Positions 1 through 64,000 of a DNA stretch of 64,000 nucleotides are shown piece by piece. The notes beneath the pieces were generated by a model. The model searched no databases, was not told the origin of the DNA, and worked only from the letters and a program-made list of their open reading frames with translations. Each line of letters starts with the position of its first letter. Position 1 is the first letter of the stretch. Both the position numbers and the translations under genes were made by a program. The stretch lies in IMG/VR virus record IMGVR_UViG_3300029705_000009; one strand, given 5' to 3'. Source of the DNA: a virus (taxonomy: Duplodnaviria > Caudoviricetes).

Positions 1-783
1 ATAATCGTAAGCTTCTGGATTAAAGAATTTTTCATCAATATCTAAGTAGTTTTGTGCAGTCACTTCCTTATGCTCAACCACATCAAATCCCAATCTCTGT
101 AAATCAGCAAAAGAATCTAATACGTCTAAATTTGTAACACCGTCAATCGAAACAAGTTCAAACACTTTATATTCTAAGTATCTTTCCTTTGCCACATTTG
201 TATCTAAGGTTCTAACAGATCCTGCTGCCAGATTTCGAGGATGCTTATATGGTTCTGCAAGCTTTTCATTGATCTTATTGAAGTTGCTCCAGGAAATCAC
301 GCACTCTCCTCGCACCTCTAAATCAATGGGCATTGAAAGCTGCAGTGGTAAATTCATACAATGCTTAAAAGATTCCGTCACATCTTCACCTACTAAACCA
401 TTCGTTCCTCTAGTAATGGCCTGTTTGTATTTTCCTTTCTCAAACCGACTTACAATCGTAAGCCCATCCAACTTCCAACTCTCTACGGTTGGGTTTTTAG
501 AGACGAATCTTCCCACTTCACTCATATCTTTTGTTTTATTGGCAGAAAGCATTTGCTTTGTGTGTATTACCTTGGGTAAAAAATCTAAAACTTTTCCCTG
601 TACTCTATGCAATGGTGAATTGCTCATGATAATACCGGTTTCCTTTTCCAAAGCTTCCAGCTGATCCATCAAATCATCATATTCTTTATCTGACATAATT
701 GGATTGTCATTTAAATAATAAGCATCACTCGCTTTATTTAATTTGTCTATAAGTCGTTTCATTTCCAAATTCTTTTCCATCAT
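1..783 (-). CDS. ligA: NAD-dependent DNA ligase (N-terminal part; runs off window)
   Basis: Manual translation MMEKNLEMKRLIDKLNKASDAYY..PIMSDKEYDDL..WKLDG..AITRG..GEDVT; KxDG adenylation motif. Confidence 0.93.
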   Translation of the reverse strand, partial: MMEKNLEMKRLIDKLNKASDAYYLNDNPIMSDKEYDDLMDQLEALEKETGIIMSNSPLHRVQGKVLDFLPKVIHTKQMLSANKTKDMSEVGRFVSKNPTVESWKLDGLTIVSRFEKGKYKQAITRGTNGLVGEDVTESFKHCMNLPLQLSMPIDLEVRGECVISWSNFNKINEKLAEPYKHPRNLAAGSVRTLDTNVAKERYLEYKVFELVSIDGVTNLDVLDSFADLQRLGFDVVEHKEVTAQNYLDIDEKFFNPEAYDY

Positions 784-835
784 ATACCTCTTTACTTTTT
801 AATTTACATCTGATATTATGTTTATGATGAACACC

Positions 836-849
836 CGAACAGCTGTTCG
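836..849. promoter_or_regulatory. LexA (SOS) box upstream of ligase
   Basis: CGAACAGCTGTTCG, a perfect Firmicute CGAAC-N4-GTTCG. Confidence 0.75.
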
Positions 850-933
850 CCTCGGTTGTTCACCATTTTACATAATACATCGGCAAACTTGCTTCTTTTA
901 TGTTTTCCGATATTTTCCAATATTTAATTTTAT

Positions 934-1236
934 TTACTTAAAACCTAAAAAATCTATGTCAATTTCGATATTACCATCCTGTAGCACGATAGAATCCGAG
1001 TATTCATCATATGTAATATTATCATTAGTATTTTGAATATTTAATACAAACCTTCCTGCTTGAATACTCACAGAATCATCATAAACCTTACAATAGTCTG
1101 GAATTATGATATTATGCATGTCTCCAAGATTAGTATGTATGCCAACCGTAATTGTCTTATGATTTTCAATACATTCATTCACCTTCTTTCTTAAGATTTG
1201 GAATACCTCAACTACTGTCTCATTAACTAGTCCCAT
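934..1236 (-). CDS. hypothetical protein
   Basis: ORF with GGAGGTG RBS. Confidence 0.7.
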   Translation of the reverse strand: MGLVNETVVEVFQILRKKVNECIENHKTITVGIHTNLGDMHNIIIPDYCKVYDDSVSIQAGRFVLNIQNTNDNITYDEYSDSIVLQDGNIEIDIDFLGFK

Positions 1237-1378
1237 AATAAAGCACCTCCGTTGTTATATTATATGCTAGACCTACAGATACAATTAACGCTTTATATAT
1301 ATATTATATAAATAATATTAAAGCCGGTGTAAAATATTGTCAAGTGTTTATTTGGTATATTATTTTATTCCCCTAAAA

Positions 1379-1392
1379 CAAACTCGTGTTCG
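1379..1392. promoter_or_regulatory. LexA box
   Basis: CGAACACGAGTTTG on minus strand, just downstream of a sigma-A -10. Confidence 0.6.
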
Positions 1393-1399
1393 CCTTTAT

Positions 1400-1428
1400 A
1401 TTATATACCACACATATTAATTTGTAAA
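1400..1428 (-). promoter_or_regulatory. sigma-A promoter
   Basis: TTTACA-17-TATAAT. Confidence 0.65.
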
Positions 1429-1437
1429 TACCAACAG

Positions 1438-1471
1438 AAAAAAAGACTACCCGGATTTAATCCAGATAGTC
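1438..1471 (-). terminator. intrinsic terminator after mrpR-like gene
   Basis: GACTATCTGGATT/AATCCGGGTAGTC hairpin followed by a U tract. Confidence 0.55.
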
Positions 1472-2365
1472 CTTGTGATCTATTATATAGCGTGTTTTAG
1501 AAATTTGACAATTATATTTCTCTTCAACTTCTTTAAAATATGGAGAATGTATATATTCTGAATCTTTCATTCCTAATTCTTTTGCTCTTTTCTTGATCAT
1601 ATGTAACATACCTGAATCAGATATGCTATTGAGCGTGATGTAAGAAGGAAGACCAAGAAAATTAATAATTCTACCGAAAGCTTGATATATATTTCTTCCC
1701 ATTTGATAATCAGACACGTCTGTTTTTACGGTATAATGATGCTTCAACACATATCCTCTATCAACCAAAGGAATACTTCTAATCGGGCCATAATATCTAT
1801 CTTCTTCGATACAGTCATCAATAATATGACGCAATATATTCGATATTTCTATTTCCCTTCCGGTACAAAGACTTAATGTATTTCCATTAACATCAGACGG
1901 CTTCAGCTTTGCTAATTCACAATAATCCTTACCGCCTATACCCTCAAATGTTCCCAACAATACATACTTGTCTTTAGGATTCGCAAGCTGCATCACCCAG
2001 TCCAAAACCATACTTTCAGTTACTATTTTTTGATTGAATACTCCTTTGTTTATAAATCCATTAAAATCTTCGTATTTAATTTCAATATAATGATTTTGAT
2101 TGTCTGCTACTAAATGCTGACTTAAACACCATTGCGTATACATTGATAAATGGCTATTAATAACATCTAATGATTTTATCGTTGGAATATTCAACATTTT
2201 GTAAAATTCTATAATCTCATATACTGTAAAGTCGTGAACATCTTTGTTATATTCAAATTCCATTTCGGAGGTTTTTTCAAACAATCTTTCCAGATATCCG
2301 TTTGGCAGAGTGGTTTCTTGATTTTTTTCATAGATATATCTTGATTTTAACTCTTCATTATACAT
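1457..2365 (-). CDS. MrpR/YopR-like phage repressor (catalytically dead tyrosine-recombinase fold)
   Basis: MYNEELK..KDVHDFT N-terminus; catalytic Arg replaced (EGIGGKD..EL); no HxxR; synteny as SPbeta yopP-Q-R. Confidence 0.8.
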   Translation of the reverse strand: MYNEELKSRYIYEKNQETTLPNGYLERLFEKTSEMEFEYNKDVHDFTVYEIIEFYKMLNIPTIKSLDVINSHLSMYTQWCLSQHLVADNQNHYIEIKYEDFNGFINKGVFNQKIVTESMVLDWVMQLANPKDKYVLLGTFEGIGGKDYCELAKLKPSDVNGNTLSLCTGREIEISNILRHIIDDCIEEDRYYGPIRSIPLVDRGYVLKHHYTVKTDVSDYQMGRNIYQAFGRIINFLGLPSYITLNSISDSGMLHMIKKRAKELGMKDSEYIHSPYFKEVEEKYNCQISKTRYIIDHKDYLD

Positions 2366-3626
2366 ATGCTTCTACCTCCTGTATTATTTTTTCAATACCA
2401 TCCACAACAACCTTTTTAGGTGTTCTTGAACGGAATTTCTTGTTATCCAACTGTTCAACTTTCTCTATTACGGCATCAATAACTTGACACATGTGTCTTT
2501 TATCTTTATCTTTGTAATAATTAAATACACACATGATTGCAGTTAACTTCTTATATGAATATGACTGTGTAATATATTTTGTATCATATTCTGTCAGCAT
2601 ATTAAAATTATCAGTTAATTCTTTTATGGCAGATATTAATACAACCTTTTCTTTTTCTTTTGAGGTATATCCTTTAAAATAGAAATAATCAATCAATCCA
2701 GACAACTCTGCAAAATTAATTATTCCCTGGTTCATACTAATTAAACCTTGTAAATTAAACTGAGAACTTCCATTTAATCTCTTTACGACGGAATTTGATG
2801 CTTTATATGAATCCATCGCATCACTATCAGTCTTAGGCATTCTCGTCTTTTGAGCTTCCTGATAAACGAATTGTCTTGCCTTATCTTCCATGAAATTAAC
2901 AATTCTCAGTTCCATAGTGTAATTAAAATCCGGATTGTTGATATTTATCCTACATGCTGCTACGTATCTGTGATATCCATCTAAAATATCAAATCCTCCT
3001 AAGGATTTAATTACTAACTCTTTTGTTTCGTCATCATAATAAAAGTCTGAGTCTATTTCTTGTGGAATGTTTAATGTAAATGGAGTAGGAATATAAATTC
3101 CATCATTGTACATTTTTGTAATTGATTTGATCGCCGTTTCGTTTATGGTAATTTTATATATCTCTTTACCACCCCTTACAACTTTTTGCATAGTTCTCTG
3201 TGCATTTTCGTTGTAAGTTATTAACTGCGCATCTCTCAATTTCATTAACATTCTAAAATCTATCTTACCAGTCCATTGATCATCTGTTACTTGAATCATT
3301 TCGAATCTTAAAGGAAATTTTATTTTATCCACATTATACTTTGAATTTTTATATCCTCTAATTTCCTGATCAGTAAAATAATCCTCAAATCTTATCCTGG
3401 TATTTGGAATGTTATTTTTAATTGAATCTAATAAACAAAATAAAATAAATTCTGACGCTTCTTGGACGGGTTTTCTTAATGCTAGATAATCAGATGTAAT
3501 GCCTTTGGGGATCTCATATGTTTCTTTTGCATATATACAAATTTGCTTGCACAACTCTGTATTAGCAGTAATTTTAAGAATCTTTTCTTCTAGATATTTC
3601 TCCAAATTTTCATTTGCTGTTAACAT
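2358..3626 (-). CDS. YopQ-like DGQHR/DndB (ParB-superfamily) protein
   Basis: YNENAQR and FDILDGYHRY motifs; lies between recombinase and MrpR-like genes. Confidence 0.75.
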   Translation of the reverse strand: MLTANENLEKYLEEKILKITANTELCKQICIYAKETYEIPKGITSDYLALRKPVQEASEFILFCLLDSIKNNIPNTRIRFEDYFTDQEIRGYKNSKYNVDKIKFPLRFEMIQVTDDQWTGKIDFRMLMKLRDAQLITYNENAQRTMQKVVRGGKEIYKITINETAIKSITKMYNDGIYIPTPFTLNIPQEIDSDFYYDDETKELVIKSLGGFDILDGYHRYVAACRININNPDFNYTMELRIVNFMEDKARQFVYQEAQKTRMPKTDSDAMDSYKASNSVVKRLNGSSQFNLQGLISMNQGIINFAELSGLIDYFYFKGYTSKEKEKVVLISAIKELTDNFNMLTEYDTKYITQSYSYKKLTAIMCVFNYYKDKDKRHMCQVIDAVIEKVEQLDNKKFRSRTPKKVVVDGIEKIIQEVEAYV

Positions 3627-3651
3627 CTTATGTCCCTTCCTTTCTGAAATG

Positions 3652-3680
3652 ATTATAGTCTTTTTTTATTATTTTGTCTA
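3652..3680 (-). promoter_or_regulatory. sigma-A promoter for yopQ-yopR-like genes
   Basis: TAGACA-17-TATAAT. Confidence 0.65.
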
Positions 3681-3722
3681 GTCTTTTTTGTCAAAATGGT
3701 GCTAAAATATTATTTCATTTAC

Positions 3723-4733
3723 TTAATCATATAATGAAGCAATTGTCGTAATAGCATCTCTTTTGTCCTGGTTAAAAATCTTCGTATACCTTTTAGTTGG
3801 TGCTGTCGTTTTATGTCCTAAAACATCTGCAACTAAATAAATATCTTTTTTTGCCTGGTACAAATTTGTGCCACATGTACTTCTTAATTTGTGTGGAGTG
3901 ATATGCTTATTTACAACAGGTTCTGTATGTTTTTTGATGATATACTCAATGGATCTAACAGTCATTCGTTTTTTCTGATTTGAAATAAATAAAGCCCTGC
4001 ATGATTCTCCGTTTAAGATTTTTTCTCTTTGCTCTAACCATAAACTAAGAAACATACAAGTCTTTTCATCAATAAAAACTTTTTTACTAATATTTCCTTT
4101 TTCAATTACTTTTATAGATTTTTCTTTTAAATTGATATCTTCTAAATTTATTTCACTTAACGCAGTAACTCTCAATCCATTAACAACAGGTATTCTAAAC
4201 AATAAATAATCTCTAAATTTCCAATTTTGTTGTTTTGCAACGGCCAAGCTATTTCCAGAACCTTTAATTATCTGATTTTCTACTAACTTTACCTCCTCCG
4301 GTGTTAGAAAGATAACATCTGTCTCTTGGATTTTAGGACGTTCTATCTTCTTATTAGAAAAAGGACTGGATTTTACATAGTCGTTTTTTACTAAAAATGA
4401 GAAAAAAGCACTTAATGAAGAATAAATACATGCTTTAGTTGCATTTGATAATTCTTTTACCTCATCTCCTTTGTTATATATATTTATTTTAGTCATATAA
4501 CGTTCAACATCAAAAGAATCAATTTTGTCAATATCAGAAATATCTAACGAATTTATATCGTTATTAGAGTAGTCCTCTAAAAATCTAATAACGTTAGTAA
4601 CATAACGAAATTTTGTCGTGTGGGATTTCTGACTTAATGAATAGTAAAATTTAATCATGTAATCCGGCATACTTGCTATTTTTTGCTGTATTTTCTTTTC
4701 CGTATCAATTTTATGCTCTAATCTTCCTTGCAT
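3723..4733 (-). CDS. tyrosine recombinase (YopP/Xer-like)
   Basis: Intact R(GLRV), K(EKGN), HxxR(PHKLR), LGH and Y(KRY). Confidence 0.92.
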   Translation of the reverse strand: MQGRLEHKIDTEKKIQQKIASMPDYMIKFYYSLSQKSHTTKFRYVTNVIRFLEDYSNNDINSLDISDIDKIDSFDVERYMTKINIYNKGDEVKELSNATKACIYSSLSAFFSFLVKNDYVKSSPFSNKKIERPKIQETDVIFLTPEEVKLVENQIIKGSGNSLAVAKQQNWKFRDYLLFRIPVVNGLRVTALSEINLEDINLKEKSIKVIEKGNISKKVFIDEKTCMFLSLWLEQREKILNGESCRALFISNQKKRMTVRSIEYIIKKHTEPVVNKHITPHKLRSTCGTNLYQAKKDIYLVADVLGHKTTAPTKRYTKIFNQDKRDAITTIASLYD

Positions 4734-4746
4734 ATCAATATCTCCT

Positions 4747-5145
4747 TTACCATTTTAATGTTAATTCTTCTCTACTAGGCACTGATTTTGCTTTTAATTT
4801 TATTGCAGTATCCCTCCATTTCCATATATATTCTTGGAATACATTTTTTCTTTTGTCTGATATTTCATATTTATATTTTTTCATTTCTGCTATTGCCCAT
4901 TGTGTTGCATAAAACTCTTCTTCACAACGCTTCATACCTGGTTTATTTGTCATAATATGACCAATTTCATGTAATAAATCAAATAAGGAAGTAGGCGTTG
5001 GATTTAAAAAATTATCACAAGATATACATATAATTCTTTCTGGCACATAACAATATGCTCCTTTTTCATTAGTAGGTCTAAAATTAATTGTGTTACAATA
5101 TTTAACTATAAGATCGTTTTGAATTTGTAATACCGATTTCTTCAT
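4747..5145 (-). CDS. HExxH zinc metallopeptidase-like (ImmA/IrrE-like)
   Basis: LLHEIGH..EEEFYATQWA. Confidence 0.6.
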   Translation of the reverse strand: MKKSVLQIQNDLIVKYCNTINFRPTNEKGAYCYVPERIICISCDNFLNPTPTSLFDLLHEIGHIMTNKPGMKRCEEEFYATQWAIAEMKKYKYEISDKRKNVFQEYIWKWRDTAIKLKAKSVPSREELTLKW

Positions 5146-5157
5146 TTTTATCCGTCC

Positions 5158-5604
5158 TTAATTATACTTTTTTATTTCGCTTGCTCTCCATAAAAGAAAG
5201 ACAATCGTTACAACTATCCATCCAAGTACTCTTTCATGAAAAATTGACAATACTAACATAACTAATATATATATATACCACCCATCTATTAATGTAGGGG
5301 CTGTTTTCTTAGAAACCATAGGTTTTTCTTTATATTCATGCATATCATTATGTGAATCTAAAACCTTTGATACAGTTATGTTATATTCTTTAAATAAATA
5401 ATATATAATATAAGTATTTCTAATTATTTCAGCTTTATCTTGACACCAACTCCCTTCTTCATTGTAGAAAAGATCTGCATATTTATCACAAATAGCTTTA
5501 GCCTCCTTTTCACTAATTGTTTTACCTTGTATACTTTTTAAATATGCAACGCATTGTTCTCCAGCTTTACTTTCATGAAATGATTTTTTTGCATAATAAA
5601 ACAT
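5158..5604 (-). CDS. membrane protein
   Basis: Two C-terminal hydrophobic segments. Confidence 0.7.
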   Translation of the reverse strand: MFYYAKKSFHESKAGEQCVAYLKSIQGKTISEKEAKAICDKYADLFYNEEGSWCQDKAEIIRNTYIIYYLFKEYNITVSKVLDSHNDMHEYKEKPMVSKKTAPTLIDGWYIYILVMLVLSIFHERVLGWIVVTIVFLLWRASEIKKYN

Positions 5605-5652
5605 ATTTTTTACACTCCTTTGTTTTTTAGCTACAAGCTGTCATTTATTACA

Positions 5653-6231
5653 TTATCCTACAAAACCAATCTTTTCTAAATCAATATTACCACCTAATCT
5701 TGGCAACGGTTCAAATCCATAGGAATTACAAACTTCTTTTACCTCCTCATCACTCATAATTCTATTAACTTTAATGGCTCCGGCAATAATCCATTCACCG
5801 AACATGTTTGGATTGGTCTTATATTTGTAAAATCCATTCTCCGGAACATAAGTAAGATATGCATTCTTAGGAATTACAATTCCTTTCTTATTAATACCAT
5901 TCATATTTGCTGCTTCCTGGTAATTTATTTCAGTTGAATATTCAACTTCACACCAAACATGATCAGGATTAAGAAATTCAATTTCTCCACTGTTTCCCTT
6001 AACACCGATATGAGTTACATACGGCATATCAGAACTTAAGTGCCACCCAGGCCGATAGCAGAGCGGACCTAATTTTGACTTTACTTTACCATTTTCTGTA
6101 CGTTCTCCACATTTAGCAGCAATCCATTCTCCCATTGGTGTTTCGTTATCTGCATCTACAAATAAAGGGAAGATTTTACCTGGTTCTGATTTTTTAACTC
6201 TAAATAATTTATAAGCTATATTTTTATCCAT
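5653..6231 (-). CDS. conserved phage protein (AYKLF..RPGWH domain)
   Basis: Motif pattern recalled from phage polyvalent-protein-associated domains. Confidence 0.6.
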   Translation of the reverse strand: MDKNIAYKLFRVKKSEPGKIFPLFVDADNETPMGEWIAAKCGERTENGKVKSKLGPLCYRPGWHLSSDMPYVTHIGVKGNSGEIEFLNPDHVWCEVEYSTEINYQEAANMNGINKKGIVIPKNAYLTYVPENGFYKYKTNPNMFGEWIIAGAIKVNRIMSDEEVKEVCNSYGFEPLPRLGGNIDLEKIGFVG

Positions 6232-6290
6232 ATTATACCATATCTCCTTTTTTAAGTCAAATTTGATTGTTGTTGTATTATTTTATTTAC

Positions 6291-7010
6291 TTAATGCGCT
6301 GGAAAAATAACAGATTCTCCTTTGTTTAACTTGAAACATCCTTCTTCGTTATAATGGCAGTGTGCACAATTCCCCTGACAAAAGTAACTTCCGTATTCTG
6401 GAGCCGTTGTGCTACCGTCAATATACAAAACATGACTAACCGGAAGATTATGTCTGTTATCCATTTCGGTATCTTTCCAAGCACTAAAGATGCAATGAAC
6501 ATTTCGTTCAAACTCATTGTTGTCCAGAAACTCATTTACTTCTTCATAACTTTTGGTAAAAAATAAGATGTCACATTTCGGATTTTCCTTTGCCACTTTA
6601 TTAATCAAAGGAAGATCCTCTTTGCAAACATCCCCACCGACGTTCAACCTCAAAGCTTGAACGCAATTGTATTTAATTCCATAACTTACTTCTTCCCAGA
6701 ACCGGTTAATATCTAACCTATGAACTGCAGAGTTTCTTGCTCTATCAACCTGAACTTTAGGCTGAAAACAAACATTAATTACATCATAACATTCTTTTTT
6801 GCATTCCTTACAGTTGTGACCACAATCAGCAATTGGAATTAAACTAACTGTATATACATTCTTTCCAGTCTTAGAATTACCTTGCTGCAATCGTACATGA
6901 ACATTATCAATATCCTTTTCAAATTCATTTCTTAACTCAACCATTCTCTGTACTCTTCCCATAATTACCTCTGTTTTAACATTTTTAATTTTCTTAGGCT
7001 GTGCTCCCAT
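6291..7010 (-). CDS. Gp88-like Cys-rich protein
   Basis: GNSKTG..C..C..CY, RLNVGGD, C-terminal CxGxCxxC. Confidence 0.6.
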   Translation of the reverse strand: MGAQPKKIKNVKTEVIMGRVQRMVELRNEFEKDIDNVHVRLQQGNSKTGKNVYTVSLIPIADCGHNCKECKKECYDVINVCFQPKVQVDRARNSAVHRLDINRFWEEVSYGIKYNCVQALRLNVGGDVCKEDLPLINKVAKENPKCDILFFTKSYEEVNEFLDNNEFERNVHCIFSAWKDTEMDNRHNLPVSHVLYIDGSTTAPEYGSYFCQGNCAHCHYNEEGCFKLNKGESVIFPAH

Positions 7011-7120
7011 TTTTAATTTCTCTCCTTTTCTTTGTAACAAAAAAGACACCAGAAAAATTCTGATGTCTTTAATGTTTAAATTATTTGGTTTCGTTTTAAA
7101 TATGTATAATGTAGTTAATT

Positions 7121-7363
7121 CTATTCAACTACTTCTACTTCATTTGTTTCATTTTCCTCTAAAGGATAAATTCCATATGCACATTCATATGCTCTGCCAA
7201 TTTCAATCCATTTAGGATTGGTTGCATCTGTTCCAAGATTGTCCTGATCAGTAAGATATACCTTTTTAATACTACCGTCTTCGTACTTTATCTTACATCC
7301 ATTTGTAATTTCTTTTCCGTTTTTATCAAAGTATCTGGGTTTTCCATTTTCGTATTTAATCAT
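7121..7363 (-). CDS. hypothetical protein
   Basis: ORF with RBS. Confidence 0.7.
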   Translation of the reverse strand: MIKYENGKPRYFDKNGKEITNGCKIKYEDGSIKKVYLTDQDNLGTDATNPKWIEIGRAYECAYGIYPLEENETNEVEVVE

Positions 7364-7378
7364 AGTTTTATTCCTTTC

Positions 7379-7612
7379 TTATTTATTATTTGCTAACTGA
7401 TATATCGTAATTACTTCATTTACAATGTCAAGCATATCTTGTCTAGACATATAAATCAATTCTCCGTTTACCAAAGTTATCAAATATCTATTTTTAGATT
7501 TTGAGTTTGTTCCAACTTTCGTAACACTTTTTACTTTTTCTTGTCCGAACTTATAACAAGCAAGAGCATGCAAATCTTTTTTAGTTAAATAACGACTAAC
7601 TATTTTTGTCAA
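7379..7612 (-). CDS. hypothetical protein
   Basis: ORF with RBS. Confidence 0.6.
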   Translation of the reverse strand: MTKIVSRYLTKKDLHALACYKFGQEKVKSVTKVGTNSKSKNRYLITLVNGELIYMSRQDMLDIVNEVITIYQLANNK

Positions 7613-7679
7613 GTTATCATCTCCTTGTTGGTTTTATTTATCAATATACAACAAAAGCAACCTCACAGGTTGCTTTATG

Positions 7680-7862
7680 TTATTTTTTCAGTTCTTGTAA
7701 TGCTTTTAAAATTTCATTTGCTTCGCTTTCCGACATTACACCAGCATTAACTGCATCTTCCAGTGCTTCTTTGTGACCACACAAAGGACAGATAGGACTC
7801 TGATCTCTTCGAGATGTTGCTGGTTTTTCAGAAAACTCTTTTCCACATTTAGGACAAATCAT
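7680..7862 (-). CDS. small Zn-finger protein
   Basis: CPKC..CPLC. Confidence 0.65.
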   Translation of the reverse strand: MICPKCGKEFSEKPATSRRDQSPICPLCGHKEALEDAVNAGVMSESEANEILKALQELKK

Positions 7863-7864
7863 AA

Positions 7865-8071
7865 TTATTCACCCTCCTTAACAATTTTTTCTCCACAATT
7901 AGGGCAATAATTTATTGGAATATCATATCCAGAATCATGTCCTCCATTTTCCCAATATAATTCTGATATATTTACTCCAGACGTTCCTTTAATTTCCATA
8001 GCTTCTAAATATCTTTTTGTATTATACTTTTCTAAAGTTTTCCGAATATCATCACAATAATTACATCCCAT
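7865..8071 (-). CDS. small Zn-finger protein
   Basis: CNYC..YCPNCG. Confidence 0.65.
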   Translation of the reverse strand: MGCNYCDDIRKTLEKYNTKRYLEAMEIKGTSGVNISELYWENGGHDSGYDIPINYCPNCGEKIVKEGE

Positions 8072-8076
8072 ATTTA

Positions 8077-8259
8077 TTACCTCTTCTTTCTCTTATAATA
8101 CTCTTCATACCAACGTTCTTTCCGGACATAAGCATTTGGCTTATTAACCTCTTTCTGCTCCTGGAAAGAACACTTTTCATTTTTCTTACATTCTTCCGTT
8201 TCCAAAACAAAAAACGGACAGTTGTTAATATCGTGTGGTAATGTACATTTCTTACTCAT
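8077..8259 (-). CDS. hypothetical protein
   Basis: Operonic ORF. Confidence 0.55.
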   Translation of the reverse strand: MSKKCTLPHDINNCPFFVLETEECKKNEKCSFQEQKEVNKPNAYVRKERWYEEYYKRKKR

Positions 8260-8461
8260 CTACAAGATTAGCCTTTCCAAGCAAGATATATAATCTATTG
8301 ATTGTTACATCTATAGCTTTCATTTCAGCCATTAACGATACTTTTTTATCAAATTCTTTTTCATTATCATAGCCACGAATTTTATCTAATTTCTTTTTTA
8401 ATTTTTCTTTATCGCTTACTAAGATATTTATTTCTTCGTTTACTAAATCAGTCCACTTCAT
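8252..8461 (-). CDS. hypothetical protein
   Basis: ORF with RBS. Confidence 0.6.
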   Translation of the reverse strand: MKWTDLVNEEINILVSDKEKLKKKLDKIRGYDNEKEFDKKVSLMAEMKAIDVTINRLYILLGKANLVDE

Positions 8462-8475
8462 AAATACTTACTCCT

Positions 8476-8667
8476 TTATATCAAACGCAGACAGTCTAAG
8501 AAACTATACGTAATTCCACAAACTTCAATTTTGTTTCCCTCTATATAGTAATCAGACAACCATTCTCTAAAGGAATCATGGCTACCCATATCTGATTTAC
8601 GATCCTCAAGCCATTCAATCAACCGTGATTCATTTGCAAATGTTCTGACTACTCCTAAACTGTTCAT
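8476..8667 (-). CDS. hypothetical protein
   Basis: ORF with RBS. Confidence 0.6.
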   Translation of the reverse strand: MNSLGVVRTFANESRLIEWLEDRKSDMGSHDSFREWLSDYYIEGNKIEVCGITYSFLDCLRLI

Positions 8668-8738
8668 GTTAAGCCACCTCTTTTCTGTTATATTTTATCC
8701 TGAAACTATGATATTTTCAACAATTATGCATAAAATAT

Positions 8739-9092
8739 TTACAATCCAATCAAGTCTTCAGCTACACTCACATCAAAGGTTTCTTCAAACCAATGCCAGA
8801 TTTCTTCTCTATGAGTTCCTGCAGAAAAATCGTTCCAATCTTCTTCGATACATTCAGTTTCCGGATCCATCGGAACATCACCAAATTCAAGCCAAAGATC
8901 TTTCACATGAAGTTCTTTGCAGTTAAGAAAACTATCATCTAATCCTCTAGAAATGATTGTTTTCATATCTTCATCACTTATGTTAAAATTCCTTTCTCTG
9001 CAATATTCCATTGCAGCATCATATTCGTTCTCCATAAACTGCTGATCATCTTTAATTTTATCAATTTCTTTTAAACGTTCTTTAAGTGACAT
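8739..9092 (-). CDS. acidic hypothetical protein
   Basis: ORF with RBS. Confidence 0.7.
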   Translation of the reverse strand: MSLKERLKEIDKIKDDQQFMENEYDAAMEYCRERNFNISDEDMKTIISRGLDDSFLNCKELHVKDLWLEFGDVPMDPETECIEEDWNDFSAGTHREEIWHWFEETFDVSVAEDLIGL

Positions 9093-9110
9093 ATTATTTT
9101 ATCTCCTTAA

Positions 9111-9305
9111 TCAAAATTTTAAATTATATGTTTTTAACATTCTACGAACCATCATTTTGTTAGGTCTTTTAGTAGCAACTACAATATCATTTCCTCTTTT
9201 ATAAATGAAATGGTCTCCATTTTGTCTTACGAATTCAAATCCATTATTAACTAATAGTCTACGGAACTCCTTTTCGTTGTAATTTTTAGTCTTGCCAATT
9301 GCCAT
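9111..9305 (-). CDS. HicA-family toxin-like protein
   Basis: EFRRLLVNNGFEFVRQNGDHFIYKR. Confidence 0.7.
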   Translation of the reverse strand: MAIGKTKNYNEKEFRRLLVNNGFEFVRQNGDHFIYKRGNDIVVATKRPNKMMVRRMLKTYNLKF

Positions 9306-10357
9306 TAATTCTCCTCCACTTTCTTTCTCATATAATCAATCTGATCCTGTAAATCTTTATTATGTACCTCACTCAAAACTTCCTTGTTTGTCATCTGATA
9401 AGCAAGCAGCGTTTCCAGGATCTGTTCATCAATAGTTTTCACACGAGGAACAATTTCCTCTAAACCACAATCTTCTGTCATTTCAATTCTGTAATACTTA
9501 ACAGTTTTGTAATTCATAAAACAATCTTCTAACTGTTCACCATATTTAACATCGGCATCTTTTAACATATCAACTTCACTGCTATCATACAGTGCAAAGA
9601 AGATTTCCTTTGAACAGTCTTCAGTTTCATTTAATTCTTGAAAATCCATAGCAACTTTATGTAACCAAGCTAAGAAATCCATTGCATTCCAACCATCAAT
9701 ATTGTTATCTACTAACAACTGAAATAAACTCTGAAACACTTCCGGATAACAACTATTAACAATCACATTCTTTACAATATAATTTTGTTTAGTTAAATTC
9801 ATGTTTTCAACCTCTTTCTTTTCTGTTTTAACTTCAACAGTATTTTCACGACAGTCAAGAATAAAATCATTTAACCTTATATAGTTATCATCTGTATAAG
9901 GAATTTTTACATTATGATTACCTACTTGAATATTAATATCAAGATTATCCTGATTAATCCAACCTCCGTTTTGAGTTTTAGAGAACTCTGCTAGTCCGTC
10001 ATCTACAATATTTCCATAGAAAAAATCTAAATCTTTAAAGGTAAAATCATAATCAACTTGGCTTTCATACTCATCAACAAACTCCTTGATAGTCTTAACA
10101 TATTCATCTCTATAATTATCATCTTCTAAGAAAGTCGCACCATAAAACCAGCCAACTATTTTTTCTTTGATTTCTAGATTTTTATCTCCCTTTTGCCAAC
10201 TCTCATATTCCTCTTCTGTTAAACCGGTTGAAAGAATAAAACATCTGTCACTTGTTTTAGCCGGACATAAACCAATCGTGCCGCCCATATCTAAACTATA
10301 CATTTTTCCAGTATTTTCACTTACAAAATAGTAACCATCGTTATTTTTCTTCAACAT
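9305..10357 (-). CDS. hypothetical protein
   Basis: Long ORF; start re-set to RBS-preceded ATG. Confidence 0.7.
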   Translation of the reverse strand: MLKKNNDGYYFVSENTGKMYSLDMGGTIGLCPAKTSDRCFILSTGLTEEEYESWQKGDKNLEIKEKIVGWFYGATFLEDDNYRDEYVKTIKEFVDEYESQVDYDFTFKDLDFFYGNIVDDGLAEFSKTQNGGWINQDNLDINIQVGNHNVKIPYTDDNYIRLNDFILDCRENTVEVKTEKKEVENMNLTKQNYIVKNVIVNSCYPEVFQSLFQLLVDNNIDGWNAMDFLAWLHKVAMDFQELNETEDCSKEIFFALYDSSEVDMLKDADVKYGEQLEDCFMNYKTVKYYRIEMTEDCGLEEIVPRVKTIDEQILETLLAYQMTNKEVLSEVHNKDLQDQIDYMRKKVEEN

Positions 10358-10358
10358 A

Positions 10359-10562
10359 TTATTCAACATCCTCCACTTCATTAAAATCTTCATCCCAAAT
10401 TTGTCTGTACTTGTCAGAAGAATCAAATCCTAACGTTGCATAATCTATTTCAAAATCATCATGATTAAGTTCTTTTGCTTTTCTTATTGCCTCTTTGTCG
10501 TTTGCTGCTTCAATTTCTGCAATTGCAAATCCTAAAACTGCTACTCCAACGGTATATTTCAT
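10359..10562 (-). CDS. small DpnD/PcfM-like protein
   Basis: EIEAANDKEAIRKA. Confidence 0.5.
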   Translation of the reverse strand: MKYTVGVAVLGFAIAEIEAANDKEAIRKAKELNHDDFEIDYATLGFDSSDKYRQIWDEDFNEVEDVE

Positions 10563-10563
10563 A

Positions 10564-10965
10564 TTATTCAACCTCCCCACTATTAACTAATATATTCAAT
10601 GCATCGATTATTCTATTATACGATTCCGCACCCCATGAAATCCTTGTAGTTAATCCACACATTGTTATGTCGATTGTGGTTTCATACAATTCGTCCATGT
10701 CTTCACCTGACAACTTAGAAATATATCTTTCACATTCCTGTATAAAGAGTTTCGCCGGCATATTATCTGATTTCCATTCGAGATATTTAACATAATGCAT
10801 ATTATAATTATCTGCATCCTCTTGAATTTCTCTTATTCGTACTCCTTCATTTGTATCTTCTACAATATAAATAGCTTTTGTGTTTTTATCATAAAACTCC
10901 TGGCGATCATAATACTCATGAAACATTTCCATATTCGGTTGACAAAACCAATTCTGCATCAACAT
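10564..10965 (-). CDS. hypothetical protein
   Basis: ORF with RBS. Confidence 0.7.
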   Translation of the reverse strand: MLMQNWFCQPNMEMFHEYYDRQEFYDKNTKAIYIVEDTNEGVRIREIQEDADNYNMHYVKYLEWKSDNMPAKLFIQECERYISKLSGEDMDELYETTIDITMCGLTTRISWGAESYNRIIDALNILVNSGEVE

Positions 10966-10967
10966 AA

Positions 10968-11324
10968 TTAATCCTCCTCACACAATTCTTTTGCTAATTT
11001 CAACATCAGTTCCTCGGCATTTTCAAAAGTAATAACTTGTCCATTTCCAATGCCGGTATAAATTTCATTAGAAGCATCATAATCTTCCAAATCTTTTACC
11101 TCATAAGCATCTAACCAAGGTAAATGCTTTTCTCCATCTTCAAACATTTCAGATGTTGGTACTTGTAACTCAACCATTACAACATACCCTTTTTCATCAT
11201 CGTAAAACAACCGTGCAGCTTGTTCATAATTAGTTCCCATAAAATCGTTTTTCATATCATCAATAAATCTTTTAAAACATTTCTCAGTTTTAATTCCATA
11301 ATTCCATTCAAATCTATACATCAC
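10968..11324 (-). CDS. hypothetical protein
   Basis: ORF with RBS. Confidence 0.7.
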   Translation of the reverse strand: MMYRFEWNYGIKTEKCFKRFIDDMKNDFMGTNYEQAARLFYDDEKGYVVMVELQVPTSEMFEDGEKHLPWLDAYEVKDLEDYDASNEIYTGIGNGQVITFENAEELMLKLAKELCEED

Positions 11325-11647
11325 TAATCCTCCTTATCGCTAAACCACTTAGCATTGATATACTTTCTGTTCTGCCAAATGTAATCAACAACGGTTTTCT
11401 CATAACAATTATTATTTGTTCTAGCTACTTCCAATAAAGGATTAAATATGTCTCTCAAATCTCCATTTCTATTGAGCACGGAAACATTCCCTTCTTTATC
11501 TTTTCGGAAGACAAACTGAAAACCATCGTCAGTTACTATGTAGTACTCATTATCTTTCAACATGCACTGGTTAATAAATACATCTACATCAGATTTCTTT
11601 TTGATTTTAAATTCATTCGGAATTACCATTACTATCACTGTTCTCAT
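11324..11647 (-). CDS. hypothetical protein
   Basis: ORF with RBS. Confidence 0.7.
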   Translation of the reverse strand: MRTVIVMVIPNEFKIKKKSDVDVFINQCMLKDNEYYIVTDDGFQFVFRKDKEGNVSVLNRNGDLRDIFNPLLEVARTNNNCYEKTVVDYIWQNRKYINAKWFSDKED

Positions 11648-11696
11648 AATATTTTTCCTTTCTTTATAGGCTGCCATATTTCAGACAGCCTATTTT

Positions 11697-11933
11697 TTAC
11701 TCTTCTACTTTCTTACAACTGTCTTCCCCGTATGCAACACCAAGCTGATGGCCGGTATCCCAATGGACATGAATTGTACCAATGTCATCTACCGCAACTA
11801 CAGTTCCTTTGGTACCAACAGGAATATGTGTGTAAGGATCTTCCATGTTAACTAATTCAACTCTAGTTCCTTTTGGATATGTTTCTTTTAATAACTTAAC
11901 AATGTGTTCTGGTGCTCCAATGTTCATTTTCAT
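11697..11933 (-). CDS. DUF4314-like protein
   Basis: YPKGTRVELVNMEDPY..GTKGTV..VDDIGTIHVHWD. Confidence 0.8.
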   Translation of the reverse strand: MKMNIGAPEHIVKLLKETYPKGTRVELVNMEDPYTHIPVGTKGTVVAVDDIGTIHVHWDTGHQLGVAYGEDSCKKVEE

Positions 11934-11955
11934 TCCTCCATATTATTTTATTTAG

Positions 11956-12273
11956 TTAAATCATTTTGTTAACAGCCTTCATAATATCATTAATAATTGA
12001 AATTCCACTGTCTCCTTCTACACTCTGATATCTGGCAAACAAATCACTTTGATTTCCCCAACTAATTCTAACTTCTTCAGTAGGATCATCAATTTTGTTA
12101 AGTTCTATATCAGATTCGTGGAACTTAATATCAATCAAATATCTCTTTCCATCTTCATCTGGTTCAGAATACTTTCTTTCTACATAACCATATTTAATTT
12201 GAATTCCCTCAGCTGCTCTTGTAGTGTTAAGTAATGTTTCTAAATCCTTAATAACCTGTAATCTGTTTTCCAT
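11956..12273 (-). CDS. hypothetical protein
   Basis: ORF with RBS. Confidence 0.7.
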   Translation of the reverse strand: MENRLQVIKDLETLLNTTRAAEGIQIKYGYVERKYSEPDEDGKRYLIDIKFHESDIELNKIDDPTEEVRISWGNQSDLFARYQSVEGDSGISIINDIMKAVNKMI

Positions 12274-12614
12274 TATTCTTCCTCCTCTAAATCTTCAAAT
12301 AATACATCTTCACTTCCAGATTCAATAACTTCTACATCTAATCCAAAATGTTCTTTGATTACATCTTCATATCCATATGAATCGTAGATAAAGAGCAACG
12401 TTTCATCATCAATAAATGAATCTGCTCCACTTTCACCATCTCCAATATCTATCCATTCATACTCTACATTGTAGTAATCAGAATAAGTTTCCTCAGTACC
12501 ATCAAAACCATAATCTACACAGATTTTACACATCTCATCGTAATCAGGTACAGAATGAAACACTTCTTGAATTAAATTTCCATCAACTCTAACAAGAACT
12601 GCTTTCTGACTCAT
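12273..12614 (-). CDS. highly acidic hypothetical protein
   Basis: D/E-rich ORF. Confidence 0.7.
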   Translation of the reverse strand: MSQKAVLVRVDGNLIQEVFHSVPDYDEMCKICVDYGFDGTEETYSDYYNVEYEWIDIGDGESGADSFIDDETLLFIYDSYGYEDVIKEHFGLDVEVIESGSEDVLFEDLEEEE

Positions 12615-12616
12615 AA

Positions 12617-12850
12617 TTATTCCTCCTTAATCCATTCTTCAATTAAATCTTCGATATCTTCATCATCATTTCCACCATAAACATAAATTAAAAAATCCGA
12701 TAAATTTTCACCACATTCTCCAATATCATCATCTGTTGCTTCTTCTTCATACCATCTCATTTCTTCTTCAAGATCATCTAACATAAATGGTACCTTTTCT
12801 TTTAGCTTTTCAAAACAATCAAGTGTTTCTAAATATGTATATTTCTTCAA
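12617..12850 (-). CDS. highly acidic hypothetical protein
   Basis: D/E-rich ORF. Confidence 0.7.
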   Translation of the reverse strand: MKKYTYLETLDCFEKLKEKVPFMLDDLEEEMRWYEEEATDDDIGECGENLSDFLIYVYGGNDDEDIEDLIEEWIKEE

Positions 12851-12863
12851 TATGATACCCTCC

Positions 12864-13064
12864 TTATTCTTCTATAAATTCTCCACCATATACGCTAGGA
12901 AAATACTCCATCTTAAATCCACTTTCCAATTCAACATATACTCTACCGGAAGAACTTGCCTTGTGTGGTTCTCTCCAGGATATTAATTTTGCTTTCTCTC
13001 CTCTAAAAGATGTAAGTTCCATACCAACAGTTGCTTCTTTTCCTCTGATCATAAGTTTCATCAT
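12864..13064 (-). CDS. hypothetical protein
   Basis: ORF with RBS. Confidence 0.65.
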   Translation of the reverse strand: MMKLMIRGKEATVGMELTSFRGEKAKLISWREPHKASSSGRVYVELESGFKMEYFPSVYGGEFIEE

Positions 13065-13084
13065 GTTTATACACTTTCCTTTCT

Positions 13085-13264
13085 TTACTCAAAACACTCT
13101 TCAATTTCTAACATTAGTTCATGTGTGGCAATTTTCATATTTTCACACATTCTTGCTTTTTTATAATCCTCATTTTCAAAATGATAATTATATTTTTTCG
13201 TATAATGTTTTTCTCGTGCTCTTAAAAAAGACATTATATTTTCTCTGGTAAATTCCTTTTTCAT
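13085..13264 (-). CDS. 59-aa hypothetical protein (not in ORF track)
   Basis: Manual translation MKKEFTREKYNVF..EECFE*. Confidence 0.55.
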   Translation of the reverse strand: MKKEFTRENIMSFLRAREKHYTKKYNYHFENEDYKKARMCENMKIATHELMLEIEECFE

Positions 13265-13266
13265 AG

Positions 13267-13488
13267 TTAATCTTCTTTCTCAACAATAATAGAAATTCCA
13301 TTACAACTTATTGCCGGATAACGCTCCGGATAAATTTCCTTTACAGTGTATTTTTCCAATGTGTCCAAAGTGTCCTTTGACATATATTGGACTTCTGCGA
13401 AATAGATACAATCTTCAGTTGATGTACTGGTGGAAATCCAAACCGTTGTATATCTATCAATCTTTGACAATAAATCTGTTAGTTTCAT
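13267..13488 (-). CDS. hypothetical protein
   Basis: Operonic ORF. Confidence 0.65.
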   Translation of the reverse strand: MKLTDLLSKIDRYTTVWISTSTSTEDCIYFAEVQYMSKDTLDTLEKYTVKEIYPERYPAISCNGISIIVEKED

Positions 13489-13509
13489 CCCCCTAAAACC
13501 TCCATTTTC

Positions 13510-13806
13510 TTACTTTACATTTTTTAATATTTCTGACTTCAAATAATCACATAATTCGTCATCGTCATATAAACTAATCAACTCATAATCTTCTGCGCAA
13601 TATAAATCTTCATATGAATGTGCATATATTCTAATTTCACTTTCTTCATATGTTTCCGTGTCAAAATTAGACACATTGGCATATATGTATTTCTTCTCGT
13701 GACCAGATTCTGCTTGTGTTACATCTTCAAACTTTCCTTCATACATCTGAAAATGATACATGTCAATAAACTTAACCTCTTTTAATTTTAAATTTGTTCT
13801 TTCCAT
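13510..13806 (-). CDS. hypothetical protein
   Basis: ORF with RBS. Confidence 0.7.
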   Translation of the reverse strand: MERTNLKLKEVKFIDMYHFQMYEGKFEDVTQAESGHEKKYIYANVSNFDTETYEESEIRIYAHSYEDLYCAEDYELISLYDDDELCDYLKSEILKNVK

Positions 13807-13834
13807 AATTCTTTCCTCCTATTAATTATTTTAG

Positions 13835-14110
13835 TTACTTATACTCTTCAACTTCTGCAATATAGAATTCTTTTATGTCTCCATCTTTCCAAGCAATTTG
13901 AGCCATTTCTTCTTCAAACCAGCACTCGTCTTCATCTAATGGATCATCATCATTGTATACTCTCTCTGCTAAAAGAGCATTGTACTGATCTTCCCAAATT
14001 CTTCGCAATGCTTCTTCTTCAGTTTCGTCTTCGTTTATTGAAAATACTTCCGGCATGATTTCGCTTATGTCAATGTCGTGAAATTTTCTATATGTTACTA
14101 TAACTTTCAT
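13835..14110 (-). CDS. acidic hypothetical protein
   Basis: ORF with GGAGG RBS. Confidence 0.7.
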   Translation of the reverse strand: MKVIVTYRKFHDIDISEIMPEVFSINEDETEEEALRRIWEDQYNALLAERVYNDDDPLDEDECWFEEEMAQIAWKDGDIKEFYIAEVEEYK

Positions 14111-14155
14111 ATCGAACCTCCGTTTTAACATTTATATAAAACTTTCATTTCTTGA

Positions 14156-14548
14156 CTAATGAATTTGTACTGATTTTCCATTATGAACTATTAATTCGGA
14201 ATAATCACTATCTGGATATATCAGTAACCATGATTCATCTTCTAAATACGGCGCCAACGTATCAAACATTTCAATCATAACGCCTTCCCAACCATAGCTT
14301 GCATTAAATCCGTTTTTATATACCGTAAATCCATCCTTTTCACTGATATCTACTTCTTGATTCCTCCAACCAGCTAAAAAGATTCTCATTAAATCATCAA
14401 ACGTTTCCGTTGTGATCCCTTGTTCCGCATATTTTTCCAACGAATAATTGGTCCGCTTATCATTCTTGATGTGTTCATTTAACGCCAAAATAGCACCTTT
14501 CTCATCTTTTACCTTTACCTGTAATGTTACGTTATAACACGCTCCCAT
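14156..14548 (-). CDS. hypothetical protein
   Basis: ORF with RBS. Confidence 0.7.
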   Translation of the reverse strand: MGACYNVTLQVKVKDEKGAILALNEHIKNDKRTNYSLEKYAEQGITTETFDDLMRIFLAGWRNQEVDISEKDGFTVYKNGFNASYGWEGVMIEMFDTLAPYLEDESWLLIYPDSDYSELIVHNGKSVQIH

Positions 14549-14708
14549 ATTCTCCTCCCTCTTTATTATCTAATTCAATGATTACTTTATTTGCCTTCAT
14601 CCTTCTTGCTACTTTTACAAAATCCTCTACGTTTCCGTTCAAATAATCTTTAATCTCACAAGTAATTTTTACTACTTTGTTTTTTGGATCGATTACTTTG
14701 TAATCCAT
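14532..14708 (-). CDS. hypothetical protein
   Basis: ORF with RBS. Confidence 0.55.
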   Translation of the reverse strand: MDYKVIDPKNKVVKITCEIKDYLNGNVEDFVKVARRMKANKVIIELDNKEGGEYGSVL

Positions 14709-14744
14709 GCTATTTCCTCCGTTTAAAATCACTCTTTTATGTGG

Positions 14745-14858
14745 TTATTGGTACTTATACAAGCACACAAGTTTAGTATGAATCCTCTTTCCAAAAAGAT
14801 AATATTCATTCCAACAACCAATAATATTTTTAACTTCTCGCTTTTCAAAAATCTTCAT
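14745..14858 (-). CDS. 37-aa ORF bounded by two junction sites
   Basis: MKIFEKREVKNIIGCW..YKYQ*; AAGGAGG RBS. Confidence 0.5.
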   Translation of the reverse strand: MKIFEKREVKNIIGCWNEYYLFGKRIHTKLVCLYKYQ

Positions 14859-14882
14859 AGAAACCTCCTTAAAATCGTCATT

Positions 14883-15110
14883 TTATTGTTCAAAATCAAA
14901 CTTAACTGAAAATCCTTTAATCTTCCTACTAAAATCCTTTGCATGAATTACTACTGCTCCACAATCTTCACACCATAATGCAAACTGATTTACTCCACTT
15001 CCCATATAATTTGCACCACCACGATTCATCTTTCCACCACACCAAATACATTTACATTCATTTGGTATTGTCATTCCGTTATTTACTACTGTTTTAATTT
15101 TTCCACTCAT
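14883..15110 (-). CDS. Zn-ribbon protein
   Basis: CIWCG..CEDCG. Confidence 0.65.
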   Translation of the reverse strand: MSGKIKTVVNNGMTIPNECKCIWCGGKMNRGGANYMGSGVNQFALWCEDCGAVVIHAKDFSRKIKGFSVKFDFEQ

Positions 15111-15137
15111 AATAAATCTCCCTATGAAATTATCCTT

Positions 15138-15395
15138 TTAATAGTCAATTCCCAATCTGTCCATCAACACTCTGCCAATGGATAGGCGAATATCATCATC
15201 GTTGTAATATCCTTCTTCATCCCAAGCAGAAGCACACATCACATCGTCAATTACATCGTCCATAAACATACTTTCCGTTTCTTCATTTTCGTGTTCAAGA
15301 ATATATCTTGCGTATTCGCTACTTACTGCGTTCTGCATAATCATTCTAATTTCATTCTCAATGATTTTCTTCTCTTCTTTATTCATCTTTCTCAT
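15138..15395 (-). CDS. hypothetical protein
   Basis: ORF with GGAGG RBS. Confidence 0.7.
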   Translation of the reverse strand: MRKMNKEEKKIIENEIRMIMQNAVSSEYARYILEHENEETESMFMDDVIDDVMCASAWDEEGYYNDDDIRLSIGRVLMDRLGIDY

Positions 15396-15426
15396 GCTAA
15401 ATCCTCCCTTTAAAATCGTCATTTTA

Positions 15427-15732
15427 TTAGTTAAAGCCAACCATTACAACTTTGTTGTGTCTAACCGCTTCATCAAACCAATCAATGCTGTCATCACTTG
15501 TGTATTCGTTCTGTAAATATTCTAAAGGATTTTCCATATCCATATAGTTAAATAACCAATCCTTTTCTACAATGACAATAACCTCATTAAAATCTGCTTC
15601 AATTCCGTTATCCTCATCTTCCCAATCCATAAAGCACTCACTACAAATACAAAATGCAATCAAATCTTTATGTTCTGCAAACTCTATATACTGTGTCACT
15701 CCAAGCAAAATTCTTTCTCTTACTGCGTTCAT
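15427..15732 (-). CDS. acidic hypothetical protein
   Basis: ORF with RBS. Confidence 0.7.
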   Translation of the reverse strand: MNAVRERILLGVTQYIEFAEHKDLIAFCICSECFMDWEDEDNGIEADFNEVIVIVEKDWLFNYMDMENPLEYLQNEYTSDDSIDWFDEAVRHNKVVMVGFN

Positions 15733-15762
15733 ATCAATACCTCCTATAAATTATCCTTTTAT

Positions 15763-16074
15763 TTACTCAACCATACGAGGGACTAACTCTCTGTGTTCTC
15801 TGATATACTGTTTGATTTCTGCTATTTCCTTTTTACTTAAATCGTGAGGGATATTATCATTTCCTTGTTCAGCATTTTCTATATTTCTCCAAAAAGACCA
15901 ATATGGGCATTCTTTTGTTGGAACATCAACTCCCGTCATATCCCATGTATCATCGAAGTTTCCTTTGCTGGTAGGCTCTTTATGGAAATATAACAATACT
16001 GCGTCTCCATACTCTCCGTATGGTTTATATAAAAATGTTCTTTTTTCTTTTTTCTTAAAAATATTCATACTCAA
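15763..16074 (-). CDS. hypothetical protein
   Basis: ORF with RBS. Confidence 0.65.
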   Translation of the reverse strand: MSMNIFKKKEKRTFLYKPYGEYGDAVLLYFHKEPTSKGNFDDTWDMTGVDVPTKECPYWSFWRNIENAEQGNDNIPHDLSKKEIAEIKQYIREHRELVPRMVE

Positions 16075-16096
16075 AACCTCACTTAAAATTACATTT

Positions 16097-16264
16097 TTAA
16101 TCTACTAAATCAAATCCATTGTGACAAAATCCTTCTTGGTCTGATAGCCAATCTGAAATTTCATCTTCGTCAGTCATACCTTCTGGAATTTCCATTTCTT
16201 CTGGCAATTCATATAACCATTCTAAATCTCCGTCTGTATCCCATTTAATATTTATTGCTTTCAT
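16097..16264 (-). CDS. small acidic phage protein
   Basis: MKAINIKWDTDGD..LP..ISDWLSD. Confidence 0.7.
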   Translation of the reverse strand: MKAINIKWDTDGDLEWLYELPEEMEIPEGMTDEDEISDWLSDQEGFCHNGFDLVD

Positions 16265-16295
16265 ATTTTTCCTCCACTTAAAAATCATCATCTAC

Positions 16296-16616
16296 TTAAT
16301 TTTCTTCCGAACAAATATCCACAATTGTATCGATTAAATTCTGTAAAGAATCAATTCCATATCCATGCAAAGGAATCATCAGATCTTCGGTAACTTTATC
16401 TCTCAGTTCGCAATAATGAGTCCAACCTTTCATTTCTCCGTCTTCAAGATAATCAAACGAAATATCAAGCTCGTTTCCATTAATAGAATCAATATCATAT
16501 GTTACAATTCTCGTATTAAATGTTTTAGGCTTTCTTCCTTTGCCATTCCAATTGGTAGGATTCATCTTTTGCATAAAATCTTTTGCAATTCTTTCTGCTT
16601 TTTCAATACTAAACAT
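16296..16616 (-). CDS. hypothetical protein
   Basis: ORF with RBS. Confidence 0.7.
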   Translation of the reverse strand: MFSIEKAERIAKDFMQKMNPTNWNGKGRKPKTFNTRIVTYDIDSINGNELDISFDYLEDGEMKGWTHYCELRDKVTEDLMIPLHGYGIDSLQNLIDTIVDICSEEN

Positions 16617-16617
16617 A

Positions 16618-16998
16618 TTAGATTCCCTCCTCGCTCATAACATACTCTACAGTTACATCATCTGTATCCATCCAGTCTTCTACTGAATAATTTCCCTCAC
16701 AGAAGTCAAGCGACGGCCACAGATACAAAGCTCTTTTCTTTTCATCTTCTACATAACGATATTCATCACAACTTGGGTTGTCCAGGACATAGCCACCACA
16801 ACCAAGGTGTGCTCCCCAATATTCTCCGGTCTCTTTACTTTTCTCTACAAGGTCCGCAACCTCTTCTGGCTGCAGATAGTAAGTACAAAGAGCATGAGCA
16901 TCATTGTACTCAAACACATAGACACCTTCACTTTTACTGTATAAATCCTTTCCACTACAAAGATAATCATACATTTGCTTTCCGTTTTCGAATTTCAT
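16618..16998 (-). CDS. hypothetical protein
   Basis: ORF with RBS. Confidence 0.7.
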   Translation of the reverse strand: MKFENGKQMYDYLCSGKDLYSKSEGVYVFEYNDAHALCTYYLQPEEVADLVEKSKETGEYWGAHLGCGGYVLDNPSCDEYRYVEDEKKRALYLWPSLDFCEGNYSVEDWMDTDDVTVEYVMSEEGI

Positions 16999-17026
16999 AT
17001 TTGTCCTCCGCTCTTGTTTTGATTTA

Positions 17027-17290
17027 TTAATACGCTACAAATTCTGGAATTCCATGCTCTGGATATCTTCCGCATGTTCTCAATGTTTCCAAAATATTTT
17101 CTAACTCTTCTTCTACAAGCCTATCAAATTCCTCATCAGAAACATCTTCTGGAATATCTTCACCAAGTCTCCCTTCTACATTTACTTCTGCCGCCACATA
17201 CAATTCGTTGTTGTATACTTTATAACTTGAATAACGATGATCATTCTTTCTGGGTTGACTACTTACTTCATATAATGCATAAACTCTCAT
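17027..17290 (-). CDS. hypothetical protein
   Basis: ORF with AGGAG RBS. Confidence 0.65.
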   Translation of the reverse strand: MRVYALYEVSSQPRKNDHRYSSYKVYNNELYVAAEVNVEGRLGEDIPEDVSDEEFDRLVEEELENILETLRTCGRYPEHGIPEFVAY

Positions 17291-17309
17291 ATTTGTTCTC
17301 CTTTCAGTA

Positions 17310-17663
17310 TTAACAATACGGTACGCGACCCTTTTCTTTGCTACCTTGTCTCCTTTCAATTACAAAACTCTCACCTTCTCCTATGTAATAACTTCCTCTG
17401 TAAATACGGTTCCTTTCTTTATTTAACTGCCATGGATACGAACGAGTTTCATGTCTAATTGCTGCCCATTCATTTTGGTTTTCTTCTCTAAAACCTAGTT
17501 CTTCATTTTCTTTCTTGCACTCTTCCCAAATTCGCAAGAGTTCTTTTTTACAAGCACGTTTTGATTTGTGTTCACTTTCAACTAATTGATTACCAGAATA
17601 ATAGTAACCACCCTCTGCCGGTTCATAAATTGGATACTCTGTATAATGACTTATGTATCTCAT
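17310..17663 (-). CDS. hypothetical protein
   Basis: ORF with RBS. Confidence 0.7.
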   Translation of the reverse strand: MRYISHYTEYPIYEPAEGGYYYSGNQLVESEHKSKRACKKELLRIWEECKKENEELGFREENQNEWAAIRHETRSYPWQLNKERNRIYRGSYYIGEGESFVIERRQGSKEKGRVPYC

Positions 17664-17702
17664 GTTTGTCCTCCGATCAAATAAGATTTTATCATCTACA
17701 TC

Positions 17703-17921
17703 TTAATTCAAAATATTCATTGTTACCCATCTCTTAGCACTTGCTAAAGACTTACAATTTTTTAATATTGACGTAGCATCAAAACCAACCACGTCATATG
17801 TACCATCTCCTAACAGGTCAATCCAATAATATCTGCCGTCTTTTGTGCGGATTGCCCACTCAGTAGGTGTTCCATCATCTAAGTCACACTCATGAACTAT
17901 TTCCCATTTTTCTTTTGTCAT
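17703..17921 (-). CDS. hypothetical protein
   Basis: ORF with RBS. Confidence 0.65.
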   Translation of the reverse strand: MTKEKWEIVHECDLDDGTPTEWAIRTKDGRYYWIDLLGDGTYDVVGFDATSILKNCKSLASAKRWVTMNILN

Positions 17922-17931
17922 AACTGTCTCC

Positions 17932-18936
17932 TTAAATTAATCCTAATTTTCTTAACTGGCCAAAAATTGCTTCTAACACCGGAATACATATACTGTTTCC
18001 AGCAAGGAAACTCACCTGCTGCTCAGTAATTCCATTTTTAATCATGTGATTGTAATCTTTATCCTTGAATCCCATTAATCGTAAATGTTCTCTGCCGGTA
18101 AGCATTCTCAATTTCCCATCATAATAAATAGCTTGTCTCGGCGCCGTTGTTAAAGTCTTACATACACCATGGCCAACTCTACCTCTTCTTGTTGTACTAC
18201 TAGGAAATTCAACATTGATCACATCATATTCGTTAACCTCTTTGTAACCAAGTTTAGTAGCTTCTCTTGCGCACAATTGTCCATCTTCCCTTACAAAGAA
18301 GATTTTCTGCTCTGCATCTCCAAGTTTGTATTTATCCCAATCAACACTCTTTTCAAGATAGTAACGAATATCTTTCTTTAAAGGCACAGGTTCAGGGAAT
18401 TCAAATTCCTTTCCATCAAGTACATCTTCAAGAATGCTGATAGTATATAAACGTTCTCTTGCTTGAGGTATTCCATAATCTGCAGCATTAAGAATTGCAT
18501 AATAATTTTTGTAACCCATCTTTTCCATTGACTCCAGATAATGATAATGATGAACACGATGATTTACTTTCTTTCCCTCTGACAGAAGATTAGGTACATT
18601 CTCCCAGAGAACAACTTTAGGTCTTGTAGGAAGTTTATGATCGATGATAGCAAGTGTTTCTTCGTAAAGAATAGATCTTCCAGTATTTACATTGTTTTTT
18701 CCATTCTTACTGAAATCGACGCAAGGACTTCCATGTATCAAAATATCTGGATTCAAGTTCCATTCTCTTACATCTTGTGGCTTATAATTAATATCAAAAA
18801 TTGAGTTATAAGCTTGTACTGCAAATGGAAGAATTTCCACATAATCAATACTCTTAATATCGTATCCCATATTTTCTAGTGCTTTTCTAGGTGCACCAAT
18901 GCCTCCAAACAACTCAACTGTTTTCAACTGTTCCAT
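17932..18936 (-). CDS. dcm: DNA (cytosine-5)-methyltransferase, orphan
   Basis: ELFGGIG, HGSPC, WENV, PQARER, GNS motifs. Confidence 0.93.
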
Positions 18937-19179
18937 TTACTCTTCCTCCGCTAATTCAACACAAATTGCTCCAATCCATACCTTTCCAATATTTACGACG
19001 TATGGATAAACATAATCAATTTCTCGGTCTAAATACTCTTCAAATTCACTTGTTGGATCTTCATCAATGTTTCCTTCGTAGTAAACAGTTGGATAACTAT
19101 CACATTCCCAACGCTGCAGTTTAACGCGACCCTGAAGTGTAATTCCGTTATTTATCATATCTCTTAGTGTCATTTGCAT
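18937..19179 (-). CDS. hypothetical protein
   Basis: ORF with RBS. Confidence 0.65.
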   Translation of the reverse strand: MQMTLRDMINNGITLQGRVKLQRWECDSYPTVYYEGNIDEDPTSEFEEYLDREIDYVYPYVVNIGKVWIGAICVELAEEE

Positions 19180-19218
19180 TTCCTCCTATTATTTTATTTA
19201 CTTATTGTCATATTGTTA

Positions 19219-19728
19219 TTAATATAACTCTTCATCGTCCTCCTCTTCATCTTCATAATATTCTTCATCATATCCTTCGTCTATAAATACAATCGTAAAT
19301 GCATTTCTATCTTTATTTGCATATACATCATATCCACCATCTCCAAATCCAGATGAAGAAAATATTCCGTTGTATAAGTTCCATGCATTTCCGTCTTCAA
19401 TTTTGTCACAAAATTCATACCATTCTTCGTCATTAAAGTCTGGTTTATTATTGAAAAAACCAGCAAGTCCTGCATCTACACCAATATTTCCGATGTATTC
19501 CATTTCTTCAATTTCCCAAATCTTATCTCCTTTGAAGATTGAAACAGAAGCAACTCTCATTCCCCAATCACCCTGGTCGCTCATTTCAATATATCCTTTG
19601 TATTCACCTGGTTCACAATTAGTTGTCATTCTACACCATGTGTCTTTGTCATAACAAGGATCCGTTATATCTACCTTTGTTCCTAATTCAATTGTTCCCA
19701 CATATTCCATCATAATATTTCCCTCCAT
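19219..19728 (-). CDS. DUF4241-like protein
   Basis: ITDPCY, IGVDAGLAGFF, SSGFGDGGY. Confidence 0.6.
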   Translation of the reverse strand: MEGNIMMEYVGTIELGTKVDITDPCYDKDTWCRMTTNCEPGEYKGYIEMSDQGDWGMRVASVSIFKGDKIWEIEEMEYIGNIGVDAGLAGFFNNKPDFNDEEWYEFCDKIEDGNAWNLYNGIFSSSGFGDGGYDVYANKDRNAFTIVFIDEGYDEEYYEDEEEDDEELY

Positions 19729-19746
19729 TAAATATGTTTTTATTTG

Positions 19747-20238
19747 CTATTCTTCCTCTTCATCTTCATCTTCTTCATCATCAATTTCAAAGCTACAATC
19801 TTCCATTGCTACTTCTCTTGCCTGTTCAATGGCATCATCTTCGTTTTCTGCCCACACTACATATTCTCTATCACAACCAATGAAACCACCAAAATTAACT
19901 CTTACTGTGTAATCTTTTGCCATATTTTTCTTCTCCTTAATCATTCTTTCTTCAAGCTCATCTGCTTGATAATTTCCTTCTGGTGCATTATGAATAATCC
20001 ACAACAACATTTCATTCCAAAAGATTTCGTATTCTTCTTTTGCTAATGTTTCAATACTATGTTCTTCATAGAACTCGTAATAATCTGCTTCGTCTACGCT
20101 TGTATCTGCATTGCATATTTCAATACCATCCCATTCATCACATGCTCGGAAGTAATTTCCATCTGTCAATTGACCATAATAGATATAAATTCCTCCACCG
20201 GTATAGATTGCTGTTGCGTTCGCAATTTCTTTTTTCAT
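19747..20238 (-). CDS. hypothetical protein (apparent in-frame fusion of two small ORFs)
   Basis: Internal AAGGAG RBS and ATG at 19923. Confidence 0.6.
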   Translation of the reverse strand: MKKEIANATAIYTGGGIYIYYGQLTDGNYFRACDEWDGIEICNADTSVDEADYYEFYEEHSIETLAKEEYEIFWNEMLLWIIHNAPEGNYQADELEERMIKEKKNMAKDYTVRVNFGGFIGCDREYVVWAENEDDAIEQAREVAMEDCSFEIDDEEDEDEEEE

Positions 20239-20251
20239 ATAGGTTTCTCCT

Positions 20252-20431
20252 TTATATTTCGTTTCCACACTCATCAAACTCAACTCTACTAGGGTGCAAT
20301 CTGTGTAATTCCTTCTCAAAAAGTTCCCTAGCAAATTCATTTCCGGTTAAGTCATTTTTGCCTTGTTTCCTTTTAATGGCAAATAATCTGTTTAAATCTT
20401 CAAAGCTAATATAAAATTCAACCTTTGGCAT
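20252..20431 (-). CDS. 59-aa possible small DNA-binding protein (not in track)
   Basis: MPKVEFYISFEDLNRLFAIKRKQGKNDLTGNEFARELF..*; GAGG RBS. Confidence 0.55.
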   Translation of the reverse strand: MPKVEFYISFEDLNRLFAIKRKQGKNDLTGNEFARELFEKELHRLHPSRVEFDECGNEI

Positions 20432-20443
20432 GTTATTCCTCCT

Positions 20444-21025
20444 TTACACTCTAGGAATCTCAGTTCCTTTTTCACAAGTTCCACCTAAGCAGTTTCCTTT
20501 ATACTGCCAAACCTCTCCACCGTAATTATCATCTTTGTAGAGATAAATGAATGTTGCATATCTGGCACCTTCTTTTGCATGACTATGAGGTTCACCACAC
20601 TGAATCATTCCTCTATTGAATGTCCGTGGTGGTACACAATCTGCAAAATGCATTACAAAAGCGTAATCAACTTTATCATTTTCCTTTACATAGTCTGCAA
20701 AATCTTCTACGTCACTATCCATCCACCCTTCAAAAGTCTTCACATCTATGTCAACAACCTTTTCTCTTGGTGCAGTAATCTTAATCAAATCCTCTGCATA
20801 CTCTTCAAGCGTTTCCATTGCACATCTGACAGAATCCATTAATTCTTTTTGTGCAATTTCTAGAAGTCTAATTTTACGCAAAATCATCTTCTCATTTTCT
20901 GAGATACAATTTCCTGGATACATAAACTCTCTGTCGTTCTGAAGAATCATCTGAATATCCTCAAATGTTTTTCCATAAAGTACAGTGTCTTCTAAATGCG
21001 TATGATCACTTTCTCTTAACCACAT
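20444..21025 (-). CDS. hypothetical protein
   Basis: ORF with RBS. Confidence 0.7.
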   Translation of the reverse strand: MWLRESDHTHLEDTVLYGKTFEDIQMILQNDREFMYPGNCISENEKMILRKIRLLEIAQKELMDSVRCAMETLEEYAEDLIKITAPREKVVDIDVKTFEGWMDSDVEDFADYVKENDKVDYAFVMHFADCVPPRTFNRGMIQCGEPHSHAKEGARYATFIYLYKDDNYGGEVWQYKGNCLGGTCEKGTEIPRV

Positions 21026-21037
21026 AATTAATCCTCC

Positions 21038-21220
21038 TTATTGACAGATATACATTTCGCTTAAATCTTTCTCTTCTTCACACCAGTCACAAACAACTAA
21101 CTCAGTTTCATTTTCTTCTTCTGTACAATCTTCCCAGTCCATTCTCCGTGAAAAAATTTTTTCTCCACGACTTCTGATTGCTTCTAAACAATGTCCACAT
21201 AAACACCAACGGTCTTCCAT
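21038..21220 (-). CDS. small Zn-binding protein
   Basis: CGHC..CDWC. Confidence 0.65.
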   Translation of the reverse strand: MEDRWCLCGHCLEAIRSRGEKIFSRRMDWEDCTEEENETELVVCDWCEEEKDLSEMYICQ

Positions 21221-21232
21221 TGTTAATCCTCC

Positions 21233-21730
21233 TTAATTGTTCCATAAATCGAAATCTTCAATACACTTCTTAGCTGCCTTACTCCAAGCTCTTGCAAATC
21301 TTTCATCGTTATCAAAATCCTCGTATGTTCTTCCCAATGCCATTAAAGTATCATCAGGATCTTGTGTGTATCCAAATTCATGATTACACATCTCAGAGAG
21401 AATTCTTTCAACAAGATTCTCCTCTTTCTCTTCAAAATGTTCTCGTTCTACCTTATGATGCTCAAACATTTCATTCATTCTCTGAACATCTTCTTTAAAT
21501 ACATATCCACCGGCACCAATACTTGTAACATGTTTTGCAATTTCTTCCATTGTAGTAATCTCAGCGAACTGAGGTTTCCGTTTTACAATTTCTTCAGTCA
21601 TCTTCTTAATAAAATCACTTTCACTAAAGGCAAACACCCAAATAAAAGGAAATTCATTTACCTCTTTCTGATGTTCTGCATTCATTTCTGCATAGTTTTC
21701 GAACTCTCTTATTTCTCTCATCTTATTCAC
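21233..21730 (-). CDS. conserved phage hypothetical protein
   Basis: FAFS..IGAGGY..EMCNHEF. Confidence 0.7.
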   Translation of the reverse strand: MNKMREIREFENYAEMNAEHQKEVNEFPFIWVFAFSESDFIKKMTEEIVKRKPQFAEITTMEEIAKHVTSIGAGGYVFKEDVQRMNEMFEHHKVEREHFEEKEENLVERILSEMCNHEFGYTQDPDDTLMALGRTYEDFDNDERFARAWSKAAKKCIEDFDLWNN

Positions 21731-21899
21731 TAATCCTTTCTCTCTTTTTTACAATCTTCACTGGATAACCCACGTTCTCTCTATATGTCTTCAATTGAAA
21801 CTTTGCATCTGCATAATCTTCACAACAGCACTCAATGTCCCAACCATAACCACAGTTTCCATAAATATAATACACATCTTGCGTTTTTCTCTTATACAT
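21723..21899 (-). CDS. hypothetical protein
   Basis: Operonic ORF. Confidence 0.6.
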   Translation of the reverse strand: MYKRKTQDVYYIYGNCGYGWDIECCCEDYADAKFQLKTYRENVGYPVKIVKKRERISE

Positions 21900-22093
21900 T
21901 ACGCACACTCTCCAATCCCACAAATTTCTTCCAATGCAGCTTTTGCATGTAGATAACTATATTTGTCTAAGCTCTTCAACCAATTCTCTTCGTGCTCAAG
22001 ATACGAATAATATTTTCTCTTGAGGCTTTCTAAAGTTGCTAACCCACTATTTAAAAGAAATAAGTAATACTCTTTCCAATCATCTTTCTTCAT
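21899..22093 (-). CDS. hypothetical protein
   Basis: Operonic ORF. Confidence 0.6.
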   Translation of the reverse strand: MKKDDWKEYYLFLLNSGLATLESLKRKYYSYLEHEENWLKSLDKYSYLHAKAALEEICGIGECA

Positions 22094-22098
22094 AGCGA

Positions 22099-22542
22099 TT
22101 ACTCCTCTCTCCATCCAGGGTTAAATATGTCTTTGAATCTATCCGAATAATGATATACCTCATCAAGTTTATGCCACAAAGAAGCATATACAAACTTGCC
22201 TAATTCATCATCCGGTGTAGTACTTTTCCATTCTCCATTTACAAGTTCCTGTTCATCTTCAAAGTGCATATTCATATCTTTGCTATTTACAAAGATACTT
22301 ATGTTTCCTTGTGTTGTACTTCTCTTAGTACGTCTTGCTTCAATAATCCATACACCATCTGCAATAGGAATTCTATTGCGAATATCTTCTACAACCTCCT
22401 TCGGAAAATTAAATGTTCTGTCACACCACTCAATCTCTCTTCGCCTCTCATTGATCACTGCAACCTCTTTATCTCCCCAGTACCAATGTGTTCCGTCTGC
22501 AAAGCTGTAACCTTTAATCTCTTTTCCTTGAATCATCTTCAT
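22099..22542 (-). CDS. hypothetical protein
   Basis: ORF with RBS. Confidence 0.7.
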   Translation of the reverse strand: MKMIQGKEIKGYSFADGTHWYWGDKEVAVINERRREIEWCDRTFNFPKEVVEDIRNRIPIADGVWIIEARRTKRSTTQGNISIFVNSKDMNMHFEDEQELVNGEWKSTTPDDELGKFVYASLWHKLDEVYHYSDRFKDIFNPGWREE

Positions 22543-22569
22543 AGTGCAATTTCCTCTCTATTATTTTAT

Positions 22570-22737
22570 TTAGTTAATTAGGCAACCTAAAGCCTCTAAA
22601 ATACAATCTAAATGTAATTCCTTTGCAATGTTTAATTCTCTTTCAAGACTTTCAATATCTTCTTCTTTCGTGTCTACATAATCCAGATAATCCATGTCTT
22701 CACATCTTTCATAAATTCTCTCTGCTAATTTCTGCAT
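22570..22737 (-). CDS. 55-aa hypothetical protein (not in track)
   Basis: MQKLAERIYERCEDMDY..*; GGGAG RBS. Confidence 0.6.
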   Translation of the reverse strand: MQKLAERIYERCEDMDYLDYVDTKEEDIESLERELNIAKELHLDCILEALGCLIN

Positions 22738-22752
22738 TTTCGATTCTCCCTT

Positions 22753-23139
22753 TTAACACCTCATAAATTCCTTTAAATACCATCTGCGACCATTTCTTAC
22801 AAAATACTCATCTCCACTCATATTGTAGAAAATCTTATTCTTGGTGATGTTTTTATATCCATCTCCATAGTTATCAGTTACGTATACATAATCATTAATA
22901 CCGTAATCAATTTCCATTACGGCAAGTCCACCGTGGTTGCATAAACACAAGGTTCCAATAGGTTTGAAATCTTTCGGATATGTACCAAAATCCTCTTGGA
23001 ATTTCCTTATAGCTTCTCTTTTCGGATAGAAGATGTAGGTTTGCTTTACACGATGTCCGTCAAGCATAATGCTCAATGTCAAATTACCAACATCGTTACG
23101 GCTACAACAAATATCTTCCTTTGTAAATCTGTATCTCAT
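22753..23139 (-). CDS. hypothetical protein
   Basis: ORF with RBS. Confidence 0.7.
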   Translation of the reverse strand: MRYRFTKEDICCSRNDVGNLTLSIMLDGHRVKQTYIFYPKREAIRKFQEDFGTYPKDFKPIGTLCLCNHGGLAVMEIDYGINDYVYVTDNYGDGYKNITKNKIFYNMSGDEYFVRNGRRWYLKEFMRC

Positions 23140-23141
23140 AT

Positions 23142-23369
23142 TTACCTCCACAATTCATAATTCAACATATCAACAAGCTCATTACAATCAACCCATAATC
23201 CGTGATTTACTTTTTCCTTTCGGTAATCCTCTATTGTGTTTAATTGCTCTGGAATATCTAATCTGTTTGCATAATCCTTTAATAGCAACCACAATACAAA
23301 ATTCTTTTCATCGACAGACCACTTTTCAACTTCTGTATCAAGTTCACAAAATCTTGCTTCTCTATCCAT
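23142..23369 (-). CDS. hypothetical protein
   Basis: ORF with RBS. Confidence 0.65.
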   Translation of the reverse strand: MDREARFCELDTEVEKWSVDEKNFVLWLLLKDYANRLDIPEQLNTIEDYRKEKVNHGLWVDCNELVDMLNYELWR

Positions 23370-23371
23370 TC

Positions 23372-23509
23372 TTACGCCTCCCTTGCCAGGAACATCAATG
23401 TAAACTTGTCCATTCCTAATTTCCGGACTTCTTTTTCAATTCGTTCCTGTTCCTTAATATTTTTGTTTTCAATGGCTTTCTTATAAGCTTCGATGTAATC
23501 ACTTAACAT
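23372..23509 (-). CDS. 45-aa hypothetical protein (not in track)
   Basis: MLSDYIEAYKKAIENK..*; AGGAGG RBS. Confidence 0.6.
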   Translation of the reverse strand: MLSDYIEAYKKAIENKNIKEQERIEKEVRKLGMDKFTLMFLAREA

Positions 23510-23521
23510 TACGCTACCTCC

Positions 23522-23908
23522 TTAATTCATATACATATCAATGTTATTTCCATTGATTACAACTTCGATTGTTACGATTTTTCTGTAGTAGTAAGAGTTT
23601 TCATTATGATTCTTGATTACCCAATCAGTACTATCTACACCCATTTCTCTAAACCCTAAGAGGAACTTTTCACCTTCGTAATTTCTGTCCCTAAATTTCT
23701 TAACCAGTGCGGACCAATGAATAAACAAATCACTTGCATAGCTTTCACAATATCTACCGGCAAGAAAGATAAGATGTGTAAGAATGTCGGAATAGTTTAT
23801 ACTGTACTGTTCTTCAACATCAAAGATTGGAATACTCCATGTTCCATGTGCATGGTATTTGCATTTCGCTTTATCAATCTTAAAATCATCAATTGTGTAT
23901 TCTCTCAT
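23522..23908 (-). CDS. hypothetical protein
   Basis: ORF with RBS. Confidence 0.7.
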   Translation of the reverse strand: MREYTIDDFKIDKAKCKYHAHGTWSIPIFDVEEQYSINYSDILTHLIFLAGRYCESYASDLFIHWSALVKKFRDRNYEGEKFLLGFREMGVDSTDWVIKNHNENSYYYRKIVTIEVVINGNNIDMYMN

Positions 23909-24835
23909 TTACGCCACCTCCTTCAAATCATCACAAAGTTTCTCAAAATTCGCAACTTCTTTTGCGATTTCTTCAATTAAATCATCACCCCACTTTTCAG
24001 AGAAGAATCCCCAACAAGAATCTACGTTTTCGTTCCATTCCATATCATCTTCATCAAGAAGATTCATTTTGCTTTCTAATGCTGCTTGGTAGTCCATATC
24101 AAGTTCATCAATGATGTATCCATAACAATCTCCCTGGATATACTGATCATACAGTTTAACTTCTCCTTCCATCCATACTTGCGCTGCCTTTCTCCAGTTC
24201 TTCTCTGTTACTTTGATGTAGTTTCCTTTTTCATTACGAATGCTTCCACCACATTTCATAATTTCTTCTTTAGTGGTATAAATCCAACCAGCTTGACCAC
24301 TATCCCATGGACAAGAAAAACCACCTGTAGAAATCGTTATTCCACTATGCTCATAAATATACAGAGGAAGATAAGCAATTCCATTTCTCTCAAGCAGTTT
24401 CCATTTATCTTCAAAGGACATAGCTTCAACAATGTCATCAATAAGGAAATCCAGTTCATTGTTACTCTCAATAACTCCGTGGTGAACTTTGTTTCCATTC
24501 CAATATACTTTCCAATATCCCCAGAGTTCCCAGAGTTTTTCTTTTCTGTCATAGACAAGTTCCAGACCGTTTGATGTTTTCTTTGCCTTTACAAAGTTGA
24601 TTATTACATTGTCTGATACATGATTCCGTACCATGTCATTCACAAATGCTTCTGGATCAGCATATGTATTTTCCTTTGTATCTCCAAGACTATATCTGTT
24701 CCACCAAACCATCATGTGACCAATGTTTCCGTCCATATCCTCTCTTGGATTCCATGGTGTTTCATCTTGTTCAAGATGTATACGACAAATCTTTCCAGAG
24801 TTTTGATCTTTGAAATATCTGTAATTCTTTTCCAT
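23909..24835 (-). CDS. conserved phage hypothetical protein
   Basis: LPLYIYEHSGITIS..WDSGQAGWIY..DSCWGF. Confidence 0.75.
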   Translation of the reverse strand: MEKNYRYFKDQNSGKICRIHLEQDETPWNPREDMDGNIGHMMVWWNRYSLGDTKENTYADPEAFVNDMVRNHVSDNVIINFVKAKKTSNGLELVYDRKEKLWELWGYWKVYWNGNKVHHGVIESNNELDFLIDDIVEAMSFEDKWKLLERNGIAYLPLYIYEHSGITISTGGFSCPWDSGQAGWIYTTKEEIMKCGGSIRNEKGNYIKVTEKNWRKAAQVWMEGEVKLYDQYIQGDCYGYIIDELDMDYQAALESKMNLLDEDDMEWNENVDSCWGFFSEKWGDDLIEEIAKEVANFEKLCDDLKEVA

Positions 24836-24852
24836 ATTCGTTCTCCCTTCTA

Positions 24853-25260
24853 TTATGCATAAATCCATATTTCACCATATGTTTTAGATTCCCAATTAAA
24901 TGCTTTTTCGTTTCCATCTTCATCTACATCAAGTTTGTGCCATTTAGAAGGTCTCTTTCCGGTTCCATCTACGTCTTCCCAGATTTCACTTAGAAGAATT
25001 TTATTTTCTTCTCTGTTAATTTCTTCGACCGTGTAATATGTAACTCCACCAAAGATTCCTACATCTCTGTATGTTTCTCCAAGTATGAATTTCCTTGGTT
25101 CTTCAATTTCTCCACTTTCAACAAGTTCTTCATAAGTTGGTTCGTATCCCAAAGCTCTACTCCAATCAACAGGCTCTCCATAGAAACTAGGTGTCATATC
25201 AACACCATCAAATCCTTCTGGAAAACGCTCAGTTAAATCTGGTATATAATCGTATCTCAT
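24853..25260 (-). CDS. hypothetical protein
   Basis: ORF with RBS. Confidence 0.7.
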   Translation of the reverse strand: MRYDYIPDLTERFPEGFDGVDMTPSFYGEPVDWSRALGYEPTYEELVESGEIEEPRKFILGETYRDVGIFGGVTYYTVEEINREENKILLSEIWEDVDGTGKRPSKWHKLDVDEDGNEKAFNWESKTYGEIWIYA

Positions 25261-25262
25261 TT

Positions 25263-25673
25263 CTATTCCTCCACTTCTTCATACATACTTAAATCTTCAT
25301 TGGTTACTTCTTTTCCACCAGTTACTTCTCCGTCTGCATAATCATCTCCATTCATTATAATTTTCTTTTCTCTCCAAGCCTTATCTACCTTACTGCAAGC
25401 CTCATCAAAATCTTTAGCTTTTACTTTTAATCGCTTTGAGTAATGCTCCACAATGTCTACTAAGTAATAATTCTCTTCTTCATATTCAGTAACAAATTTT
25501 TTCATCATTATTTCTCCACCACGTTTCCAATCAACTAGTGTATTAAAATCATGACGCGTTCCTCTCTTCTCTTCCAAATACGCATCAAGCAAATCATTTA
25601 CAATTCCACACATGTTTTTTGCATCTTCTAATGTGATATTGTTTCTTTTTAGTACTTCTGGAACTTTACTCAT
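25263..25673 (-). CDS. protein with C-terminal DpnD/PcfM-like domain
   Basis: VDIVEHYSKRLKVKAKDFDEA. Confidence 0.6.
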   Translation of the reverse strand: MSKVPEVLKRNNITLEDAKNMCGIVNDLLDAYLEEKRGTRHDFNTLVDWKRGGEIMMKKFVTEYEEENYYLVDIVEHYSKRLKVKAKDFDEACSKVDKAWREKKIIMNGDDYADGEVTGGKEVTNEDLSMYEEVEE

Positions 25674-25688
25674 ATAGTTCTCCTTTCT

Positions 25689-26072
25689 TTAAACTGGTCT
25701 GTAATAACAACTCATGCAATGCCCGGTACATTCATCTGGTGGACAATCTTTACAACCTCTGTCACTATCATCTTCCCATGCTGCAGATCCATCAAAGTAA
25801 TCATCGTCATCATGATATACTTTTTCATAATTCCTATCTTCGTAACTCCATTGCTCTTCTTCGTTGCTTATACAGTCTTCAAAGTAATCATCATCTTCGT
25901 CCTCTGTTGGAATTCCAAAGAACTCTCTTTCATAATCTGTGAGTTCCATTACTTCTCTGAAATATCCCATCGCCAAACTATCATCGTTTACTCTTAAAGC
26001 ATTGATTGCTAATGATGCAATTTCTACAAGTCTTTCTGTTGTAAAATCAATTTCCATGTTTGCGTATTTCAT
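25689..26072 (-). CDS. hypothetical protein, Cys-rich C-terminus
   Basis: CKDCPPDECTGHCMSC. Confidence 0.7.
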   Translation of the reverse strand: MKYANMEIDFTTERLVEIASLAINALRVNDDSLAMGYFREVMELTDYEREFFGIPTEDEDDDYFEDCISNEEEQWSYEDRNYEKVYHDDDDYFDGSAAWEDDSDRGCKDCPPDECTGHCMSCYYRPV

Positions 26073-26099
26073 ATGTAATTCCTCCTCGTATAATTTAGT

Positions 26100-26300
26100 T
26101 TAGTTAAGACCATCAAGAAATTCGTTTGCAGATTTCTCTTCCTCTTCGTCAACTAACACTTCAAAATGTATGTATCCATATCCAGCTTCGCTTGTCTCAA
26201 AGTTTATATGCATGTCTTTGAGGTATCCTTTAAATCGGACAACTGCATCTCCCTTGAGTTCTGTACTTCTCCATCTTCTTCCATTGCTTAATCTTGCCAT
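26100..26300 (-). CDS. hypothetical protein
   Basis: ORF with RBS. Confidence 0.65.
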   Translation of the reverse strand: MARLSNGRRWRSTELKGDAVVRFKGYLKDMHINFETSEAGYGYIHFEVLVDEEEEKSANEFLDGLN

Positions 26301-26302
26301 GT

Positions 26303-26548
26303 TTATTCCTCCTCTTCTCCGTTAATCTCATCAATAATCTCACTCAAATCAAGGTCTTCATCATATTGTGGGCAATTACTGATTTCCAACTCTTTGTCTT
26401 CAATGTTAAAGTTAAAGTAAATTCCGTAATCAATTCCACATGCGTTTATGCTAATTCTCCAATCCCAGATATCATTGATTCCGTTTTTTACTTTCTGAAT
26501 ACAATGTGCAAATGACTCTATACTTCTTTCAATTTCTACTGAATACAT
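26303..26548 (-). CDS. hypothetical protein
   Basis: ORF with RBS. Confidence 0.65.
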   Translation of the reverse strand: MYSVEIERSIESFAHCIQKVKNGINDIWDWRISINACGIDYGIYFNFNIEDKELEISNCPQYDEDLDLSEIIDEINGEEEE

Positions 26549-26562
26549 GATTAAATCCTCCT

Positions 26563-26778
26563 TTAAAATCCTGTTTTAAGTCCCCCTAAACAGTCTAAAG
26601 CTAATCCACTCTTTTCACCTATTCTTTCATTACATTGTGGACAATAAATAACATCAGTTCCATGGTTTAAGCATGTCATTCCCGGAATATGTTTAATATC
26701 AGAAACTTCATATTCAAATACACATTTACAAGTAGGACAAGTTTTCTGTCTTGATTTACCTCTTTCTATAATTTTCAT
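26563..26778 (-). CDS. Zn-ribbon protein
   Basis: CPTC..CPQC. Confidence 0.65.
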   Translation of the reverse strand: MKIIERGKSRQKTCPTCKCVFEYEVSDIKHIPGMTCLNHGTDVIYCPQCNERIGEKSGLALDCLGGLKTGF

Positions 26779-26795
26779 ATTGCCACCTCATAAAA

Positions 26796-26945
26796 TTATC
26801 CTTTTATTTCCTCTACTTCCCACACGTTTTTATACTGTGGGTTTAACCAAATTTCTGTTGCTACATCATTACAAGCAACATTGATAGAATAAAATTTTGG
26901 TTCTTTATTAATTAATTCAAACATTGTTACTTTGTAGTTTTTCAT
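26796..26945 (-). CDS. 49-aa ORF flanked by identical ATAAAATTATCC sites
   Basis: MKNYKVTMFELINKEP..IKG*; GGAGG RBS. Confidence 0.55.
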   Translation of the reverse strand: MKNYKVTMFELINKEPKFYSINVACNDVATEIWLNPQYKNVWEVEEIKG

Positions 26946-26964
26946 AACAAACCTCCCTATAAAA

Positions 26965-27315
26965 TTATCCGTTCATCTTATTCATTTTTGCACCAAGTTT
27001 TACCGTTTCCATTGATGCCACATGAGCAATTGTTCTGTGTGCAATGAATTCAATATCGTATGGAAGAACATCATTATATTCCTCAAAAATATTTTCCATT
27101 GCATTTTCGATTGCAGCTTCAATACACTTGGCACGAACATCAGAAATCTGACCAATTTCATTTCTTTCTAATGGTGTAACATTATTTTTCATTTTATCAC
27201 CCTTTTCATACAACCATTCTTCATAATCATCTCCGGTAACACAACCTTCCGGAACACCAATCTGTCCTCTGCTTTCAATTTCTTTAACAATATCCTCTGC
27301 AAATTTAATTTTCAT
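26965..27315 (-). CDS. hypothetical protein
   Basis: Operonic ORF. Confidence 0.6.
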   Translation of the reverse strand: MKIKFAEDIVKEIESRGQIGVPEGCVTGDDYEEWLYEKGDKMKNNVTPLERNEIGQISDVRAKCIEAAIENAMENIFEEYNDVLPYDIEFIAHRTIAHVASMETVKLGAKMNKMNG

Positions 27316-27321
27316 CTGAAA

Positions 27322-27603
27322 TCATAATCTCTCTTTGTATTTCTTTCCTAATCCCTTGTTCTGTCTTAACTCGTTTATTTCTTTCTTCAACTTTTCATTA
27401 TCATAAACAAGCATCTTCATAGGTTCAAGAAGTCTTTCTTCGTACATAAACACATCATACAATGCTGTCTTTTTCATATGTTCTATCATTACAAAATGCT
27501 CTTTGATAAGTGATTCAATCAGGCTAAATGCTTCTGGATCTTCATGTACTTTTTCTAATGCTTCTAAACATTCTTTTCGGTTTGCTTTTATCATACTATC
27601 CAC
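27322..27603 (-). CDS. hypothetical coiled-coil protein
   Basis: Operonic ORF. Confidence 0.65.
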   Translation of the reverse strand: MDSMIKANRKECLEALEKVHEDPEAFSLIESLIKEHFVMIEHMKKTALYDVFMYEERLLEPMKMLVYDNEKLKKEINELRQNKGLGKKYKERL

Positions 27604-27613
27604 CTCATTGTTT

Positions 27614-28189
27614 TTATTGTGCAGTGACCTTATCTACATATTTATAAAACTCCGTTTCGAATTCATCAAAATCATCAACAAATGCTTTTAATACATATTC
27701 AACATTGCCACTAACATTAATTGTTTCTCCGTCTGTTATTAAGTTGAAGTTACAAGCACCACCTCCAGCCTTTCCTACCTTTGTAAGTAGGTTTTGTTTA
27801 CCATTTTTAAATTCTGCAACAAAACCAACAAGATGTGACCAACTATTAGTAAAGAATTGGTGTGTGTCATATCCCTCATGACCACCCCAAGCTTTTCCTG
27901 TGAGAGGAATACCATATTCTAAACAAGCGTTTCCAACCTTTAACAGTTCATCAATTCTAGGCTTTAGTTCTCTAATTCGCTGCTTATATTGTTCGATTCG
28001 TTCTAAAGAAGCATTTTCCTTTGCAATCTGATCCTCTTCTCTCTTTTTTGCATATTTTGAGATGTTGTCAATTCTATTTGCTACCTTACTAGGTGCAAGC
28101 TTTGGATTATGTAAACAGTAGTCACAGTTTGTACACATACACTCAACTCCACGGTTAACCTCAAAATCACATTCTCTCTTTTCTGACAT
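27614..28189 (-). CDS. hypothetical protein
   Basis: ORF with RBS. Confidence 0.7.
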   Translation of the reverse strand: MSEKRECDFEVNRGVECMCTNCDYCLHNPKLAPSKVANRIDNISKYAKKREEDQIAKENASLERIEQYKQRIRELKPRIDELLKVGNACLEYGIPLTGKAWGGHEGYDTHQFFTNSWSHLVGFVAEFKNGKQNLLTKVGKAGGGACNFNLITDGETINVSGNVEYVLKAFVDDFDEFETEFYKYVDKVTAQ

Positions 28190-28190
28190 G

Positions 28191-28553
28191 TTATTCCTCC
28201 TCCATTGTGAATGTTTTGATTGGTGTGCTAATAGAAATTTCCAATCTCTCGTTATTCTTTAGATACTTCTCTTCCCTCCTTAATACAACGCTTTCATATT
28301 CGTTTCTCAGTAATTTCTTGCAACTTCTCATAGCACCGGATCTTGTTTTATATTCTTTGTGGAAAGTTGCCATTTTCGTTTTGTCTGCAAATCCCACAAG
28401 AAGATACGAGATACTGTATTTTGCTCTCCAGAATCCGTCCTTAATTTCTTCAAGAACGTATCTTTCTTTCATTCGCTTGAACTCTTTTTCAGTTTTACAG
28501 ATGTAAGGATTACTTCCATCTATAAATTCAATGTGTTGCCATGCTTCACTCAT
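28191..28553 (-). CDS. hypothetical protein
   Basis: ORF with RBS. Confidence 0.7.
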   Translation of the reverse strand: MSEAWQHIEFIDGSNPYICKTEKEFKRMKERYVLEEIKDGFWRAKYSISYLLVGFADKTKMATFHKEYKTRSGAMRSCKKLLRNEYESVVLRREEKYLKNNERLEISISTPIKTFTMEEE

Positions 28554-28556
28554 AAC

Positions 28557-28802
28557 TCACTCTCCTATCTCTATTCCATTTTCATCTTCTACTGCACATG
28601 CATCTGTTATAAACAGTTTCCCTTCATGTACAATTGCAAATGTATCTTCATCTTCCCAAGGTGCTTTCTCTTCGAAATTATAATTTGAATAACCTTGGCA
28701 TCCTACAAACACTGGCATATCATCTGGGAGATTCTTTATGACTTCCTTTAAAAGACCTACATTCATTTCCATTTTACTCATTATCTTCCTCACTTTCTTC
28801 AA
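28557..28802 (-). CDS. hypothetical protein
   Basis: Operonic ORF; start uncertain. Confidence 0.6.
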   Translation of the reverse strand: MKKVRKIMSKMEMNVGLLKEVIKNLPDDMPVFVGCQGYSNYNFEEKAPWEDEDTFAIVHEGKLFITDACAVEDENGIEIGE

Positions 28803-29019
28803 TCACCTCAAACTCAATTCCGCTTTCCTTTAAACAGTGCAAAATATATTCTTCGCAACACCAATCGGTCACTACAATATCTGGATCTGTACACCATGCA
28901 TCATATGCAGAGTCCATAATGTATTCTGCAAGTTCTTTGTTGGTTTCCTTTACCATGATTTCCAAATATCTGTCAAAGCAACCTACATCAAATGAAATTT
29001 GCGTTTTCATTATCATCAC
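28774..29019 (-). CDS. hypothetical protein
   Basis: Operonic ORF. Confidence 0.65.
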   Translation of the reverse strand: MMIMKTQISFDVGCFDRYLEIMVKETNKELAEYIMDSAYDAWCTDPDIVVTDWCCEEYILHCLKESGIEFEVIEESEEDNE

Positions 29020-29498
29020 CCTATCTCCTTTGCGATTTCTTCCATTTCTACTTCTTTAATATTTTTTGCTTTGTCTATGTACAAAACTCCTTTCAAATGG
29101 TCATATTCATGTTGGATAATCCTAGCATTCATACCATCATATTCTTTTGTAACAATTTGTTTTCCATTGAAATATTTAATTTTGATTGCTTTATGTCTTT
29201 CCACTTCTCCACATATTCCAGGCACACTAAGGCAACCTTCCGTGTCAATTTCCATTCCATCTGAATATTCCAAGATTGTAGGATTTACAAACAATTCAAT
29301 TCTTTCGTTGTCTAAAACTGCTACGAATAATCGCTTGTTTACTCCTACTTGTGGTGCTGCTATTCCACAACCTTTACCTTCAATCATTAAGCAAATCATT
29401 GAATTAATAAGGTTATTCATATAGTCTGCTTTCTCTTTTGTAATTGGTACACATTTTGTTCTTAATTTGCTTTCATTTTCTAAGGTTACAATATTCAT
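29016..29498 (-). CDS. def: peptide deformylase
   Basis: GCGIAAPQVG, EGCLS, QHEYDHLKG. Confidence 0.95.
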   Translation of the reverse strand: MNIVTLENESKLRTKCVPITKEKADYMNNLINSMICLMIEGKGCGIAAPQVGVNKRLFVAVLDNERIELFVNPTILEYSDGMEIDTEGCLSVPGICGEVERHKAIKIKYFNGKQIVTKEYDGMNARIIQHEYDHLKGVLYIDKAKNIKEVEMEEIAKEIG

Positions 29499-29500
29499 AA

Positions 29501-30172
29501 TTACTCTTCCTCTTCTTCCTCATCACTTTCTACATCTACTTCGCTCCAAATCCAACCGGCATAACCGAAGTCGTATACCTTTAATACTCCATCTGGTGTA
29601 TTGATTTCCGTTGGTGGTGCAATCTCTTGTCTGCCATATTCAGTGTTATCATCTTCACAGTAGAATGTATCTGTTTCTTCATCATAGAAACATCTGCATT
29701 CTGTTTCTTCATCATATTTATAGGAAAACTCTTTACAGATGTCCAAAGCAGTTTCCTTTGTGAAGTATGGACAATCCCAACCGTTCCAATACTGATTAAA
29801 TGTATATCCAGGATAGATGTTTCCCTCTTCAATGGCAAACTTCGCAGCCCTTGCTTCCTCAAAGAAGACTTCCTTTCTGGAATACTTTCGTTCATCAACC
29901 TCAATTTTTTCCAGAACTCTTACTCTACCATCACCAAGAACTCTGTTCTTATCACGGAACTTAATTTCCTTTGTAACTTCCAGAAGATACTCTTCTTTTA
30001 TGCCGTTTATATCTTTTCCTAATGCTTCACTATATTCTGTATATTCTGACAATACAGACATAAATAATTTGCCTTTGTGTTTTCCTAATGTACACTTCTC
30101 AAAACTTACTAAGGTTCCTTCCTGTGTTCTGTATCTCCATGCTTCGTCCCTTGTTAATGTGATTGTTTTCAT
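29501..30172 (-). CDS. hypothetical protein
   Basis: WNGWDCPYF motif; RBS. Confidence 0.7.
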   Translation of the reverse strand: MKTITLTRDEAWRYRTQEGTLVSFEKCTLGKHKGKLFMSVLSEYTEYSEALGKDINGIKEEYLLEVTKEIKFRDKNRVLGDGRVRVLEKIEVDERKYSRKEVFFEEARAAKFAIEEGNIYPGYTFNQYWNGWDCPYFTKETALDICKEFSYKYDEETECRCFYDEETDTFYCEDDNTEYGRQEIAPPTEINTPDGVLKVYDFGYAGWIWSEVDVESDEEEEEE

Positions 30173-30184
30173 ATTCTCTCTCCT

Positions 30185-30820
30185 TTAAATTCCATTCTCT
30201 TCTTCATACCTTGCACTTCTCTCAGTGATCTCCCTTGCATAACTACTTACCTTTCCGGATTTCATCATGTTGTTTGCATATCTAGCACCTCCGTTGTATT
30301 TCATGAGAACATAGTACACATCATCGTCTTCTTCGAAGTAGCTACTTAACAATGCAACACCTACCTTTACGTTATCTAATGGCACATACAAATCCGTTAC
30401 TCCAAGTTCGTCCATAAGTTCGTAGTGCCATTTCTTTTGAATCTGCATCAGACCTTTACTTTCGCAATTATCTCCAAGTGCACGTATGTTGAAACTGCTT
30501 TCTTGTTCAATAATTGCCATGATGAATTCAAACGAAATATTATAGCTTTCACAGATATCAAATATCCCTTGCTGCAGTTCTTTGCTTAAAGGACAATCTA
30601 TGTATCTGTATTCCTTTTCGTTTTCCACCTCCTTTACTTCTGTTATTTCTTGCACATCAGATTTCTCTTGCACTACTTCAATTTCCCTTGTTACTTGCAT
30701 TGGCTCTTTCAAATCTTTCAATGATACCAAATCTCCCGTTGCATGAGCATTGATGTTATGTGCTCCTAATGCCATTACTGTTGCCGTTACCATTAAATAT
30801 GTAGTCAAAATCCTTTTCAT
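30185..30820 (-). CDS. exported SLT-domain lytic transglycosylase
   Basis: Signal peptide; AIIEQESSFN, GLMQI, MKYNGG. Confidence 0.85.
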   Translation of the reverse strand: MKRILTTYLMVTATVMALGAHNINAHATGDLVSLKDLKEPMQVTREIEVVQEKSDVQEITEVKEVENEKEYRYIDCPLSKELQQGIFDICESYNISFEFIMAIIEQESSFNIRALGDNCESKGLMQIQKKWHYELMDELGVTDLYVPLDNVKVGVALLSSYFEEDDDVYYVLMKYNGGARYANNMMKSGKVSSYAREITERSARYEEENGI

Positions 30821-30840
30821 TTCTTTTTCCCTTTCTTGTT

Positions 30841-30926
30841 TAATTTTATTTACCTATGTCGGAATTTTAACTCTGTGAGGAACTTGCACAATTCCCCACA
30901 GAGTAATTAGGTAAGTAAAATAATAC
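30841..30926. repeat. large inverted repeat with the TAAATAAAAT motif on both arms
   Basis: ATTTTATTTACCTA..ACTCTGTG..CACAGAGT..TAGGTAAGTAAAAT. Confidence 0.65.
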
Positions 30927-31012
30927 GTTTGCTTTATTATAGAACTTTTGTTTGCCCATTGCAAGCGTTTGCATGTAATTTTACTCACTTATATTTTCCT
31001 TTAAAGGACAAA

Positions 31013-31282
31013 TTATGCAGTTTTTACATTGTGACAATATCTGCGAATCTGATTAAGGTTTTCCATTTCACACAATTCCTTAATCATTTCCTTTGATAAC
31101 GGACAAACCAACTCTTCACAAATTATGATTTGTTCGCAAATCTCCAGATATAAGATGTGTTTCTTTTGCCACTCTGGTCTATCCTTTGGCTTGACATTTT
31201 CATACTTAGGAAGTCCAATGACTTCTCTTGCATACGCTTTCTTTTCTTTTACAACTTTATATAAATATTCGTACTTTTGCAT
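31013..31282 (-). CDS. hypothetical protein
   Basis: ORF with RBS. Confidence 0.65.
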   Translation of the reverse strand: MQKYEYLYKVVKEKKAYAREVIGLPKYENVKPKDRPEWQKKHILYLEICEQIIICEELVCPLSKEMIKELCEMENLNQIRRYCHNVKTA

Positions 31283-31299
31283 TGTAGTTTCCTTTCTGC

Positions 31300-31500
31300 C
31301 TATGCGTTAACCATTTCCTCTGACAATGCAGACACAGTTAGCTTGTGTGCTGCTGCTATTAAACATCTGTCACATTCAATATGTAAACCTCTGTTGCAAC
31401 AAATCTCACAACTCCGTGCGAATTTGCTTTCTGCTTCCTTGATAGTTACACATTCATTCTGAATGTTTATGCCAACCTGTTCAAATTTAATCATTTTCAT
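31300..31500 (-). CDS. Cys-rich small protein
   Basis: SCEICC..CDRC. Confidence 0.65.
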   Translation of the reverse strand: MKMIKFEQVGINIQNECVTIKEAESKFARSCEICCNRGLHIECDRCLIAAAHKLTVSALSEEMVNA

Positions 31501-31933
31501 TTCCCTCCATTACAGATATTCTTATCTGATTTCCATTCCGTGTTACTTTCCATTCTGCGACTTCACTCATTTCCTTTTCCAGTTCGTCGTATATGGCAGT
31601 TTCTTTGTCAAACACAAGTCCTTTGATAATGTCATCTTCAATTTCCATTGTGCCATTATCAGAGAACACAACTGCTACTGGAATTCCGTCATAAGGTTCT
31701 CTTGTGGAAATTTCCTTTGTTGAATAACCCCATTCGTTTCCGTCATTTGTGATGACAGTTCCATTGATGTAGTATCTGCCGTATTCAATCCGTACCGTTT
31801 CCTTTGTTTCAGGCACTTCATTTACATCTGCAATAGGAACAAGGTTTTCTTTACAGATTTCCTTTTCAAATTCTCCATTGCAGCCAGTTAATAATAAGCA
31901 CATCATGCTTACTAACATAATTAAACTTCTCAT
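31487..31933 (-). CDS. lipoprotein
   Basis: Lipobox LLTGC. Confidence 0.7.
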   Translation of the reverse strand: MRSLIMLVSMMCLLLTGCNGEFEKEICKENLVPIADVNEVPETKETVRIEYGRYYINGTVITNDGNEWGYSTKEISTREPYDGIPVAVVFSDNGTMEIEDDIIKGLVFDKETAIYDELEKEMSEVAEWKVTRNGNQIRISVMEGNEND

Positions 31934-31954
31934 TTCCTTTTCCCTTTCTGTTGG

Positions 31955-32122
31955 TTATGCTCTAACCAATCCATAAAAGCCTTTCTCATACACACCATCT
32001 GCCTTGTCAATCTCAATTAACTCCTTACGGCAAGCTACTGCTTCTACAAGTGAATTGCATTCACATACGATTTCCTTTGTGTCTGCAACAATTACGTTAT
32101 ACCTTATATCTCTCATACTCAT
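31955..32122 (-). CDS. 55-aa hypothetical protein (not in track)
   Basis: MSMRDIRYNVIVADTKE..*. Confidence 0.55.
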   Translation of the reverse strand: MSMRDIRYNVIVADTKEIVCECNSLVEAVACRKELIEIDKADGVYEKGFYGLVRA

Positions 32123-32152
32123 TTCCCTTTCTCCTTTCCCTTGCAGTTTCTC

Positions 32153-32422
32153 TTACAGAAAAGCTGCACACATTAATCCGACTGCAACCATTGAAACAAC
32201 CAATGAGATTCCAGAGATTACACACATAAGGTCATCTTTCATTTCCCTTATAGCACGACATCTCCGTGCATGTTTCTCTTCTTCATATTCGATTTCCATT
32301 CTCTGGAGTTCGCTTTCCATTCTCTTGTTTTCCTTGTATGTGTCATTCACAAAAGGCACAACTTTTACTCCGTTTGCCTTTTTAACTTCCATTGCATTCA
32401 TATATAATGCTCTTGCTTCCAT
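32153..32422 (-). CDS. small C-terminally anchored membrane protein
   Basis: Start re-set downstream of terminator; hydrophobic tail. Confidence 0.6.
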   Translation of the reverse strand: MEARALYMNAMEVKKANGVKVVPFVNDTYKENKRMESELQRMEIEYEEEKHARRCRAIREMKDDLMCVISGISLVVSMVAVGLMCAAFL

Positions 32423-32440
32423 TTCAATTTCCTTTCCATT

Positions 32441-32484
32441 AAAAAGCACAACCCCAAGTTGACTTTCGCTTGGAGCTGTGCTAG
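32441..32484 (-). terminator. intrinsic terminator
   Basis: AGCACAGCTCCAAG/CTTGGGGTTGTGCT followed by TTTT. Confidence 0.65.
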
Positions 32485-32506
32485 ACTTAAGACAGTGTCG
32501 CAAGCA

Positions 32507-32650
32507 CTATCTACCTAATAATTCGTTGACGGTTGCTCGGTAATCCTCATCACTGTTATCGCAAGTAACACTGACATTACCGAGCGTCAACACCATATGA
32601 ACTTCTCCATTTTCAACCTTATAGGTCTTAATGATGTCGCATTCACTCAT
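32507..32650 (-). CDS. 47-aa hypothetical protein (not in track)
   Basis: MSECDIIKTYKVENGEVHMVL..LGR*; GGAGGTG RBS. Confidence 0.55.
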   Translation of the reverse strand: MSECDIIKTYKVENGEVHMVLTLGNVSVTCDNSDEDYRATVNELLGR

Positions 32651-32701
32651 GTTTTCACCTCCCATCAATTAGAATATCTATGTGAACTGGTCTAGTGGGA
32701 T

Positions 32702-33226
32702 TTAGACCAGATTGAATGTTGCTTTCACATCAAAATCTGTGAAGTCTCTCCATACTCTTCCACCATCTTCAATAGGTTCTACTTCAACCAATCCGAAGCA
32801 TCGTGCCGGATCTTTGTGCATGAAGTCACCTCTGAAATATCTGTAACTACCATCGTTACAGTCACCGTAGATGTTAAATGCATCATCACCAAGCTTGATG
32901 TCTTTGGTGTTCTCAACACCTAACCGTGCAAGCCACTGCATTACCTCATTGATTGCTCTGAGAGTTCCACCTAATGTGAGAGAACCATTAAAACAGGTAA
33001 GACTAATCTGTGCTTCATGCTCAACTACTTCTTCCTCTACGTAGTCATCTATGAACTCCAACTCTTCACATTCCTCAACTTCGACTTCCTCAAGTTCAAT
33101 CTCTTCTTCATGCTTAGGTGCATTTTTTCTGCGACTCTTAGGCATCTCTACATCATACTTCGGTGCTTCTACTCCAACGGGAAGAACTCTAATCAATACG
33201 TTGTTGCACTCTGTGTTGTTTAACAT
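32702..33226 (-). CDS. acidic hypothetical protein
   Basis: E-rich tract; AAGGAG RBS. Confidence 0.7.
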   Translation of the reverse strand: MLNNTECNNVLIRVLPVGVEAPKYDVEMPKSRRKNAPKHEEEIELEEVEVEECEELEFIDDYVEEEVVEHEAQISLTCFNGSLTLGGTLRAINEVMQWLARLGVENTKDIKLGDDAFNIYGDCNDGSYRYFRGDFMHKDPARCFGLVEVEPIEDGGRVWRDFTDFDVKATFNLV

Positions 33227-33296
33227 GTTTACTCCTTGTACCATCGTAACCTCCGTGGTGGGCAACTTGGTTATTATTGTTGCTATCCAACATTGC

Positions 33297-33827
33297 TTAT
33301 CTGTCAGACTTCTTCACATACTTGAACTTCTTCTCAAACTCTTCTTTCGCCTTGAAGTATACAGAACCTTCAGAGTAATCAATTCGGACACCAGCATTGT
33401 AAGCTTTCTGAGCATCGAGATACTCACCATTGGTAGCTTTGTATACACAGTAAGCTTTTCTCATACCCATGTAAGACTTCTGGTTGAAACCATCACTCTT
33501 CATTCCCCAACGATAGAAACCGTCATACTTCTTAGGTTCGAAATCTGCAAGCTTCATGTCCTTCAGAGACTTTGTCTCTTTCAGAGGTTTTGTCTCTTTC
33601 TTAGCCTCAACAGGTGCATTCTTCTTCGCAGATGTCTTCTTGGATACACTCTTAGTGGCAGCCTTTGTACCATTCTTAGGGGCAGACTTCTTAGAAGTCT
33701 CAACCTCAGTACCCTTTAATGCATCAATGTCCATACGAATGGACTTCTGCTCAGTTACGATGCTCTCAAGCATCTTGCTCATTGTTGCCATCTGTGCCAT
33801 AATTTCGTGATTGCTGATTCTTGCCAT
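33297..33827 (-). CDS. Lys-rich protein, paralog of 34575..34991
   Basis: MARISNHEIM.. coiled coil, K/S/T linker, ..KKSDR*. Confidence 0.75.
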   Translation of the reverse strand: MARISNHEIMAQMATMSKMLESIVTEQKSIRMDIDALKGTEVETSKKSAPKNGTKAATKSVSKKTSAKKNAPVEAKKETKPLKETKSLKDMKLADFEPKKYDGFYRWGMKSDGFNQKSYMGMRKAYCVYKATNGEYLDAQKAYNAGVRIDYSEGSVYFKAKEEFEKKFKYVKKSDR

Positions 33828-34003
33828 AATTCCTCCATAGTCCTAGCCGTCGTTGCTTTATACCCATTTTGGGAACTAGGAACTAATCGCAGTTCTTGTT
33901 TAAGGTCTAACACTTCACGAAGTGTCTTTTTTCGTTGACTGCGTGACCATATTTCATGGAATATGGACGGCTCGTATTGACACCGTCCACACTTTGGGTT
34001 AAA

Positions 34004-34159
34004 CTAGAGTTGAGCTAGATAGCGATCCAACTCTTCCTCTAGTTGCTGAATGGTCTCATTGTATTCGTCGGCCTCACACCAAGATACACTAAGACCGTTG
34101 GTTATACACCAAGCGTTCTTAGATTGATACCATTCGGCTACTATGCGGAGATACTGCAT
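34004..34159 (-). CDS. 51-aa hypothetical protein (not in track)
   Basis: MQYLRIVAEWYQSKNAWC..YLAQL*; GGAGGA RBS. Confidence 0.6.
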   Translation of the reverse strand: MQYLRIVAEWYQSKNAWCITNGLSVSWCEADEYNETIQQLEEELDRYLAQL

Positions 34160-34194
34160 AGCATATCCTCCTTCCATGAAGATCTGACTGCATA

Positions 34195-34242
34195 GATGTT
34201 TCGCTACTGCTCATCAGCTACGGACTTTCACCGTAGGACACC
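34195..34242 (-). ncRNA. type III hammerhead ribozyme
   Basis: GGUGUC-CUACGG-ugaaagu-CCGUAG-CUGAUGA-GC-agua-GC-GAAA-CAUC: full core, GUC site, stems I-III. Confidence 0.85.
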
Positions 34243-34276
34243 AAGGTAGTTTATAGTCGTGCCTAGGACTTAAATG

Positions 34277-34486
34277 CTAACGTCTTCCCCTAATGAGATC
34301 TCTGCATTTGTATATATCCTTCTTATAGCCTTCTTGAGCCTTATTCAAAGCATGGGCATATCTAGTCTCTCCATCTGCCAAAGCCTTGGCAATCTCTCCC
34401 TCAAGTTCTTTGTAACGTTTAGCACATGCTCTTGCATGGGCAATAATCTGCTCGTAACTCCAATCCTTAACCTCAATAGCGTACAT
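34277..34486 (-). CDS. hypothetical helical protein
   Basis: AAGGAGG RBS. Confidence 0.65.
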   Translation of the reverse strand: MYAIEVKDWSYEQIIAHARACAKRYKELEGEIAKALADGETRYAHALNKAQEGYKKDIYKCRDLIRGRR

Positions 34487-34574
34487 AGTTGTTCCTCCTT
34501 GCATAAAATGAGGGCATCCGAAGATGCCCTATCAATAGTTCCATATTCAGTTTTCAGATGCCGTTAATCGAAGA

Positions 34575-34991
34575 TTAACGATCAGACTTCTTGGTGTAAG
34601 GGAATCGTGCATCGAAAGGCTTCGCAATCTTGCAGAACTCATCGTAAGCAACCCAAGCATCCTTTTTGCCAGTTACACTGGCAACGTACTTCGCTCTACA
34701 AGTCTTCCAAGACTTGTAGTTGTAGTTACCGTCGGCATCTTTCTTTGGCTCAAACTGAGCCAAAGTGTCAACCTTGGTGGAAGACTTCTTCGAAGTCTTA
34801 GGGGTTGTGGTAGGTGCAGACTGCTTCTTAGAAGACGTAGTCTTCTTAGAAGAGGTTTTCTCCACCGATACGGCTTTCTGCAAAGCAGAAATGTCTGCTC
34901 TCTGGTTCTTCTGCTCCTCAATGATGCTCTGCATCATTGTACCCATAGCGGTTAACTGTTCCATAATCTGTGCGTTACTAATTCTTGACAT
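34575..34991 (-). CDS. Lys-rich protein; first gene of leftward operon
   Basis: MSRISNAQIM..KKSDR*; AGGAGG RBS. Confidence 0.75.
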   Translation of the reverse strand: MSRISNAQIMEQLTAMGTMMQSIIEEQKNQRADISALQKAVSVEKTSSKKTTSSKKQSAPTTTPKTSKKSSTKVDTLAQFEPKKDADGNYNYKSWKTCRAKYVASVTGKKDAWVAYDEFCKIAKPFDARFPYTKKSDR

Positions 34992-35053
34992 ATAATTGTC
35001 CTCCTATAAAATAAATTTGAATTACGAAAGCACTATTGCTTTTCGTTGAGATG

Positions 35054-35081
35054 AACATAACATCGATCCAGAAAAATGCAA
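35054..35081 (-). promoter_or_regulatory. candidate leftward sigma-A promoter
   Basis: TTGCAT-16-TATGTT with TG extension. Confidence 0.45.
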
Positions 35082-35289
35082 ATTTCGAAAAATAAGCATT
35101 TTACGAAAGTTGAACCCACCCTGGGGTGGTAAAAACCTAGGAAACAAGCCATTTTCATGGGTTTTGCTATAGCTAGTTCATCTACACACCACCAATTTTT
35201 TCACCATCGCATCCCAAATCGTCACTTCCTCAATAAAGCTATCAGAAAACTTTACTCAAATCATTACAAATTCACATAACTCATCCAAC

Positions 35290-35420
35290 TTATCCACAGT
35301 CTATCCACACTTAAAAACTCCACTAAATTCAACCAGATTTACCGATTACCCATAAAACTATCCACAACTGATTATTTTATGTTGAATATTTACAATTTTT
35401 ATGTTATAAACATCTTAAGT
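35290..35420. other. putative replication origin (DnaA boxes plus AT-rich tract)
   Basis: TTATCCACA 35290; CTATCCACA 35301 and 35358; at the transcription divergence point. Confidence 0.6.
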
Positions 35421-35522
35421 TAAAAGCATCTAAAGTCAGACATATTTTAGGTTATATCCATTTAAACAACACATTTTCCTGTTAACATCTATTAACTTAC
35501 ATGCCAAATAAACCAGAATAAC

Positions 35523-35660
35523 ATGAAACATAAAGCCATCCAAATTTTAATCGTATTAATCCTGATCATCACAGCCTATATGTTAGGAAGACTTTCTATG
35601 CAAGAAGACCTTGCTGCACTTACAGAACGTATCTATCAGTTAGAGACAGAGATAATGTAG
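35523..35660 (+). CDS. 45-aa single-TM protein (not in track)
   Basis: MKHKAIQILIVLILIITAYMLGRLSMQEDLAALTERIYQLETEIM*; weak RBS. Confidence 0.45.
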   Translation: MKHKAIQILIVLILIITAYMLGRLSMQEDLAALTERIYQLETEIM

Positions 35661-35891
35661 ATAATGCATGAAATGCAGATTGTGCATGAAATGCATTTAA
35701 AAAAATAAATCCATTAAATGCAAAATCTATCCGAAATAAATAATATTCAACTTCACTTCTTCTATTCTTATGTAACATTAAGTTATTCCAGTAGAGTTTA
35801 CGAAACAGAAATAAATAACCGGTTTTCCTTTAAAAAGAAAATGAAGTATAAAATGAATAATTTGCCATTAGATAAATAAAATTATATATAG

Positions 35892-35920
35892 TTGACAAAA
35901 TAAGGAATATATGATAGAAT
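35892..35920 (+). promoter_or_regulatory. sigma-A promoter
   Basis: TTGACA-17-TAGAAT with TG extension. Confidence 0.75.
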
Positions 35921-36229
35921 ACATAATGAAATGTATAGGTTTATAAGCCTATGCCATTATTTTGGGTATTAGGTAAATAAAATTACATATGCTTTTTTAC
36001 AAAATAATTTTATTGCCTTTTATATACCTTTTCTTTAAAAGGGGTACATCAAAAATTCCCAGTAAATAAAGCAAAAAATTTTCATTTTATTGCTTTTGGG
36101 TGTCAAAATTTTTAGACTCAAAAAAGAGTCCAAATTCAAAAAATCCAGTAAAAATAAGGAATTCAAAAAATATTTAATTGCTTTTTTACTTAAATGTGGC
36201 AATAAGCCAGTAAATACAAGGAGAAAATA

Positions 36230-37480
36230 GTGATGGAGATTAATATTGTAGATGCCATAATGGGATCTGGAAAAACGGCAGCAGCAATCAACTATATAAA
36301 TTCATCCGATGATAATAAAAGGTTTATTTATATAACACCATATATAGATGAAGTAAATAGAATAATAAAGCATTGTTCCTCTAAAAAATTCAAGCAACCG
36401 GAAAAATATAATGAAAAAGCTCCAAAGATTATTAGTTTAAAGGATTTATTAAATAAAGGAACAAATATAGCAACCACTCATTCTCTCTTCCATTTATTTG
36501 ATGATGAGATAATTGATTTATGTTATTCGCAAGGATATACATTAATCATGGATGAAGTAACCGAAGTAATTGAGCAGTACTTCATTGAGAAGACTGATTT
36601 AGATTTATTATTGGAGAATTTAGTAACCATAAATGATAATAATCTATTAAAATGGCGTGAAGACCAGCAAGATTATACTGGAGATAAATTCATTCAGGAG
36701 AAACGACTATGTGATATGGACTGTTTAGCTTTATATGGAAATTCAGTTATGCTATGGATGTTTCCTGTAAAGATATTTAGGGCATTTAGGGAAAGTTACA
36801 TACTTACATATATGTTCCAGGCACAGATGCAAAAATACTATTATGATTTTTATGGGTTAAAATATAAATATTTATATGTAACCGGTAATTCATTGGACAC
36901 ATATCAGTTTACAGAAAGCATACAGACATATGTGCATAAATATGATTATAGAAAGCTAATTACAATTTATGATGATGAGAAATTAAATATGATTGGAGAC
37001 TTAGATTATTCATTATCTAAAGGCTGGTATGAAAGAAATAGGAATAATGTTTTAATGAAGCAATTAAGAAACAATGCCTTAAATTTCTTTAATAATAAAT
37101 TAACTGTATTTAATGGCGAATCCTGGGAGAAATCCAAAAGTGAGAATAACTTATGGACAACCTTTAAAGATTATAAAGTTATAGTATCCGGAAAAGGATA
37201 TGCAAAGGGATTTTTACCTTCCAACATGCGGTCCACAAATGAATACAGAAATAGATCTACTATTGCTTATTTAGTAAATAAATATTTCAATCCATTAATA
37301 AAGAATTTTTTTGAGAAGAATGGAATCAATGTATATGAAGATGATTATGCTTTATCAGAAATGCTGCAGTGGATTTGGAGATCAGCCATAAGAGATGGAA
37401 AACATATAACCGTTTATATACCAAGTAAGCGTATGAGAAATCTTTTAACTAAATGGATATATGAACAAAAATACCGTTAG
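36230..37480 (+). CDS. SF2 helicase-like protein, possible replication initiator
   Basis: VDAIMGSGKT, TTH, IMDEV, QWIWRSAIR. Confidence 0.75.
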   Translation: MMEINIVDAIMGSGKTAAAINYINSSDDNKRFIYITPYIDEVNRIIKHCSSKKFKQPEKYNEKAPKIISLKDLLNKGTNIATTHSLFHLFDDEIIDLCYSQGYTLIMDEVTEVIEQYFIEKTDLDLLLENLVTINDNNLLKWREDQQDYTGDKFIQEKRLCDMDCLALYGNSVMLWMFPVKIFRAFRESYILTYMFQAQMQKYYYDFYGLKYKYLYVTGNSLDTYQFTESIQTYVHKYDYRKLITIYDDEKLNMIGDLDYSLSKGWYERNRNNVLMKQLRNNALNFFNNKLTVFNGESWEKSKSENNLWTTFKDYKVIVSGKGYAKGFLPSNMRSTNEYRNRSTIAYLVNKYFNPLIKNFFEKNGINVYEDDYALSEMLQWIWRSAIRDGKHITVYIPSKRMRNLLTKWIYEQKYR

Positions 37481-37522
37481 GTAAATAAAATTAAATTATT
37501 GTAAAATATTCGCAACACCATA

Positions 37523-37551
37523 TTGACTATTTTTACTGGCTATGATAAATT
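37523..37551 (+). promoter_or_regulatory. sigma-A promoter of right-arm operon
   Basis: TTGACT-17-TAAATT with TG; bracketed by TTAGGTAAATA motifs. Confidence 0.6.
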
Positions 37552-37604
37552 CATAACATAGATTTAGGTAAATATAATTACACAAGCACGTAAAAGGAGA
37601 AAAA

Positions 37605-37946
37605 ATGAGAAAATATCCAGTATACTATGGAACAAACGCATATGAAGTTCGTTGGACAACTGTTGAAACAATGTATTCGTTTGAAGATTGTTTAGAAGTA
37701 TATCAAGTGAAAGAAAACAAGCTTTTCGGTATTAAGTTTAAATTGTATAAGTATTTATGTACTTATGTGGAAGACGATGTAGAGGATAGTCTTCTAAAAT
37801 CCGGGGTAGATAAAAGCTATGATGATTGGTATATTCGCCAGGCAAGTTTAGTGGTAAAAAAAGCATCGGGAATTTTACATAGTATAAATTTAAAAGATAT
37901 TCAAAAGGAAAAATTGAAATCCTGGGATGGAATAATCCCAGAGTGA
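37605..37946 (+). CDS. hypothetical protein
   Basis: ORF with RBS. Confidence 0.7.
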   Translation: MRKYPVYYGTNAYEVRWTTVETMYSFEDCLEVYQVKENKLFGIKFKLYKYLCTYVEDDVEDSLLKSGVDKSYDDWYIRQASLVVKKASGILHSINLKDIQKEKLKSWDGIIPE

Positions 37947-37984
37947 TGGAATAATATTATAGCGAAAGGTAAATAAAATTAAAT

Positions 37985-38278
37985 ATGAGCAAATCGGTAT
38001 TAATATTAAACACACCAACCAGCTGCAATAATTGTCCTTGTTGTAAACATTATGATCACGGTGTTTTTTGCGGAGTAACTGGAGGACTTATTATCTATGA
38101 CATGTATGACTTTAAGAAAAAATATGTGTTTCCAGACTGTCCATTATCTCCTCTTCCGGAACCAAAGGATCTCACTCAGTACACTACCGGTTCTACAAAC
38201 TTGGATAATATAATTCAATACGCACACGATCAAGGTTATAACGATTGTCTTTATGAATTGAATGGAGGAGACTTATAA
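37985..38278 (+). CDS. Cys-rich phage protein, paralog of 38772..39065
   Basis: MSKSVLILNTPTSCNNC..PDCPLSPLP. Confidence 0.7.
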   Translation: MSKSVLILNTPTSCNNCPCCKHYDHGVFCGVTGGLIIYDMYDFKKKYVFPDCPLSPLPEPKDLTQYTTGSTNLDNIIQYAHDQGYNDCLYELNGGDL

Positions 38279-38416
38279 TCACAGCACAAGAAGCAAAACA
38301 AGAAGTTTTATAGGTGGTGATTAATATGACAGCTCAAACAAGAGATGTCAATTTGTGGGGAACTAAAAGTAGTAAAAGAATAAAAAGATTTTTTTAAAGG
38401 AGGTTTATAGGACAAA

Positions 38417-38743
38417 ATGTTAAACGTAAAACCAAAATATTTATTAATCACAGCATATTTGCTCAATATTTTTGATGCAATTGTCAGCGTATTTCTATTT
38501 AAAACAATTGGCGTTGAAATAGAACTCAATCCATGGGGAATTTATTTATATAACAATGGAATTTTATGTTTATATAAAATGAGTGTGACGGCAATTGCTA
38601 TGTTGATAATTAATAAATTTGTTAAAAAATACCCAAAATTAATTTGGGCTTGCTGGGTTGTGTTTGTTGTATATGCAGTGTTAACAGTTTGGCATGTTTG
38701 GGGTGTAACAGCATTATGGTCTGCTGGTGCATTTAGAAATTAA
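38417..38743 (+). CDS. DUF5658-like membrane protein
   Basis: LNIFDA..ELNP; TM helices. Confidence 0.6.
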   Translation: MLNVKPKYLLITAYLLNIFDAIVSVFLFKTIGVEIELNPWGIYLYNNGILCLYKMSVTAIAMLIINKFVKKYPKLIWACWVVFVVYAVLTVWHVWGVTALWSAGAFRN

Positions 38744-38771
38744 GTATAAGAACAAAATGAAGGGATAAACA

Positions 38772-39065
38772 ATGAGTAAATCAATATTAGTACTAGACAC
38801 ACCGGAATCCTGCAGAAAATGCAAATTAAGGTATGATTCTTATGGACAATGTGAAGTTTGTATTTTAGCAGATGATGTAGTTGATGAATTTTATGAAACA
38901 AATACAAAACCAGACTGGTGTCCTCTCTCACCGCTACCAAGTTTATCTCACTCACAGTTATTGAAGCCAGATAAAGAAGCCATAGAAAAAAGAGATACTT
39001 TAGAGGAAGGTAAAACAGATTTTACTGATGCTTTTAATCAAATTTTCGGAGGAATATTTAAATAG
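38772..39065 (+). CDS. Cys-rich phage protein
   Basis: MSKSILVLDTPESCRKC..PDWCPLSPLP. Confidence 0.7.
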   Translation: MSKSILVLDTPESCRKCKLRYDSYGQCEVCILADDVVDEFYETNTKPDWCPLSPLPSLSHSQLLKPDKEAIEKRDTLEEGKTDFTDAFNQIFGGIFK

Positions 39066-39067
39066 GT

Positions 39068-39469
39068 ATGAACAGAGAAATACTTTTTAAAGGAAAAAGA
39101 CTTGATAACGGTCAGTGGGTAGAAGGAAATTATGGGTTTTTCAAATCTGTAAACGGAAACGAAAAAATGCATCATATCACAACAGAAGACGGTAAGGCTA
39201 TTAGAATCGACTCTTCTACCCTCTGCCAGTTCACCGGCATGACAGATAAGAATGGAACAAAGATCTGGGAGCATGACATCATTACTTTAAACGAAGATGT
39301 CAAGAAGACTTTTGATGTAGATGATGGAGAAGTCAGATATGGGTGGGGCGGATTTTATATTAAAGAATTCTCAACACTTAATAGTTTAAATACTCTTGCA
39401 TCTTATGATTGTATACTTCGTGGCGAAGTAATCGGAAACGTATTTGATAATCCGGAGTTATTAACTTAG
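39068..39469 (+). CDS. YopX family protein
   Basis: REILFKGKR..CQFTGMTDKNG..EVIGNVFDNPELL. Confidence 0.9.
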   Translation: MNREILFKGKRLDNGQWVEGNYGFFKSVNGNEKMHHITTEDGKAIRIDSSTLCQFTGMTDKNGTKIWEHDIITLNEDVKKTFDVDDGEVRYGWGGFYIKEFSTLNSLNTLASYDCILRGEVIGNVFDNPELLT

Positions 39470-39481
39470 GAGGGTAAAAGC

Positions 39482-39736
39482 ATGAGCAATATTCAAACCG
39501 GCCAAGTAAACAATTTTGGTCAAGTAAACAATATTAATAACTCTGTTGTTTCATCAAATACCAGCATTGTTGTTGTAGGGAACGAAGTTACAATAGACGG
39601 CGTAAAAATACCACCCTGTCCTGGCAAAGGACATAGCTCAACCATTATTAATAATAAGGTGTATTTAAATGGCTATGAACTGATCAATGGAAAATGGAAA
39701 AAGACATTAAGAGCCTTATGGCACAAATGGTTCTAA
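39482..39736 (+). CDS. hypothetical protein
   Basis: ORF with RBS. Confidence 0.65.
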   Translation: MSNIQTGQVNNFGQVNNINNSVVSSNTSIVVVGNEVTIDGVKIPPCPGKGHSSTIINNKVYLNGYELINGKWKKTLRALWHKWF

Positions 39737-39764
39737 CTATAAAATTAGCATTTAGGAGATAAAT

Positions 39765-40001
39765 ATGATTCACTATTCCTGTGACTTATGCGGAAAAGAA
39801 TGTAACGACAAAACATTCACATTACCAATAGCAGCTACTTTTATTGATGGAGAGCCTTGTGATCTAATGCCAATTAATATGAATTTATGTAAAAAATGTA
39901 GAAGCGAAATTTATAAGGTAATAGAAAAGAAACTTTCAAAAGAAAAACTTAAGAAACTAAATACTTTAGCTCTTGATATAAAGATGAAAAAAATATTTTA
40001 A
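39765..40001 (+). CDS. Zn-finger protein
   Basis: CDLCG..LCKKC. Confidence 0.65.
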   Translation: MIHYSCDLCGKECNDKTFTLPIAATFIDGEPCDLMPINMNLCKKCRSEIYKVIEKKLSKEKLKKLNTLALDIKMKKIF

Positions 40002-40013
40002 GGAGGAGACACA

Positions 40014-40322
40014 ATGAACAAACACGCTTATTGGGCATGGGCAATAACAAACACTTTATGTATAACATCTTGGATTGCCCTAGCTATGGCATTTGACAAA
40101 TGGTGGATTGCTCTTTTCGCATTACTATTTGTTAGTGATTTAAGAACACCTACCCAGTGCTACTTCAGAGTATGTGACACCTGCGGAGAACATAGTCCAT
40201 GTGCAGAAACACCTGAAGAAGCATTAAAGAAAGCAAAAGAAGCTGGATGGACTCATTACGACGGAGCTAATACAGATTATTGTCCGAAATGCAAAAATAA
40301 ATGCGAAAAGGAAACATTATGA
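40014..40322 (+). CDS. membrane protein with Zn ribbon
   Basis: TM segments plus CDTC..CPKC. Confidence 0.65.
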   Translation: MNKHAYWAWAITNTLCITSWIALAMAFDKWWIALFALLFVSDLRTPTQCYFRVCDTCGEHSPCAETPEEALKKAKEAGWTHYDGANTDYCPKCKNKCEKETL

Positions 40323-40603
40323 GTATAAAGAAACGTTATGAAACAGTAACTCACGAAGTTACGGAAGCAGTATTAGTTGAAGAAACAATGTATTGTGATG
40401 TTTGCAATAAAGTAATTCAAGACAAAGATGTTTATTGGGAAGTTACTACCGGTCATAACGATTGGGGTAATGATAGCATTGATAGTATGGAATGTTTTGA
40501 TGTATGTTCAGAAACTTGCTTAACGAATAAGTTCAGTGAATACATAAAAGAAAGTAGAAAAAATAAATGGAATACAATGTACTTTGATGTACGAAGAGCA
40601 TAA
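40319..40603 (+). CDS. Zn-binding hypothetical protein
   Basis: CDVC..CSETC. Confidence 0.65.
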   Translation: MSIKKRYETVTHEVTEAVLVEETMYCDVCNKVIQDKDVYWEVTTGHNDWGNDSIDSMECFDVCSETCLTNKFSEYIKESRKNKWNTMYFDVRRA

Positions 40604-40612
40604 GGAGACAAT

Positions 40613-41134
40613 ATGAATACAACATATCACAAAAAAGAAATAGAAATTGCCGGAGAGAAAATCACAGCAGAATATTTTGAGAGCGGCCTCAATTTCTCTC
40701 CTACTAAACGCAGCAAACTCTCAGAATTATGGGACACCATTACTCTCCCATTCTACAGACTCAGATGGAAAATCAGAGATATTCGTAGAAAAATTCGTTA
40801 CGGAATTCAAAGAATGCAGAAAGATTATGATGACACAGATATCTTTGCACCGTGCGACAAATTTATTGAACGCTATACAAAAATCCTAAAGGAATTCAAG
40901 GAAAACCTTAATAGTCATCCTTGTCATATGACAAGTGAAGAATGGATCGCAATCATTGATCAGATGCTCTTCCACTTGTACTACATGGACGAGAATAACG
41001 TAGATAAGGAACTTAGTAAAGATGTGCCGGAATCATGGATTCCCTGCGGTAAAGCTTCCGATCAGATTATGCTGAAGCACAAAGATGAATTCTTCAAGCT
41101 GTTTTCGGAACACTTTTATGATTTATGGGATTGA
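40613..41134 (+). CDS. conserved phage hypothetical protein
   Basis: Ends LFSEHFYDLWD. Confidence 0.7.
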   Translation: MNTTYHKKEIEIAGEKITAEYFESGLNFSPTKRSKLSELWDTITLPFYRLRWKIRDIRRKIRYGIQRMQKDYDDTDIFAPCDKFIERYTKILKEFKENLNSHPCHMTSEEWIAIIDQMLFHLYYMDENNVDKELSKDVPESWIPCGKASDQIMLKHKDEFFKLFSEHFYDLWD

Positions 41135-41144
41135 TTTAGGAGAT

Positions 41145-41420
41145 ATGGGTATGAAATATAAAGCCACAGATGCAACTACAAATGAATACAAAACTGCTTA
41201 TAGAAACATAGATGATTATGTTAAAGAAATGAGAGAATCAACACCAGAAGAAAGAAAAAGTATTCAAGAATATATAGACAAGATATCTGTTCCAACAGGA
41301 GTTAATTTCTATGATTTTATTGGTGTAGAATCTTCGCCATGTGATAACTGCACAAATAATCCTAAGAATGGAGGCAGTGGAATTTGTCATTGTACATTGG
41401 GAGCACCAGTGATTTATTAG
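41145..41420 (+). CDS. hypothetical protein
   Basis: PCDNCTNNPKNGGSGICHC. Confidence 0.65.
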   Translation: MGMKYKATDATTNEYKTAYRNIDDYVKEMRESTPEERKSIQEYIDKISVPTGVNFYDFIGVESSPCDNCTNNPKNGGSGICHCTLGAPVIY

Positions 41421-41452
41421 GTAATAAAAATAAAATTTGCGAGGTAGTAGCT

Positions 41453-41827
41453 ATGGATGATTATAATAAAAATCTTGAATACATTGAATCATTGAAAACA
41501 TTTATGGGTGGGAATAATGAAGATGTTCCGCTACATGGCGTGACTTTAGATGACATGAAGCATATTGTAGAAAGATGCAGAGAGTTTAATCTTCCACAAC
41601 CAGAGATCTTTCCGTGGGTTGGTGGTAATGGTGTTCAAGCTGAATGGGAATATGATTGGTATTTAGAAATTGATAGCTGCGACAAAGGAATAAGTGTTTT
41701 GTTTGTAAAAGGCAAAGACTATGACAATGCCATAAGTTGTAGATTATATGATATTGAGGATGCTTTTATGATGGTAAAAACATTTATTAATAATGTTGTA
41801 GATATTAAAGGCACAAGAAAAGAATAA
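41453..41827 (+). CDS. hypothetical protein
   Basis: GAGG RBS. Confidence 0.65.
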   Translation: MDDYNKNLEYIESLKTFMGGNNEDVPLHGVTLDDMKHIVERCREFNLPQPEIFPWVGGNGVQAEWEYDWYLEIDSCDKGISVLFVKGKDYDNAISCRLYDIEDAFMMVKTFINNVVDIKGTRKE

Positions 41828-41845
41828 GATTTTAAGAGGAAAAAC

Positions 41846-42058
41846 ATGATTTTATTAAAAGTAATTGGAATAGCGATATTTTCAAGTTTGGTAGTTGCAT
41901 TGTCGGTAATTATATTTCCTGATTTTGTTTATAATCATATAAAAAATAAAAAGGTAGAAAATTTTTTAGAACATGATTTGGTCAAGGCATATTGGATATT
42001 GCTGACTATAGTTGTTGATACATTATTAATACTGGGATTTATTAATCTTATTTGTTAA
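41846..42058 (+). CDS. membrane protein
   Basis: Two TM segments. Confidence 0.65.
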   Translation: MILLKVIGIAIFSSLVVALSVIIFPDFVYNHIKNKKVENFLEHDLVKAYWILLTIVVDTLLILGFINLIC

Positions 42059-42070
42059 CTAGGAGGCAAT

Positions 42071-42349
42071 ATGTTAATTAGAAGCCAAGATAGAAAGAAA
42101 ATTTACAATACTGATACAATGAGCAGTATTTGGATTAATCGAAATTGTATTTACATATCAGCATGTGGAGATGATACAGATTTGCTTGGATCATACTCCA
42201 CAGAAGAAAAAGCACTCAAAGTATTAGACATGATCGAAGAAAGAACCAACGAACCTATTTACATTAATGATGAAGGCGGCGGCGAATATGCGAAGTACTT
42301 CCACTCTTCTTTCCATATGCCGCAGGATGATGAGGTGGAATTAAAATGA
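42071..42349 (+). CDS. conserved phage hypothetical protein
   Basis: MLIRSQD..LGSYSTEEKALKVLDMI. Confidence 0.7.
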   Translation: MLIRSQDRKKIYNTDTMSSIWINRNCIYISACGDDTDLLGSYSTEEKALKVLDMIEERTNEPIYINDEGGGEYAKYFHSSFHMPQDDEVELK

Positions 42350-42648
42350 CAATGAAGCAGACAAGAGAACAATTTTTGTTAGCTTTAAATTCTAATGCTT
42401 ATATTGGCATGTGTACTACAGAAGACATGAAAAATGTTATCAAAGCATTAGACAAACAGATTCCAAAGAAACCGAAAGTTCAAGTAAGAGGAGTTTATAA
42501 TGATGATTCGGGCGACTGGGTGTGTGATGAAGAATGGTATATGTGTCCATCTTGCCAGATGCGGAATGAAGTATATCCAACATGGAAATTATGTCATCAT
42601 TGTGGGCAGATGTTAGACTGGCTTGAAATGAGAACATTAAAATATTGA
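42346..42648 (+). CDS. Zn-ribbon phage protein
   Basis: ALDKQIPKKP..CPSC..CHHCGQ. Confidence 0.7.
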   Translation: MTMKQTREQFLLALNSNAYIGMCTTEDMKNVIKALDKQIPKKPKVQVRGVYNDDSGDWVCDEEWYMCPSCQMRNEVYPTWKLCHHCGQMLDWLEMRTLKY

Positions 42649-42659
42649 GAGGATAAAAA

Positions 42660-42893
42660 ATGAGTATTTTTACATTTTTGATGACTATTATTATAAGCAC
42701 TGGTGTAACGGCAATATTGGGTGATATGACAAAATCTGAAGGATTGGAATTTCTTAATCCAATATGGTTGTACGAAAAATATAAAGTCAATTGGTTTGGA
42801 GCCGGATTTCTTGGCATTTTACTTACTATATTAACACTGCCATATTCGATTTTCTATTGGATCTATAAACTTTGTACAGTCGGAAGAAAATAA
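42660..42893 (+). CDS. membrane protein
   Basis: Two TM segments. Confidence 0.65.
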   Translation: MSIFTFLMTIIISTGVTAILGDMTKSEGLEFLNPIWLYEKYKVNWFGAGFLGILLTILTLPYSIFYWIYKLCTVGRK

Positions 42894-42914
42894 TATGTTT
42901 TAAGAGGTGTGGTA

Positions 42915-43070
42915 ATGAATAAATGTGACTTTTGTACAAAATCATCTCCAGATGGAAAATGTTATTGGGTTTCACAAGGAAGCCGTGAAGATGATTGTGA
43001 AAAAGCCATTCAGAGAATGATTGAAGTTTTGAAAAATATAGGTTGTAATCAAATGAAATTTAAGGAGTAA
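42915..43070 (+). CDS. 51-aa Cys-rich ORF (not in track)
   Basis: MNKCDFC..*; GAGGTG RBS. Confidence 0.55.
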   Translation: MNKCDFCTKSSPDGKCYWVSQGSREDDCEKAIQRMIEVLKNIGCNQMKFKE

Positions 43071-43073
43071 AGT

Positions 43074-43358
43074 ATGAAACCAGTATATAAATGTGACTAC
43101 TGTTCTAAGATGGGAACAGAGGAAGAAATTAGAGAACACGAGCTTACCTGTATGGATAACTATGATAGAAAAAGTTGTTATACTTGCCAACATAGGGGCA
43201 AGATAAATATGGTAAACAAGCTTGTAAAATATGAGTGTGCTAAAGAAATTGATATTCCGGAAGGAAAGATTTTTGAATTTTGCCAATCGTATGAAAGAAA
43301 AGACAAATCCAATGGTCTGTATGATGATCTTATGACTGGTCTTTTTGGAAGATTTTAA
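43074..43358 (+). CDS. Zn-finger protein
   Basis: CDYC..HELTC. Confidence 0.65.
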   Translation: MKPVYKCDYCSKMGTEEEIREHELTCMDNYDRKSCYTCQHRGKINMVNKLVKYECAKEIDIPEGKIFEFCQSYERKDKSNGLYDDLMTGLFGRF

Positions 43359-43368
43359 GAGGTGAGAT

Positions 43369-43629
43369 ATGGGTGTGGATATTTATGGTAAGCATTTTAT
43401 TTGCAAAAATCAAATGAAATTTGAAGATTTAAAGAACGGACAAGTATTTTGTTTTGTAGATGATATCTCTGAAGATTCTAGTGAGATTAAAATTTATATG
43501 CGTGGTGGTCATACAACCACAGATGGTACAGCTATGGATCTTGAAACTGGAATTATGTATTCATTTGATGAAAAAAGTTATGTAAAGATTTTAGACGTAA
43601 CACTTAATATTAGAAGCGTGATATGTTGA
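43369..43629 (+). CDS. hypothetical protein
   Basis: GAGGTG RBS. Confidence 0.65.
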   Translation: MGVDIYGKHFICKNQMKFEDLKNGQVFCFVDDISEDSSEIKIYMRGGHTTTDGTAMDLETGIMYSFDEKSYVKILDVTLNIRSVIC

Positions 43630-43654
43630 AAATAAAATTTTAAGAGGTAAACAT

Positions 43655-43984
43655 ATGGAAGATTTAATAAGAGAACTTGATTTGTTATTGAAGAAATATG
43701 GAATCTCGTTCAATGAAGCAATGAGAATTTATGAAAGAAATAAAATATGTACAAAACGATTAACTCAATGTTACGAGGATGATGAAAAAGTATGGCAGTA
43801 CTATGACAAAGAGAACAATCCTTGTGGATGTGGTAGCAATTGTTTTCACTTTGAATATGACAGAATTGACAATGTTATATATGGAGTATGCAATTGTTGT
43901 AATACAGATATTTATATAATTAAAGATGAGTATGTTGAAGAGAAATTACATACTGGAAAATGGTTGAGTGAATGCTACTTTTAA
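43655..43984 (+). CDS. hypothetical protein
   Basis: ORF with RBS. Confidence 0.65.
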   Translation: MEDLIRELDLLLKKYGISFNEAMRIYERNKICTKRLTQCYEDDEKVWQYYDKENNPCGCGSNCFHFEYDRIDNVIYGVCNCCNTDIYIIKDEYVEEKLHTGKWLSECYF

Positions 43985-43997
43985 GAGGTTGATTGTT

Positions 43998-44207
43998 ATG
44001 AAAGTTGAAGACTTAATTGTATCAGCAGAAGAAGTTGCTACTGGTAAAAGATTAATTGGATATGTATGTGGTTGTAAATCATGTCAGACAGCATGGGAAA
44101 GCGAAAAGTACGATAAGACAAGACCTCTTGGATTATTGACTTCTCCAGATGGTCAGTTTGGAAATGTAAGAGTGTATACGGATAATATGGAGTTTGTGAA
44201 CAGATAA
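43998..44207 (+). CDS. hypothetical protein
   Basis: ORF with RBS. Confidence 0.6.
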   Translation: MKVEDLIVSAEEVATGKRLIGYVCGCKSCQTAWESEKYDKTRPLGLLTSPDGQFGNVRVYTDNMEFVNR

Positions 44208-44230
44208 AACGTATTTTAAGAGGTGATTAT

Positions 44231-44449
44231 ATGGCAAAAGGCAAGCCAAGATGGTATCCGGACAAACCTCAAAACAAAAGGGGTGCATACTGTCCAAGAT
44301 ACGAAGAACATAAAAATGGAATTAGCTATTGTGAACAAGGTAATGCCAGAGATGCTTATGTGTGCAAAGGTAATCCACATAATTGTGTAAAAACAAAATA
44401 TCATAGGGCGGCAAGTAGAAGTAATAAACAGATAAACAATGATGTGTAA
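44231..44449 (+). CDS. Cys-rich basic protein
   Basis: ORF with RBS. Confidence 0.65.
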   Translation: MAKGKPRWYPDKPQNKRGAYCPRYEEHKNGISYCEQGNARDAYVCKGNPHNCVKTKYHRAASRSNKQINNDV

Positions 44450-44474
44450 AAATAAACTTTTAAGAGGTAATAAA

Positions 44475-44603
44475 ATGATCATTATCAAACCGATTGTTAG
44501 TATTATATTGTTGATTCCATATATTTTATTCTTTGGTGCGTTTAGTTTGGGTGTTGATTTCCCAGATAATACAAGTATTTATTACAATGGTTGGCTTATA
44601 TAA
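44475..44603 (+). CDS. 42-aa membrane peptide (not in track)
   Basis: MIIIKPIVSIILLIPYILFFGAFSLG..*. Confidence 0.5.
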   Translation: MIIIKPIVSIILLIPYILFFGAFSLGVDFPDNTSIYYNGWLI

Positions 44604-44631
44604 CATAAAAATTAAATTTAAGAGGTAATAA

Positions 44632-45033
44632 ATGGGTAGATATATTGAAATAGATGGTCGCAGCTACTACTCTCCTTGCAGTGATTGTAAAGATAGATGG
44701 TGTTATTCATGTGTGATCAATAAATATAAAGAGGATTTGGAATCAGAACGAGATAAACGCGGCCATGCTGAATGGCGTATTGAACAAGAACTTGAACCTC
44801 GTATCAAAGCAGAGAAAGCCAGTTATGATAGATGGGTATCTACAGATACCGGTGCCGAAGCATGCTACTGCTTCTCTTCTTTACTTGATGAACTGATTGA
44901 TTTTGTTGAAAATCCAGATAATGAAAAATATATGGACTGGGAAGATGCAGCTGGTGACTTGGAGCAGAAAATTCTTTATCTGATTAAGAATAAAGTTGAT
45001 GATGACTTGTATTGTATAGCAGATAAGAGTTAG
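44632..45033 (+). CDS. hypothetical protein
   Basis: ORF with RBS. Confidence 0.7.
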   Translation: MGRYIEIDGRSYYSPCSDCKDRWCYSCVINKYKEDLESERDKRGHAEWRIEQELEPRIKAEKASYDRWVSTDTGAEACYCFSSLLDELIDFVENPDNEKYMDWEDAAGDLEQKILYLIKNKVDDDLYCIADKS

Positions 45034-45046
45034 GAGGTGGATATAT

Positions 45047-45322
45047 ATGGAATATAGAAGTGGCCAATTGTTGTATGTGTGCAAAACAGATAGCGATTTG
45101 AGAGATGGGCTTTTCGTTCTTTACAGAGATAAATATGAGGGAGATGTGGATTTGAGTTATCACGGAAGTCCTTGGTATGAAACCTTTATTGTTTGTGAAT
45201 ATCTCGATAGTCGTGACAGAGTTGAATTTGGTGATCAGACATGGTGTTGGCGTCCTGCTAATGAGTATATTAAGACTATGCAAAACAAATTAAGAGAGAT
45301 TAAGAATATAGCTAATATATAA
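45047..45322 (+). CDS. hypothetical protein
   Basis: ORF with RBS. Confidence 0.7.
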   Translation: MEYRSGQLLYVCKTDSDLRDGLFVLYRDKYEGDVDLSYHGSPWYETFIVCEYLDSRDRVEFGDQTWCWRPANEYIKTMQNKLREIKNIANI

Positions 45323-45347
45323 AATGCTAATTATATATGCCGAAAAA

Positions 45348-45441
45348 GGGTTAACAGTAGGCGCTATCCAAACCAGTAACCCTGCGACCATAAATGGGCA
45401 ACACCCAGTGCTGTAAGAGCATGTACGCTGTTAGGGATAGC
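45348..45441 (+). ncRNA. candidate pseudoknotted RNA
   Basis: GGGTTA/TAACCC interlocked with GCTATCC/GGATAGC; inner hairpins. Confidence 0.4.
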
Positions 45442-45471
45442 ATATGAAAACACACTTTCTGGAGGTGCTTT

Positions 45472-45630
45472 ATGAAAGACAAAGAAACAATAATGAAAGC
45501 TTTATCAGCGTGTAGTGAGTTTTATTGCTGTGAGTGTCCTTATCAGTATCTTGATGATAAAGAATATAGTTTGAGATGTATTCATACTCTTATTGAAGAT
45601 GTAAATGAAATGTTAAAAGAAAGCAAATAA
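45472..45630 (+). CDS. 52-aa Cys-rich ORF (not in track)
   Basis: MKDKETIMKALSAC..CECPY..*. Confidence 0.6.
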   Translation: MKDKETIMKALSACSEFYCCECPYQYLDDKEYSLRCIHTLIEDVNEMLKESK

Positions 45631-45643
45631 AAATAAATTATAA

Positions 45644-45850
45644 GTGATGGTGATTAATATAAAAATAAAGAAATTATTGTGTAGATTTGCAAATTGGATA
45701 TTAAGACAATGCGTAGAGCCTACAATAGCGTTTGAAGAAGATTTATATATCAATGGTAAAACTTATAAATTAGTTCAAGCAACCACAGAAATGTCACCTT
45801 ATTCTCATGTGACTATTCATTTTGAAGTTATTAGTGGCAAATACAAATAG
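45644..45850 (+). CDS. hypothetical protein
   Basis: Operonic ORF. Confidence 0.55.
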   Translation: MMVINIKIKKLLCRFANWILRQCVEPTIAFEEDLYINGKTYKLVQATTEMSPYSHVTIHFEVISGKYK

Positions 45851-45868
45851 AGTTTTAAGGGGTAAATT

Positions 45869-46033
45869 ATGAAATACAGATACGAATTTGAAGGAGACGA
45901 ATATATTGTCAAAGGTTTTTGTAGTGATTGTCCACTTAGTTATGTAGATTATGACGGATATGGTGGTCACGAAATTTGTTGTGTCTTACATGCAAGATAT
46001 GATGAATGCCCATTGGTAGAAGTAACAGATTAA
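45869..46033 (+). CDS. 54-aa Cys-rich ORF flanked by AAATAGAGTTTT repeats
   Basis: MKYRYEFEGDE..CSDCPL..ECPLVEVTD*. Confidence 0.6.
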   Translation: MKYRYEFEGDEYIVKGFCSDCPLSYVDYDGYGGHEICCVLHARYDECPLVEVTD

Positions 46034-46049
46034 AAATAGAGTTTTTAAG

Positions 46050-46244
46050 GTGGGGTTAAAAATGCATATTTCAAGCAATAAACATATTGGATCTTACGCT
46101 GGTGGTACATACGAATATCTTGAAATCAAAGAATATAAAGAATGTTGCTGCTGTAGGCACTTTTCTGATAATTGGCATGAAGAACGCTTTGAGTGTTTGA
46201 ATGTTAATAGAAAAGACGATGGCGATTGTTATGAAGATTTTTAA
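46050..46244 (+). CDS. hypothetical protein
   Basis: Operonic ORF. Confidence 0.55.
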   Translation: MGLKMHISSNKHIGSYAGGTYEYLEIKEYKECCCCRHFSDNWHEERFECLNVNRKDDGDCYEDF

Positions 46245-46255
46245 GAGGTGATATT

Positions 46256-46498
46256 GTGGATGTATTAGGTAGAAAAATTGTATTAACACGCAAACCACAT
46301 ATATGTTTTGGGTGTGGTAGAGAATTTTCAAAGGGTACAAATATGGAGAGGTCTTGTGTTGTTGATGGTGGAGATATGTGGACTTGTTATCTGTGTCCGA
46401 CATGTATTGATATCGTTAGTGCAATGAGATATGATGACGAATTTGGTTACGGAGATTTAAGAGAAGAAGCATTAGAAAGAGAAAATAATAGCGAATAA
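46256..46498 (+). CDS. Zn-finger protein
   Basis: TRKPHICFGC..CPTC. Confidence 0.65.
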   Translation: MDVLGRKIVLTRKPHICFGCGREFSKGTNMERSCVVDGGDMWTCYLCPTCIDIVSAMRYDDEFGYGDLREEALERENNSE

Positions 46499-46521
46499 AA
46501 CAAACTTTTAAGAGGTGAAAA

Positions 46522-46770
46522 ATGGAAGTATCTAAGATTTATTCAATGATTTATGATAGTAAAAAATATGGCAACGATGGTTACGGTGATTACTTGGGCG
46601 AATTTAAAATAGTTAAGCAACTCAGAGAAGATGCTTATGTAGATGATTTCATTGGTGTTAATACTGAAACTGATGAAGTGTGTTTTGTGCTTTCAAGAGA
46701 GGTATGCGGATATGGTGGCGGTATTGCTTATCAGGTTATTCCCATTCCAGAGTTAACATTGAAGCAATAA
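46522..46770 (+). CDS. hypothetical protein
   Basis: ORF with RBS. Confidence 0.65.
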   Translation: MEVSKIYSMIYDSKKYGNDGYGDYLGEFKIVKQLREDAYVDDFIGVNTETDEVCFVLSREVCGYGGGIAYQVIPIPELTLKQ

Positions 46771-46799
46771 AAACAAAATTGTTAGTGGTGAGGTAAATT

Positions 46800-47006
46800 A
46801 TGAGTAGAGGTGTACTTAGAGACGGATCTAGCGTATATAAAGAAATAAGAGAAAAACGTGTTGAGGATGTAATAATTAGAGCATCTAATAAAGCAGGTAT
46901 TACTAAGAGCGATTTATCTGATGCCTTTAAAGAAAAAGGATTTTTAGGTGTTTACAATCTTGGCATGATGCATATGTATGAGTATTTGAAAGGGGAAAAA
47001 GTGTAA
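46800..47006 (+). CDS. hypothetical protein
   Basis: ORF with RBS. Confidence 0.65.
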   Translation: MSRGVLRDGSSVYKEIREKRVEDVIIRASNKAGITKSDLSDAFKEKGFLGVYNLGMMHMYEYLKGEKV

Positions 47007-47188
47007 TGAATATTATTGAAAAACACATAATTGGAGAACTTTATAACAACATACTAACCAAAGGAGAATATCCTAAATTTGGTTCACCGGAATGTAATTG
47101 TAATAAATGTATGTTTTACAATGTTACATGTCCTCCATCTCCACATCGTGCTGGATGTTTTCACGGATGGAAAAAAGAAGAAAGTTAA
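47006..47188 (+). CDS. Cys-rich small protein
   Basis: Operonic ORF. Confidence 0.55.
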   Translation: MNIIEKHIIGELYNNILTKGEYPKFGSPECNCNKCMFYNVTCPPSPHRAGCFHGWKKEES

Positions 47189-47198
47189 GAGGTTGAAA

Positions 47199-47468
47199 AT
47201 GCGAGAACCAATTTATAGTAAGCAAGGTGAAGAGTTAAAAAGCACTATTTCAAATTTAATTTCTAGCCATAACACTTTATGTTCTATTGAAGAAGCATTT
47301 CAGGAAAACAAATATGCCAAACAATATTTTGAAGATGCAAGGCAAAAAGTTTTAGAGTCTGGTAATCAAAGTTTGGCAGCTATGTATGCTATTGCAATAG
47401 AAAATATGTCTAAATTTATTGAAGACAGTCAAGAGGTGGATTATGAAGTGTCCGAATTGTGGCAGTAA
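47199..47468 (+). CDS. hypothetical protein
   Basis: GAGG RBS. Confidence 0.65.
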   Translation: MREPIYSKQGEELKSTISNLISSHNTLCSIEEAFQENKYAKQYFEDARQKVLESGNQSLAAMYAIAIENMSKFIEDSQEVDYEVSELWQ

Positions 47469-47643
47469 TAAAATATTTAATTGTATCAATAGTCTTGCAT
47501 ATGCTCGTCTAAGATATTTCGAATGTGTAGAATGTGGCCATCAAAGTAGAAAAATAAAGATTGAAAAATTTACATGTGTCAATCATAAATCTGAATGGGA
47601 AATTGAATTAGAAGAATTAGAAAAAGAATGGGAATGGAGTTAA
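47443..47643 (+). CDS. Zn-ribbon protein
   Basis: CPNCG..CVECG. Confidence 0.6.
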   Translation: MKCPNCGSNKIFNCINSLAYARLRYFECVECGHQSRKIKIEKFTCVNHKSEWEIELEELEKEWEWS

Positions 47644-47653
47644 GAGATAAAAT

Positions 47654-48247
47654 ATGGCAAAAGTTACATTAAAAGATATTAAAATCCCAAATACTTGCGG
47701 AGAATGTAATTTTATTGGACGTTATGAAACTGGTCTATACGCTCGTAATCCACATTGTTGTTGTGAGTTGATGTGGGGTTTAAAAGAGGAAGACTATAAA
47801 GTTGATAAGAATTCACTTGATGAAAATTGTCCTCTAAAGGTTTTATTAGGTGCGAATAAATCCTGGTACGAAAAGACAGACTTATCTTCTATTGTTCGCA
47901 TTTCATTAAGCGATGATTTCATAGTTGACTACGACAAATCCAGAGGAATGTACAGAGTAAGCGTCTTTGATGACGGTCACTTCTGGGACGAGTTCTGGTT
48001 TGATGCTTATGAGGAGAAGGAAGTAGAAAATATATATCTAGTCTATGGCAATATAGAAGAAAGTGGAGATACTGATTCTTGGGTTGAAGCTATTTTCGAC
48101 AATAAAGAACAGGCGTTGTCTTGTGCAGAATATCTTAATTTAATAAAAAATCAAGAGAATGTAAGCTACTATGCATCTGGTTACGATTGGCATATGAACA
48201 AGATGGATTATGTAGAAGAACTGAAGAAGTTAAAAGATGGTAAATAA
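47654..48247 (+). CDS. multi-module hypothetical protein
   Basis: Cys-rich N-terminal module plus two further modules. Confidence 0.65.
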   Translation: MAKVTLKDIKIPNTCGECNFIGRYETGLYARNPHCCCELMWGLKEEDYKVDKNSLDENCPLKVLLGANKSWYEKTDLSSIVRISLSDDFIVDYDKSRGMYRVSVFDDGHFWDEFWFDAYEEKEVENIYLVYGNIEESGDTDSWVEAIFDNKEQALSCAEYLNLIKNQENVSYYASGYDWHMNKMDYVEELKKLKDGK

Positions 48248-48274
48248 AAATTATATTTAAAGTTGAGGTTACAT

Positions 48275-48676
48275 ATGCAGATATTAGCAGAAACAGAATA
48301 CCAGGATCTATACAGAGTAACAGATGGAGTACTTCTTGTAGTAAATAAATTCACTCCTATCTTCTATCCTCATATGGATAGACCTATATATTTATATTCT
48401 AATAAAGTAAAGACCGGCAAATATCATAAAGAATGCCAAGATGGATTAAGGGTATTAAAGGGTCAATGTGAGTATTCATATGCAGGAACAACAATAACAA
48501 TTCCTAAAGGAACCGTTACATATCACACTGTGCCGGTAGAACCAACAACTAACAAACCAGACTGGCAATATCAGATAAAGACAACCGGTGAATTATTTAG
48601 TGGAGATGCTGATCTAATGGATCGTTGGCTGAGTGATATCCTTTATAGGATTAGACAAGATGGTTGTAGAAAGTAA
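48275..48676 (+). CDS. hypothetical protein
   Basis: GAGG RBS. Confidence 0.65.
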   Translation: MQILAETEYQDLYRVTDGVLLVVNKFTPIFYPHMDRPIYLYSNKVKTGKYHKECQDGLRVLKGQCEYSYAGTTITIPKGTVTYHTVPVEPTTNKPDWQYQIKTTGELFSGDADLMDRWLSDILYRIRQDGCRK

Positions 48677-48690
48677 AGAGGAAATAGAAA

Positions 48691-49080
48691 ATGCTTATTA
48701 AATTGATTATTTTAGCAGCAATGCTCTTCTGTCATGTTGTAGATGATTACTATTTGCAAGGAATACTTGCATCTATGAAACAAAAGAACTGGTGGTCTAA
48801 AAATGCACCGGATCCGTTATATAAAAAAGATTACATAATGGCACTATTTATGCATAGCTTTAGTTGGGCATTTATGATTATGCTACCGATTTTAGCATAT
48901 GATTTCTACTCTTCTACTTTATGGAAGTTTTATCCTGATTTTTTGATTGTGAACTGTATAATCCATATGGCAGTGGATAATCTAAAGGCAAACATGCTAA
49001 AGATTAATTTAATACAGGATCAGAGCATACACATGCTTCAGATATTCGTAACTTGGTTGATTTGGTGTTGTAAGGCTTGA
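48691..49080 (+). CDS. DUF3307-like membrane protein
   Basis: HVVDDYYLQ..H..IHMAVD..DQSIH. Confidence 0.75.
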   Translation: MLIKLIILAAMLFCHVVDDYYLQGILASMKQKNWWSKNAPDPLYKKDYIMALFMHSFSWAFMIMLPILAYDFYSSTLWKFYPDFLIVNCIIHMAVDNLKANMLKINLIQDQSIHMLQIFVTWLIWCCKA

Positions 49081-49511
49081 GGAGTTCTATGACTAAATTA
49101 GAAAAGATAGATTTATTCCTACAAAAAGAAATTCAAAAGCAGCCTAAGACTTCTTTATTAAGAGAATTGTACGATCGAAAGAATTTTAAAAATGAAGAAC
49201 TGCTTTATTTATTTCCAAATAACAAACTGAAACGTAATGGATTGCCAATGAAGAAAGGTGGTTCAAAAAAGAAGAAAAAAATTAGACGAATGCTCCGTGA
49301 TCAACGTCTTTTCAATATTTTTGAAGATATTGTTGATGATGTTTTAACAAGCAAAATGAAATCTAATAAGTTCTTTACTGAGTTTGTTGATATAAAAAAC
49401 ATACATATAGGACAACAAAATGAGTGGCGTCCTAAATGCGATTTTGAGAGAATCACTAGATGGAGAACATTCGATGGAAATTGGAGGACATTAAATGAGA
49501 ACACTAATTAA
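49077..49511 (+). CDS. basic hypothetical protein
   Basis: Operonic ORF. Confidence 0.6.
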   Translation: MRSSMTKLEKIDLFLQKEIQKQPKTSLLRELYDRKNFKNEELLYLFPNNKLKRNGLPMKKGGSKKKKKIRRMLRDQRLFNIFEDIVDDVLTSKMKSNKFFTEFVDIKNIHIGQQNEWRPKCDFERITRWRTFDGNWRTLNENTN

Positions 49512-49707
49512 TTACATACGTTCCTGCTTCTGTAAGCATGAGTGGCAATGTCTAATAGAAAAATGTCCTGTATATGCTTCTGAACATGAAAATCCAATTA
49601 GATACATATGGGTCTACAGATGTGTGAAATGTGGATGTGAAGGAAAAGTAACAGTGATTAAAGGAGGATACAACAATGAGAATGGCATTAACAGGTCATC
49701 GACCTGA
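49495..49707 (+). CDS. small phage Zn-binding protein
   Basis: FCKHEW..CVKCG. Confidence 0.6.
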   Translation: MRTLINYIRSCFCKHEWQCLIEKCPVYASEHENPIRYIWVYRCVKCGCEGKVTVIKGGYNNENGINRSST

Positions 49708-50176
49708 AAGATTGGGATATCCGGAATTAGACTTTTGCACTACTTCTGAGTGGAGAAAAATTATTGATTGGTTAAAAGAAAAAATATTAGAGATTGGTAT
49801 AACGGACGCTTATTGTGGTATGGCAAGCGGATGTGATATTGCGTATGGTATTGCTGTATTAGAACTTAATGATGAAGCATCTTTATACAAAATTAACAGA
49901 CCAAAAATTAAATTACATTGTATCTTGCCTTGTAAAAATTATAATAGCAAGATTAAATGGCATAGAATCCTAAAAGCTTGTGCTGATGAATGGAATGAGT
50001 TATCTGAAGAATTTTATAAGGGTTGTGACAATGTTCGTGATCAATATATGGTGGATCATAGTGATAAAATATTTGCAATTTGGGATGGTAATAAATCTGG
50101 TGGAGTTTGGTCTACTATAAGGAAAGCTCAAAAAAGAGGTTTTGATGTTGTGTATTATCCCAAAGAAAAATTATAA
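49676..50176 (+). CDS. SLOG-superfamily (YspA/DUF1273-like) protein
   Basis: ALTGHRP, GMASGCD, RDQYMVD, WDG..GG. Confidence 0.8.
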   Translation: MRMALTGHRPERLGYPELDFCTTSEWRKIIDWLKEKILEIGITDAYCGMASGCDIAYGIAVLELNDEASLYKINRPKIKLHCILPCKNYNSKIKWHRILKACADEWNELSEEFYKGCDNVRDQYMVDHSDKIFAIWDGNKSGGVWSTIRKAQKRGFDVVYYPKEKL

Positions 50177-50191
50177 TAGGAGAATTTCTGT

Positions 50192-50959
50192 ATGAGTATT
50201 TATGTAACCGGCGACACACATGGAAATCTTACTCGCTTCTCTATAGATAGTTTCTATGAGCAAAAAGAAATGACTAACCAGGAAGATAATTATATGATTG
50301 TCCTCGGAGACTTTGGTAGAGTTTGGGATCAAGAAGAAAGTAAAGACGAAAAATGGTGGATTAATTGGCTGGAAAACAAACCTTTTTATACTCTTTTCGT
50401 TGATGGAAACCACGAGAACTTTGATAGACTGTATCAATATCCTGTAAAGGAATGGCATGGCGGTCTAGTCCACGAGATTCGTCCACATGTGCTGCACTTA
50501 ATGAGAGGACAAGTCTTTAATATTGAAGAACTTCTCTTCTTCACCTTCGGTGGGGCATCTTCTCATGATATTCATGATGGCATTTTAGATTGCGAAGATC
50601 CTAACTGGAAAGAAAAAGCAAAAGCTTTGGATAAGCAAGGCAAATATATGTACCGTATTAAAGGTTTATCATGGTGGCCTCAGGAGTTACCTACCGAGGA
50701 AGAGATGCAAACCGGTATTGATAACCTGACAAAGCATAATAACAAAGTAGACTTTATACTCTCCCACTCGCCTTCCACTTCTGAATTGTATTTAATGGGC
50801 GGCAAAGGATTGTATGAACCAGATATGCTTACAAATTACCTGGAAGAGATCAAAGCAACAACTGAATATAAGAGACACTTGTTCGCGCATATGCATGTGA
50901 ACAAAGCAATCAATGACAGAGATATTTGCTTGTATGAGCAGATTATTAGGATTAATTAA
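50192..50959 (+). CDS. calcineurin-like metallophosphoesterase
   Basis: GDTHG, GDFG, GNHE, HMH. Confidence 0.88.
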   Translation: MSIYVTGDTHGNLTRFSIDSFYEQKEMTNQEDNYMIVLGDFGRVWDQEESKDEKWWINWLENKPFYTLFVDGNHENFDRLYQYPVKEWHGGLVHEIRPHVLHLMRGQVFNIEELLFFTFGGASSHDIHDGILDCEDPNWKEKAKALDKQGKYMYRIKGLSWWPQELPTEEEMQTGIDNLTKHNNKVDFILSHSPSTSELYLMGGKGLYEPDMLTNYLEEIKATTEYKRHLFAHMHVNKAINDRDICLYEQIIRIN

Positions 50960-50969
50960 GGAGAAAACA

Positions 50970-51491
50970 ATGAACGAAAATTACATAATGTTAAATGGTA
51001 AACGTGTTGATCTGACCGAGGAGCAACTTGAGAAGCTTGGGATAAAGGTTGAGGTTGAGGTTGAGAAAGACTGTTTTAAAAGGGTAAATGCCACTAAATG
51101 TTATTATTTTACAAATGCAATAGGGGATTTAAGTAGTATGCCAGATTATGGCACCCTACTTGATGACCAACTTTACAAAGTAGCCAACTACTGCACTGAC
51201 AAATCCCTCATGCAGCAACGCACACTTCACGAAACTCTTGACCGTCTGCTCTGGAGATTCAGTATGCAGAATGATGGAGATAAGATTGATTGGAGTAATC
51301 AGTCAATAAAAAAATATTTTATAGCTTATGATTACCGTACAAAAAAATTTGAACCAGATTATATATATTCTTCATATGGTAGTAGTATAAAATATTATGT
51401 AGAATACTTTTACTCAGCCGAAGTAACCCAAAGAGCCATTTATGAAATCGTTCTTCCATTTATGAAAGAACATCCGGAGTTTGTGTGGTAA
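50970..51491 (+). CDS. phage hypothetical protein
   Basis: AAGGAG RBS. Confidence 0.7.
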   Translation: MNENYIMLNGKRVDLTEEQLEKLGIKVEVEVEKDCFKRVNATKCYYFTNAIGDLSSMPDYGTLLDDQLYKVANYCTDKSLMQQRTLHETLDRLLWRFSMQNDGDKIDWSNQSIKKYFIAYDYRTKKFEPDYIYSSYGSSIKYYVEYFYSAEVTQRAIYEIVLPFMKEHPEFVW

Positions 51492-51501
51492 GGAGAATAT
51501 T

Positions 51502-51858
51502 ATGATAGAAGGAATTGAAATTTTAGCACAGAGTGAGATTATGACGGATTCTAGCTGGACTGCATGGATTTTAGTATTGTTAGCATTTGGATTCGTTGTA
51601 TTTACAGGTGGATTAAGCAACAACATTGATTTCTTAGTTTTTATAGGTTGTATTGCACTGTCCATTAGTATAGTTGGAAGTTTGTTAATGGTAATTATAA
51701 ATCCAAAAGAACCAACCGGCAAATATGAATATCAAGTAACCATAGATGAAAATGTATCTTTTACTGAACTATACGAAAAGTATGAAGTGGTTGATCAGAA
51801 CGGAAAGATATGGGTTATAAGAGATAAAGATGTGGAAGATGTTAAAGAGGTGAAATAA
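51502..51858 (+). CDS. membrane protein
   Basis: Two TM segments. Confidence 0.7.
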   Translation: MIEGIEILAQSEIMTDSSWTAWILVLLAFGFVVFTGGLSNNIDFLVFIGCIALSISIVGSLLMVIINPKEPTGKYEYQVTIDENVSFTELYEKYEVVDQNGKIWVIRDKDVEDVKEVK

Positions 51859-51859
51859 C

Positions 51860-52153
51860 ATGGCACTGATGATTTCAGATGACAAGAAAAATTTTTATGT
51901 AACATGTAAATGTGGATGCGAAGGAATTCTTTTTAAAGTAGACGATTCCGATAAAGATTATGGGTGTTATGCATTATGCATGTGTTATAGCAATAATTAT
52001 TACAAGGATCAAGATGATACTGTTCTAAAAGTGATCAAAAGAAAGTTTAAGAAAATATGGGCAATTCTTAGAAATAAGGATTACTACTATTCTGAATTGA
52101 TTATGACTAAAGAAGATTTTGATAAGTTCAAAGAACATATCAATCAGTTTTAA
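51860..52153 (+). CDS. hypothetical protein
   Basis: ORF with RBS. Confidence 0.65.
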   Translation: MALMISDDKKNFYVTCKCGCEGILFKVDDSDKDYGCYALCMCYSNNYYKDQDDTVLKVIKRKFKKIWAILRNKDYYYSELIMTKEDFDKFKEHINQF

Positions 52154-52187
52154 TCATGAATAAGAGTAAATAAAATAATATATTGAG

Positions 52188-52787
52188 GTGATAACATTGA
52201 AAACATATACTATGGAAAACATAAAAATTTCACAGCATGCCAAAGCTCGTTATAGCGAACGTATAATGGATAAGGATGATAAATCAGATGTTGCAGTGTT
52301 TATTGCACAGCATGAACAGAAAATAAAAGAAGATATTTTTAAGATGATTCAGTATGGCACACTGCTCTACTCCGGCAAGTCTACATGTGAGTTTAATAAG
52401 CAGCCTGTAGATATCTTCTTGAACGGGACCTGGGTCGTTATTGTAGATATTGCAAAGGCAAATGTAATTACTTTATATAGCATTGATCTTGGTTTGGGCA
52501 ATGAGTTCAATAATGAATACATAAAGAGATTGCTTGATAAGTTGAATGTTGCAAAAGAGGAATATGATACTGTTGTTACTGGAATCATGACTCAGAAAGA
52601 AACTTACTCTTCTATTATTAAGGAAAACACGGATCAAATTAATGAACTGAAGCAGATGGTCAAGAATCTGGAAAAACAGAATCAGGCTTACACAGATGTG
52701 ATTGAAAGTTTGGAAACGGACAAGGTAATTGCAGAAAAGGAAGTTAGAGATATTATTGCTACCATGATTGGTAAGAAAGTGTTTTAG
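52188..52787 (+). CDS. hypothetical protein (ISQHAKARY N-domain plus coiled coil)
   Basis: HAxxR motif; C-terminal heptads. Confidence 0.7.
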   Translation: MITLKTYTMENIKISQHAKARYSERIMDKDDKSDVAVFIAQHEQKIKEDIFKMIQYGTLLYSGKSTCEFNKQPVDIFLNGTWVVIVDIAKANVITLYSIDLGLGNEFNNEYIKRLLDKLNVAKEEYDTVVTGIMTQKETYSSIIKENTDQINELKQMVKNLEKQNQAYTDVIESLETDKVIAEKEVRDIIATMIGKKVF

Positions 52788-52795
52788 GAGGATAT

Positions 52796-53248
52796 ATGGT
52801 AAAAGGTGACAAAATTAAATTAATAAAGCCAATTGGTATTTTCTCAAGTGTTGGTGAAATCTGTGAAGTAATTAATGTAACAGATACTGGCGTAATCAGT
52901 TTTGTGTTTAACGGTGGTCGTTCTTCTGGATGTATGTCATATGATGAATATTTAAAGCATTTTGAGTTGGTTCAGCCAGCAGAAAAGAAGCCAAGTGTTT
53001 GGACTGACTGGAAACTTGCAAATATTACATATTACGATTTGGGTAATGAATATTGTGGAAGTGAGATTTATTACAAGCATAATGGCAAAAGAGTTAAAGT
53101 GAAATGTCCTATTTGGGGTGTAAAGACAGAAGCCTGTTGCCATCATGAGGACGAGTTTGATCTTGCAAAAGGATTGAATTTGGCAAAATTTAGACTCATT
53201 GTAAAGATTTTAGATAGACAAGTTCAAGAAATTGCGGAGGGTATGTAA
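52796..53248 (+). CDS. hypothetical protein
   Basis: ACCHHEDEFDLAKG. Confidence 0.7.
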   Translation: MVKGDKIKLIKPIGIFSSVGEICEVINVTDTGVISFVFNGGRSSGCMSYDEYLKHFELVQPAEKKPSVWTDWKLANITYYDLGNEYCGSEIYYKHNGKRVKVKCPIWGVKTEACCHHEDEFDLAKGLNLAKFRLIVKILDRQVQEIAEGM

Positions 53249-53280
53249 TGTCAGTACATGATGATTTAGGAGCCAGGATG
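53248..53280 (+). pseudogene. possible 5' remnant of a Thg1-like tRNA-His guanylyltransferase
   Basis: MSVHDDLGARM resembles the Thg1-like N-terminus; similarity lost afterwards. Confidence 0.35.
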
Positions 53281-53344
53281 AGTGTTGCTATGAGTGAAAG
53301 GCTCTGCACTACCAGCTTAATTATGAGCAGAAGGAGGTCTATGA

Positions 53345-53608
53345 ATGATTGCATATGTTTATAATGAAAGACGAAGAGGATTATCTGTTCCTTTTGGAAT
53401 TAAAGTAGAAGAACATAACAGGAATAATTCTATCAAAGCATGTAGTATTAGAGTTAAGTGTTTAAATGATAATAAAGAATTTCGGTCTATGATGGATGCA
53501 GCAAAATTTTATAATATTTCTAAAACATCAATTTATAATAGTATTCAATACAATAAACCCGTTCTTTGTAGAAAACAAAATCAGAAATATCAATTCGTAA
53601 GATTATAA
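53345..53608 (+). CDS. NUMOD1-like HTH protein (homing-endonuclease remnant)
   Basis: VKCLNDNKEFRSMMDAAKFYNISKTSI. Confidence 0.6.
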   Translation: MIAYVYNERRRGLSVPFGIKVEEHNRNNSIKACSIRVKCLNDNKEFRSMMDAAKFYNISKTSIYNSIQYNKPVLCRKQNQKYQFVRL

Positions 53609-53623
53609 AGGAGAAAATAAGAA

Positions 53624-54073
53624 GTGACATTAGAAAAATTACAGGCAGAAATGGTGGCTGCTATGAAAGATAAAAATAAGGCACGTAAGGATACAATCTC
53701 CTCTCTCATCGGTGCAGTTAAGAAGACTGCCATTGATAAGAAGTGTAAGGATAACATTACTGAAGTTCTGGTGGACGAGGTAATCCTTAAGGAAAAGAAA
53801 ACTGTTCAGGAGATGATTGATACCTGTCCAGGAGAAAGAACAGAATTGTTACAGGAATACAAAGACAGAATGAATGTGATCAATGAGTTTGCTCCTAAGT
53901 TGATGACAGATGCATCAAAGATTCATACTGCTATCATGGATCTTCTAGCAAATGCACAGCTTGAACCGGTAAAAGTAAATAAGGGTTTGATTATGAAGGT
54001 TGTTATGCCGGCTATGAAAGGTAAAGCTGATATGAAGATTGTAAACAAAGTAATGGAAGAAATTTTGGAGTAA
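53624..54073 (+). CDS. GatB/YqeY domain protein
   Basis: AAMKDKNK..EFAPKLM..GLIMKVVM..KGKAD. Confidence 0.85.
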   Translation: MTLEKLQAEMVAAMKDKNKARKDTISSLIGAVKKTAIDKKCKDNITEVLVDEVILKEKKTVQEMIDTCPGERTELLQEYKDRMNVINEFAPKLMTDASKIHTAIMDLLANAQLEPVKVNKGLIMKVVMPAMKGKADMKIVNKVMEEILE

Positions 54074-54076
54074 ATA

Positions 54077-54292
54077 ATGAGAAGACCAGAGAGATTATAC
54101 GATTTTTATAGAGAATTAACCAGAGTACATGTTACGCATTTTCCAGATTTGAGATTTGGGCAATTTTGTATAGCTTTTATGCATTGGATTACCACTACAA
54201 AGGAAAGAGATCCTTTCTTTATTGAAGAACCGACAATGATTGATTTGTTACATGAGTATGTAGAGGAGAGACATGGCGAATTATTATATTAG
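54077..54292 (+). CDS. conserved phage small protein
   Basis: PDLRFGQ..DPFFIE. Confidence 0.7.
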   Translation: MRRPERLYDFYRELTRVHVTHFPDLRFGQFCIAFMHWITTTKERDPFFIEEPTMIDLLHEYVEERHGELLY

Positions 54293-54875
54293 CGATTTAC
54301 ATTTAAACCATAAAAATGTAACTGCAGAAGGAAAGAATTTTGATAATAGACCTTTTCAGACATTGGATGAGATGCATGAGGCTATAAAAAGAAATTGGAA
54401 TGCTAGAGTAACAAATTCTGATACTGTTTATCTCCTTGGTGATAGTATTTGGAATCTGACAGACGAGATGATTGCTTTAATGGCACAGCTTAAAGGCAAA
54501 AAGGTTGCAATCAAAGGAAATCATGACAAATTCAACGACATTCGTTATAAGCAGTTATTTTCTGAGATTTGTGATTATAAGGAAGTGTCAGATAATGTTC
54601 ATGGTATGAATTATATGCTTGTACTCTCCCATTTTCCTATCCTTATGTGGAATGGACAGCATAGAGGCTGGATTCACCTGTATGGACACGTACATAATTC
54701 TAATGATTATGCTTTTTATAAAGATTCTCTGAAAAGATTGAACGAGTATTATAAAGACCGAGATGGAGAAAATTTCAAACCGTTTTATGCTTATAACGTT
54801 GGATGTATGTTGGATTATATGGGATTTGTTCCAAGAACATTGGCAGAAATTGTAAGTGCAAATGAAAGTAAATAA
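54273..54875 (+). CDS. metallophosphoesterase
   Basis: SDLH, LGD, GNHD, HLYGHVH. Confidence 0.88.
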   Translation: MANYYISDLHLNHKNVTAEGKNFDNRPFQTLDEMHEAIKRNWNARVTNSDTVYLLGDSIWNLTDEMIALMAQLKGKKVAIKGNHDKFNDIRYKQLFSEICDYKEVSDNVHGMNYMLVLSHFPILMWNGQHRGWIHLYGHVHNSNDYAFYKDSLKRLNEYYKDRDGENFKPFYAYNVGCMLDYMGFVPRTLAEIVSANESK

Positions 54876-54894
54876 AATAATGAGGTGAGTAACT

Positions 54895-55158
54895 ATGTAT
54901 AGATTAATTAAGTATACAGGAAAAGATGGTACAGACAAATTATGCGAAGTCGCCGCTCTCCATCCTTTAGAAGGAGATTTTTATTGGCCATTAATGGTTG
55001 GAAATTCTATCGCTTTTGCATATAACGATGCTAGTGGAAAAATGTTGCGTAGCTCTGCTATTGAAGCAATGGATAAGGTAAATGGTCAGCTTGTTATTGT
55101 GACAAGAAACAGCGTATTTGTGTTTGAGGAAGTTGAGGAAAATTATGATTTATTTTGA
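54895..55158 (+). CDS. hypothetical protein
   Basis: ORF with RBS. Confidence 0.65.
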   Translation: MYRLIKYTGKDGTDKLCEVAALHPLEGDFYWPLMVGNSIAFAYNDASGKMLRSSAIEAMDKVNGQLVIVTRNSVFVFEEVEENYDLF

Positions 55159-56305
55159 TAATGCTGCCACTACAAAAGTTGACGAAGAAGTAATTGCTGA
55201 TATAGTTGAAGCTTTGAAGAATGATTGGGCAAATCCATCTTCTATTTCCAGTCAAGGAATTGTAGGCAGACAAAAAGTTGAACATGCAAGGAAACAAATT
55301 GCAGATTATATTAATGCTGATCCAGAGGAAATTATATTTGTAGCTTCTGGATCTGAGGCAAATAATTTAGCAATCAGAGGTTTTTTAGATGCCAATCCAG
55401 AATATAGCGTTGTTCCTCATTCAATGATAGAACATCCTAGTGTGGTAAATACTTGTAATTTGATTGCCGAATTAAGTCTTAAAACCAAGAAGTATCTTCT
55501 CCCGTTTGTTGATGTTGACATGCAAGGTTTGATTAATATGGATACTTTGAAATATTGGTTATCAGAATACAAATCAAAGTGTCTTGTAAGTATTATGATG
55601 GGGAACAACGAAATCGGCACGGTTCAAGACATAAAACGTATTTCTCAGCTTGTGCACAACTACAATGGCGTTTTTCACACTGATGCTGTTCAAGCTTTTG
55701 GTCAGATTCCTATAGATGTAAAAGAAATGGGAATTGACATGATGAGTGTAAGTGGTCACAAATTTGGTTGTCCCAAGGGAGTTGGATTTTTATATAAGAG
55801 AAAAGATATAGAAATCTACCCTCTTATCAATGGTGGTAGTCAGGAAATGAATCTTAGAGCTGGAACAGAAAATGTTCCTTATATAATTGCTATGGGAAAC
55901 CAGGTTGAGAGAATGAGTAAACGAGAATATCCAAATAGTATATTGGCAAATTATTTATATGAAAAGATTTGTTATGAGATTGGATATGATTTTGATGTTT
56001 GGTTGAATGGTTCCATTAAAAATAGATTGCCAAACAATCTCTCTCTCACTTTTCCTGGCGTTAACGCAGAAGCTCTTATCACTTTATTGGATATGAAAGG
56101 TGTTCAGGTATCTGCAGGATCGGCATGTTGTGCTGGTGATAAGGAGCCTAGTCGAGTTTTAAAAGCCATTGGATTGAGTGATGAAGAGGCTTTCAGTACT
56201 ATTAGGATTAGTCTTGGTAAAGACACTACTAAGGAAGAATGTGATGAGTTTGTTAGAATCCTTGGAGAATGTTTAGAAAGTTTAAAAATGGTTGGTGGTG
56301 AATAA
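55145..56305 (+). CDS. iscS: cysteine desulfurase (IscS/NifS family)
   Basis: IYFDNAATT, EHPSV, HTDAVQ, SGHK, GSAC. Confidence 0.92.
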   Translation: MIYFDNAATTKVDEEVIADIVEALKNDWANPSSISSQGIVGRQKVEHARKQIADYINADPEEIIFVASGSEANNLAIRGFLDANPEYSVVPHSMIEHPSVVNTCNLIAELSLKTKKYLLPFVDVDMQGLINMDTLKYWLSEYKSKCLVSIMMGNNEIGTVQDIKRISQLVHNYNGVFHTDAVQAFGQIPIDVKEMGIDMMSVSGHKFGCPKGVGFLYKRKDIEIYPLINGGSQEMNLRAGTENVPYIIAMGNQVERMSKREYPNSILANYLYEKICYEIGYDFDVWLNGSIKNRLPNNLSLTFPGVNAEALITLLDMKGVQVSAGSACCAGDKEPSRVLKAIGLSDEEAFSTIRISLGKDTTKEECDEFVRILGECLESLKMVGGE

Positions 56306-58888
56306 ATGTCAGAATACGGACTTAAGATAAAGAACTTTGAAGCCGGTTCTTTATATGGATACAACTTGGGTATTAGAGATAGGCTTGATAGTACAGATGC
56401 AATGCTTTCCAATAGTTTATTTAGTGATTTCCTGAAGGAAAACGGACTTAATGTTTGGAGAGGTGAATCCACTAGAGATGTTATCTGTATAGAGTTTAAT
56501 TATGGCACTCGTTCATACGAAGACGAAATTAAAAATTTTGACAAAATAATAAAAGATATTCAAAAGGACGAAATGTTGTCTGATGACATTAAAGAGGAAC
56601 GTGTCCAAAAGATAGAATTCTTAAAAGAACGTGCAACAATAAATATAGATAAATATCATAAAATATCTCATCAGGAAATAAGAATGCTTTTTTACACTCA
56701 GGGTGTTGATATAAACTATCAGACTTATAACAAAAAAGGAGAAGTAATTAAGGAAGAGAAAATCCACTATAAAATGCTATATAGGACTCCCGGTAAAGCA
56801 AAAAAAGGATCTTGTATGTTTATTAACGAAGATTTATATGATAAAGCCATAGAATTTTTGTATATGGGGATTCAATTACCAAAAGACAATTCTCCTATTG
56901 TTGAAATGGGTGCATACTCCTCTCTTATTACTTCTTCTATCGTTGGAAAAGTTCAGATTTTACCGGAACAGATTTTAGTATTACAAGATGTGGATTCTTT
57001 TTTTCAAACTAATGTTGTTAGCGTGGAAACTGATGAAGATAAACATTGTAAAGCAGTTCCTATAGATAATTATCAAGTAAAAAACACTTTATTTGATGGA
57101 CAGGCTTTGATAGACACATCTATTTTCCCAGACTGGGGAGAAGGTTATATTCTCCTTAGACATCATTTATGTAAGATGGCAGCGTTTCATTCTGATATTC
57201 AAAAATTTATGAAAGATTATTTCGGAGATAAGTATGAAACTGCAACTGTAAAAGATATGTTTGGAAGAGATGTCCGAGTAAAAGACATAAGGCTTATTAC
57301 AACAGACAATGCGATGAAGTGGCTTAAGTTTAATGTTACTTTTGAATATTGGAGTGATTATGTTAGAGCAAACAATAGTATGTTTGGCATTGTAAAAACA
57401 GCTCATGAAAGTAAACTTGGTGAAGTTCAGAGAATGAGTTATCAGATGATTAACGCTCTTGATATGAATATTATGCCACAGGTTGTTCAGTGTAGTATGG
57501 ATTATATAGAGAAGTTAAAAACAAATGACGATGTGTTTTTGAATTATCTTAGAGATAATACTAATTTTTCAAATGACTATGAAGTATTGGTAGCTTTGGT
57601 TGAGCAAAATAGAGATTTTCTAAGAAGTGAATATTTTAGACATCGCAAGGAATGGATTGTTAAATCTTATGTGATGAATTTTAAGAATGGAAAAATCATT
57701 CAAAACGCAGATAATTTGGTTATTATAGGTTCTCCATACGCTATGTTGCTTCATTCTGTTGGTGTTGATGTTAATACTGATCCTACGTTCACTATAGAGC
57801 AAGACACTATACAGTGTTGGACAGAAAGATTTGGCGATGGCGAATACTTAGCAGAGTTTCGCTCTCCATTTAATAGTAAAAACAATATGGGCTATGTACA
57901 TAATGTGCATCATGAATACTTTGATAAGTATTTTAAATTTGGGAAACAGATTATTGCTGTAAATATGATTGGTACTGATTTCCAGGATCGCAATAATGGA
58001 TCTGACATGGATAGTGATTCTATATATACAACAAATCATCCTGATATCGTTCAGTATGCAAAATATTGTTATCTTAACTATCCTACCATTGTAAATAATA
58101 TACCTAAAGAAAAAAATAGCTATTCTTTAAGTTTGGAAAATTATGCTAACATTGATAACAACTTAGCTGCGGCACAATTAGCAATTGGAGAATCAAGTAA
58201 TTTAGCACAGGTATGTTTAACATATACATATAATTTTGATGATCAGAAGTATAAAGATTATGTATGTATTCTTTCTGTGCTTGCTCAAGTAGCCATAGAT
58301 AATGCAAAGCGTAGGTTTGATATTGATTTGACAGAAGAAATTAGTCGCATAAAAAAAGATATGAATATCAAAACTAATGGTTATCCAGCCTTTTGGAGTG
58401 TTATTAGAAGAGATTTCAATAGGAGACGTATAAATAAAAATTTAGTGTGCCCTATGAATTATATATTTGATATTGAGGTTGGAAAATATCGAAGTAGTGC
58501 TTCTACTCTACCTATGAATGAGTTTTTCGTCAAACACAATGTTGACTTAGACAGAAGAAAATCCAAGAAGGTTGAAGATTTAATTCAAAAATATTCCTTG
58601 TCATTATACGAAAACAATGTTGATGGGGAAGATGAAAATGAAAATTATCTTTTACTTAGGACTGATTTTGATGCATTAATTAACGATATTCAGCAGATTT
58701 ACATATCTAAAAATTATTTAGGAATGATGTCTTGGTTAATAAATAGAGCATTTTCAATTGGTTCTGGTGTTAGAAGAAATTCTGAAAATATTATTTCAAC
58801 AATTAACACAAACAAATCTTTATTATTAAAGGTGTTATATAATGTTAACAAAGATGCATTTTTACAGTGTTTTTATAGAAAAGAATAG
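56306..58888 (+). CDS. YonO-like single-subunit DNA-dependent RNA polymerase
   Basis: RTPGKAKKG, LFDGQ, FRSP, NNGSDMDSD metal-binding motif; near HU as in SPbeta yonO-yonN. Confidence 0.85.
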   Translation: MSEYGLKIKNFEAGSLYGYNLGIRDRLDSTDAMLSNSLFSDFLKENGLNVWRGESTRDVICIEFNYGTRSYEDEIKNFDKIIKDIQKDEMLSDDIKEERVQKIEFLKERATINIDKYHKISHQEIRMLFYTQGVDINYQTYNKKGEVIKEEKIHYKMLYRTPGKAKKGSCMFINEDLYDKAIEFLYMGIQLPKDNSPIVEMGAYSSLITSSIVGKVQILPEQILVLQDVDSFFQTNVVSVETDEDKHCKAVPIDNYQVKNTLFDGQALIDTSIFPDWGEGYILLRHHLCKMAAFHSDIQKFMKDYFGDKYETATVKDMFGRDVRVKDIRLITTDNAMKWLKFNVTFEYWSDYVRANNSMFGIVKTAHESKLGEVQRMSYQMINALDMNIMPQVVQCSMDYIEKLKTNDDVFLNYLRDNTNFSNDYEVLVALVEQNRDFLRSEYFRHRKEWIVKSYVMNFKNGKIIQNADNLVIIGSPYAMLLHSVGVDVNTDPTFTIEQDTIQCWTERFGDGEYLAEFRSPFNSKNNMGYVHNVHHEYFDKYFKFGKQIIAVNMIGTDFQDRNNGSDMDSDSIYTTNHPDIVQYAKYCYLNYPTIVNNIPKEKNSYSLSLENYANIDNNLAAAQLAIGESSNLAQVCLTYTYNFDDQKYKDYVCILSVLAQVAIDNAKRRFDIDLTEEISRIKKDMNIKTNGYPAFWSVIRRDFNRRRINKNLVCPMNYIFDIEVGKYRSSASTLPMNEFFVKHNVDLDRRKSKKVEDLIQKYSLSLYENNVDGEDENENYLLLRTDFDALINDIQQIYISKNYLGMMSWLINRAFSIGSGVRRNSENIISTINTNKSLLLKVLYNVNKDAFLQCFYRKE

Positions 58889-59116
58889 AATATATGTGTA
58901 CACTTAATTGTTTTAAACATTTAAAAAACCCAATAAAACTAATCAAAATTAAATGTCGAATTAACCAAGCTTATGAAGAGAAAGTGCGTATTGCACAAGT
59001 ACTTCAACCGCTATTACCGACGCGGGTATAAATATGGAATTCGAATGCATAATGCCAGTGACCCCAGGCTTTATATGGGGTCTGATCAGAATAACTATAT
59101 ATAGGAGAAAAAGGAT

Positions 59117-59464
59117 ATGAAAGCTTTTAGAATGGGACGCAACACTATTGAGCACTACTCTTCTTTTGAGGAAATGGGAAAGGCATGGGGTTGTAAGCCT
59201 GTAACTAAGAAAACTAAAGATGAGGAAAAATTAAAGAAGCAGCGCGAGAATTTTTGCGCAAGACATCGTTGTGAAGCATGTGGTGAGCCGATGCAGTGGA
59301 TTACCGGTTCCGTAATGGCTTGTGTAAACGAAAAGTGTAAAGGTAAAAAGGTTGAGCGTACAGATTCTGAGGGTAATAAGATTGTGTCTTATATTACTTC
59401 ATATGATTTACTGGACGATCTTGGCTCTGAAATCGCAAACAATATTTTTTCCGTAAGTGAATAA
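59117..59464 (+). CDS. Zn-ribbon protein
   Basis: CEAC..CVNEKC. Confidence 0.7.
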   Translation: MKAFRMGRNTIEHYSSFEEMGKAWGCKPVTKKTKDEEKLKKQRENFCARHRCEACGEPMQWITGSVMACVNEKCKGKKVERTDSEGNKIVSYITSYDLLDDLGSEIANNIFSVSE

Positions 59465-59536
59465 AATAATACATCGTATAATTTCCCGAAACGGGACTAA
59501 AATAAAATTTAAATGACAAAAAGGAGATTTTTTAAA

Positions 59537-59809
59537 ATGAACAAGACTGAATTAATTAGTGCAATTGCAGAAAAGACTGGTATGACCAAGAAGAATGTAA
59601 AGGAAGTGCTTGAAGCTACTCAGGAGGTAGTGTTTGCTACTATCAAGGATGAGGAAGTTAAGCTGATGGACGGTGTTACTCTTAGTGCAAAGGTTGTTCC
59701 TGAGAGAACTGCTAGAAATCCTCAGACTGGCGAAGAGATTGTAGTAGCTGAACATATGGCTCCCAAGTGTAAATTCGGCGCAGCAATTAAGAATGCCGTT
59801 AATGCTTAA
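59537..59809 (+). CDS. hup: HU family DNA-binding protein
   Basis: MNKTELISAIAEK..ARNPQTGEEI. Confidence 0.93.
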   Translation: MNKTELISAIAEKTGMTKKNVKEVLEATQEVVFATIKDEEVKLMDGVTLSAKVVPERTARNPQTGEEIVVAEHMAPKCKFGAAIKNAVNA

Positions 59810-59883
59810 TTTTTTGCATAACTAAATAAAATAATACAACAACTTAATATTGATATAAATGTGGAGTGTCTTGCTCCACAAAT

Positions 59884-59954
59884 TGGGGATTCGCCAAGTG
59901 GTTTGGCAATCGGCTGTTAACCGATCTACGGGGGTTCAATTCCCTCATCCCCAG
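59884..59954 (+). tRNA. tRNA-Asn(GTT)
   Basis: Cloverleaf; ATCGG-CTGTTAA-CCGAT. Confidence 0.88.
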
Positions 59955-59959
59955 GTTAC

Positions 59960-60033
59960 TGGGGCATAGTCCAGCTCGGAAGGATACTTGATTTGGGATC
60001 AAGTGGTCGTGGGTTCAAATCCCACTGCTCCAT
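59960..60033 (+). tRNA. tRNA-Pro(TGG)
   Basis: CTTGA-TTTGGGA-TCAAG; GGTTCAAATCC. Confidence 0.88.
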
Positions 60034-60040
60034 TTATTAT

Positions 60041-60113
60041 AGCTGGCGGCAGGTAGGAATCTGACCTAGCCTCATAAGCTAGGGAAACCCGGCTCAATTC
60101 CGGGGCGTAGCAA
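60041..60113 (+). tRNA. tRNA-Met/Ile2(CAT), atypical
   Basis: CTAGC-CTCATAA-GCTAG; CTC T-loop; bulged acceptor. Confidence 0.65.
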
Positions 60114-60129
60114 TTAAAAGGAAAATAAA

Positions 60130-61160
60130 TAATCCCACTACTCTTCCACCTGTGAGGAATAAACCAGGAACGCATGTCAAAGGAAGACCTTCTCTAAATG
60201 CCTGAGACACGTTGGTGGTTAACTGCTTACCACCTTTATAAATAATATGGCGAACTTTAAAAGACGAGTGGGCATAGCTAAAATTGCTGGAGAGCCGAAA
60301 ATAGCACATTAACCAGATTCATCAAACGGCGTGTTCCAAACGAGTTAGTAATCTTGTGGTGAGACGAAAGCTGCTGAGAAAGTCTCAGGTTTATTTACTC
60401 TTCTATCCTAGTGTAGACAGAGCTGAGATTTCGTCATTATGACGTTTTCGTTATAGGTGATTCACTACCTTAAACGTGAGACGATAAAGAAGGGTATAGA
60501 CTCCCAACAAAGAACAGCGCCTATAGGGCATTAATAGTGTGAAGGCTTTGGTTGTCGTTAGTATGGGCTTACCAAAGCAGTATACGTCCGACGGGACTGA
60601 CACCCAGGAAAGACTGGGCAAATTTGAAAGTGTTCCGCTACTTAAGGCGAATTATGATAACAGAAGTTCCTACACCTCTCAACGATGTGTCACATAGGAA
60701 CACATATACATAGGCTTACAAGATACGCTGCAACGCCTTGTGTAAAAACTTGGGTAAGGTTCTTATTGTTTGCAGACAGTAAGAAATAGTCAGGGGTAAA
60801 ACATCGCCAAAGTTTAGCCTTTTTGTCACCCTGATATATTTGGCAGTTTGTAGAACTGCCCTCTGCTTACCAGAGCAACTAAACTGGAGGGATTGTAGCG
60901 TGTCCCAGAATAGAGAAATCTACGCTACTTTTATTTTGCCGAAGAGGCCACTTGCAGAACGTAGAACCGTTAAGGTAGAACGTAAACTGGATATCCGGAA
61001 ATCCGATGTTTTCAGCTAGTTGACTGCTTCACGCTGACAAATTTATGAACAAAAACCGTTAGAGGTTTTTATCAGAGACGGTGCATGCACTGAAACTGAA
61101 TTTGAGCTTTTGAATTGAGAACTTCGGTTCTGTAGAGAGTTGCACATAATGTCCAGCTCT
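60130..61160 (+). ncRNA. large structured ncRNA region (one or several RNAs)
   Basis: ~1 kb without credible ORF between tRNAs; many long-range helices and pseudoknots. Confidence 0.6.
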
Positions 61161-61169
61161 TGATTCTTT

Positions 61170-61241
61170 GGGAGGTTCGTATAGTGGTAAGTACACGAGA
61201 TTTTCATTCTCGTAAGAGGGGTTCAATTCCCCTACCTTCTG
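61170..61241 (+). tRNA. tRNA-Glu(TTC)
   Basis: CGAGA-TTTTCAT-TCTCG. Confidence 0.88.
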
Positions 61242-61247
61242 TGGTTT

Positions 61248-61348
61248 GGCAGTTGGTTATGCTTACGTTTATTTGGGTGGAGTAATTACCATTCTGGGTA
61301 TCCAGTGAGAAACCTATCGGGTGCACACGAGTTCCTTCGGGGGCTGCC
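61248..61348 (+). ncRNA. candidate ~100-nt ncRNA
   Basis: Closed by GGCAGTT/GGCTGCC; lies between tRNAs. Confidence 0.4.
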
Positions 61349-61357
61349 TTTTTATAT

Positions 61358-61430
61358 GCATTTGTGATGTAATTGGCTAACATACCTGCCTTCCAAGCAG
61401 GTTATGCCGGATCGTTCCCGGTCAAATGCT
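61358..61430 (+). tRNA. tRNA-Gly(TCC)
   Basis: CCTGC-CTTCCAA-GCAGG. Confidence 0.88.
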
Positions 61431-61519
61431 CTCAACCGAATTCACAACGCCTCTGATTCAAGCGCAACCCTGTGAATCTTTGTATTAGAAGGAGTCAGGT
61501 ACGTAACTGATTTCTTATT

Positions 61520-61591
61520 GGCTCTATGGTCTAGTGGTTATGACGCTACCCTGTCACGGTAGAAGTGCGAGTTCAATTCTCGCTAGGGTCG
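61520..61591 (+). tRNA. tRNA-Asp(GTC)
   Basis: CTACC-CTGTCAC-GGTAG. Confidence 0.9.
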
Positions 61592-61597
61592 TTATTT

Positions 61598-61670
61598 GGG
61601 GCATTAGCTCAGTTGGGAGAGCACCTGCCTTGCACGCAGGGGGTCATCGGTTCAAGTCCGATATGCTCCA
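61598..61670 (+). tRNA. tRNA-Ala(TGC)
   Basis: G3:U70; CCTGC-CTTGCAC-GCAGG. Confidence 0.92.
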
Positions 61671-61674
61671 TTTT

Positions 61675-61761
61675 GCCTGTTTACTCTAATTGGTAAGAGG
61701 GCAGTCTTGAAAACTGCTGTAGCTGTGAAAGGCGATTGGGGTTCGAGTCCCTAAGCAGGCG
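61675..61761 (+). tRNA. tRNA-Ser(TGA)
   Basis: GCAGT-CTTGAAA-ACTGC; long variable arm; G73. Confidence 0.85.
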
Positions 61762-61812
61762 TGATTATTATCCCATTAAGGGAAATTTATAAATAATAAA
61801 AGGATGAAATAA

Positions 61813-61986
61813 ATGATTAATATCACTAAACAGGAAGCATTTAAGATGAGAGAATTGGGATTTTCTGACAAAGTACATAAAACATACACTAAACACCCTA
61901 CCTATTTTTTGACTGAAGATGTAAAATGTTTAAAAGCATTAAATGATTACAAAAGAGGGCTCATAAAGAATGGGGATCGGAATTAA
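61813..61986 (+). CDS. 57-aa hypothetical protein (not in track)
   Basis: MINITKQEAFKMRELG..*. Confidence 0.6.
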   Translation: MINITKQEAFKMRELGFSDKVHKTYTKHPTYFLTEDVKCLKALNDYKRGLIKNGDRN

Positions 61987-63115
61987 TAAAAATTTATCTC
62001 AAGAAGATAAGACAAAATTATATAAAAGCAAATTAGAAAAAATCAATAAAGATATTGAAGTAATAGGTGATTATGTAGATACGAAAACCAAAATTAGACT
62101 TAGGTGTAAAAATTTGCATGAATGGGATACTAAGCCTATGAATCCGTTAGAAGGTAAAGGTTGTCCTATATGTTCTGGAAAATATACAAATACAATAAGC
62201 TTTGTTGAAAAAATGGAAAAAATAAATAATAACATAGAAATTTTATCAGAGTATATTAACGCAAAGACTAAAATTAAATGTAGATGCTTACTTGATAATT
62301 ATGAATGGAATGCAACCCCTAATCAATTACTAAGCGGTAAAGGCTGCCCTAAATGTTCAAAAAGAATACGTTATACGCATGATGATTTTGTGTCTATCAT
62401 TGAGGATAAGTTTGATGGAAAAATAAAAATAAAATCAAAATATAATGGGCAATTAAATAGTTTAAACTGTGAATGTCTTGTATGTGGCAATGAATGGACA
62501 TCAAAACATGCAAGATTAGTATTTGTCGCTAAAACAACACCTTGTATAAATTGTGCCGCAAAAATAAGAGGTGAAAAATCAAGAGATACTGAAGCTGATT
62601 TTATTAGTAAGTTGAGTAAGATTACTGATAACATAACATTGGTTGGGAAATATGAATTATCTAGTGTAAAGACCGAATTTTATTGTAATATATGTGAATC
62701 ATATTTTAAAGAGTATCCGGCAAAAATTCTAGTTAGAAACGGAAAGTGCCCGTGTTGCGGTTTAAGTAAAGGTGAAAAGAAAATATTTGAATATTTAAAA
62801 AAGCATAATATTGAATTCGAAAGAGAGTATTCTTTTCATGATTTGTTTAGTGATAACGGAACTTTGTTACGTTACGATTTTGCAATAATAAAAAACAATT
62901 CTGTAAATAAAATTATAGAATTCGATGGCGTGTTTCACTATGAAAAGGTTTATCCGGATCACGACCTTGAAAAGCAACAACGTTATGATGAAATCAAAAA
63001 TAATTATTGTTCTAATCATAACATTGAAATACTTCGTATTCCTTATTGGAATTATGAAAATATCGAAAAGATATTGGATGACTTTTTAAATAATAAAAAT
63101 TTTTGGAAACACTAA
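61970..63115 (+). CDS. putative homing endonuclease: Zn-ribbon repeats plus C-terminal Vsr/PD-(D/E)XK-like domain
   Basis: Repeated GCPxC modules; SKGE..YDF..IEFDG..H..LRIPY. Confidence 0.8.
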   Translation: MGIGINKNLSQEDKTKLYKSKLEKINKDIEVIGDYVDTKTKIRLRCKNLHEWDTKPMNPLEGKGCPICSGKYTNTISFVEKMEKINNNIEILSEYINAKTKIKCRCLLDNYEWNATPNQLLSGKGCPKCSKRIRYTHDDFVSIIEDKFDGKIKIKSKYNGQLNSLNCECLVCGNEWTSKHARLVFVAKTTPCINCAAKIRGEKSRDTEADFISKLSKITDNITLVGKYELSSVKTEFYCNICESYFKEYPAKILVRNGKCPCCGLSKGEKKIFEYLKKHNIEFEREYSFHDLFSDNGTLLRYDFAIIKNNSVNKIIEFDGVFHYEKVYPDHDLEKQQRYDEIKNNYCSNHNIEILRIPYWNYENIEKILDDFLNNKNFWKH

Positions 63116-63128
63116 AAAACTGAAAGTG

Positions 63129-64000
63129 GTGATAAATATCGCTAAGAAAAAGAGTAAGGAAGGGATCAGAGTATCTTTTGTAGATGAACCAGCATCAGAG
63201 GACGTAACTGGAAGCGGGGTCTTAATTGAGACACCAAACCATAAAATATTGTTGGATTATGGTCTGGCTCAAAGTAATGACAGGTATGAGGATTTTTTAG
63301 TTAACAATAGGAAGACACGAGAATTTAAAGCACGAGATATTGATTTAATATTCATCTCACATTTACACGCAGACCACTCATTATTGTGTCCTAAGCTATT
63401 TAAAGATGGATGTAATGGTGGAGTTATTATTTCCAAAGGTAATATGGGAGTATTAAAAACAATGGCTACAGATAGTGCATTAATCTCAGAAAGAGATGTG
63501 CTATTGATAAATTCACAGCATGATAAAAAGTACTCTCCTATTTATTCAATTGATGATGTTAATAAAATGATTGAACATACTTTTGAAATGAATACAAATG
63601 AAAAAATCTATCTAGACGATGAAATATCTTTTAAATTAATTCCTAGTGGACATTTATTGGGCGGTGTTCAAATTGTATTGTACATAACTATTAATGGAGT
63701 CACAAAGGTTGTTGGATATACCGGTGATATAGGCAATAGAGAAATTAACAACTATTTCGTAGGAAAGTTTCAACCAATAGATTGTTTCTGTGATATTTTT
63801 ATCGGAGAGTCTACATATGGTGATAGACCGGATTTAAAAACCGGTATCAAAGAAAGAAAAAATGACCTAGATAAGTTAAAGTCTATTATTGATATGCAAA
63901 TAAAAGAAATGAAAGGCCGAGTTCTTATTCCGTCATTTGCTCAAAGTAGAGTTCAGCAATTGGCTTTAATGATTTATCAGTTATATAAGAACGAAGAATG
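63129..64000 (+). CDS. MBL-fold beta-CASP ribonuclease (partial)
   Basis: VTGS, SHLHADH, SGHLLG, TGD, ESTYG, PSFAQSR. Confidence 0.88.
   Translation, partial: MINIAKKKSKEGIRVSFVDEPASEDVTGSGVLIETPNHKILLDYGLAQSNDRYEDFLVNNRKTREFKARDIDLIFISHLHADHSLLCPKLFKDGCNGGVIISKGNMGVLKTMATDSALISERDVLLINSQHDKKYSPIYSIDDVNKMIEHTFEMNTNEKIYLDDEISFKLIPSGHLLGGVQIVLYITINGVTKVVGYTGDIGNREINNYFVGKFQPIDCFCDIFIGESTYGDRPDLKTGIKERKNDLDKLKSIIDMQIKEMKGRVLIPSFAQSRVQQLALMIYQLYKNEE

Follow-up and report, generated by a model that had tools for sequence, protein, structure and literature searches.

Palindromic sites at small-gene junctions of SPbeta-like phages: candidate crossover points of a gene-exchange scaffold

The 64,000-nt stretch of viral DNA analysed here (the window) lies within a 154-kb SPbeta-like provirus, and short palindromes stand at many of its small-gene junctions. 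We favour the interpretation that they act as crossover points within a gene-exchange scaffold of the tyrosine-recombinase type in SPbeta-like phages. Each site would consist of two inverted 5-bp core arms (11 bp in Spbetavirus) around a position-specific 6-bp centre. When two related genomes meet, e.g. a prophage and an incoming phage, recombination would take place between sites sharing a centre, and whatever lies between two addresses would be replaced as a block, in register, while differing centres would protect a genome from self-deletion of its genes. Rare out-of-register or mismatched events would duplicate, delete or move units. We infer catalysis by a tyrosine recombinase, a requirement for matching centres and exchange in trans. 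The provirus was assigned to the SPbeta-like group by the presence of mrpR, yopQ and the shared structural core genes.

A preliminary description had placed the motif WAAAA-N6-TTTTA at more than 20 junctions and listed 24 coordinates, every one of which carried a match or near-match (Table 1). The window contained 21 matches on both strands, compared to a mean of 4.63 and a maximum of 12 in shuffled sequences. A spacer scan with exact TAAAA-Nn-TTTTA peaked at n = 6 (8 matches), with 0–3 matches at other spacers. Sites that scored at least 9/10 and lay 10–18 nt upstream of a start codon were present at 14 of the 77 junctions of the small-gene arms (13–28 kb and 37–49 kb), compared to 0 of 161 junctions in the remaining genome (Fisher p 6e-8). 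As enrichment was confined to these arms, a stop codon followed by an AT-rich spacer and a ribosome-binding site does not suffice as an explanation. Motif enrichment in SPbeta reached p values as low as 4e-26, with 13–30 nt separating site and start codon. Site quality in the window was uneven: seven of the listed sites were perfect, and those at 17677, 19728 and 43968 were weak (7–8/10) and unsupported. The left arm frequently, though not invariably, contained the stop codon of the preceding gene, much as had been described. The motif was also present in phages of Bacillus (including SPbeta), Geobacillus, Psychrobacillus and Clostridium and in gut phages, with 10–57 sites of differing centres per phage at gene junctions.

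Table 1. Sites and genes in the window. Scores are out of 10 and perfect sites score 10/10; series 1 and series 2 are the left and right ordered series of centres.
Position	Strand	Feature	Remarks
1457..2365	-	MrpR/YopR/SroF repressor homologue	Context marking the phage as SPbeta-like
2358..3626	-	YopQ/SroE homologue	Context
3723..4733	-	336-aa XerS/XerA-like tyrosine recombinase	yopP position, not a YopP orthologue
14724..14739	-	Perfect site	Centre GAGTGA, series 1
14870..14885	-	Perfect site	Centre TGACGA, series 1; direct repeat of 15411
14883..15110	-	75-aa cargo gene	In L019, downstream of a different site
15125..15140	-	9/10 site	Centre GGATAA, decayed duplicate
15138..15395	-	85-aa cargo gene	In L157, site-to-site unit in a different slot, 76% identical
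15411..15426	-	Perfect site	Centre TGACGA
15427..15732	-	101-aa cargo gene	In L015, different slot, 87% identical; homology stops just past TAAAA
15746..15761	-	8/10 site	Centre GGATAA, decayed duplicate
16084..16099	-	Perfect site	Centre ATGTAA, series 1
26563..26579	-	9/10 site	Register uncertain; centre absent among relatives compared
26791..26806	-	Perfect site	Centre GGATAA
26960..26975	-	8/10 site	Centre GGATAA
38381..38396	+	Perfect site	Centre absent among relatives compared
41425..41440	+	8/10 site	Centre ATAAAA, series 2
43627..43642	+	9/10 site	Centre ATAAAA, series 2
44203..44218	+	8/10 site	Centre recurs in an 8/10 site of L137
44447..44462	+	Perfect site	Centre one base off two series-2 centres
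44606..44621	+	9/10 site	Centre absent among relatives compared
45842..45857	+	9/10 site	Centre ATAGAG, series 2
46031..46046	+	9/10 site	Centre ATAGAG, series 2, duplicate
46495..46510	+	8/10 site	Centre ACAAAC, series 2, out of order
48245..48260	+	9/10 site	Centre ATTATA, series 2

The 6-bp spacer, originally described as variable, proved not to vary freely, as 14 window sites carried centres found as perfect sites in other phages. Matches were obtained for 17 of 37 candidate placements against a null mean of 4.4, in a comparison pool fetched in part using two of the centres. The centres of these 14 sites belong to two ordered series common to more than 15 other phage contigs, and unrelated genes fill each slot of both series across contigs. 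At least 13 other contigs contained series 1, each slot holding 8–9 unrelated contents across them, and series 2 was found in five further genomes. In ten Spbetavirus genomes, with 23–33 perfect sites per region, each centre was unique per genome and the order was fully conserved (tau = 1); an outer TCT..AGA symmetry extended the dyad to 11-6-11. No centre was duplicated among 151 perfect sites from eight dense-array genomes or loci, which is not significantly different from the 0.9 duplicates expected by chance, and this uniqueness excludes only routine insertion with duplication. Duplicated centres and slot moves do occur in the gut lineage.

Some centres were duplicated in the window as well. 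The two same-centre sites at 26791 and 26960 flank a 49-aa gene and are the footprint of a site duplication; same-centre direct repeats around a single gene were also found in relatives, one copy often being decayed. The left array was identical in other assemblies of the same phage, and the two perfect TGACGA repeats, 541 bp apart, were intact in these assemblies, which were fetched via a gene inside the repeat; this intactness counts against the favoured interpretation. In the right arm, the starts 44203, 45842 and 46031 were moved one base from those first listed to match the register of the relatives. None of six right-arm copies was perfect, compared to 14 of 15 in relatives, indicating decay. 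The centres in L015 were identical to those of the window although the shared gene was only 87% identical. A search for a functional family among the cargo genes found none. The window phage probably carries a partly decayed scaffold received with gene blocks from dense-array phages, and this scaffold is probably served in trans or no longer served.

The closest relative of the window phage (L091/L092) was about 85% identical, had few perfect sites and shared no gene in the site-dense block; queries of viral contigs with the recombinase or with the exact site plus ribosome-binding site retrieved no close relative. As L091/L092 was too diverged for base-level breakpoints, the breakpoint statistics were taken from Spbetavirus and not from the window. 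Among ten Spbetavirus genomes, 130 of 583 unique breakpoints fell at sites, which make up about 1.5% of bases, and the breakpoint distribution peaked sharply at the edges of the sites. Site junctions in SPbeta were breakpoints in 15 of 18 cases compared to 12 of 44 for other junctions (p 7e-5), and the corresponding pooled values were 119 of 154 and 147 of 506. Site-to-site events joined identical centres in 100 cases, centres with one mismatch in 5 and different centres in 8; in seven of the last eight the upstream side was kept and the centre switched after the left arm. Ends of long identical phi3Ts/SPbeta blocks coincided with sites in 8 of 32 cases (0.3 expected). Only 7 of 29 clean indels touched a site, and single-cassette insertion with site duplication was rare. 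These data point to in-register block replacement between phages, which dominates in Spbetavirus, rather than to integron-style insertion. The earlier proposal of site-specific recombination is thus supported by the gene-exchange breakpoints of relatives and by the tyrosine-recombinase-like anatomy of the sites, but not in its suggestion of integron-like growth.

The tyrosine recombinase at 3723–4733 had been described as intact and suggested to act on the sites. It does look catalytically complete (R188, K212, H281, R284, H307 and Y316), and its fold resembles XerA/XerH. The best-scoring model was XerS with 141 bits, below the family cut-off of 267, and the integron-integrase model TIGR02249 gave 45 bits (cut-off 265) with a match limited to residues 270–327. 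The arrays in both arms lie 10–44 kb away, with one perfect site (5597) near the gene. The suggestion that this is the acting enzyme was not borne out, as its family occurs in several motif-free phages and is missing where arrays are densest, including G008 with its 57 sites. The motif can occur without this family and the family without the motif, and the enzyme is probably not the cognate one.

Other candidates for a universal enzyme were rejected: neither the window phage nor c-st has a member of the YopP family, whereas motif-free Sundance does, and YomM-type tail-region recombinases occur in Sundance and G002, both of which are motif-free. A recombinase family of 257–262 aa, with most of the N-terminal domain missing, accompanies the densest gut arrays (21 sites in G005, 47 in G006 and 57 in G008), and most of its close homologues were in genomes with 4–14 sites, compared to 0–2 in controls. 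It is absent from the window phage and has no SPbeta orthologue; the association is only a lead that shared ancestry could possibly explain. Among the genomes compared, none of the protein families discriminated between those with and those without the motif.

The palindrome might instead bind a dimeric regulatory or architectural protein, with relaxed homologous or micro-homology recombination (Sak4-like YorG, host RecA) crossing there without site-specific catalysis; as the sole sequence common to unrelated genes, it would be the crossover point. The lack of a cognate recombinase among the families compared across motif-positive and motif-negative phages fits this explanation, as do an annotated Sak4-like annealing protein in SPbeta and the slightly slot-specific flanks 1–5 nt upstream, a feature partly biased by the search pattern. 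SroF, a recombinase-fold repressor, reads two A-tracts resembling one arm (10.1101/2025.11.27.690993). Laboratory phi3T/SPbeta hybrids arose within long homologous blocks, and their authors invoke homologous recombination (10.1101/2020.05.06.055103). In four such hybrids, the four short crossover intervals (4–87 bp) contained no site, which speaks against the favoured interpretation, and the four site-containing intervals spanned 1.4–18 kb and were uninformative. However, MrpR ChAP-seq peaks fall on SPBRE promoters, another motif (PMC10516654), and a regulator blind to the centre leaves unexplained why centres are unique per genome and fixed across unrelated cargo. Moreover, the patch shared at sites is 16–20 bp, below the 23–27 bp quoted as the minimal pairing length for Red-beta (PMC3945230), and the mismatched-centre events break mostly on one side. 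We consider this explanation unlikely.

An integron-like array, from which the 3723–4733 recombinase excises single-gene circles and inserts them elsewhere, is very improbable. The Xer-like fold and complete catalytic set of that enzyme, the same-centre repeats around single genes and the two window genes found in other slots elsewhere would suit it. However, insertion at matched sites would duplicate centres, which the 151 perfect sites did not show, and the enzyme has neither the distribution nor the integron-integrase match that would be expected. Integrons likewise contain runs of small co-oriented units of ribosome-binding site plus ORF between recombination-type sites, but attC is a long imperfect hairpin, whereas the phage sites form dyads of 16 bp, or 28 bp at most, and their flanks are free. 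Integrons also have a single attI beside the integrase IntI, an arrangement without counterpart here, and grow by ordered insertion rather than in-register replacement.

An RNA-level element, such as a weak AU hairpin or U-rich standby site coupling translation termination and re-initiation between small genes, would account for the short distance to start codons and the stop-codon overlap. It is highly implausible given the wider range of distances in SPbeta, and it does not predict outer-arm dyad symmetry, strict 6-bp spacing, position-specific centres or edge-sharp breakpoints. Chance, despite a GC content of 33% and the low scores of several listed sites, is refuted by the control junctions, the spacer-6 specificity, the SPbeta enrichment and the shared centres.

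The gene-exchange interpretation has partial precedents. Like the phage sites, those of XerH/difH (Helicobacter) and XerS/difSL (streptococci) have inverted arms around a 6-bp centre with specific inner 5 bp (PMC5241119, PMC1914069). Read over these inner 5 bp on either side, difH has the core GAAAA-N6-TTTTC and shares AAAA-N6-TTTT with the phage sites (PMC5241119). However, those systems resolve dimers at a single chromosomal site to which the recombinase is tied, whereas the phages have many sites, and the 3723–4733 family does not track the motif. In the pdif sites and dif modules of Acinetobacter plasmids, numerous Xer-type sites in accessory regions border adaptive genes that are carried from one replicon to another (PMC6449649); here too, multiple sites bound mobile accessory genes. 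The pdif sites have arms for host XerC and XerD, whereas the sites described here lie in the genomes of temperate phages, their A-tract arms are symmetric, their centres follow a conserved order, and each slot takes a single small gene. The SPBRE operators of MrpR/YopR/SroF belong to the same phage group, are A-tract-rich and are bound by a recombinase-fold protein, but their promoter motif is asymmetric and gives about ten peaks (PMC10516654). In SPbeta the dyad sites differ from these operators in both sequence and placement. The arms of B. subtilis dif resemble the phage arms only weakly. The window also contains an SPBRE-like repeat, separate from the dyad sites, near 35867, 35968 and 37476.

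Lambdoid boundary or linker sequences and T4 PeSL cassettes are short shared module-edge sequences that favour in-register swaps; they have been attributed to homologous recombination or to promoters, and are not known to contain a dyad with fixed arms and a variable centre. In engineered cassette exchange with heterospecific lox or FRT sites, unlike spacers prevent self-deletion, but that scheme is man-made. Tentatively, the phages may possess a natural genome-wide cassette-exchange scaffold, with dozens of six-base-addressed ordered sites permitting single-gene swaps by a putative trans-acting recombinase, even on phages such as that of the window that appear to be without it. A literature search found no published description of such a scaffold.

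It has long been asked how phages assemble mosaic genomes whose breakpoints fall exactly at gene edges, and the usual answer is that illegitimate or relaxed homologous recombination produces them and selection then acts. The gene edges described here bear a fixed dyad with position-specific centres across several phage groups. The window is a case of a decaying scaffold, in which the adjacent recombinase cannot be presumed to be the actor. As SPbeta is a laboratory model with lysogens and mutants available, programmed gene exchange is directly testable, and if an enzyme is found, it would bring with it a natural collection of more than 60 sites that all differ from one another.

The palindrome WAAAA-N6-TTTTA, with 5-bp arms around a six-base centre, was found 21 times in the window compared to 4.6 matches expected by chance, and a scan of spacer lengths gave the highest count at a spacer of 6. 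It was present at 14 of the 77 gene junctions in the two small-gene arms and at none of the 161 other junctions of the same genome. This contrast rules out a null model of stop codon, AT spacer and RBS, and agrees with the preliminary description, which placed the motif at small-gene junctions. Seven of the sites listed in that description are perfect (10/10 arm bases) and most others match at 8–9 of 10 positions, although three are weak.

The window corresponds to bases 4947–68946 of a 153,849-bp provirus record that is 88% complete and carries a second integrase at its end. The phage has structural core genes in common with SPbeta, and the order of its MrpR/YopR, YopQ and recombinase genes is that of the SPbeta repressor operon. 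Two divergent small-gene arms start from a promoter region at about 35–36 kb. The DNA polymerase, helicase and primase families of most SPbeta-like panel phages had no match in this 88% complete record. In the closest relative, a reverse-transcriptase gene lies upstream of the methylase, and the ligase is preceded by a faint LAGLIDADG gene (L092:1310-2677, L091:14050-15222).

Features of the window and their coordinates
Feature	Position	Remark
MrpR/YopR homologue	1457-2365	
YopQ homologue	2358-3626	
Tyrosine recombinase	3723-4733	
HicA-domain toxin-like small gene	9111-9305	Left arm; Pfam match made on the identical gene in contig L001
Relocated genes	15427-15732, 15138-15395	In another slot in contigs L015 and L157, respectively
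Lys/Ser-rich small-protein paralogues	33297-33827, 34575-34991	Among the first left-arm genes; alike N-termini, identical last five residues
23-nt A-tract repeat, three copies	35867-35889, 35968-35990, 37476-37498	In or near the divergent promoter region; like the SPBRE operator of MrpR, unlike the 5-6-5 site
Class V aminotransferase (cysteine desulfurase-like), then immediately an 860-aa YonO-like protein	55118-58888	
Seven tRNA genes	59883-61762	Asn, Pro, Glu, Gly, Asp, Ala, Ser

SPbeta contains 34 perfect copies of the motif and 0–3 at other spacer lengths, and in each of E3, Thrax1, Perkons and c-st the motif is the highest-ranking palindrome or close to it. It was not found in Sundance, or in G002, a genome whose structural genes are nearest to those of the window phage. 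Sundance contains a different 14-bp palindrome, repeated near 3.8–7 kb and 110.9 kb (L101, L100). In the Spbetavirus genomes the arms are longer, giving a symmetric 11-6-11 site, no centre is repeated within a genome, and the order of shared centres is perfectly kept.

In a comparison of ten Spbetavirus genomes, sites accounted for 130 of the 583 unique homology breakpoints. As these genomes are related, the breakpoint counts do not represent independent events. The breakpoints peak where homology begins at the left edge of a site or stops at its right edge. In SPbeta, 15 of 18 junctions with a site were breakpoints compared to 12 of 44 others, and gap-matched junctions gave a similar comparison (11/14 versus 2/13); the excess was weaker in BUCT082. 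Partner centres were identical in 100 events, differed by one mismatch in 5, and were different in 8 (about five loci), with the change falling after the left arm in seven of these eight. Across the ten phages a single centre could have as many as 6 alleles on its upstream side and 8 on its downstream side, and clean insertions with a duplicated site were rare. Eight of 32 ends of long identical phi3Ts/SPbeta blocks were at sites (0.3 expected), one block having sites at both ends.

The left-arm centres of the window form an ordered six-member series that is also present in at least 13 other contigs, many of which were retrieved via one centre, so that the evidence lies only in the adjacent centres and the order in which they occur. 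Each gene slot of this series holds 8–9 unrelated contents. The right-arm centres form a second series, present in five genomes (G006, G007, G008, G010, G011) that were not retrieved by its centres. For the two relocated window genes, homology runs up to the downstream site and stops at its left arm. Centres are not repeated in the dense arrays, whereas in the window GGATAA occurs four times, with three copies decayed, and TGACGA twice, both perfect. None of the six second-series copies in the window is perfect, compared to 14 of 15 in relatives, and the window copies are partly out of order. These repeated, decayed and displaced centres suggest that the window carries a scaffold under relaxed upkeep. 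A run of the left series is duplicated in contig L218, with about half of the duplicate copies decayed. The Bacillus phage Thrax1 (L106–L109) contains two left-series centres in reversed order, which may be chance.

The best reading of these results, and probably the correct one, is that the motifs are position-addressed recombination sites. Co-resident phages would exchange gene blocks in register at them, and mismatched events would be rare. In mode of working, pdif modules are closest (PMC6449649). Four phi3T × SPbeta laboratory hybrids had no site in four short crossover intervals (4–87 bp); three further intervals were masked by base differences, and four containing sites were too long to resolve. 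Ordinary homologous recombination explains these hybrids (10.1101/2020.05.06.055103). In that setting, exchange at the sites was therefore not the predominant route. In the main alternative reading, the motifs are boundary sequences that bind a protein and serve relaxed homologous recombination, which would account for the hybrids and for the absence of a matching enzyme. We consider this unlikely, as it leaves fixed, position-specific centres in a recombinase-type dyad unexplained, and the dyad falls short of the minimal length quoted for pairing (PMC3945230).

The window recombinase, previously suggested as the actor, retains all catalytic residues; its best profile was XerS, below the cut-off, and its fold resembles XerA/XerH. 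The sites are difH-like, and the difH core is GAAAA-N6-TTTTC, of which the inner 5 bp are specifically read (PMC5241119). An enzyme such as this one could therefore read them. However, its distribution argues against it as the acting recombinase: a family search identified eight phage records with 0–5 sites versus 1–4 in controls, and the family is missing from G008, which has 57 sites. It is the sole detected recombinase in G007, G010 and G011 (9–12 sites). Assignment as a YopP orthologue was rejected; the window phage and c-st lack YopP, and Sundance has it. Another family, of 257–262 aa, was found with the densest gut arrays and is absent from the window phage and SPbeta. These tyrosine recombinases (1466 proteins) have a short N-terminus and lie among the densest arrays (L015:16632-17417; G005, G006, G008); in L015 the next gene encodes a GmrSD domain. 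None of the families compared separates motif-positive from motif-negative genomes, and the actor may vary by lineage, work in trans or be encoded by the host. An integron-like array worked by the window recombinase, as initially proposed, was not borne out and is highly improbable.

The system is neither an integron nor an MrpR operator (PMC10516654), and no published description of these sites was found in the literature searched. What is new is the two shared series of centres, their decay in the window phage, the match to the difH core, the evidence against the adjacent recombinase as the actor, and the test on phi3T/SPbeta hybrids.

Follow-up and report, generated by a model that had tools for sequence, protein, structure and literature searches.

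Typed intercistronic joints in the accessory-gene array of an SPbeta-like provirus and their probable part in slot-wise gene exchange

A stretch of viral DNA of 64,000 nucleotides (the window) displays, at positions 14724–16099, a row of small unrelated open reading frames in which identical short spacers return in alternation. This raises the question of what the spacers are and how the alternation came about. The original prediction took the pattern as the footprint of successive cassette insertions that duplicate or propagate a site. The analysis presented here indicates that the spacers are probably standard joints between the cistrons of an accessory-gene array, which belongs to an SPbeta-like provirus of gut Clostridia, and that genes are exchanged slot by slot at these joints. 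The source record is an IMG/VR provirus of 153,849 bases with a G+C content of 34% and an estimated completeness of 88%. Between about 5 and 35 kb every gene is on the minus strand, and the majority are small open reading frames of no known family.

Anatomy of the joints in the window

The minus strand is the coding strand throughout positions 14724–16099. There are six consecutive gaps that extend from a stop codon to a ribosome site, and each has a 16-base core of the form TAAAA-N6-TTTTA. On the coding strand the stop codon is within TAAAA, this is followed by six variable bases and by TTTTA, and thereafter by a GGAGG-type ribosome site and an ATG. The distance from TTTTA to the ribosome site and ATG is 8–24 bases and the intergenic gaps are 25–35 bases long. 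Thus each core is found at a co-directional gene junction, where its left arm coincides with a stop codon and a ribosome site follows. The six-base centres on the plus strand read TCACTC, TCGTCA, TTATCC, TCGTCA, TTATCC and TTACAT, the order originally predicted; in the order of transcription these are joint types E, B, A, B, A and C.

The type E joint (16084–16099; this and all joints described below for this stretch are on the minus strand) has the core TAAAA-ATGTAA-TTTTA and precedes a B joint also in contigs L016, L041, L042 and G010. The two copies of type A, at positions 14870–14885 and 15411–15426, have the same sequence with the core TAAAA-TGACGA-TTTTA. The two copies of type B are worn. 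The copy at 15125–15140 has a single mismatch in its right arm (a TTTCA arm) and the copy at 15747–15761 has a right arm with a one-base deletion. Both are non-canonical when compared with the B joint at 26791–26806 (minus strand) and with the form found in other phages. The type C joint (14724–14744) has the core TAAAA-GAGTGA-TTTTA together with a conserved CCACA extension, and displays stop codons in all three reading frames.

The longer repeats reported at first were recovered as described. A 19-mer is present in exactly two copies, at 14869–14887 and 15410–15428, where dinucleotide shuffles average 0.21 copies with 3 mismatches allowed. A 14-mer is exact at 15127–15140 and 15748–15761 and has an additional third copy at 26793–26806. 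In this genome the A centre is therefore present twice and the B centre three times.

The third copy of B is part of a second small array on the minus strand at window positions 26300–26980, about 11 kb from the first. This mini-array consists of the canonical B joint (26791–26806), a related B variant at approximately 26962 and an untyped joint with the centre CAGGA. A further small-gene array is found on the plus strand at 41800–46800, where an A-rich stretch and TTTTAAGAGGT are present before each gene. The joints of the plus-strand array are worn types F, G and H, which in other contigs belong to a ladder I-H-F-G.

Exactly one open reading frame separates successive sites of the first array, as had been noticed from the sequence, and the chain lengths are 37, 75, 85, 101 and 101 aa. 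With the flanking genes the lengths in sequence are 55, 101, 101, 85, 75, 37 and 58 aa. The E-to-B slot contains a gene of 101 aa (15763–16068, minus strand as are all of these genes), and the first B-to-A slot another of 101 aa (15427–15732). An unusual A-to-B slot follows with a gene of 85 aa (15138–15395). The second B-to-A slot has a gene of 75 aa (14883–15110), the product of which is Cys-rich and shows a sub-threshold match to DUF7479. The A-to-C slot contains the 37 aa open reading frame (14745–14858), whose coding signal is weak, and beyond C there is a gene of 58 aa of no known family (14532–14708). Open reading frames were called with a simple script, and "unrelated" is used here for sequences without blastp or blastn similarity. 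The five intervening open reading frames, when compared pairwise by blastp, show no resemblance (best E = 1.2), and ten cargo proteins compared with PHROGs and Pfam gave nothing above threshold. The cargo gene at 15427–15732 has homologues of 52–54% identity in four other contigs, in which the joints are lacking and the order of genes differs.

Searches for common expression signals gave no association with the joints. Promoter-like sites number 26, where 38 are expected in shuffled sequences, and none are tied to joints; on the coding strand no terminator-like sites were found. TAAAAT was considered as a −10 box and rejected, as a conserved −35 sequence is absent and there is no room for a leader. 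A mini-open reading frame starting from the ATG inside the A centre was also rejected, since the copies differ in its frame with respect to the next gene.

Joint types and cargo in other gut phages and in Spbetavirus

The nearest contigs to this provirus are seven that carry the neighboring C5 cytosine DNA methylase gene (PF00145; window positions 17932–18936, minus strand) at 78–83% identity. The genes flanking it are almost all unshared, thus the methylase gene appears as a conserved island in a mosaic region. A blastn search with the region and with single joints against an annotated phage collection gave nothing, or matches at chance level only.

The cores themselves are found more widely. 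When every open reading frame was mapped with its upstream core, the cores were detected in over 20 further IMG/VR phage contigs, arranged in a fixed ladder E-B-A-C(-D). A 17-mer of the A joint is exact in 28 IMG/VR stretches, in at least 17 of which it is directly upstream of the SD sequence and ATG of differing genes, and a 20-mer of the C joint (core plus CCACA extension) is exact in 15; A and C were the search seeds and their counts are inflated, while adjacency and the co-occurrence of B, D and E are unaffected. The C 20-mer is also present in three fecal MAGs, assigned to Lachnospiraceae, Clostridia and Acutalibacteraceae, which places the hosts among gut Clostridia.

The same centres in the same relative order thus enclose different genes in different phages. 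Clustering by blastp gives 17 unrelated cargo families for the A-to-C slot, eight for B-to-A, five for E-to-B and four for C-to-D; within the A-to-C cargoes the best E value is 7e-4. The 26 distinct A instances form 325 pairs, in none of which is either flank shared, and with type C neither flank is shared in 189 of 190 pairs. In alignments anchored on the core, identity ends on the left at TAA and on the right at TTTTA, and the ribosome-site region varies. Most commonly the upstream open reading frame ends at the TAA of the core. Other upstream frames end at a stop codon inside the centre or, in the case of C, at a TAA located 8 bases before the core. Where the stop codon is within the centre, several unrelated upstream proteins have a C-terminal tail encoded by the joint, i.e. 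NHIKE. Homologous cargo shared between contigs begins or ends at a joint (L043 and L044; L073 and L111).

The phages that carry these joints are distant from the phage of the window. Proteins shared with the phage of the window are 27–64% identical, and the recombinase homologues 28–33%. Identical sequences of 16–20 bases in carriers so distant show that the joints are not neutral leftovers. The second ladder, I-H-F-G, shows the same behavior and matches the joints found in worn form in the plus-strand arm. The complete genomes G005, G007 and G010 have one copy of each ladder apiece; joint types repeated within a single contig are found, outside the window, in L016, L031 and L042. In L031 a tRNA-like sequence with an apparent CAT anticodon, as judged by eye, is located directly 3′ of the joint array, at approximately 9050–9130 on the array strand (the reverse complement of the stored locus).

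With respect to breakpoints, typed joints in the IMG/VR loci (16%) do not differ from core-less junctions (16.6%), a comparison that is uninformative here because typed joints are usually flanked on both sides by unrelated DNA and there are then no alignable block ends. The comparison was extended to cultured SPbeta-like phages. SPbeta has 34 TAAAA-N6-TTTTA sites, compared with 2 in each of three control arrangements, and five other Spbetavirus genomes have 30–43 sites compared with 1–3 in reversed-pattern controls. In these phages the arms reach about 11 bases, giving a 28-base palindrome with the consensus TYWRRA-TAAAA-N6-TTTTA-WNYARA. Most of the sites are at co-directional junctions of small genes, e.g. 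on both flanks of the gene mtbP, which encodes a methyltransferase. The centres follow a collinear order in all six genomes and each of them is present once per genome, which does not hold for the genome of the window.

The six Spbetavirus genomes have 1858 homology-block ends, of which 285 are within 10 bases of a joint, where 18.5 are expected. Joint-bearing junctions are block ends in 79 of 102 cases (77%) and joint-less junctions in 132 of 578 (23%), an odds ratio of 11.6, although the genome pairs are related and the p-value is thereby overstated. Two or more unrelated contents are found in 19 of the 42 shared slots. Presence and absence of open reading frames bounded precisely by the sites, which the original prediction proposed as its check, is thus seen in the cultured phages, where cassettes end exactly at joints.

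The Gad locus, with its anti-Gabija genes, provides an example. In SPbetaL4, Gad1 and three further genes are located between joints with the centres CAGAGA and ACGATA. In SPbetaL6, Gad2 occupies the slot between the same two joints. SPbeta does not have the Gad slot, and the boundary of this difference is exactly at the left arm. The locus has been described as a shared "dedicated locus" of SPbeta-like phages in the report on the discovery of Gad1 and Gad2 (bioRxiv 10.1101/2023.05.01.538930). The dedicated anti-Gabija locus appears to be the same phenomenon at one slot, with unrelated gad1 and gad2 genes. The portion of that report available here does not mention the bounding 16-base joints (CAGAGA, ACGATA) or the 30–43 such sites per genome. 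Full-text literature searching found no description of the TAAAA-N6-TTTTA joint motif.

The prediction of cassette insertion is therefore sustained in one part and revised in another. Relatives hold different single genes between the same sites, with precise edges, as expected of cassette boundaries. A and B are not the product of insertions that duplicate a site; these are standard joint types that recur across phages in the fixed order E-B-A-C.

Recombination at the joints and alternative explanations

A joint consists of a 16-base core in which 5-base inverted arms, TAAAA and TTTTA, flank a 6-base centre. The left arm provides the stop codon of the upstream gene, and the downstream gene brings its own ribosome site after the right arm. 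The centres are of discrete types, and the order of these in the array is E, B, A, C, D. In the proposed mechanism, different phages would recombine at joints of matching type, with replacement of the gene or genes between two joints. Accessory genes may in this way be swapped slot by slot with gene order and expression signals undisturbed. The centre would limit exchange to matching slots, such that cargo turns over while order and expression persist. It appears that recombination at the joints, rather than later selection, produces the pattern. Two routes would fit, short-homology recombination and site-specific recombination by the Xer-like enzyme or by host Xer.

Several properties of the joints argue against this proposal. 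The conserved arm is 5 bases in the gut phages, which is short for a recombinase site, and 16 bases is short for homologous recombination. RecT, ERF and Sak4-type single-strand annealing proteins were not recognized in the 88%-complete record. In addition the arms coincide with the stop codon and with a U-rich stretch before the ribosome site, thus their conservation could be partly translational.

A narrower form of the proposal is that the joints are sites of a dedicated recombinase, either a phage enzyme of the yopP type that is Xer-like or the host Xer, which cuts at the borders of arm and centre. A requirement for matching centres would then make this a natural recombinase-mediated cassette exchange. 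This sub-case is possible but on balance doubtful. The candidate enzyme is a Xer-like, yopP-like tyrosine recombinase encoded at 3723–4733 on the minus strand (PF00589, 91 bits). Its best relative of solved structure is XerD (1a0p, E = 2.5e-15), and the positions of the catalytic R, HxxR, H and Y align. A gene that looks catalytically intact is present in the same genome arm as the array, and homologues with 28–33% identity are present in seven of the 10 array-bearing contigs that were searched whole. The gene yopP is conserved in the SPbeta group, and no function is assigned to it in the publications examined here.

The gene neighborhood of the recombinase also has an SPbeta character. At window positions 1457–4733 on the minus strand there are consecutively the Xer-like recombinase, a 422 aa protein of no family and an MrpR-like protein (1457–2365, minus strand) with the PF22822 N-terminal domain, which is a marker of the SPbeta-like yopP-yopQ-mrpR module. 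The trio resembles this lysogeny module of SPbeta, found here in a provirus of gut Clostridia.

The architecture of the sites is also in keeping with a dedicated recombinase. The arms are inverted around an asymmetric 6-base centre, and the Spbetavirus form of 11-6-11, a total of 28 bases, is like dif. At the Gad locus the cassette indel ends precisely on the border of arm and centre, and no annealing-type recombinase was recognized in this genome. However the outer arms are unconserved in the gut phages, and the homologues are about 30% identical though the cores are identical. In the complete 319-kb genome behind L009, an A/C-like array is present but no recombinase homologue. As a tentative extension, SPbeta-like phages from Bacillus to gut Clostridia may share a dedicated form of cassette exchange, in which a yopP-type recombinase acts on palindromic joints and the centres serve as addresses. 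If this is true, co-resident phages would trade anti-defence and accessory genes only between matching slots, and centres repeated within a genome, as here, would allow programmed excision of two-gene circles.

It is unlikely that the cores are expression signals only, i.e. an intercistronic stop and re-start or a site for a translational regulator or RNase, with mosaic boundaries coinciding merely because those of phages fall at gene ends. In favor of this reading, the core always stands after a stop codon and before a ribosome site, it is oriented with transcription, and its left arm is used as the stop codon; in both genome arms TTTTAAGAGGT commonly precedes the start of small genes. The distance from core to start is however variable (8–24 bases, and longer in SPbeta). 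Predicted RNA hairpins of the joints have energies of −0.1 to −2.5 kcal/mol, which is no better than shuffled sequences, and there is no Rfam match. Breakpoints are enriched at gene junctions generally, but in Spbetavirus the joint-bearing junctions break at 77% and the others at 23%. An expression signal also leaves unexplained why discrete and identical centres are found in the same order across phages of about 30% protein identity with unrelated flanks.

A regulatory role of another type, that the cores are operators of an MrpR-like repressor (the SPBRE of SPbeta-like phages) which silences the arrays in the lysogen, is very improbable. MrpR is a protein of the tyrosine-recombinase fold, and the intergenic element to which it binds is a repeated one (PMC10516654). 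An MrpR-like protein is encoded in this genome, as described above, and a joint is nearby in three of the 10 MrpR-bound promoter regions of SPbeta. The SPBRE is a motif of 15 bases in the promoter regions that MrpR binds. The motif common to all ten of these promoter regions, derived here, is AAAWAATATGTATAT, which is unlike the joints. In addition SPbeta has 34 joints compared with ten MrpR peaks, and most of the joints are inside operons and not at promoters.

With respect to the position of joints and SPBREs in SPbeta (NC_001884), the aimR promoter region at 76171–76217 has a joint with the centre TTGGAA 17 bases upstream of an SPBRE. Joints are also found near the SPBREs of yorE and yosX, and the two elements may interact.

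A separate 12-base motif, TAAATAAAAT(T/A)A, usually with a G before it, is present in 15 copies in the genome of the window. The window copies on the minus strand are at positions 925, 6278, 11943, 19189, 22561 and 30841, and those on the plus strand at 35873, 35974, 37482, 37970, 52167, 54869, 59823 and 62904. The motif is always oriented with local transcription and is mostly found just 5′ of the start of a gene. Its appearance is that of a promoter or operator specific to the phage, and it is possibly the counterpart of the SPBRE in this phage.

Chance similarity among short AT-rich intergenic stretches, which the 34% G+C content of the genome and the simple A/T runs of the arms might suggest, is refuted by the counts, i.e. 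shuffle expectations are far lower than the numbers observed, dozens of contigs have exact 17- and 20-mers in the same context and Spbetavirus shows a 15-fold excess over reversed-pattern controls.

The doubled slot pair and comparison with known systems

Slot-wise exchange at typed joints also offers an interpretation of the alternation. Since A and B are standard types in a fixed order, the E-B-A-B-A-C order of the window is most readily understood as two copies of the B-to-A slot pair, i.e. one extra B-A (or A-B) unit. In the contigs compared, an A joint is followed by 23 cargo families, and the A-to-B transition is found in this window only. The doubling most likely originated by ectopic exchange between joints. 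One simple route would be an ectopic A x E exchange that places an E-B-A-C tail behind an E-B-A head. The A and E types share the bases on either side of the centre. The type repeats in L016, L031 and L042 indicate that partial duplication of ladders does occur in gut phages, in contrast to Spbetavirus. The direct repeats in the window (the A copies are 541 bases apart and the B copies about 620) should permit deletion or excision of the two intervening genes.

The joints have properties in common with several known systems. The dif and pdif modules of Acinetobacter plasmids are moved by XerC/XerD. The joints resemble these sites in having inverted arms around a 6-base centre (28 bases in Spbetavirus, 11-6-11) and in bounding small modules, and the Xer-like recombinase is here phage-encoded. 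In contrast, pdif sites alternate in orientation and match the host dif arms, whereas the typed joints are all co-oriented with transcription, and the joints in the window and the gut phages conserve only the inner 5 bases of each arm.

As in integrons, single-gene cassettes are found in tandem with imperfect palindromes between them, and a tyrosine recombinase is encoded in the element. However the attC sites of integrons are 57–141 bases long with paired R and L boxes, whereas the conserved cores are 16–24 bases here. The platform of IntI, attI and Pc beside the array appears to be absent; no promoter platform was seen, and the only tyrosine recombinases in the genome are the Xer-like one, about 10 kb downstream of the array, and one at the provirus end. 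Each cassette here also has its own ribosome site, and the joint types keep their order and do not travel with the cassette.

Conserved linker or boundary sequences were reportedly proposed for the modules of lambdoid phages in the modular theory of Susskind and Botstein. The likeness is in short shared sequences at gene boundaries that act as crossover points. The lambdoid examples are sporadic, whereas the joints are regular, typed and palindromic.

The PeSLs of T4-type phages (promoter-early stem-loops) consist of a sigma-70 promoter and a terminator hairpin (PMC2839356, PMC4122927). Both PeSLs and joints are short conserved intergenic motifs between small non-essential open reading frames in plastic regions, and single-gene insertions, deletions and replacements occur through recombination between PeSL copies; at the joints, indels and replacements are likewise bounded by the motif. 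The PeSL copies are all alike, whereas the joints have discrete centre types in a fixed order. The joints are also only 16 bases long, are located inside operons and have neither a promoter nor a stable hairpin.

The accessory regions of phages are the home of most unknown anti-defence genes. A joint that is regular and addressable would account for dedicated loci of the Gad1/Gad2 kind, and it would provide a search rule for alternative cargo, i.e. to inspect the slot between the same pair of joints in phages that are related. SPbeta and phi3T in B. subtilis would then offer a direct test of the joint mechanism. More generally, the joints bear on the question of how accessory regions stay variable and yet remain orderly and expressed.

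Follow-up and report, generated by a model that had tools for sequence, protein, structure and literature searches.

The locus analysed here raises the question of what kind of RNA is encoded by a stretch of about 270 nucleotides (60130-60400) lying among the tRNA genes of a phage, which a sequence-only reading had proposed as a candidate multi-pseudoknot RNA, possibly ribozyme-like or akin to the large ornate RNAs of phage tRNA clusters. The window (the whole stretch of DNA analysed, 64,000 nucleotides) comes from a provirus record of 153,849 bases that is 88% complete. Near-identical copies of this phage are present in animal faecal metagenomes, and a more distant relative, whose neighbouring 115-aa protein is 54% identical, sits as a prophage in a contig with the label Ruminococcus sp. 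AM36-2AA; the phage family is likely one of Bacillota gut phages. The family and the order of the Ruminococcus sp. AM36-2AA genome were used as a stand-in for the true host, and relatives of the phage were collected via the neighbouring proteins.

The tRNA cluster and the proposed large RNA

The stretch belongs to an array of short folded modules (60115-61165, ~1.05 kb) located between a tRNA with a CAT anticodon and tRNA-Glu, and the boundaries 60130-60400 cut through this array. The tRNA cluster carrying it stands behind an HU gene and includes, on the + strand: a leader hairpin (59860-59880) just before the first tRNA, found as the same hairpin in six relatives and resembling a terminator on the - strand only; tRNA-Asn (59883-59955) and tRNA-Pro (59960-60033), both 5' of the array in the presumed transcript; the atypical tRNA-CAT (60042-60112), a cloverleaf with an acceptor-stem bulge and an altered T-loop; and, at the end of the cluster, tRNA-Glu, -Gly, -Asp, -Ala and -Ser (61169-61762). 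The tRNA-CAT, missed by both ARAGORN and Rfam, is real, as had been claimed: its cloverleaf is kept in five relatives (L136, L232, L336, L342 and L440), and ARAGORN names the L440 homologue as tRNA-Met. It could be a nuclease-resistant or decoy tRNA. A promoter scan gave nothing clear above chance level.

Other features were observed around the cluster: a structured element of ~110 nt after tRNA-Glu (61250-61357), common to L124, L129, L176 and L336; an HNH/zinc-finger homing endonuclease directly after the tRNA cluster (61970-63115); and an 860-aa protein (56306-58888) that is kept across the phage family, belongs to PHROG 8308 (unknown function), has no Pfam match and is possibly a single-subunit RNA polymerase. 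HNH or GIY-YIG genes lie in or next to the same tRNA cluster in relatives, and homing endonuclease genes at the cluster are a possible driver of module shuffling. In L340, an unrelated methyltransferase/AraC insert (1520-5022) splits the HU-tRNA region after tRNA-Asn, as if this tRNA acted as an integration site.

Part of the original description of the stretch was confirmed. It is non-coding, structured on the + strand and tRNA-associated; all five pairings proposed for it (ten motifs) are present at their positions; and no Rfam family covers it, a cmscan-type check at gathering score and at E < 10 having returned tRNAs only and, for 60115-60520, nothing beyond chance. GOLLD and ROOL, each a single conserved RNA several hundred bases long in which long-range helices covary, are located among phage tRNA genes. 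The stretch is like them in being non-coding, structured and among phage tRNA genes; unlike them, it consists of separable 25-65-nt units strung together, it has no Rfam match, it is not conserved end to end, and the GOLLD and ROOL family models gave no match at gathering score or E < 10.

The covariation check on homologues supported the short hairpin and not the long-range stems. The hairpin 60214/60229 (GGTGGT/ACCACC) is the only pairing of the original set with support, in the form of compensatory changes. The stem 60134/60267 (CCCACT/AGTGGG) has lost one or both strands in L336, L341 and L440; in L440, 2 of 7 pairs are left of the stem 60167/60331 (GGAACGC/GTGTTCC), 4 of 8 of the stem 60201/60382, and 6 of 8 of the stem 60158/60388, with a new, uncompensated mismatch. 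Two more long-range stems found in this analysis also fail when mapped onto L440. Two of the long-range stems first proposed compete for bases 60388-60389, the strand 60382-60387 has nearer local partners than 60201, and the MFE of the whole-stretch fold has a z of -0.15 against shuffles. In favour of one RNA, the complementary strings do exist, strong stems show a mild excess over shuffles (two thresholds give p 0.01-0.02, two stricter ones 0.2-0.3), the near-identical copies of the phage have exactly this arrangement, and the stem 60134/60267 is intact in run X14.

The ribozyme-like character suggested for the stretch was not borne out: inspection by eye for hammerhead, group I and HDV-like cores brought no ribozyme core to light, and there was no Rfam match at E < 10. 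A tmRNA, a permuted tRNA, a hammerhead, a theta ribozyme and a Cas12a or type I-C repeat showed no fit by eye, the tmRNA reading having no ARAGORN match either. A duplicated 8-mer (60138, 60396) could have marked an insertion element or an intron, a reading rejected because the word opens several post-tRNA modules in relatives. Run X14 suggested a 140-nt unit with the 60134/60267 stem as its closing helix, which was rejected because three relatives are without the stem.

Short modules shuffled between phages

The stretch 60130-60400 is the first quarter of an array of 25-65-nt structured modules, many of them compact H-type pseudoknots. All those within the stretch are on the + strand. M1 (60138-60175) holds a 25-nt H-type pseudoknot with an A-rich loop (60144-60168; stem 1 60144-60147/60156-60159, stem 2 60149-60152/60165-60168); it is present in L336, L341 (where it is alone), L440 and two read sets, and keeps 8 of 8 pairs with one compensatory change from C-G to A-U, based on three distinct rows and not significant by itself. 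M1b (60176-60212), which separates M1 from M2, is variable; it can be aligned in L336 and L440 but has diverged there. M2 (60213-60262) comprises the hairpin 60214-60219/60229-60234 and a conserved A/U-rich tail, and is possibly a pseudoknot through a weak, predicted 3-bp second stem; the hairpin shows two compensatory pairs in L336, while in L440 a different stem has formed by compensation; run X14 has a compensated stem too, as read from the table of differences for a contig of low depth. The linker that follows (60263-60279) includes the 3' strand of the 60134/60267 stem; it is kept in run X14, and other modules take its place in L336 and L440. M3 (60280-60330) has conserved ends and a variable middle, and occurs in other contexts in L336, L437 and L440; the pairs of its predicted pseudoknot (60287-60290/60313-60316 and 60294-60297/60327-60330) are invariant, so there is no covariation support. 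M4 (60331-60394) has the local stems 60340-60344/60353-60357 and 60360-60365/60382-60387, and is 99% identical in L440, its sole homologue, where the lone change turns a C-G pair of a local stem into U-G; this fits the stem, but is weak evidence and no true covariation.

Behind the stretch, also on the + strand, the array continues with a two-hairpin module ending in a U run (60396-60452; present in L124, L129, L293, L336 and L345, directly behind a tRNA in several), three units treated below, a predicted H-type pseudoknot with the top descriptor score in the island (60889-60928; related segment in L176), and further conserved non-coding modules (60945-61165) common to L129, L136, L176 and L336.

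The relatives carry these parts separately and in other orders. In L124, L129 and L345 a tRNA directly precedes the equivalent of 60396-60452, so that 60115-60395 is optional there. From the stretch, L341 holds 60138-60174 only and L437 holds 60280-60330 only; L336 has 60138-60262 and, 200 nt further on, 60276-60330; in L440 a 65% copy of 60138-60249 is followed, past other modules, by a 99% copy of 60280-60394, both halves being ~200 nt further apart than in the window. With four to six short modules travelling separately and the long-range crossings failing the covariation test, the reading of the stretch as a single ornate RNA of ~270 nt is not supported and is largely refuted; the locus is almost certainly a modular array of separately shuffled RNA units. 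Independent homologues are few (3-4 per module). Most human-gut relatives are without a match to the modules, BLAST of the stretch or of the modules against phages and plasmids gave chance matches (two intergenic matches were inspected), and exact-pattern scans of viral contigs gave noise or nothing. Compact pseudoknots with A-rich loops were counted in eight islands that have modules in common, with a descriptor devised in this analysis: the tRNA strand has 28, its complement 7, and shuffled sequences give 5.9 ± 2.1.

Two other arrangements were observed in the islands of relatives. In L436, ~300 nt of the island are duplicated nearly exactly within one phage (4895-5230, 5950-6290). A non-coding stretch of ~800 nt after tRNA-Met, unlike the short modules, is common to L437 (5640-6470) and L440 (1300-2100), and might form a single large structured RNA, as GOLLD does.

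Units resembling host antitoxin RNAs

Three units of the array, all on the + strand, resemble antitoxin RNAs of the likely host group. The first ToxI-like unit (60450-60488; z = 4.2) scores 30.4 bits with a covariance model built from host ToxI repeats only, and is the top match of this model in the 64-kb window (E ~1e-3 over 109 kb, by a rough calibration); the model also detects the corresponding unit in L336, L341, L440 and L231. The second (60623-60660; z = 6.7) matches, at 85% over 34 nt, the ToxI repeat that precedes the L379 ToxN gene, and scores just 13 bits with the same model. Both are 34-39-nt H-type pseudoknots with the ToxI sequence pattern. The third (60655-60708; z = 6.8) is an AbiF-type RNA unit, a hairpin with the conserved abiF loop motif, which matches at 70% over 60 columns the RNA upstream of an Abi_2 gene (L445) and is not reported at this position by Rfam RF03085 at E < 10. 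These z scores compare alignment to host antitoxin regions, taken from in front of ToxN, CptN, TenpN and Abi_2 genes, with that of shuffled modules, and 19 other island segments reached 1.5 or less. By these alignments the three downstream units are copies, in sequence, of the ToxI and AbiF antitoxin RNAs of the host.

The layout around the copies differs from that of the host loci. The ToxI, CptI and TenpI antitoxins are short H-type pseudoknots with an A-rich loop, a topology shared by M1 (PMC3401426, PMC4627078, PMC12283969). The units 60450-60488 and 60623-60660 match ToxI in sequence and differ in having no tandem repeat, terminator or toxin gene after them; the ToxIN/CptIN/TenpIN locus layout (tandem repeats, terminator, toxin gene) was not encountered, and the units are single. 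The unit 60655-60708, which lies outside 60130-60400, shares its leader, stem and conserved loop with the abiF motif RNA/RCd22 antitoxin (RF03085; bioRxiv 10.1101/2025.04.15.648962); unlike host abiF loci, it is a single copy with no abi gene downstream. The toxins are common in genomes of the likely host group, where those above the cut-off were found as follows: ToxN in 43 of 251, CptN in 22 of 201, TenpN in 8 of 201 and Abi_2 in 48 of 151. None of these four genes is present in the provirus, whose record lacks a part that could carry one, so the units are orphan antitoxin copies in a toxin-less phage as far as the 88% complete record goes.

Similar copies occur in the relatives. Two-repeat ToxI arrays (L345:3255-3325, L437:5359-5434) are 72-86% identical to the host array upstream of ToxN in L371 (the L345 copy 86% over 73 nt, E 4e-15) and, by their similarity, look like recent capture. 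The AbiF RNA of L293 matches the host locus L471 at 87% over 55 nt (E 9e-12), and a CptI copy in L336 has a z of 7.6. Some weaker or additional likenesses were also observed: a CptI-like unit followed by a second CptI-shaped pseudoknot (L336:1953-2033, L440:3610-3690); pseudoknots (L342:4601-4641, L232:2254-2282) with a by-eye likeness to divergent repeats in front of TenpN-like genes (L422, L423), the alignment not being significant; and, in the window, a segment between tRNA-Gly and tRNA-Asp (61441-61477) with a weak Rfam abiF match (26.2 bits, E 0.075), which is probably a second AbiF-RNA mimic.

M1-M4 match no sampled type III antitoxin family in sequence, and on this ground they cannot be filed under the sampled antitoxin RNA families. 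Against ToxI, CptI, TenpI and AbiF regions (~95 host regions, one family sample) their z scores range from -0.4 to 1.5, and their scores with the ToxI and CptI models are below 8 bits. BLAST against 401 genomes, at low sensitivity and with 2 candidates scored per genome, gave no host counterpart of M1-M4; nor did the M1 pattern in 201 host genomes, the M3 pattern in 191 or the M1-M2 model in 146. The host matches of M3 are all inside ORFs, and M1b has no host match. M2 as a CptI was rejected (6.7 bits, only the A/U tail in common), and the TenpI alignment was too poor to build a model.

A probable decoy role and its alternatives

The toxins of type III systems, which are ribonucleases, are kept bound by pseudoknot RNAs that they themselves excise from a repeat transcript, and are released when the host is shut off during infection (PMC4627078, PMC13728456). 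For AbiF the holding RNA is a hairpin, which neutralises the toxin in trans too (10.1101/2025.04.15.648962). Phage PhiTE evades ToxIN by expressing a ToxI mimic of one repeat kind that must expand in tandem, a single pseudo-ToxI repeat giving no protection in an over-expression assay (PMC3475682). By analogy with these systems, the array probably acts as an antitoxin decoy against bacterial suicide defences; that it is a multi-family antitoxin-decoy transcript resembling the PhiTE pseudo-ToxI is held with slightly less confidence. The array would be transcribed together with the tRNA cluster during infection, and tRNA processing, together with cleavage by the toxins themselves, would divide the transcript into units; once the host antitoxin RNA decays, the units would bind and silence ToxN-family and AbiF ribonucleases. 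The tRNA transcript would serve as a carrier from which antitoxin copies, made in quantity, are freed by processing, and the phage family would swap these copies to suit the toxin set of the host.

Like the PhiTE pseudo-ToxI (Blower et al. 2012, PMC3475682), the array carries phage-borne, toxin-less copies of a type III antitoxin RNA, and its proposed action, here by analogy, is RNA mimicry against abortive infection. Unlike it, the array holds single units of two ToxI types and an AbiF RNA (CptI in a relative) along with many other modules, lies inside a tRNA cluster and is reshuffled between phages. The antitoxin-like units of the window are single copies, as the non-protecting PhiTE repeat was. 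Racr RNA anti-CRISPRs are solitary phage RNA units copying the RNA part of a host defence complex. Unlike Racr, the assigned units copy antitoxins, not CRISPR repeats. No literature report of a multi-family array or of phage-borne orphan AbiF-RNA or CptI copies was found, with incomplete coverage; new here are the likely Bacillota gut phage family, the three antitoxin families, the pairing with host loci and the four conserved modules.

M1-M4 resemble the assigned units in size, strand and company, and M1 in topology as well. They may tentatively be taken as further decoys of this sort, aimed at toxin subfamilies or RNA-held defence proteins that the host sample does not include, which is a weaker claim than that for the assigned units. 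It is conceivable, at a lower grade, that M1-M4 and other modules copy the RNA antidotes of undescribed defences, in arrays that also hold phage-borne AbiF-RNA and CptI mimics.

That the antitoxin copies are real and M1-M4 have another job (processing or stabilising signals of the tRNA transcript, regulator sponges, or antisense RNAs against host defence genes) is rather unlikely. It would agree with the lack of a host antitoxin counterpart for M1-M4, and with M1 and the 60396 module often being directly behind a tRNA 3' end; however, these two modules are not needed at tRNA ends, because many tRNAs lack them and both are freely swapped. Moreover, M1 corresponds in size and topology to a type III antitoxin pseudoknot, and BLAST of both strands against 401 genomes found only chance ORF matches as antisense targets. 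It is quite improbable that the modules are passengers, host fragments caught at a recombination hot spot by tRNA and homing-endonuclease genes and with no anti-defence role. Homing endonucleases and insertions in or beside the clusters fit such an origin, and single repeats may be too weak to act, but capture is limited to antitoxin units, without promoter, terminator or toxin gene and all on the tRNA strand, and phages with 68-79% identity in the neighbouring protein still maintain compensatory changes and invariant cores of 18 nt. One RNA of ~270 nt with four crossing long-range helices, whether ornate RNA or ribozyme, has next to no credibility left, its halves being found apart, alone or split and its long-range pairs broken.

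The antitoxin-decoy reading can be followed at the level of single units, since each assigned unit can be matched to a named host toxin locus. The sole phage RNA antitoxin mimic found in print, the PhiTE pseudo-ToxI, sets a single repeat type against a single system. If the decoy reading is true, exchangeable cassettes against ToxIN, CptIN and AbiF would make RNA mimicry a general counter-defence, invisible to protein-centred searches, and the long 'empty' spacers in phage tRNA clusters would acquire a function; if the antidote reading of M1-M4 is also true, the arrays would amount to a wide-ranging counter-defence made of RNA only, and could serve as a bait library in the search for new RNA-controlled toxins.
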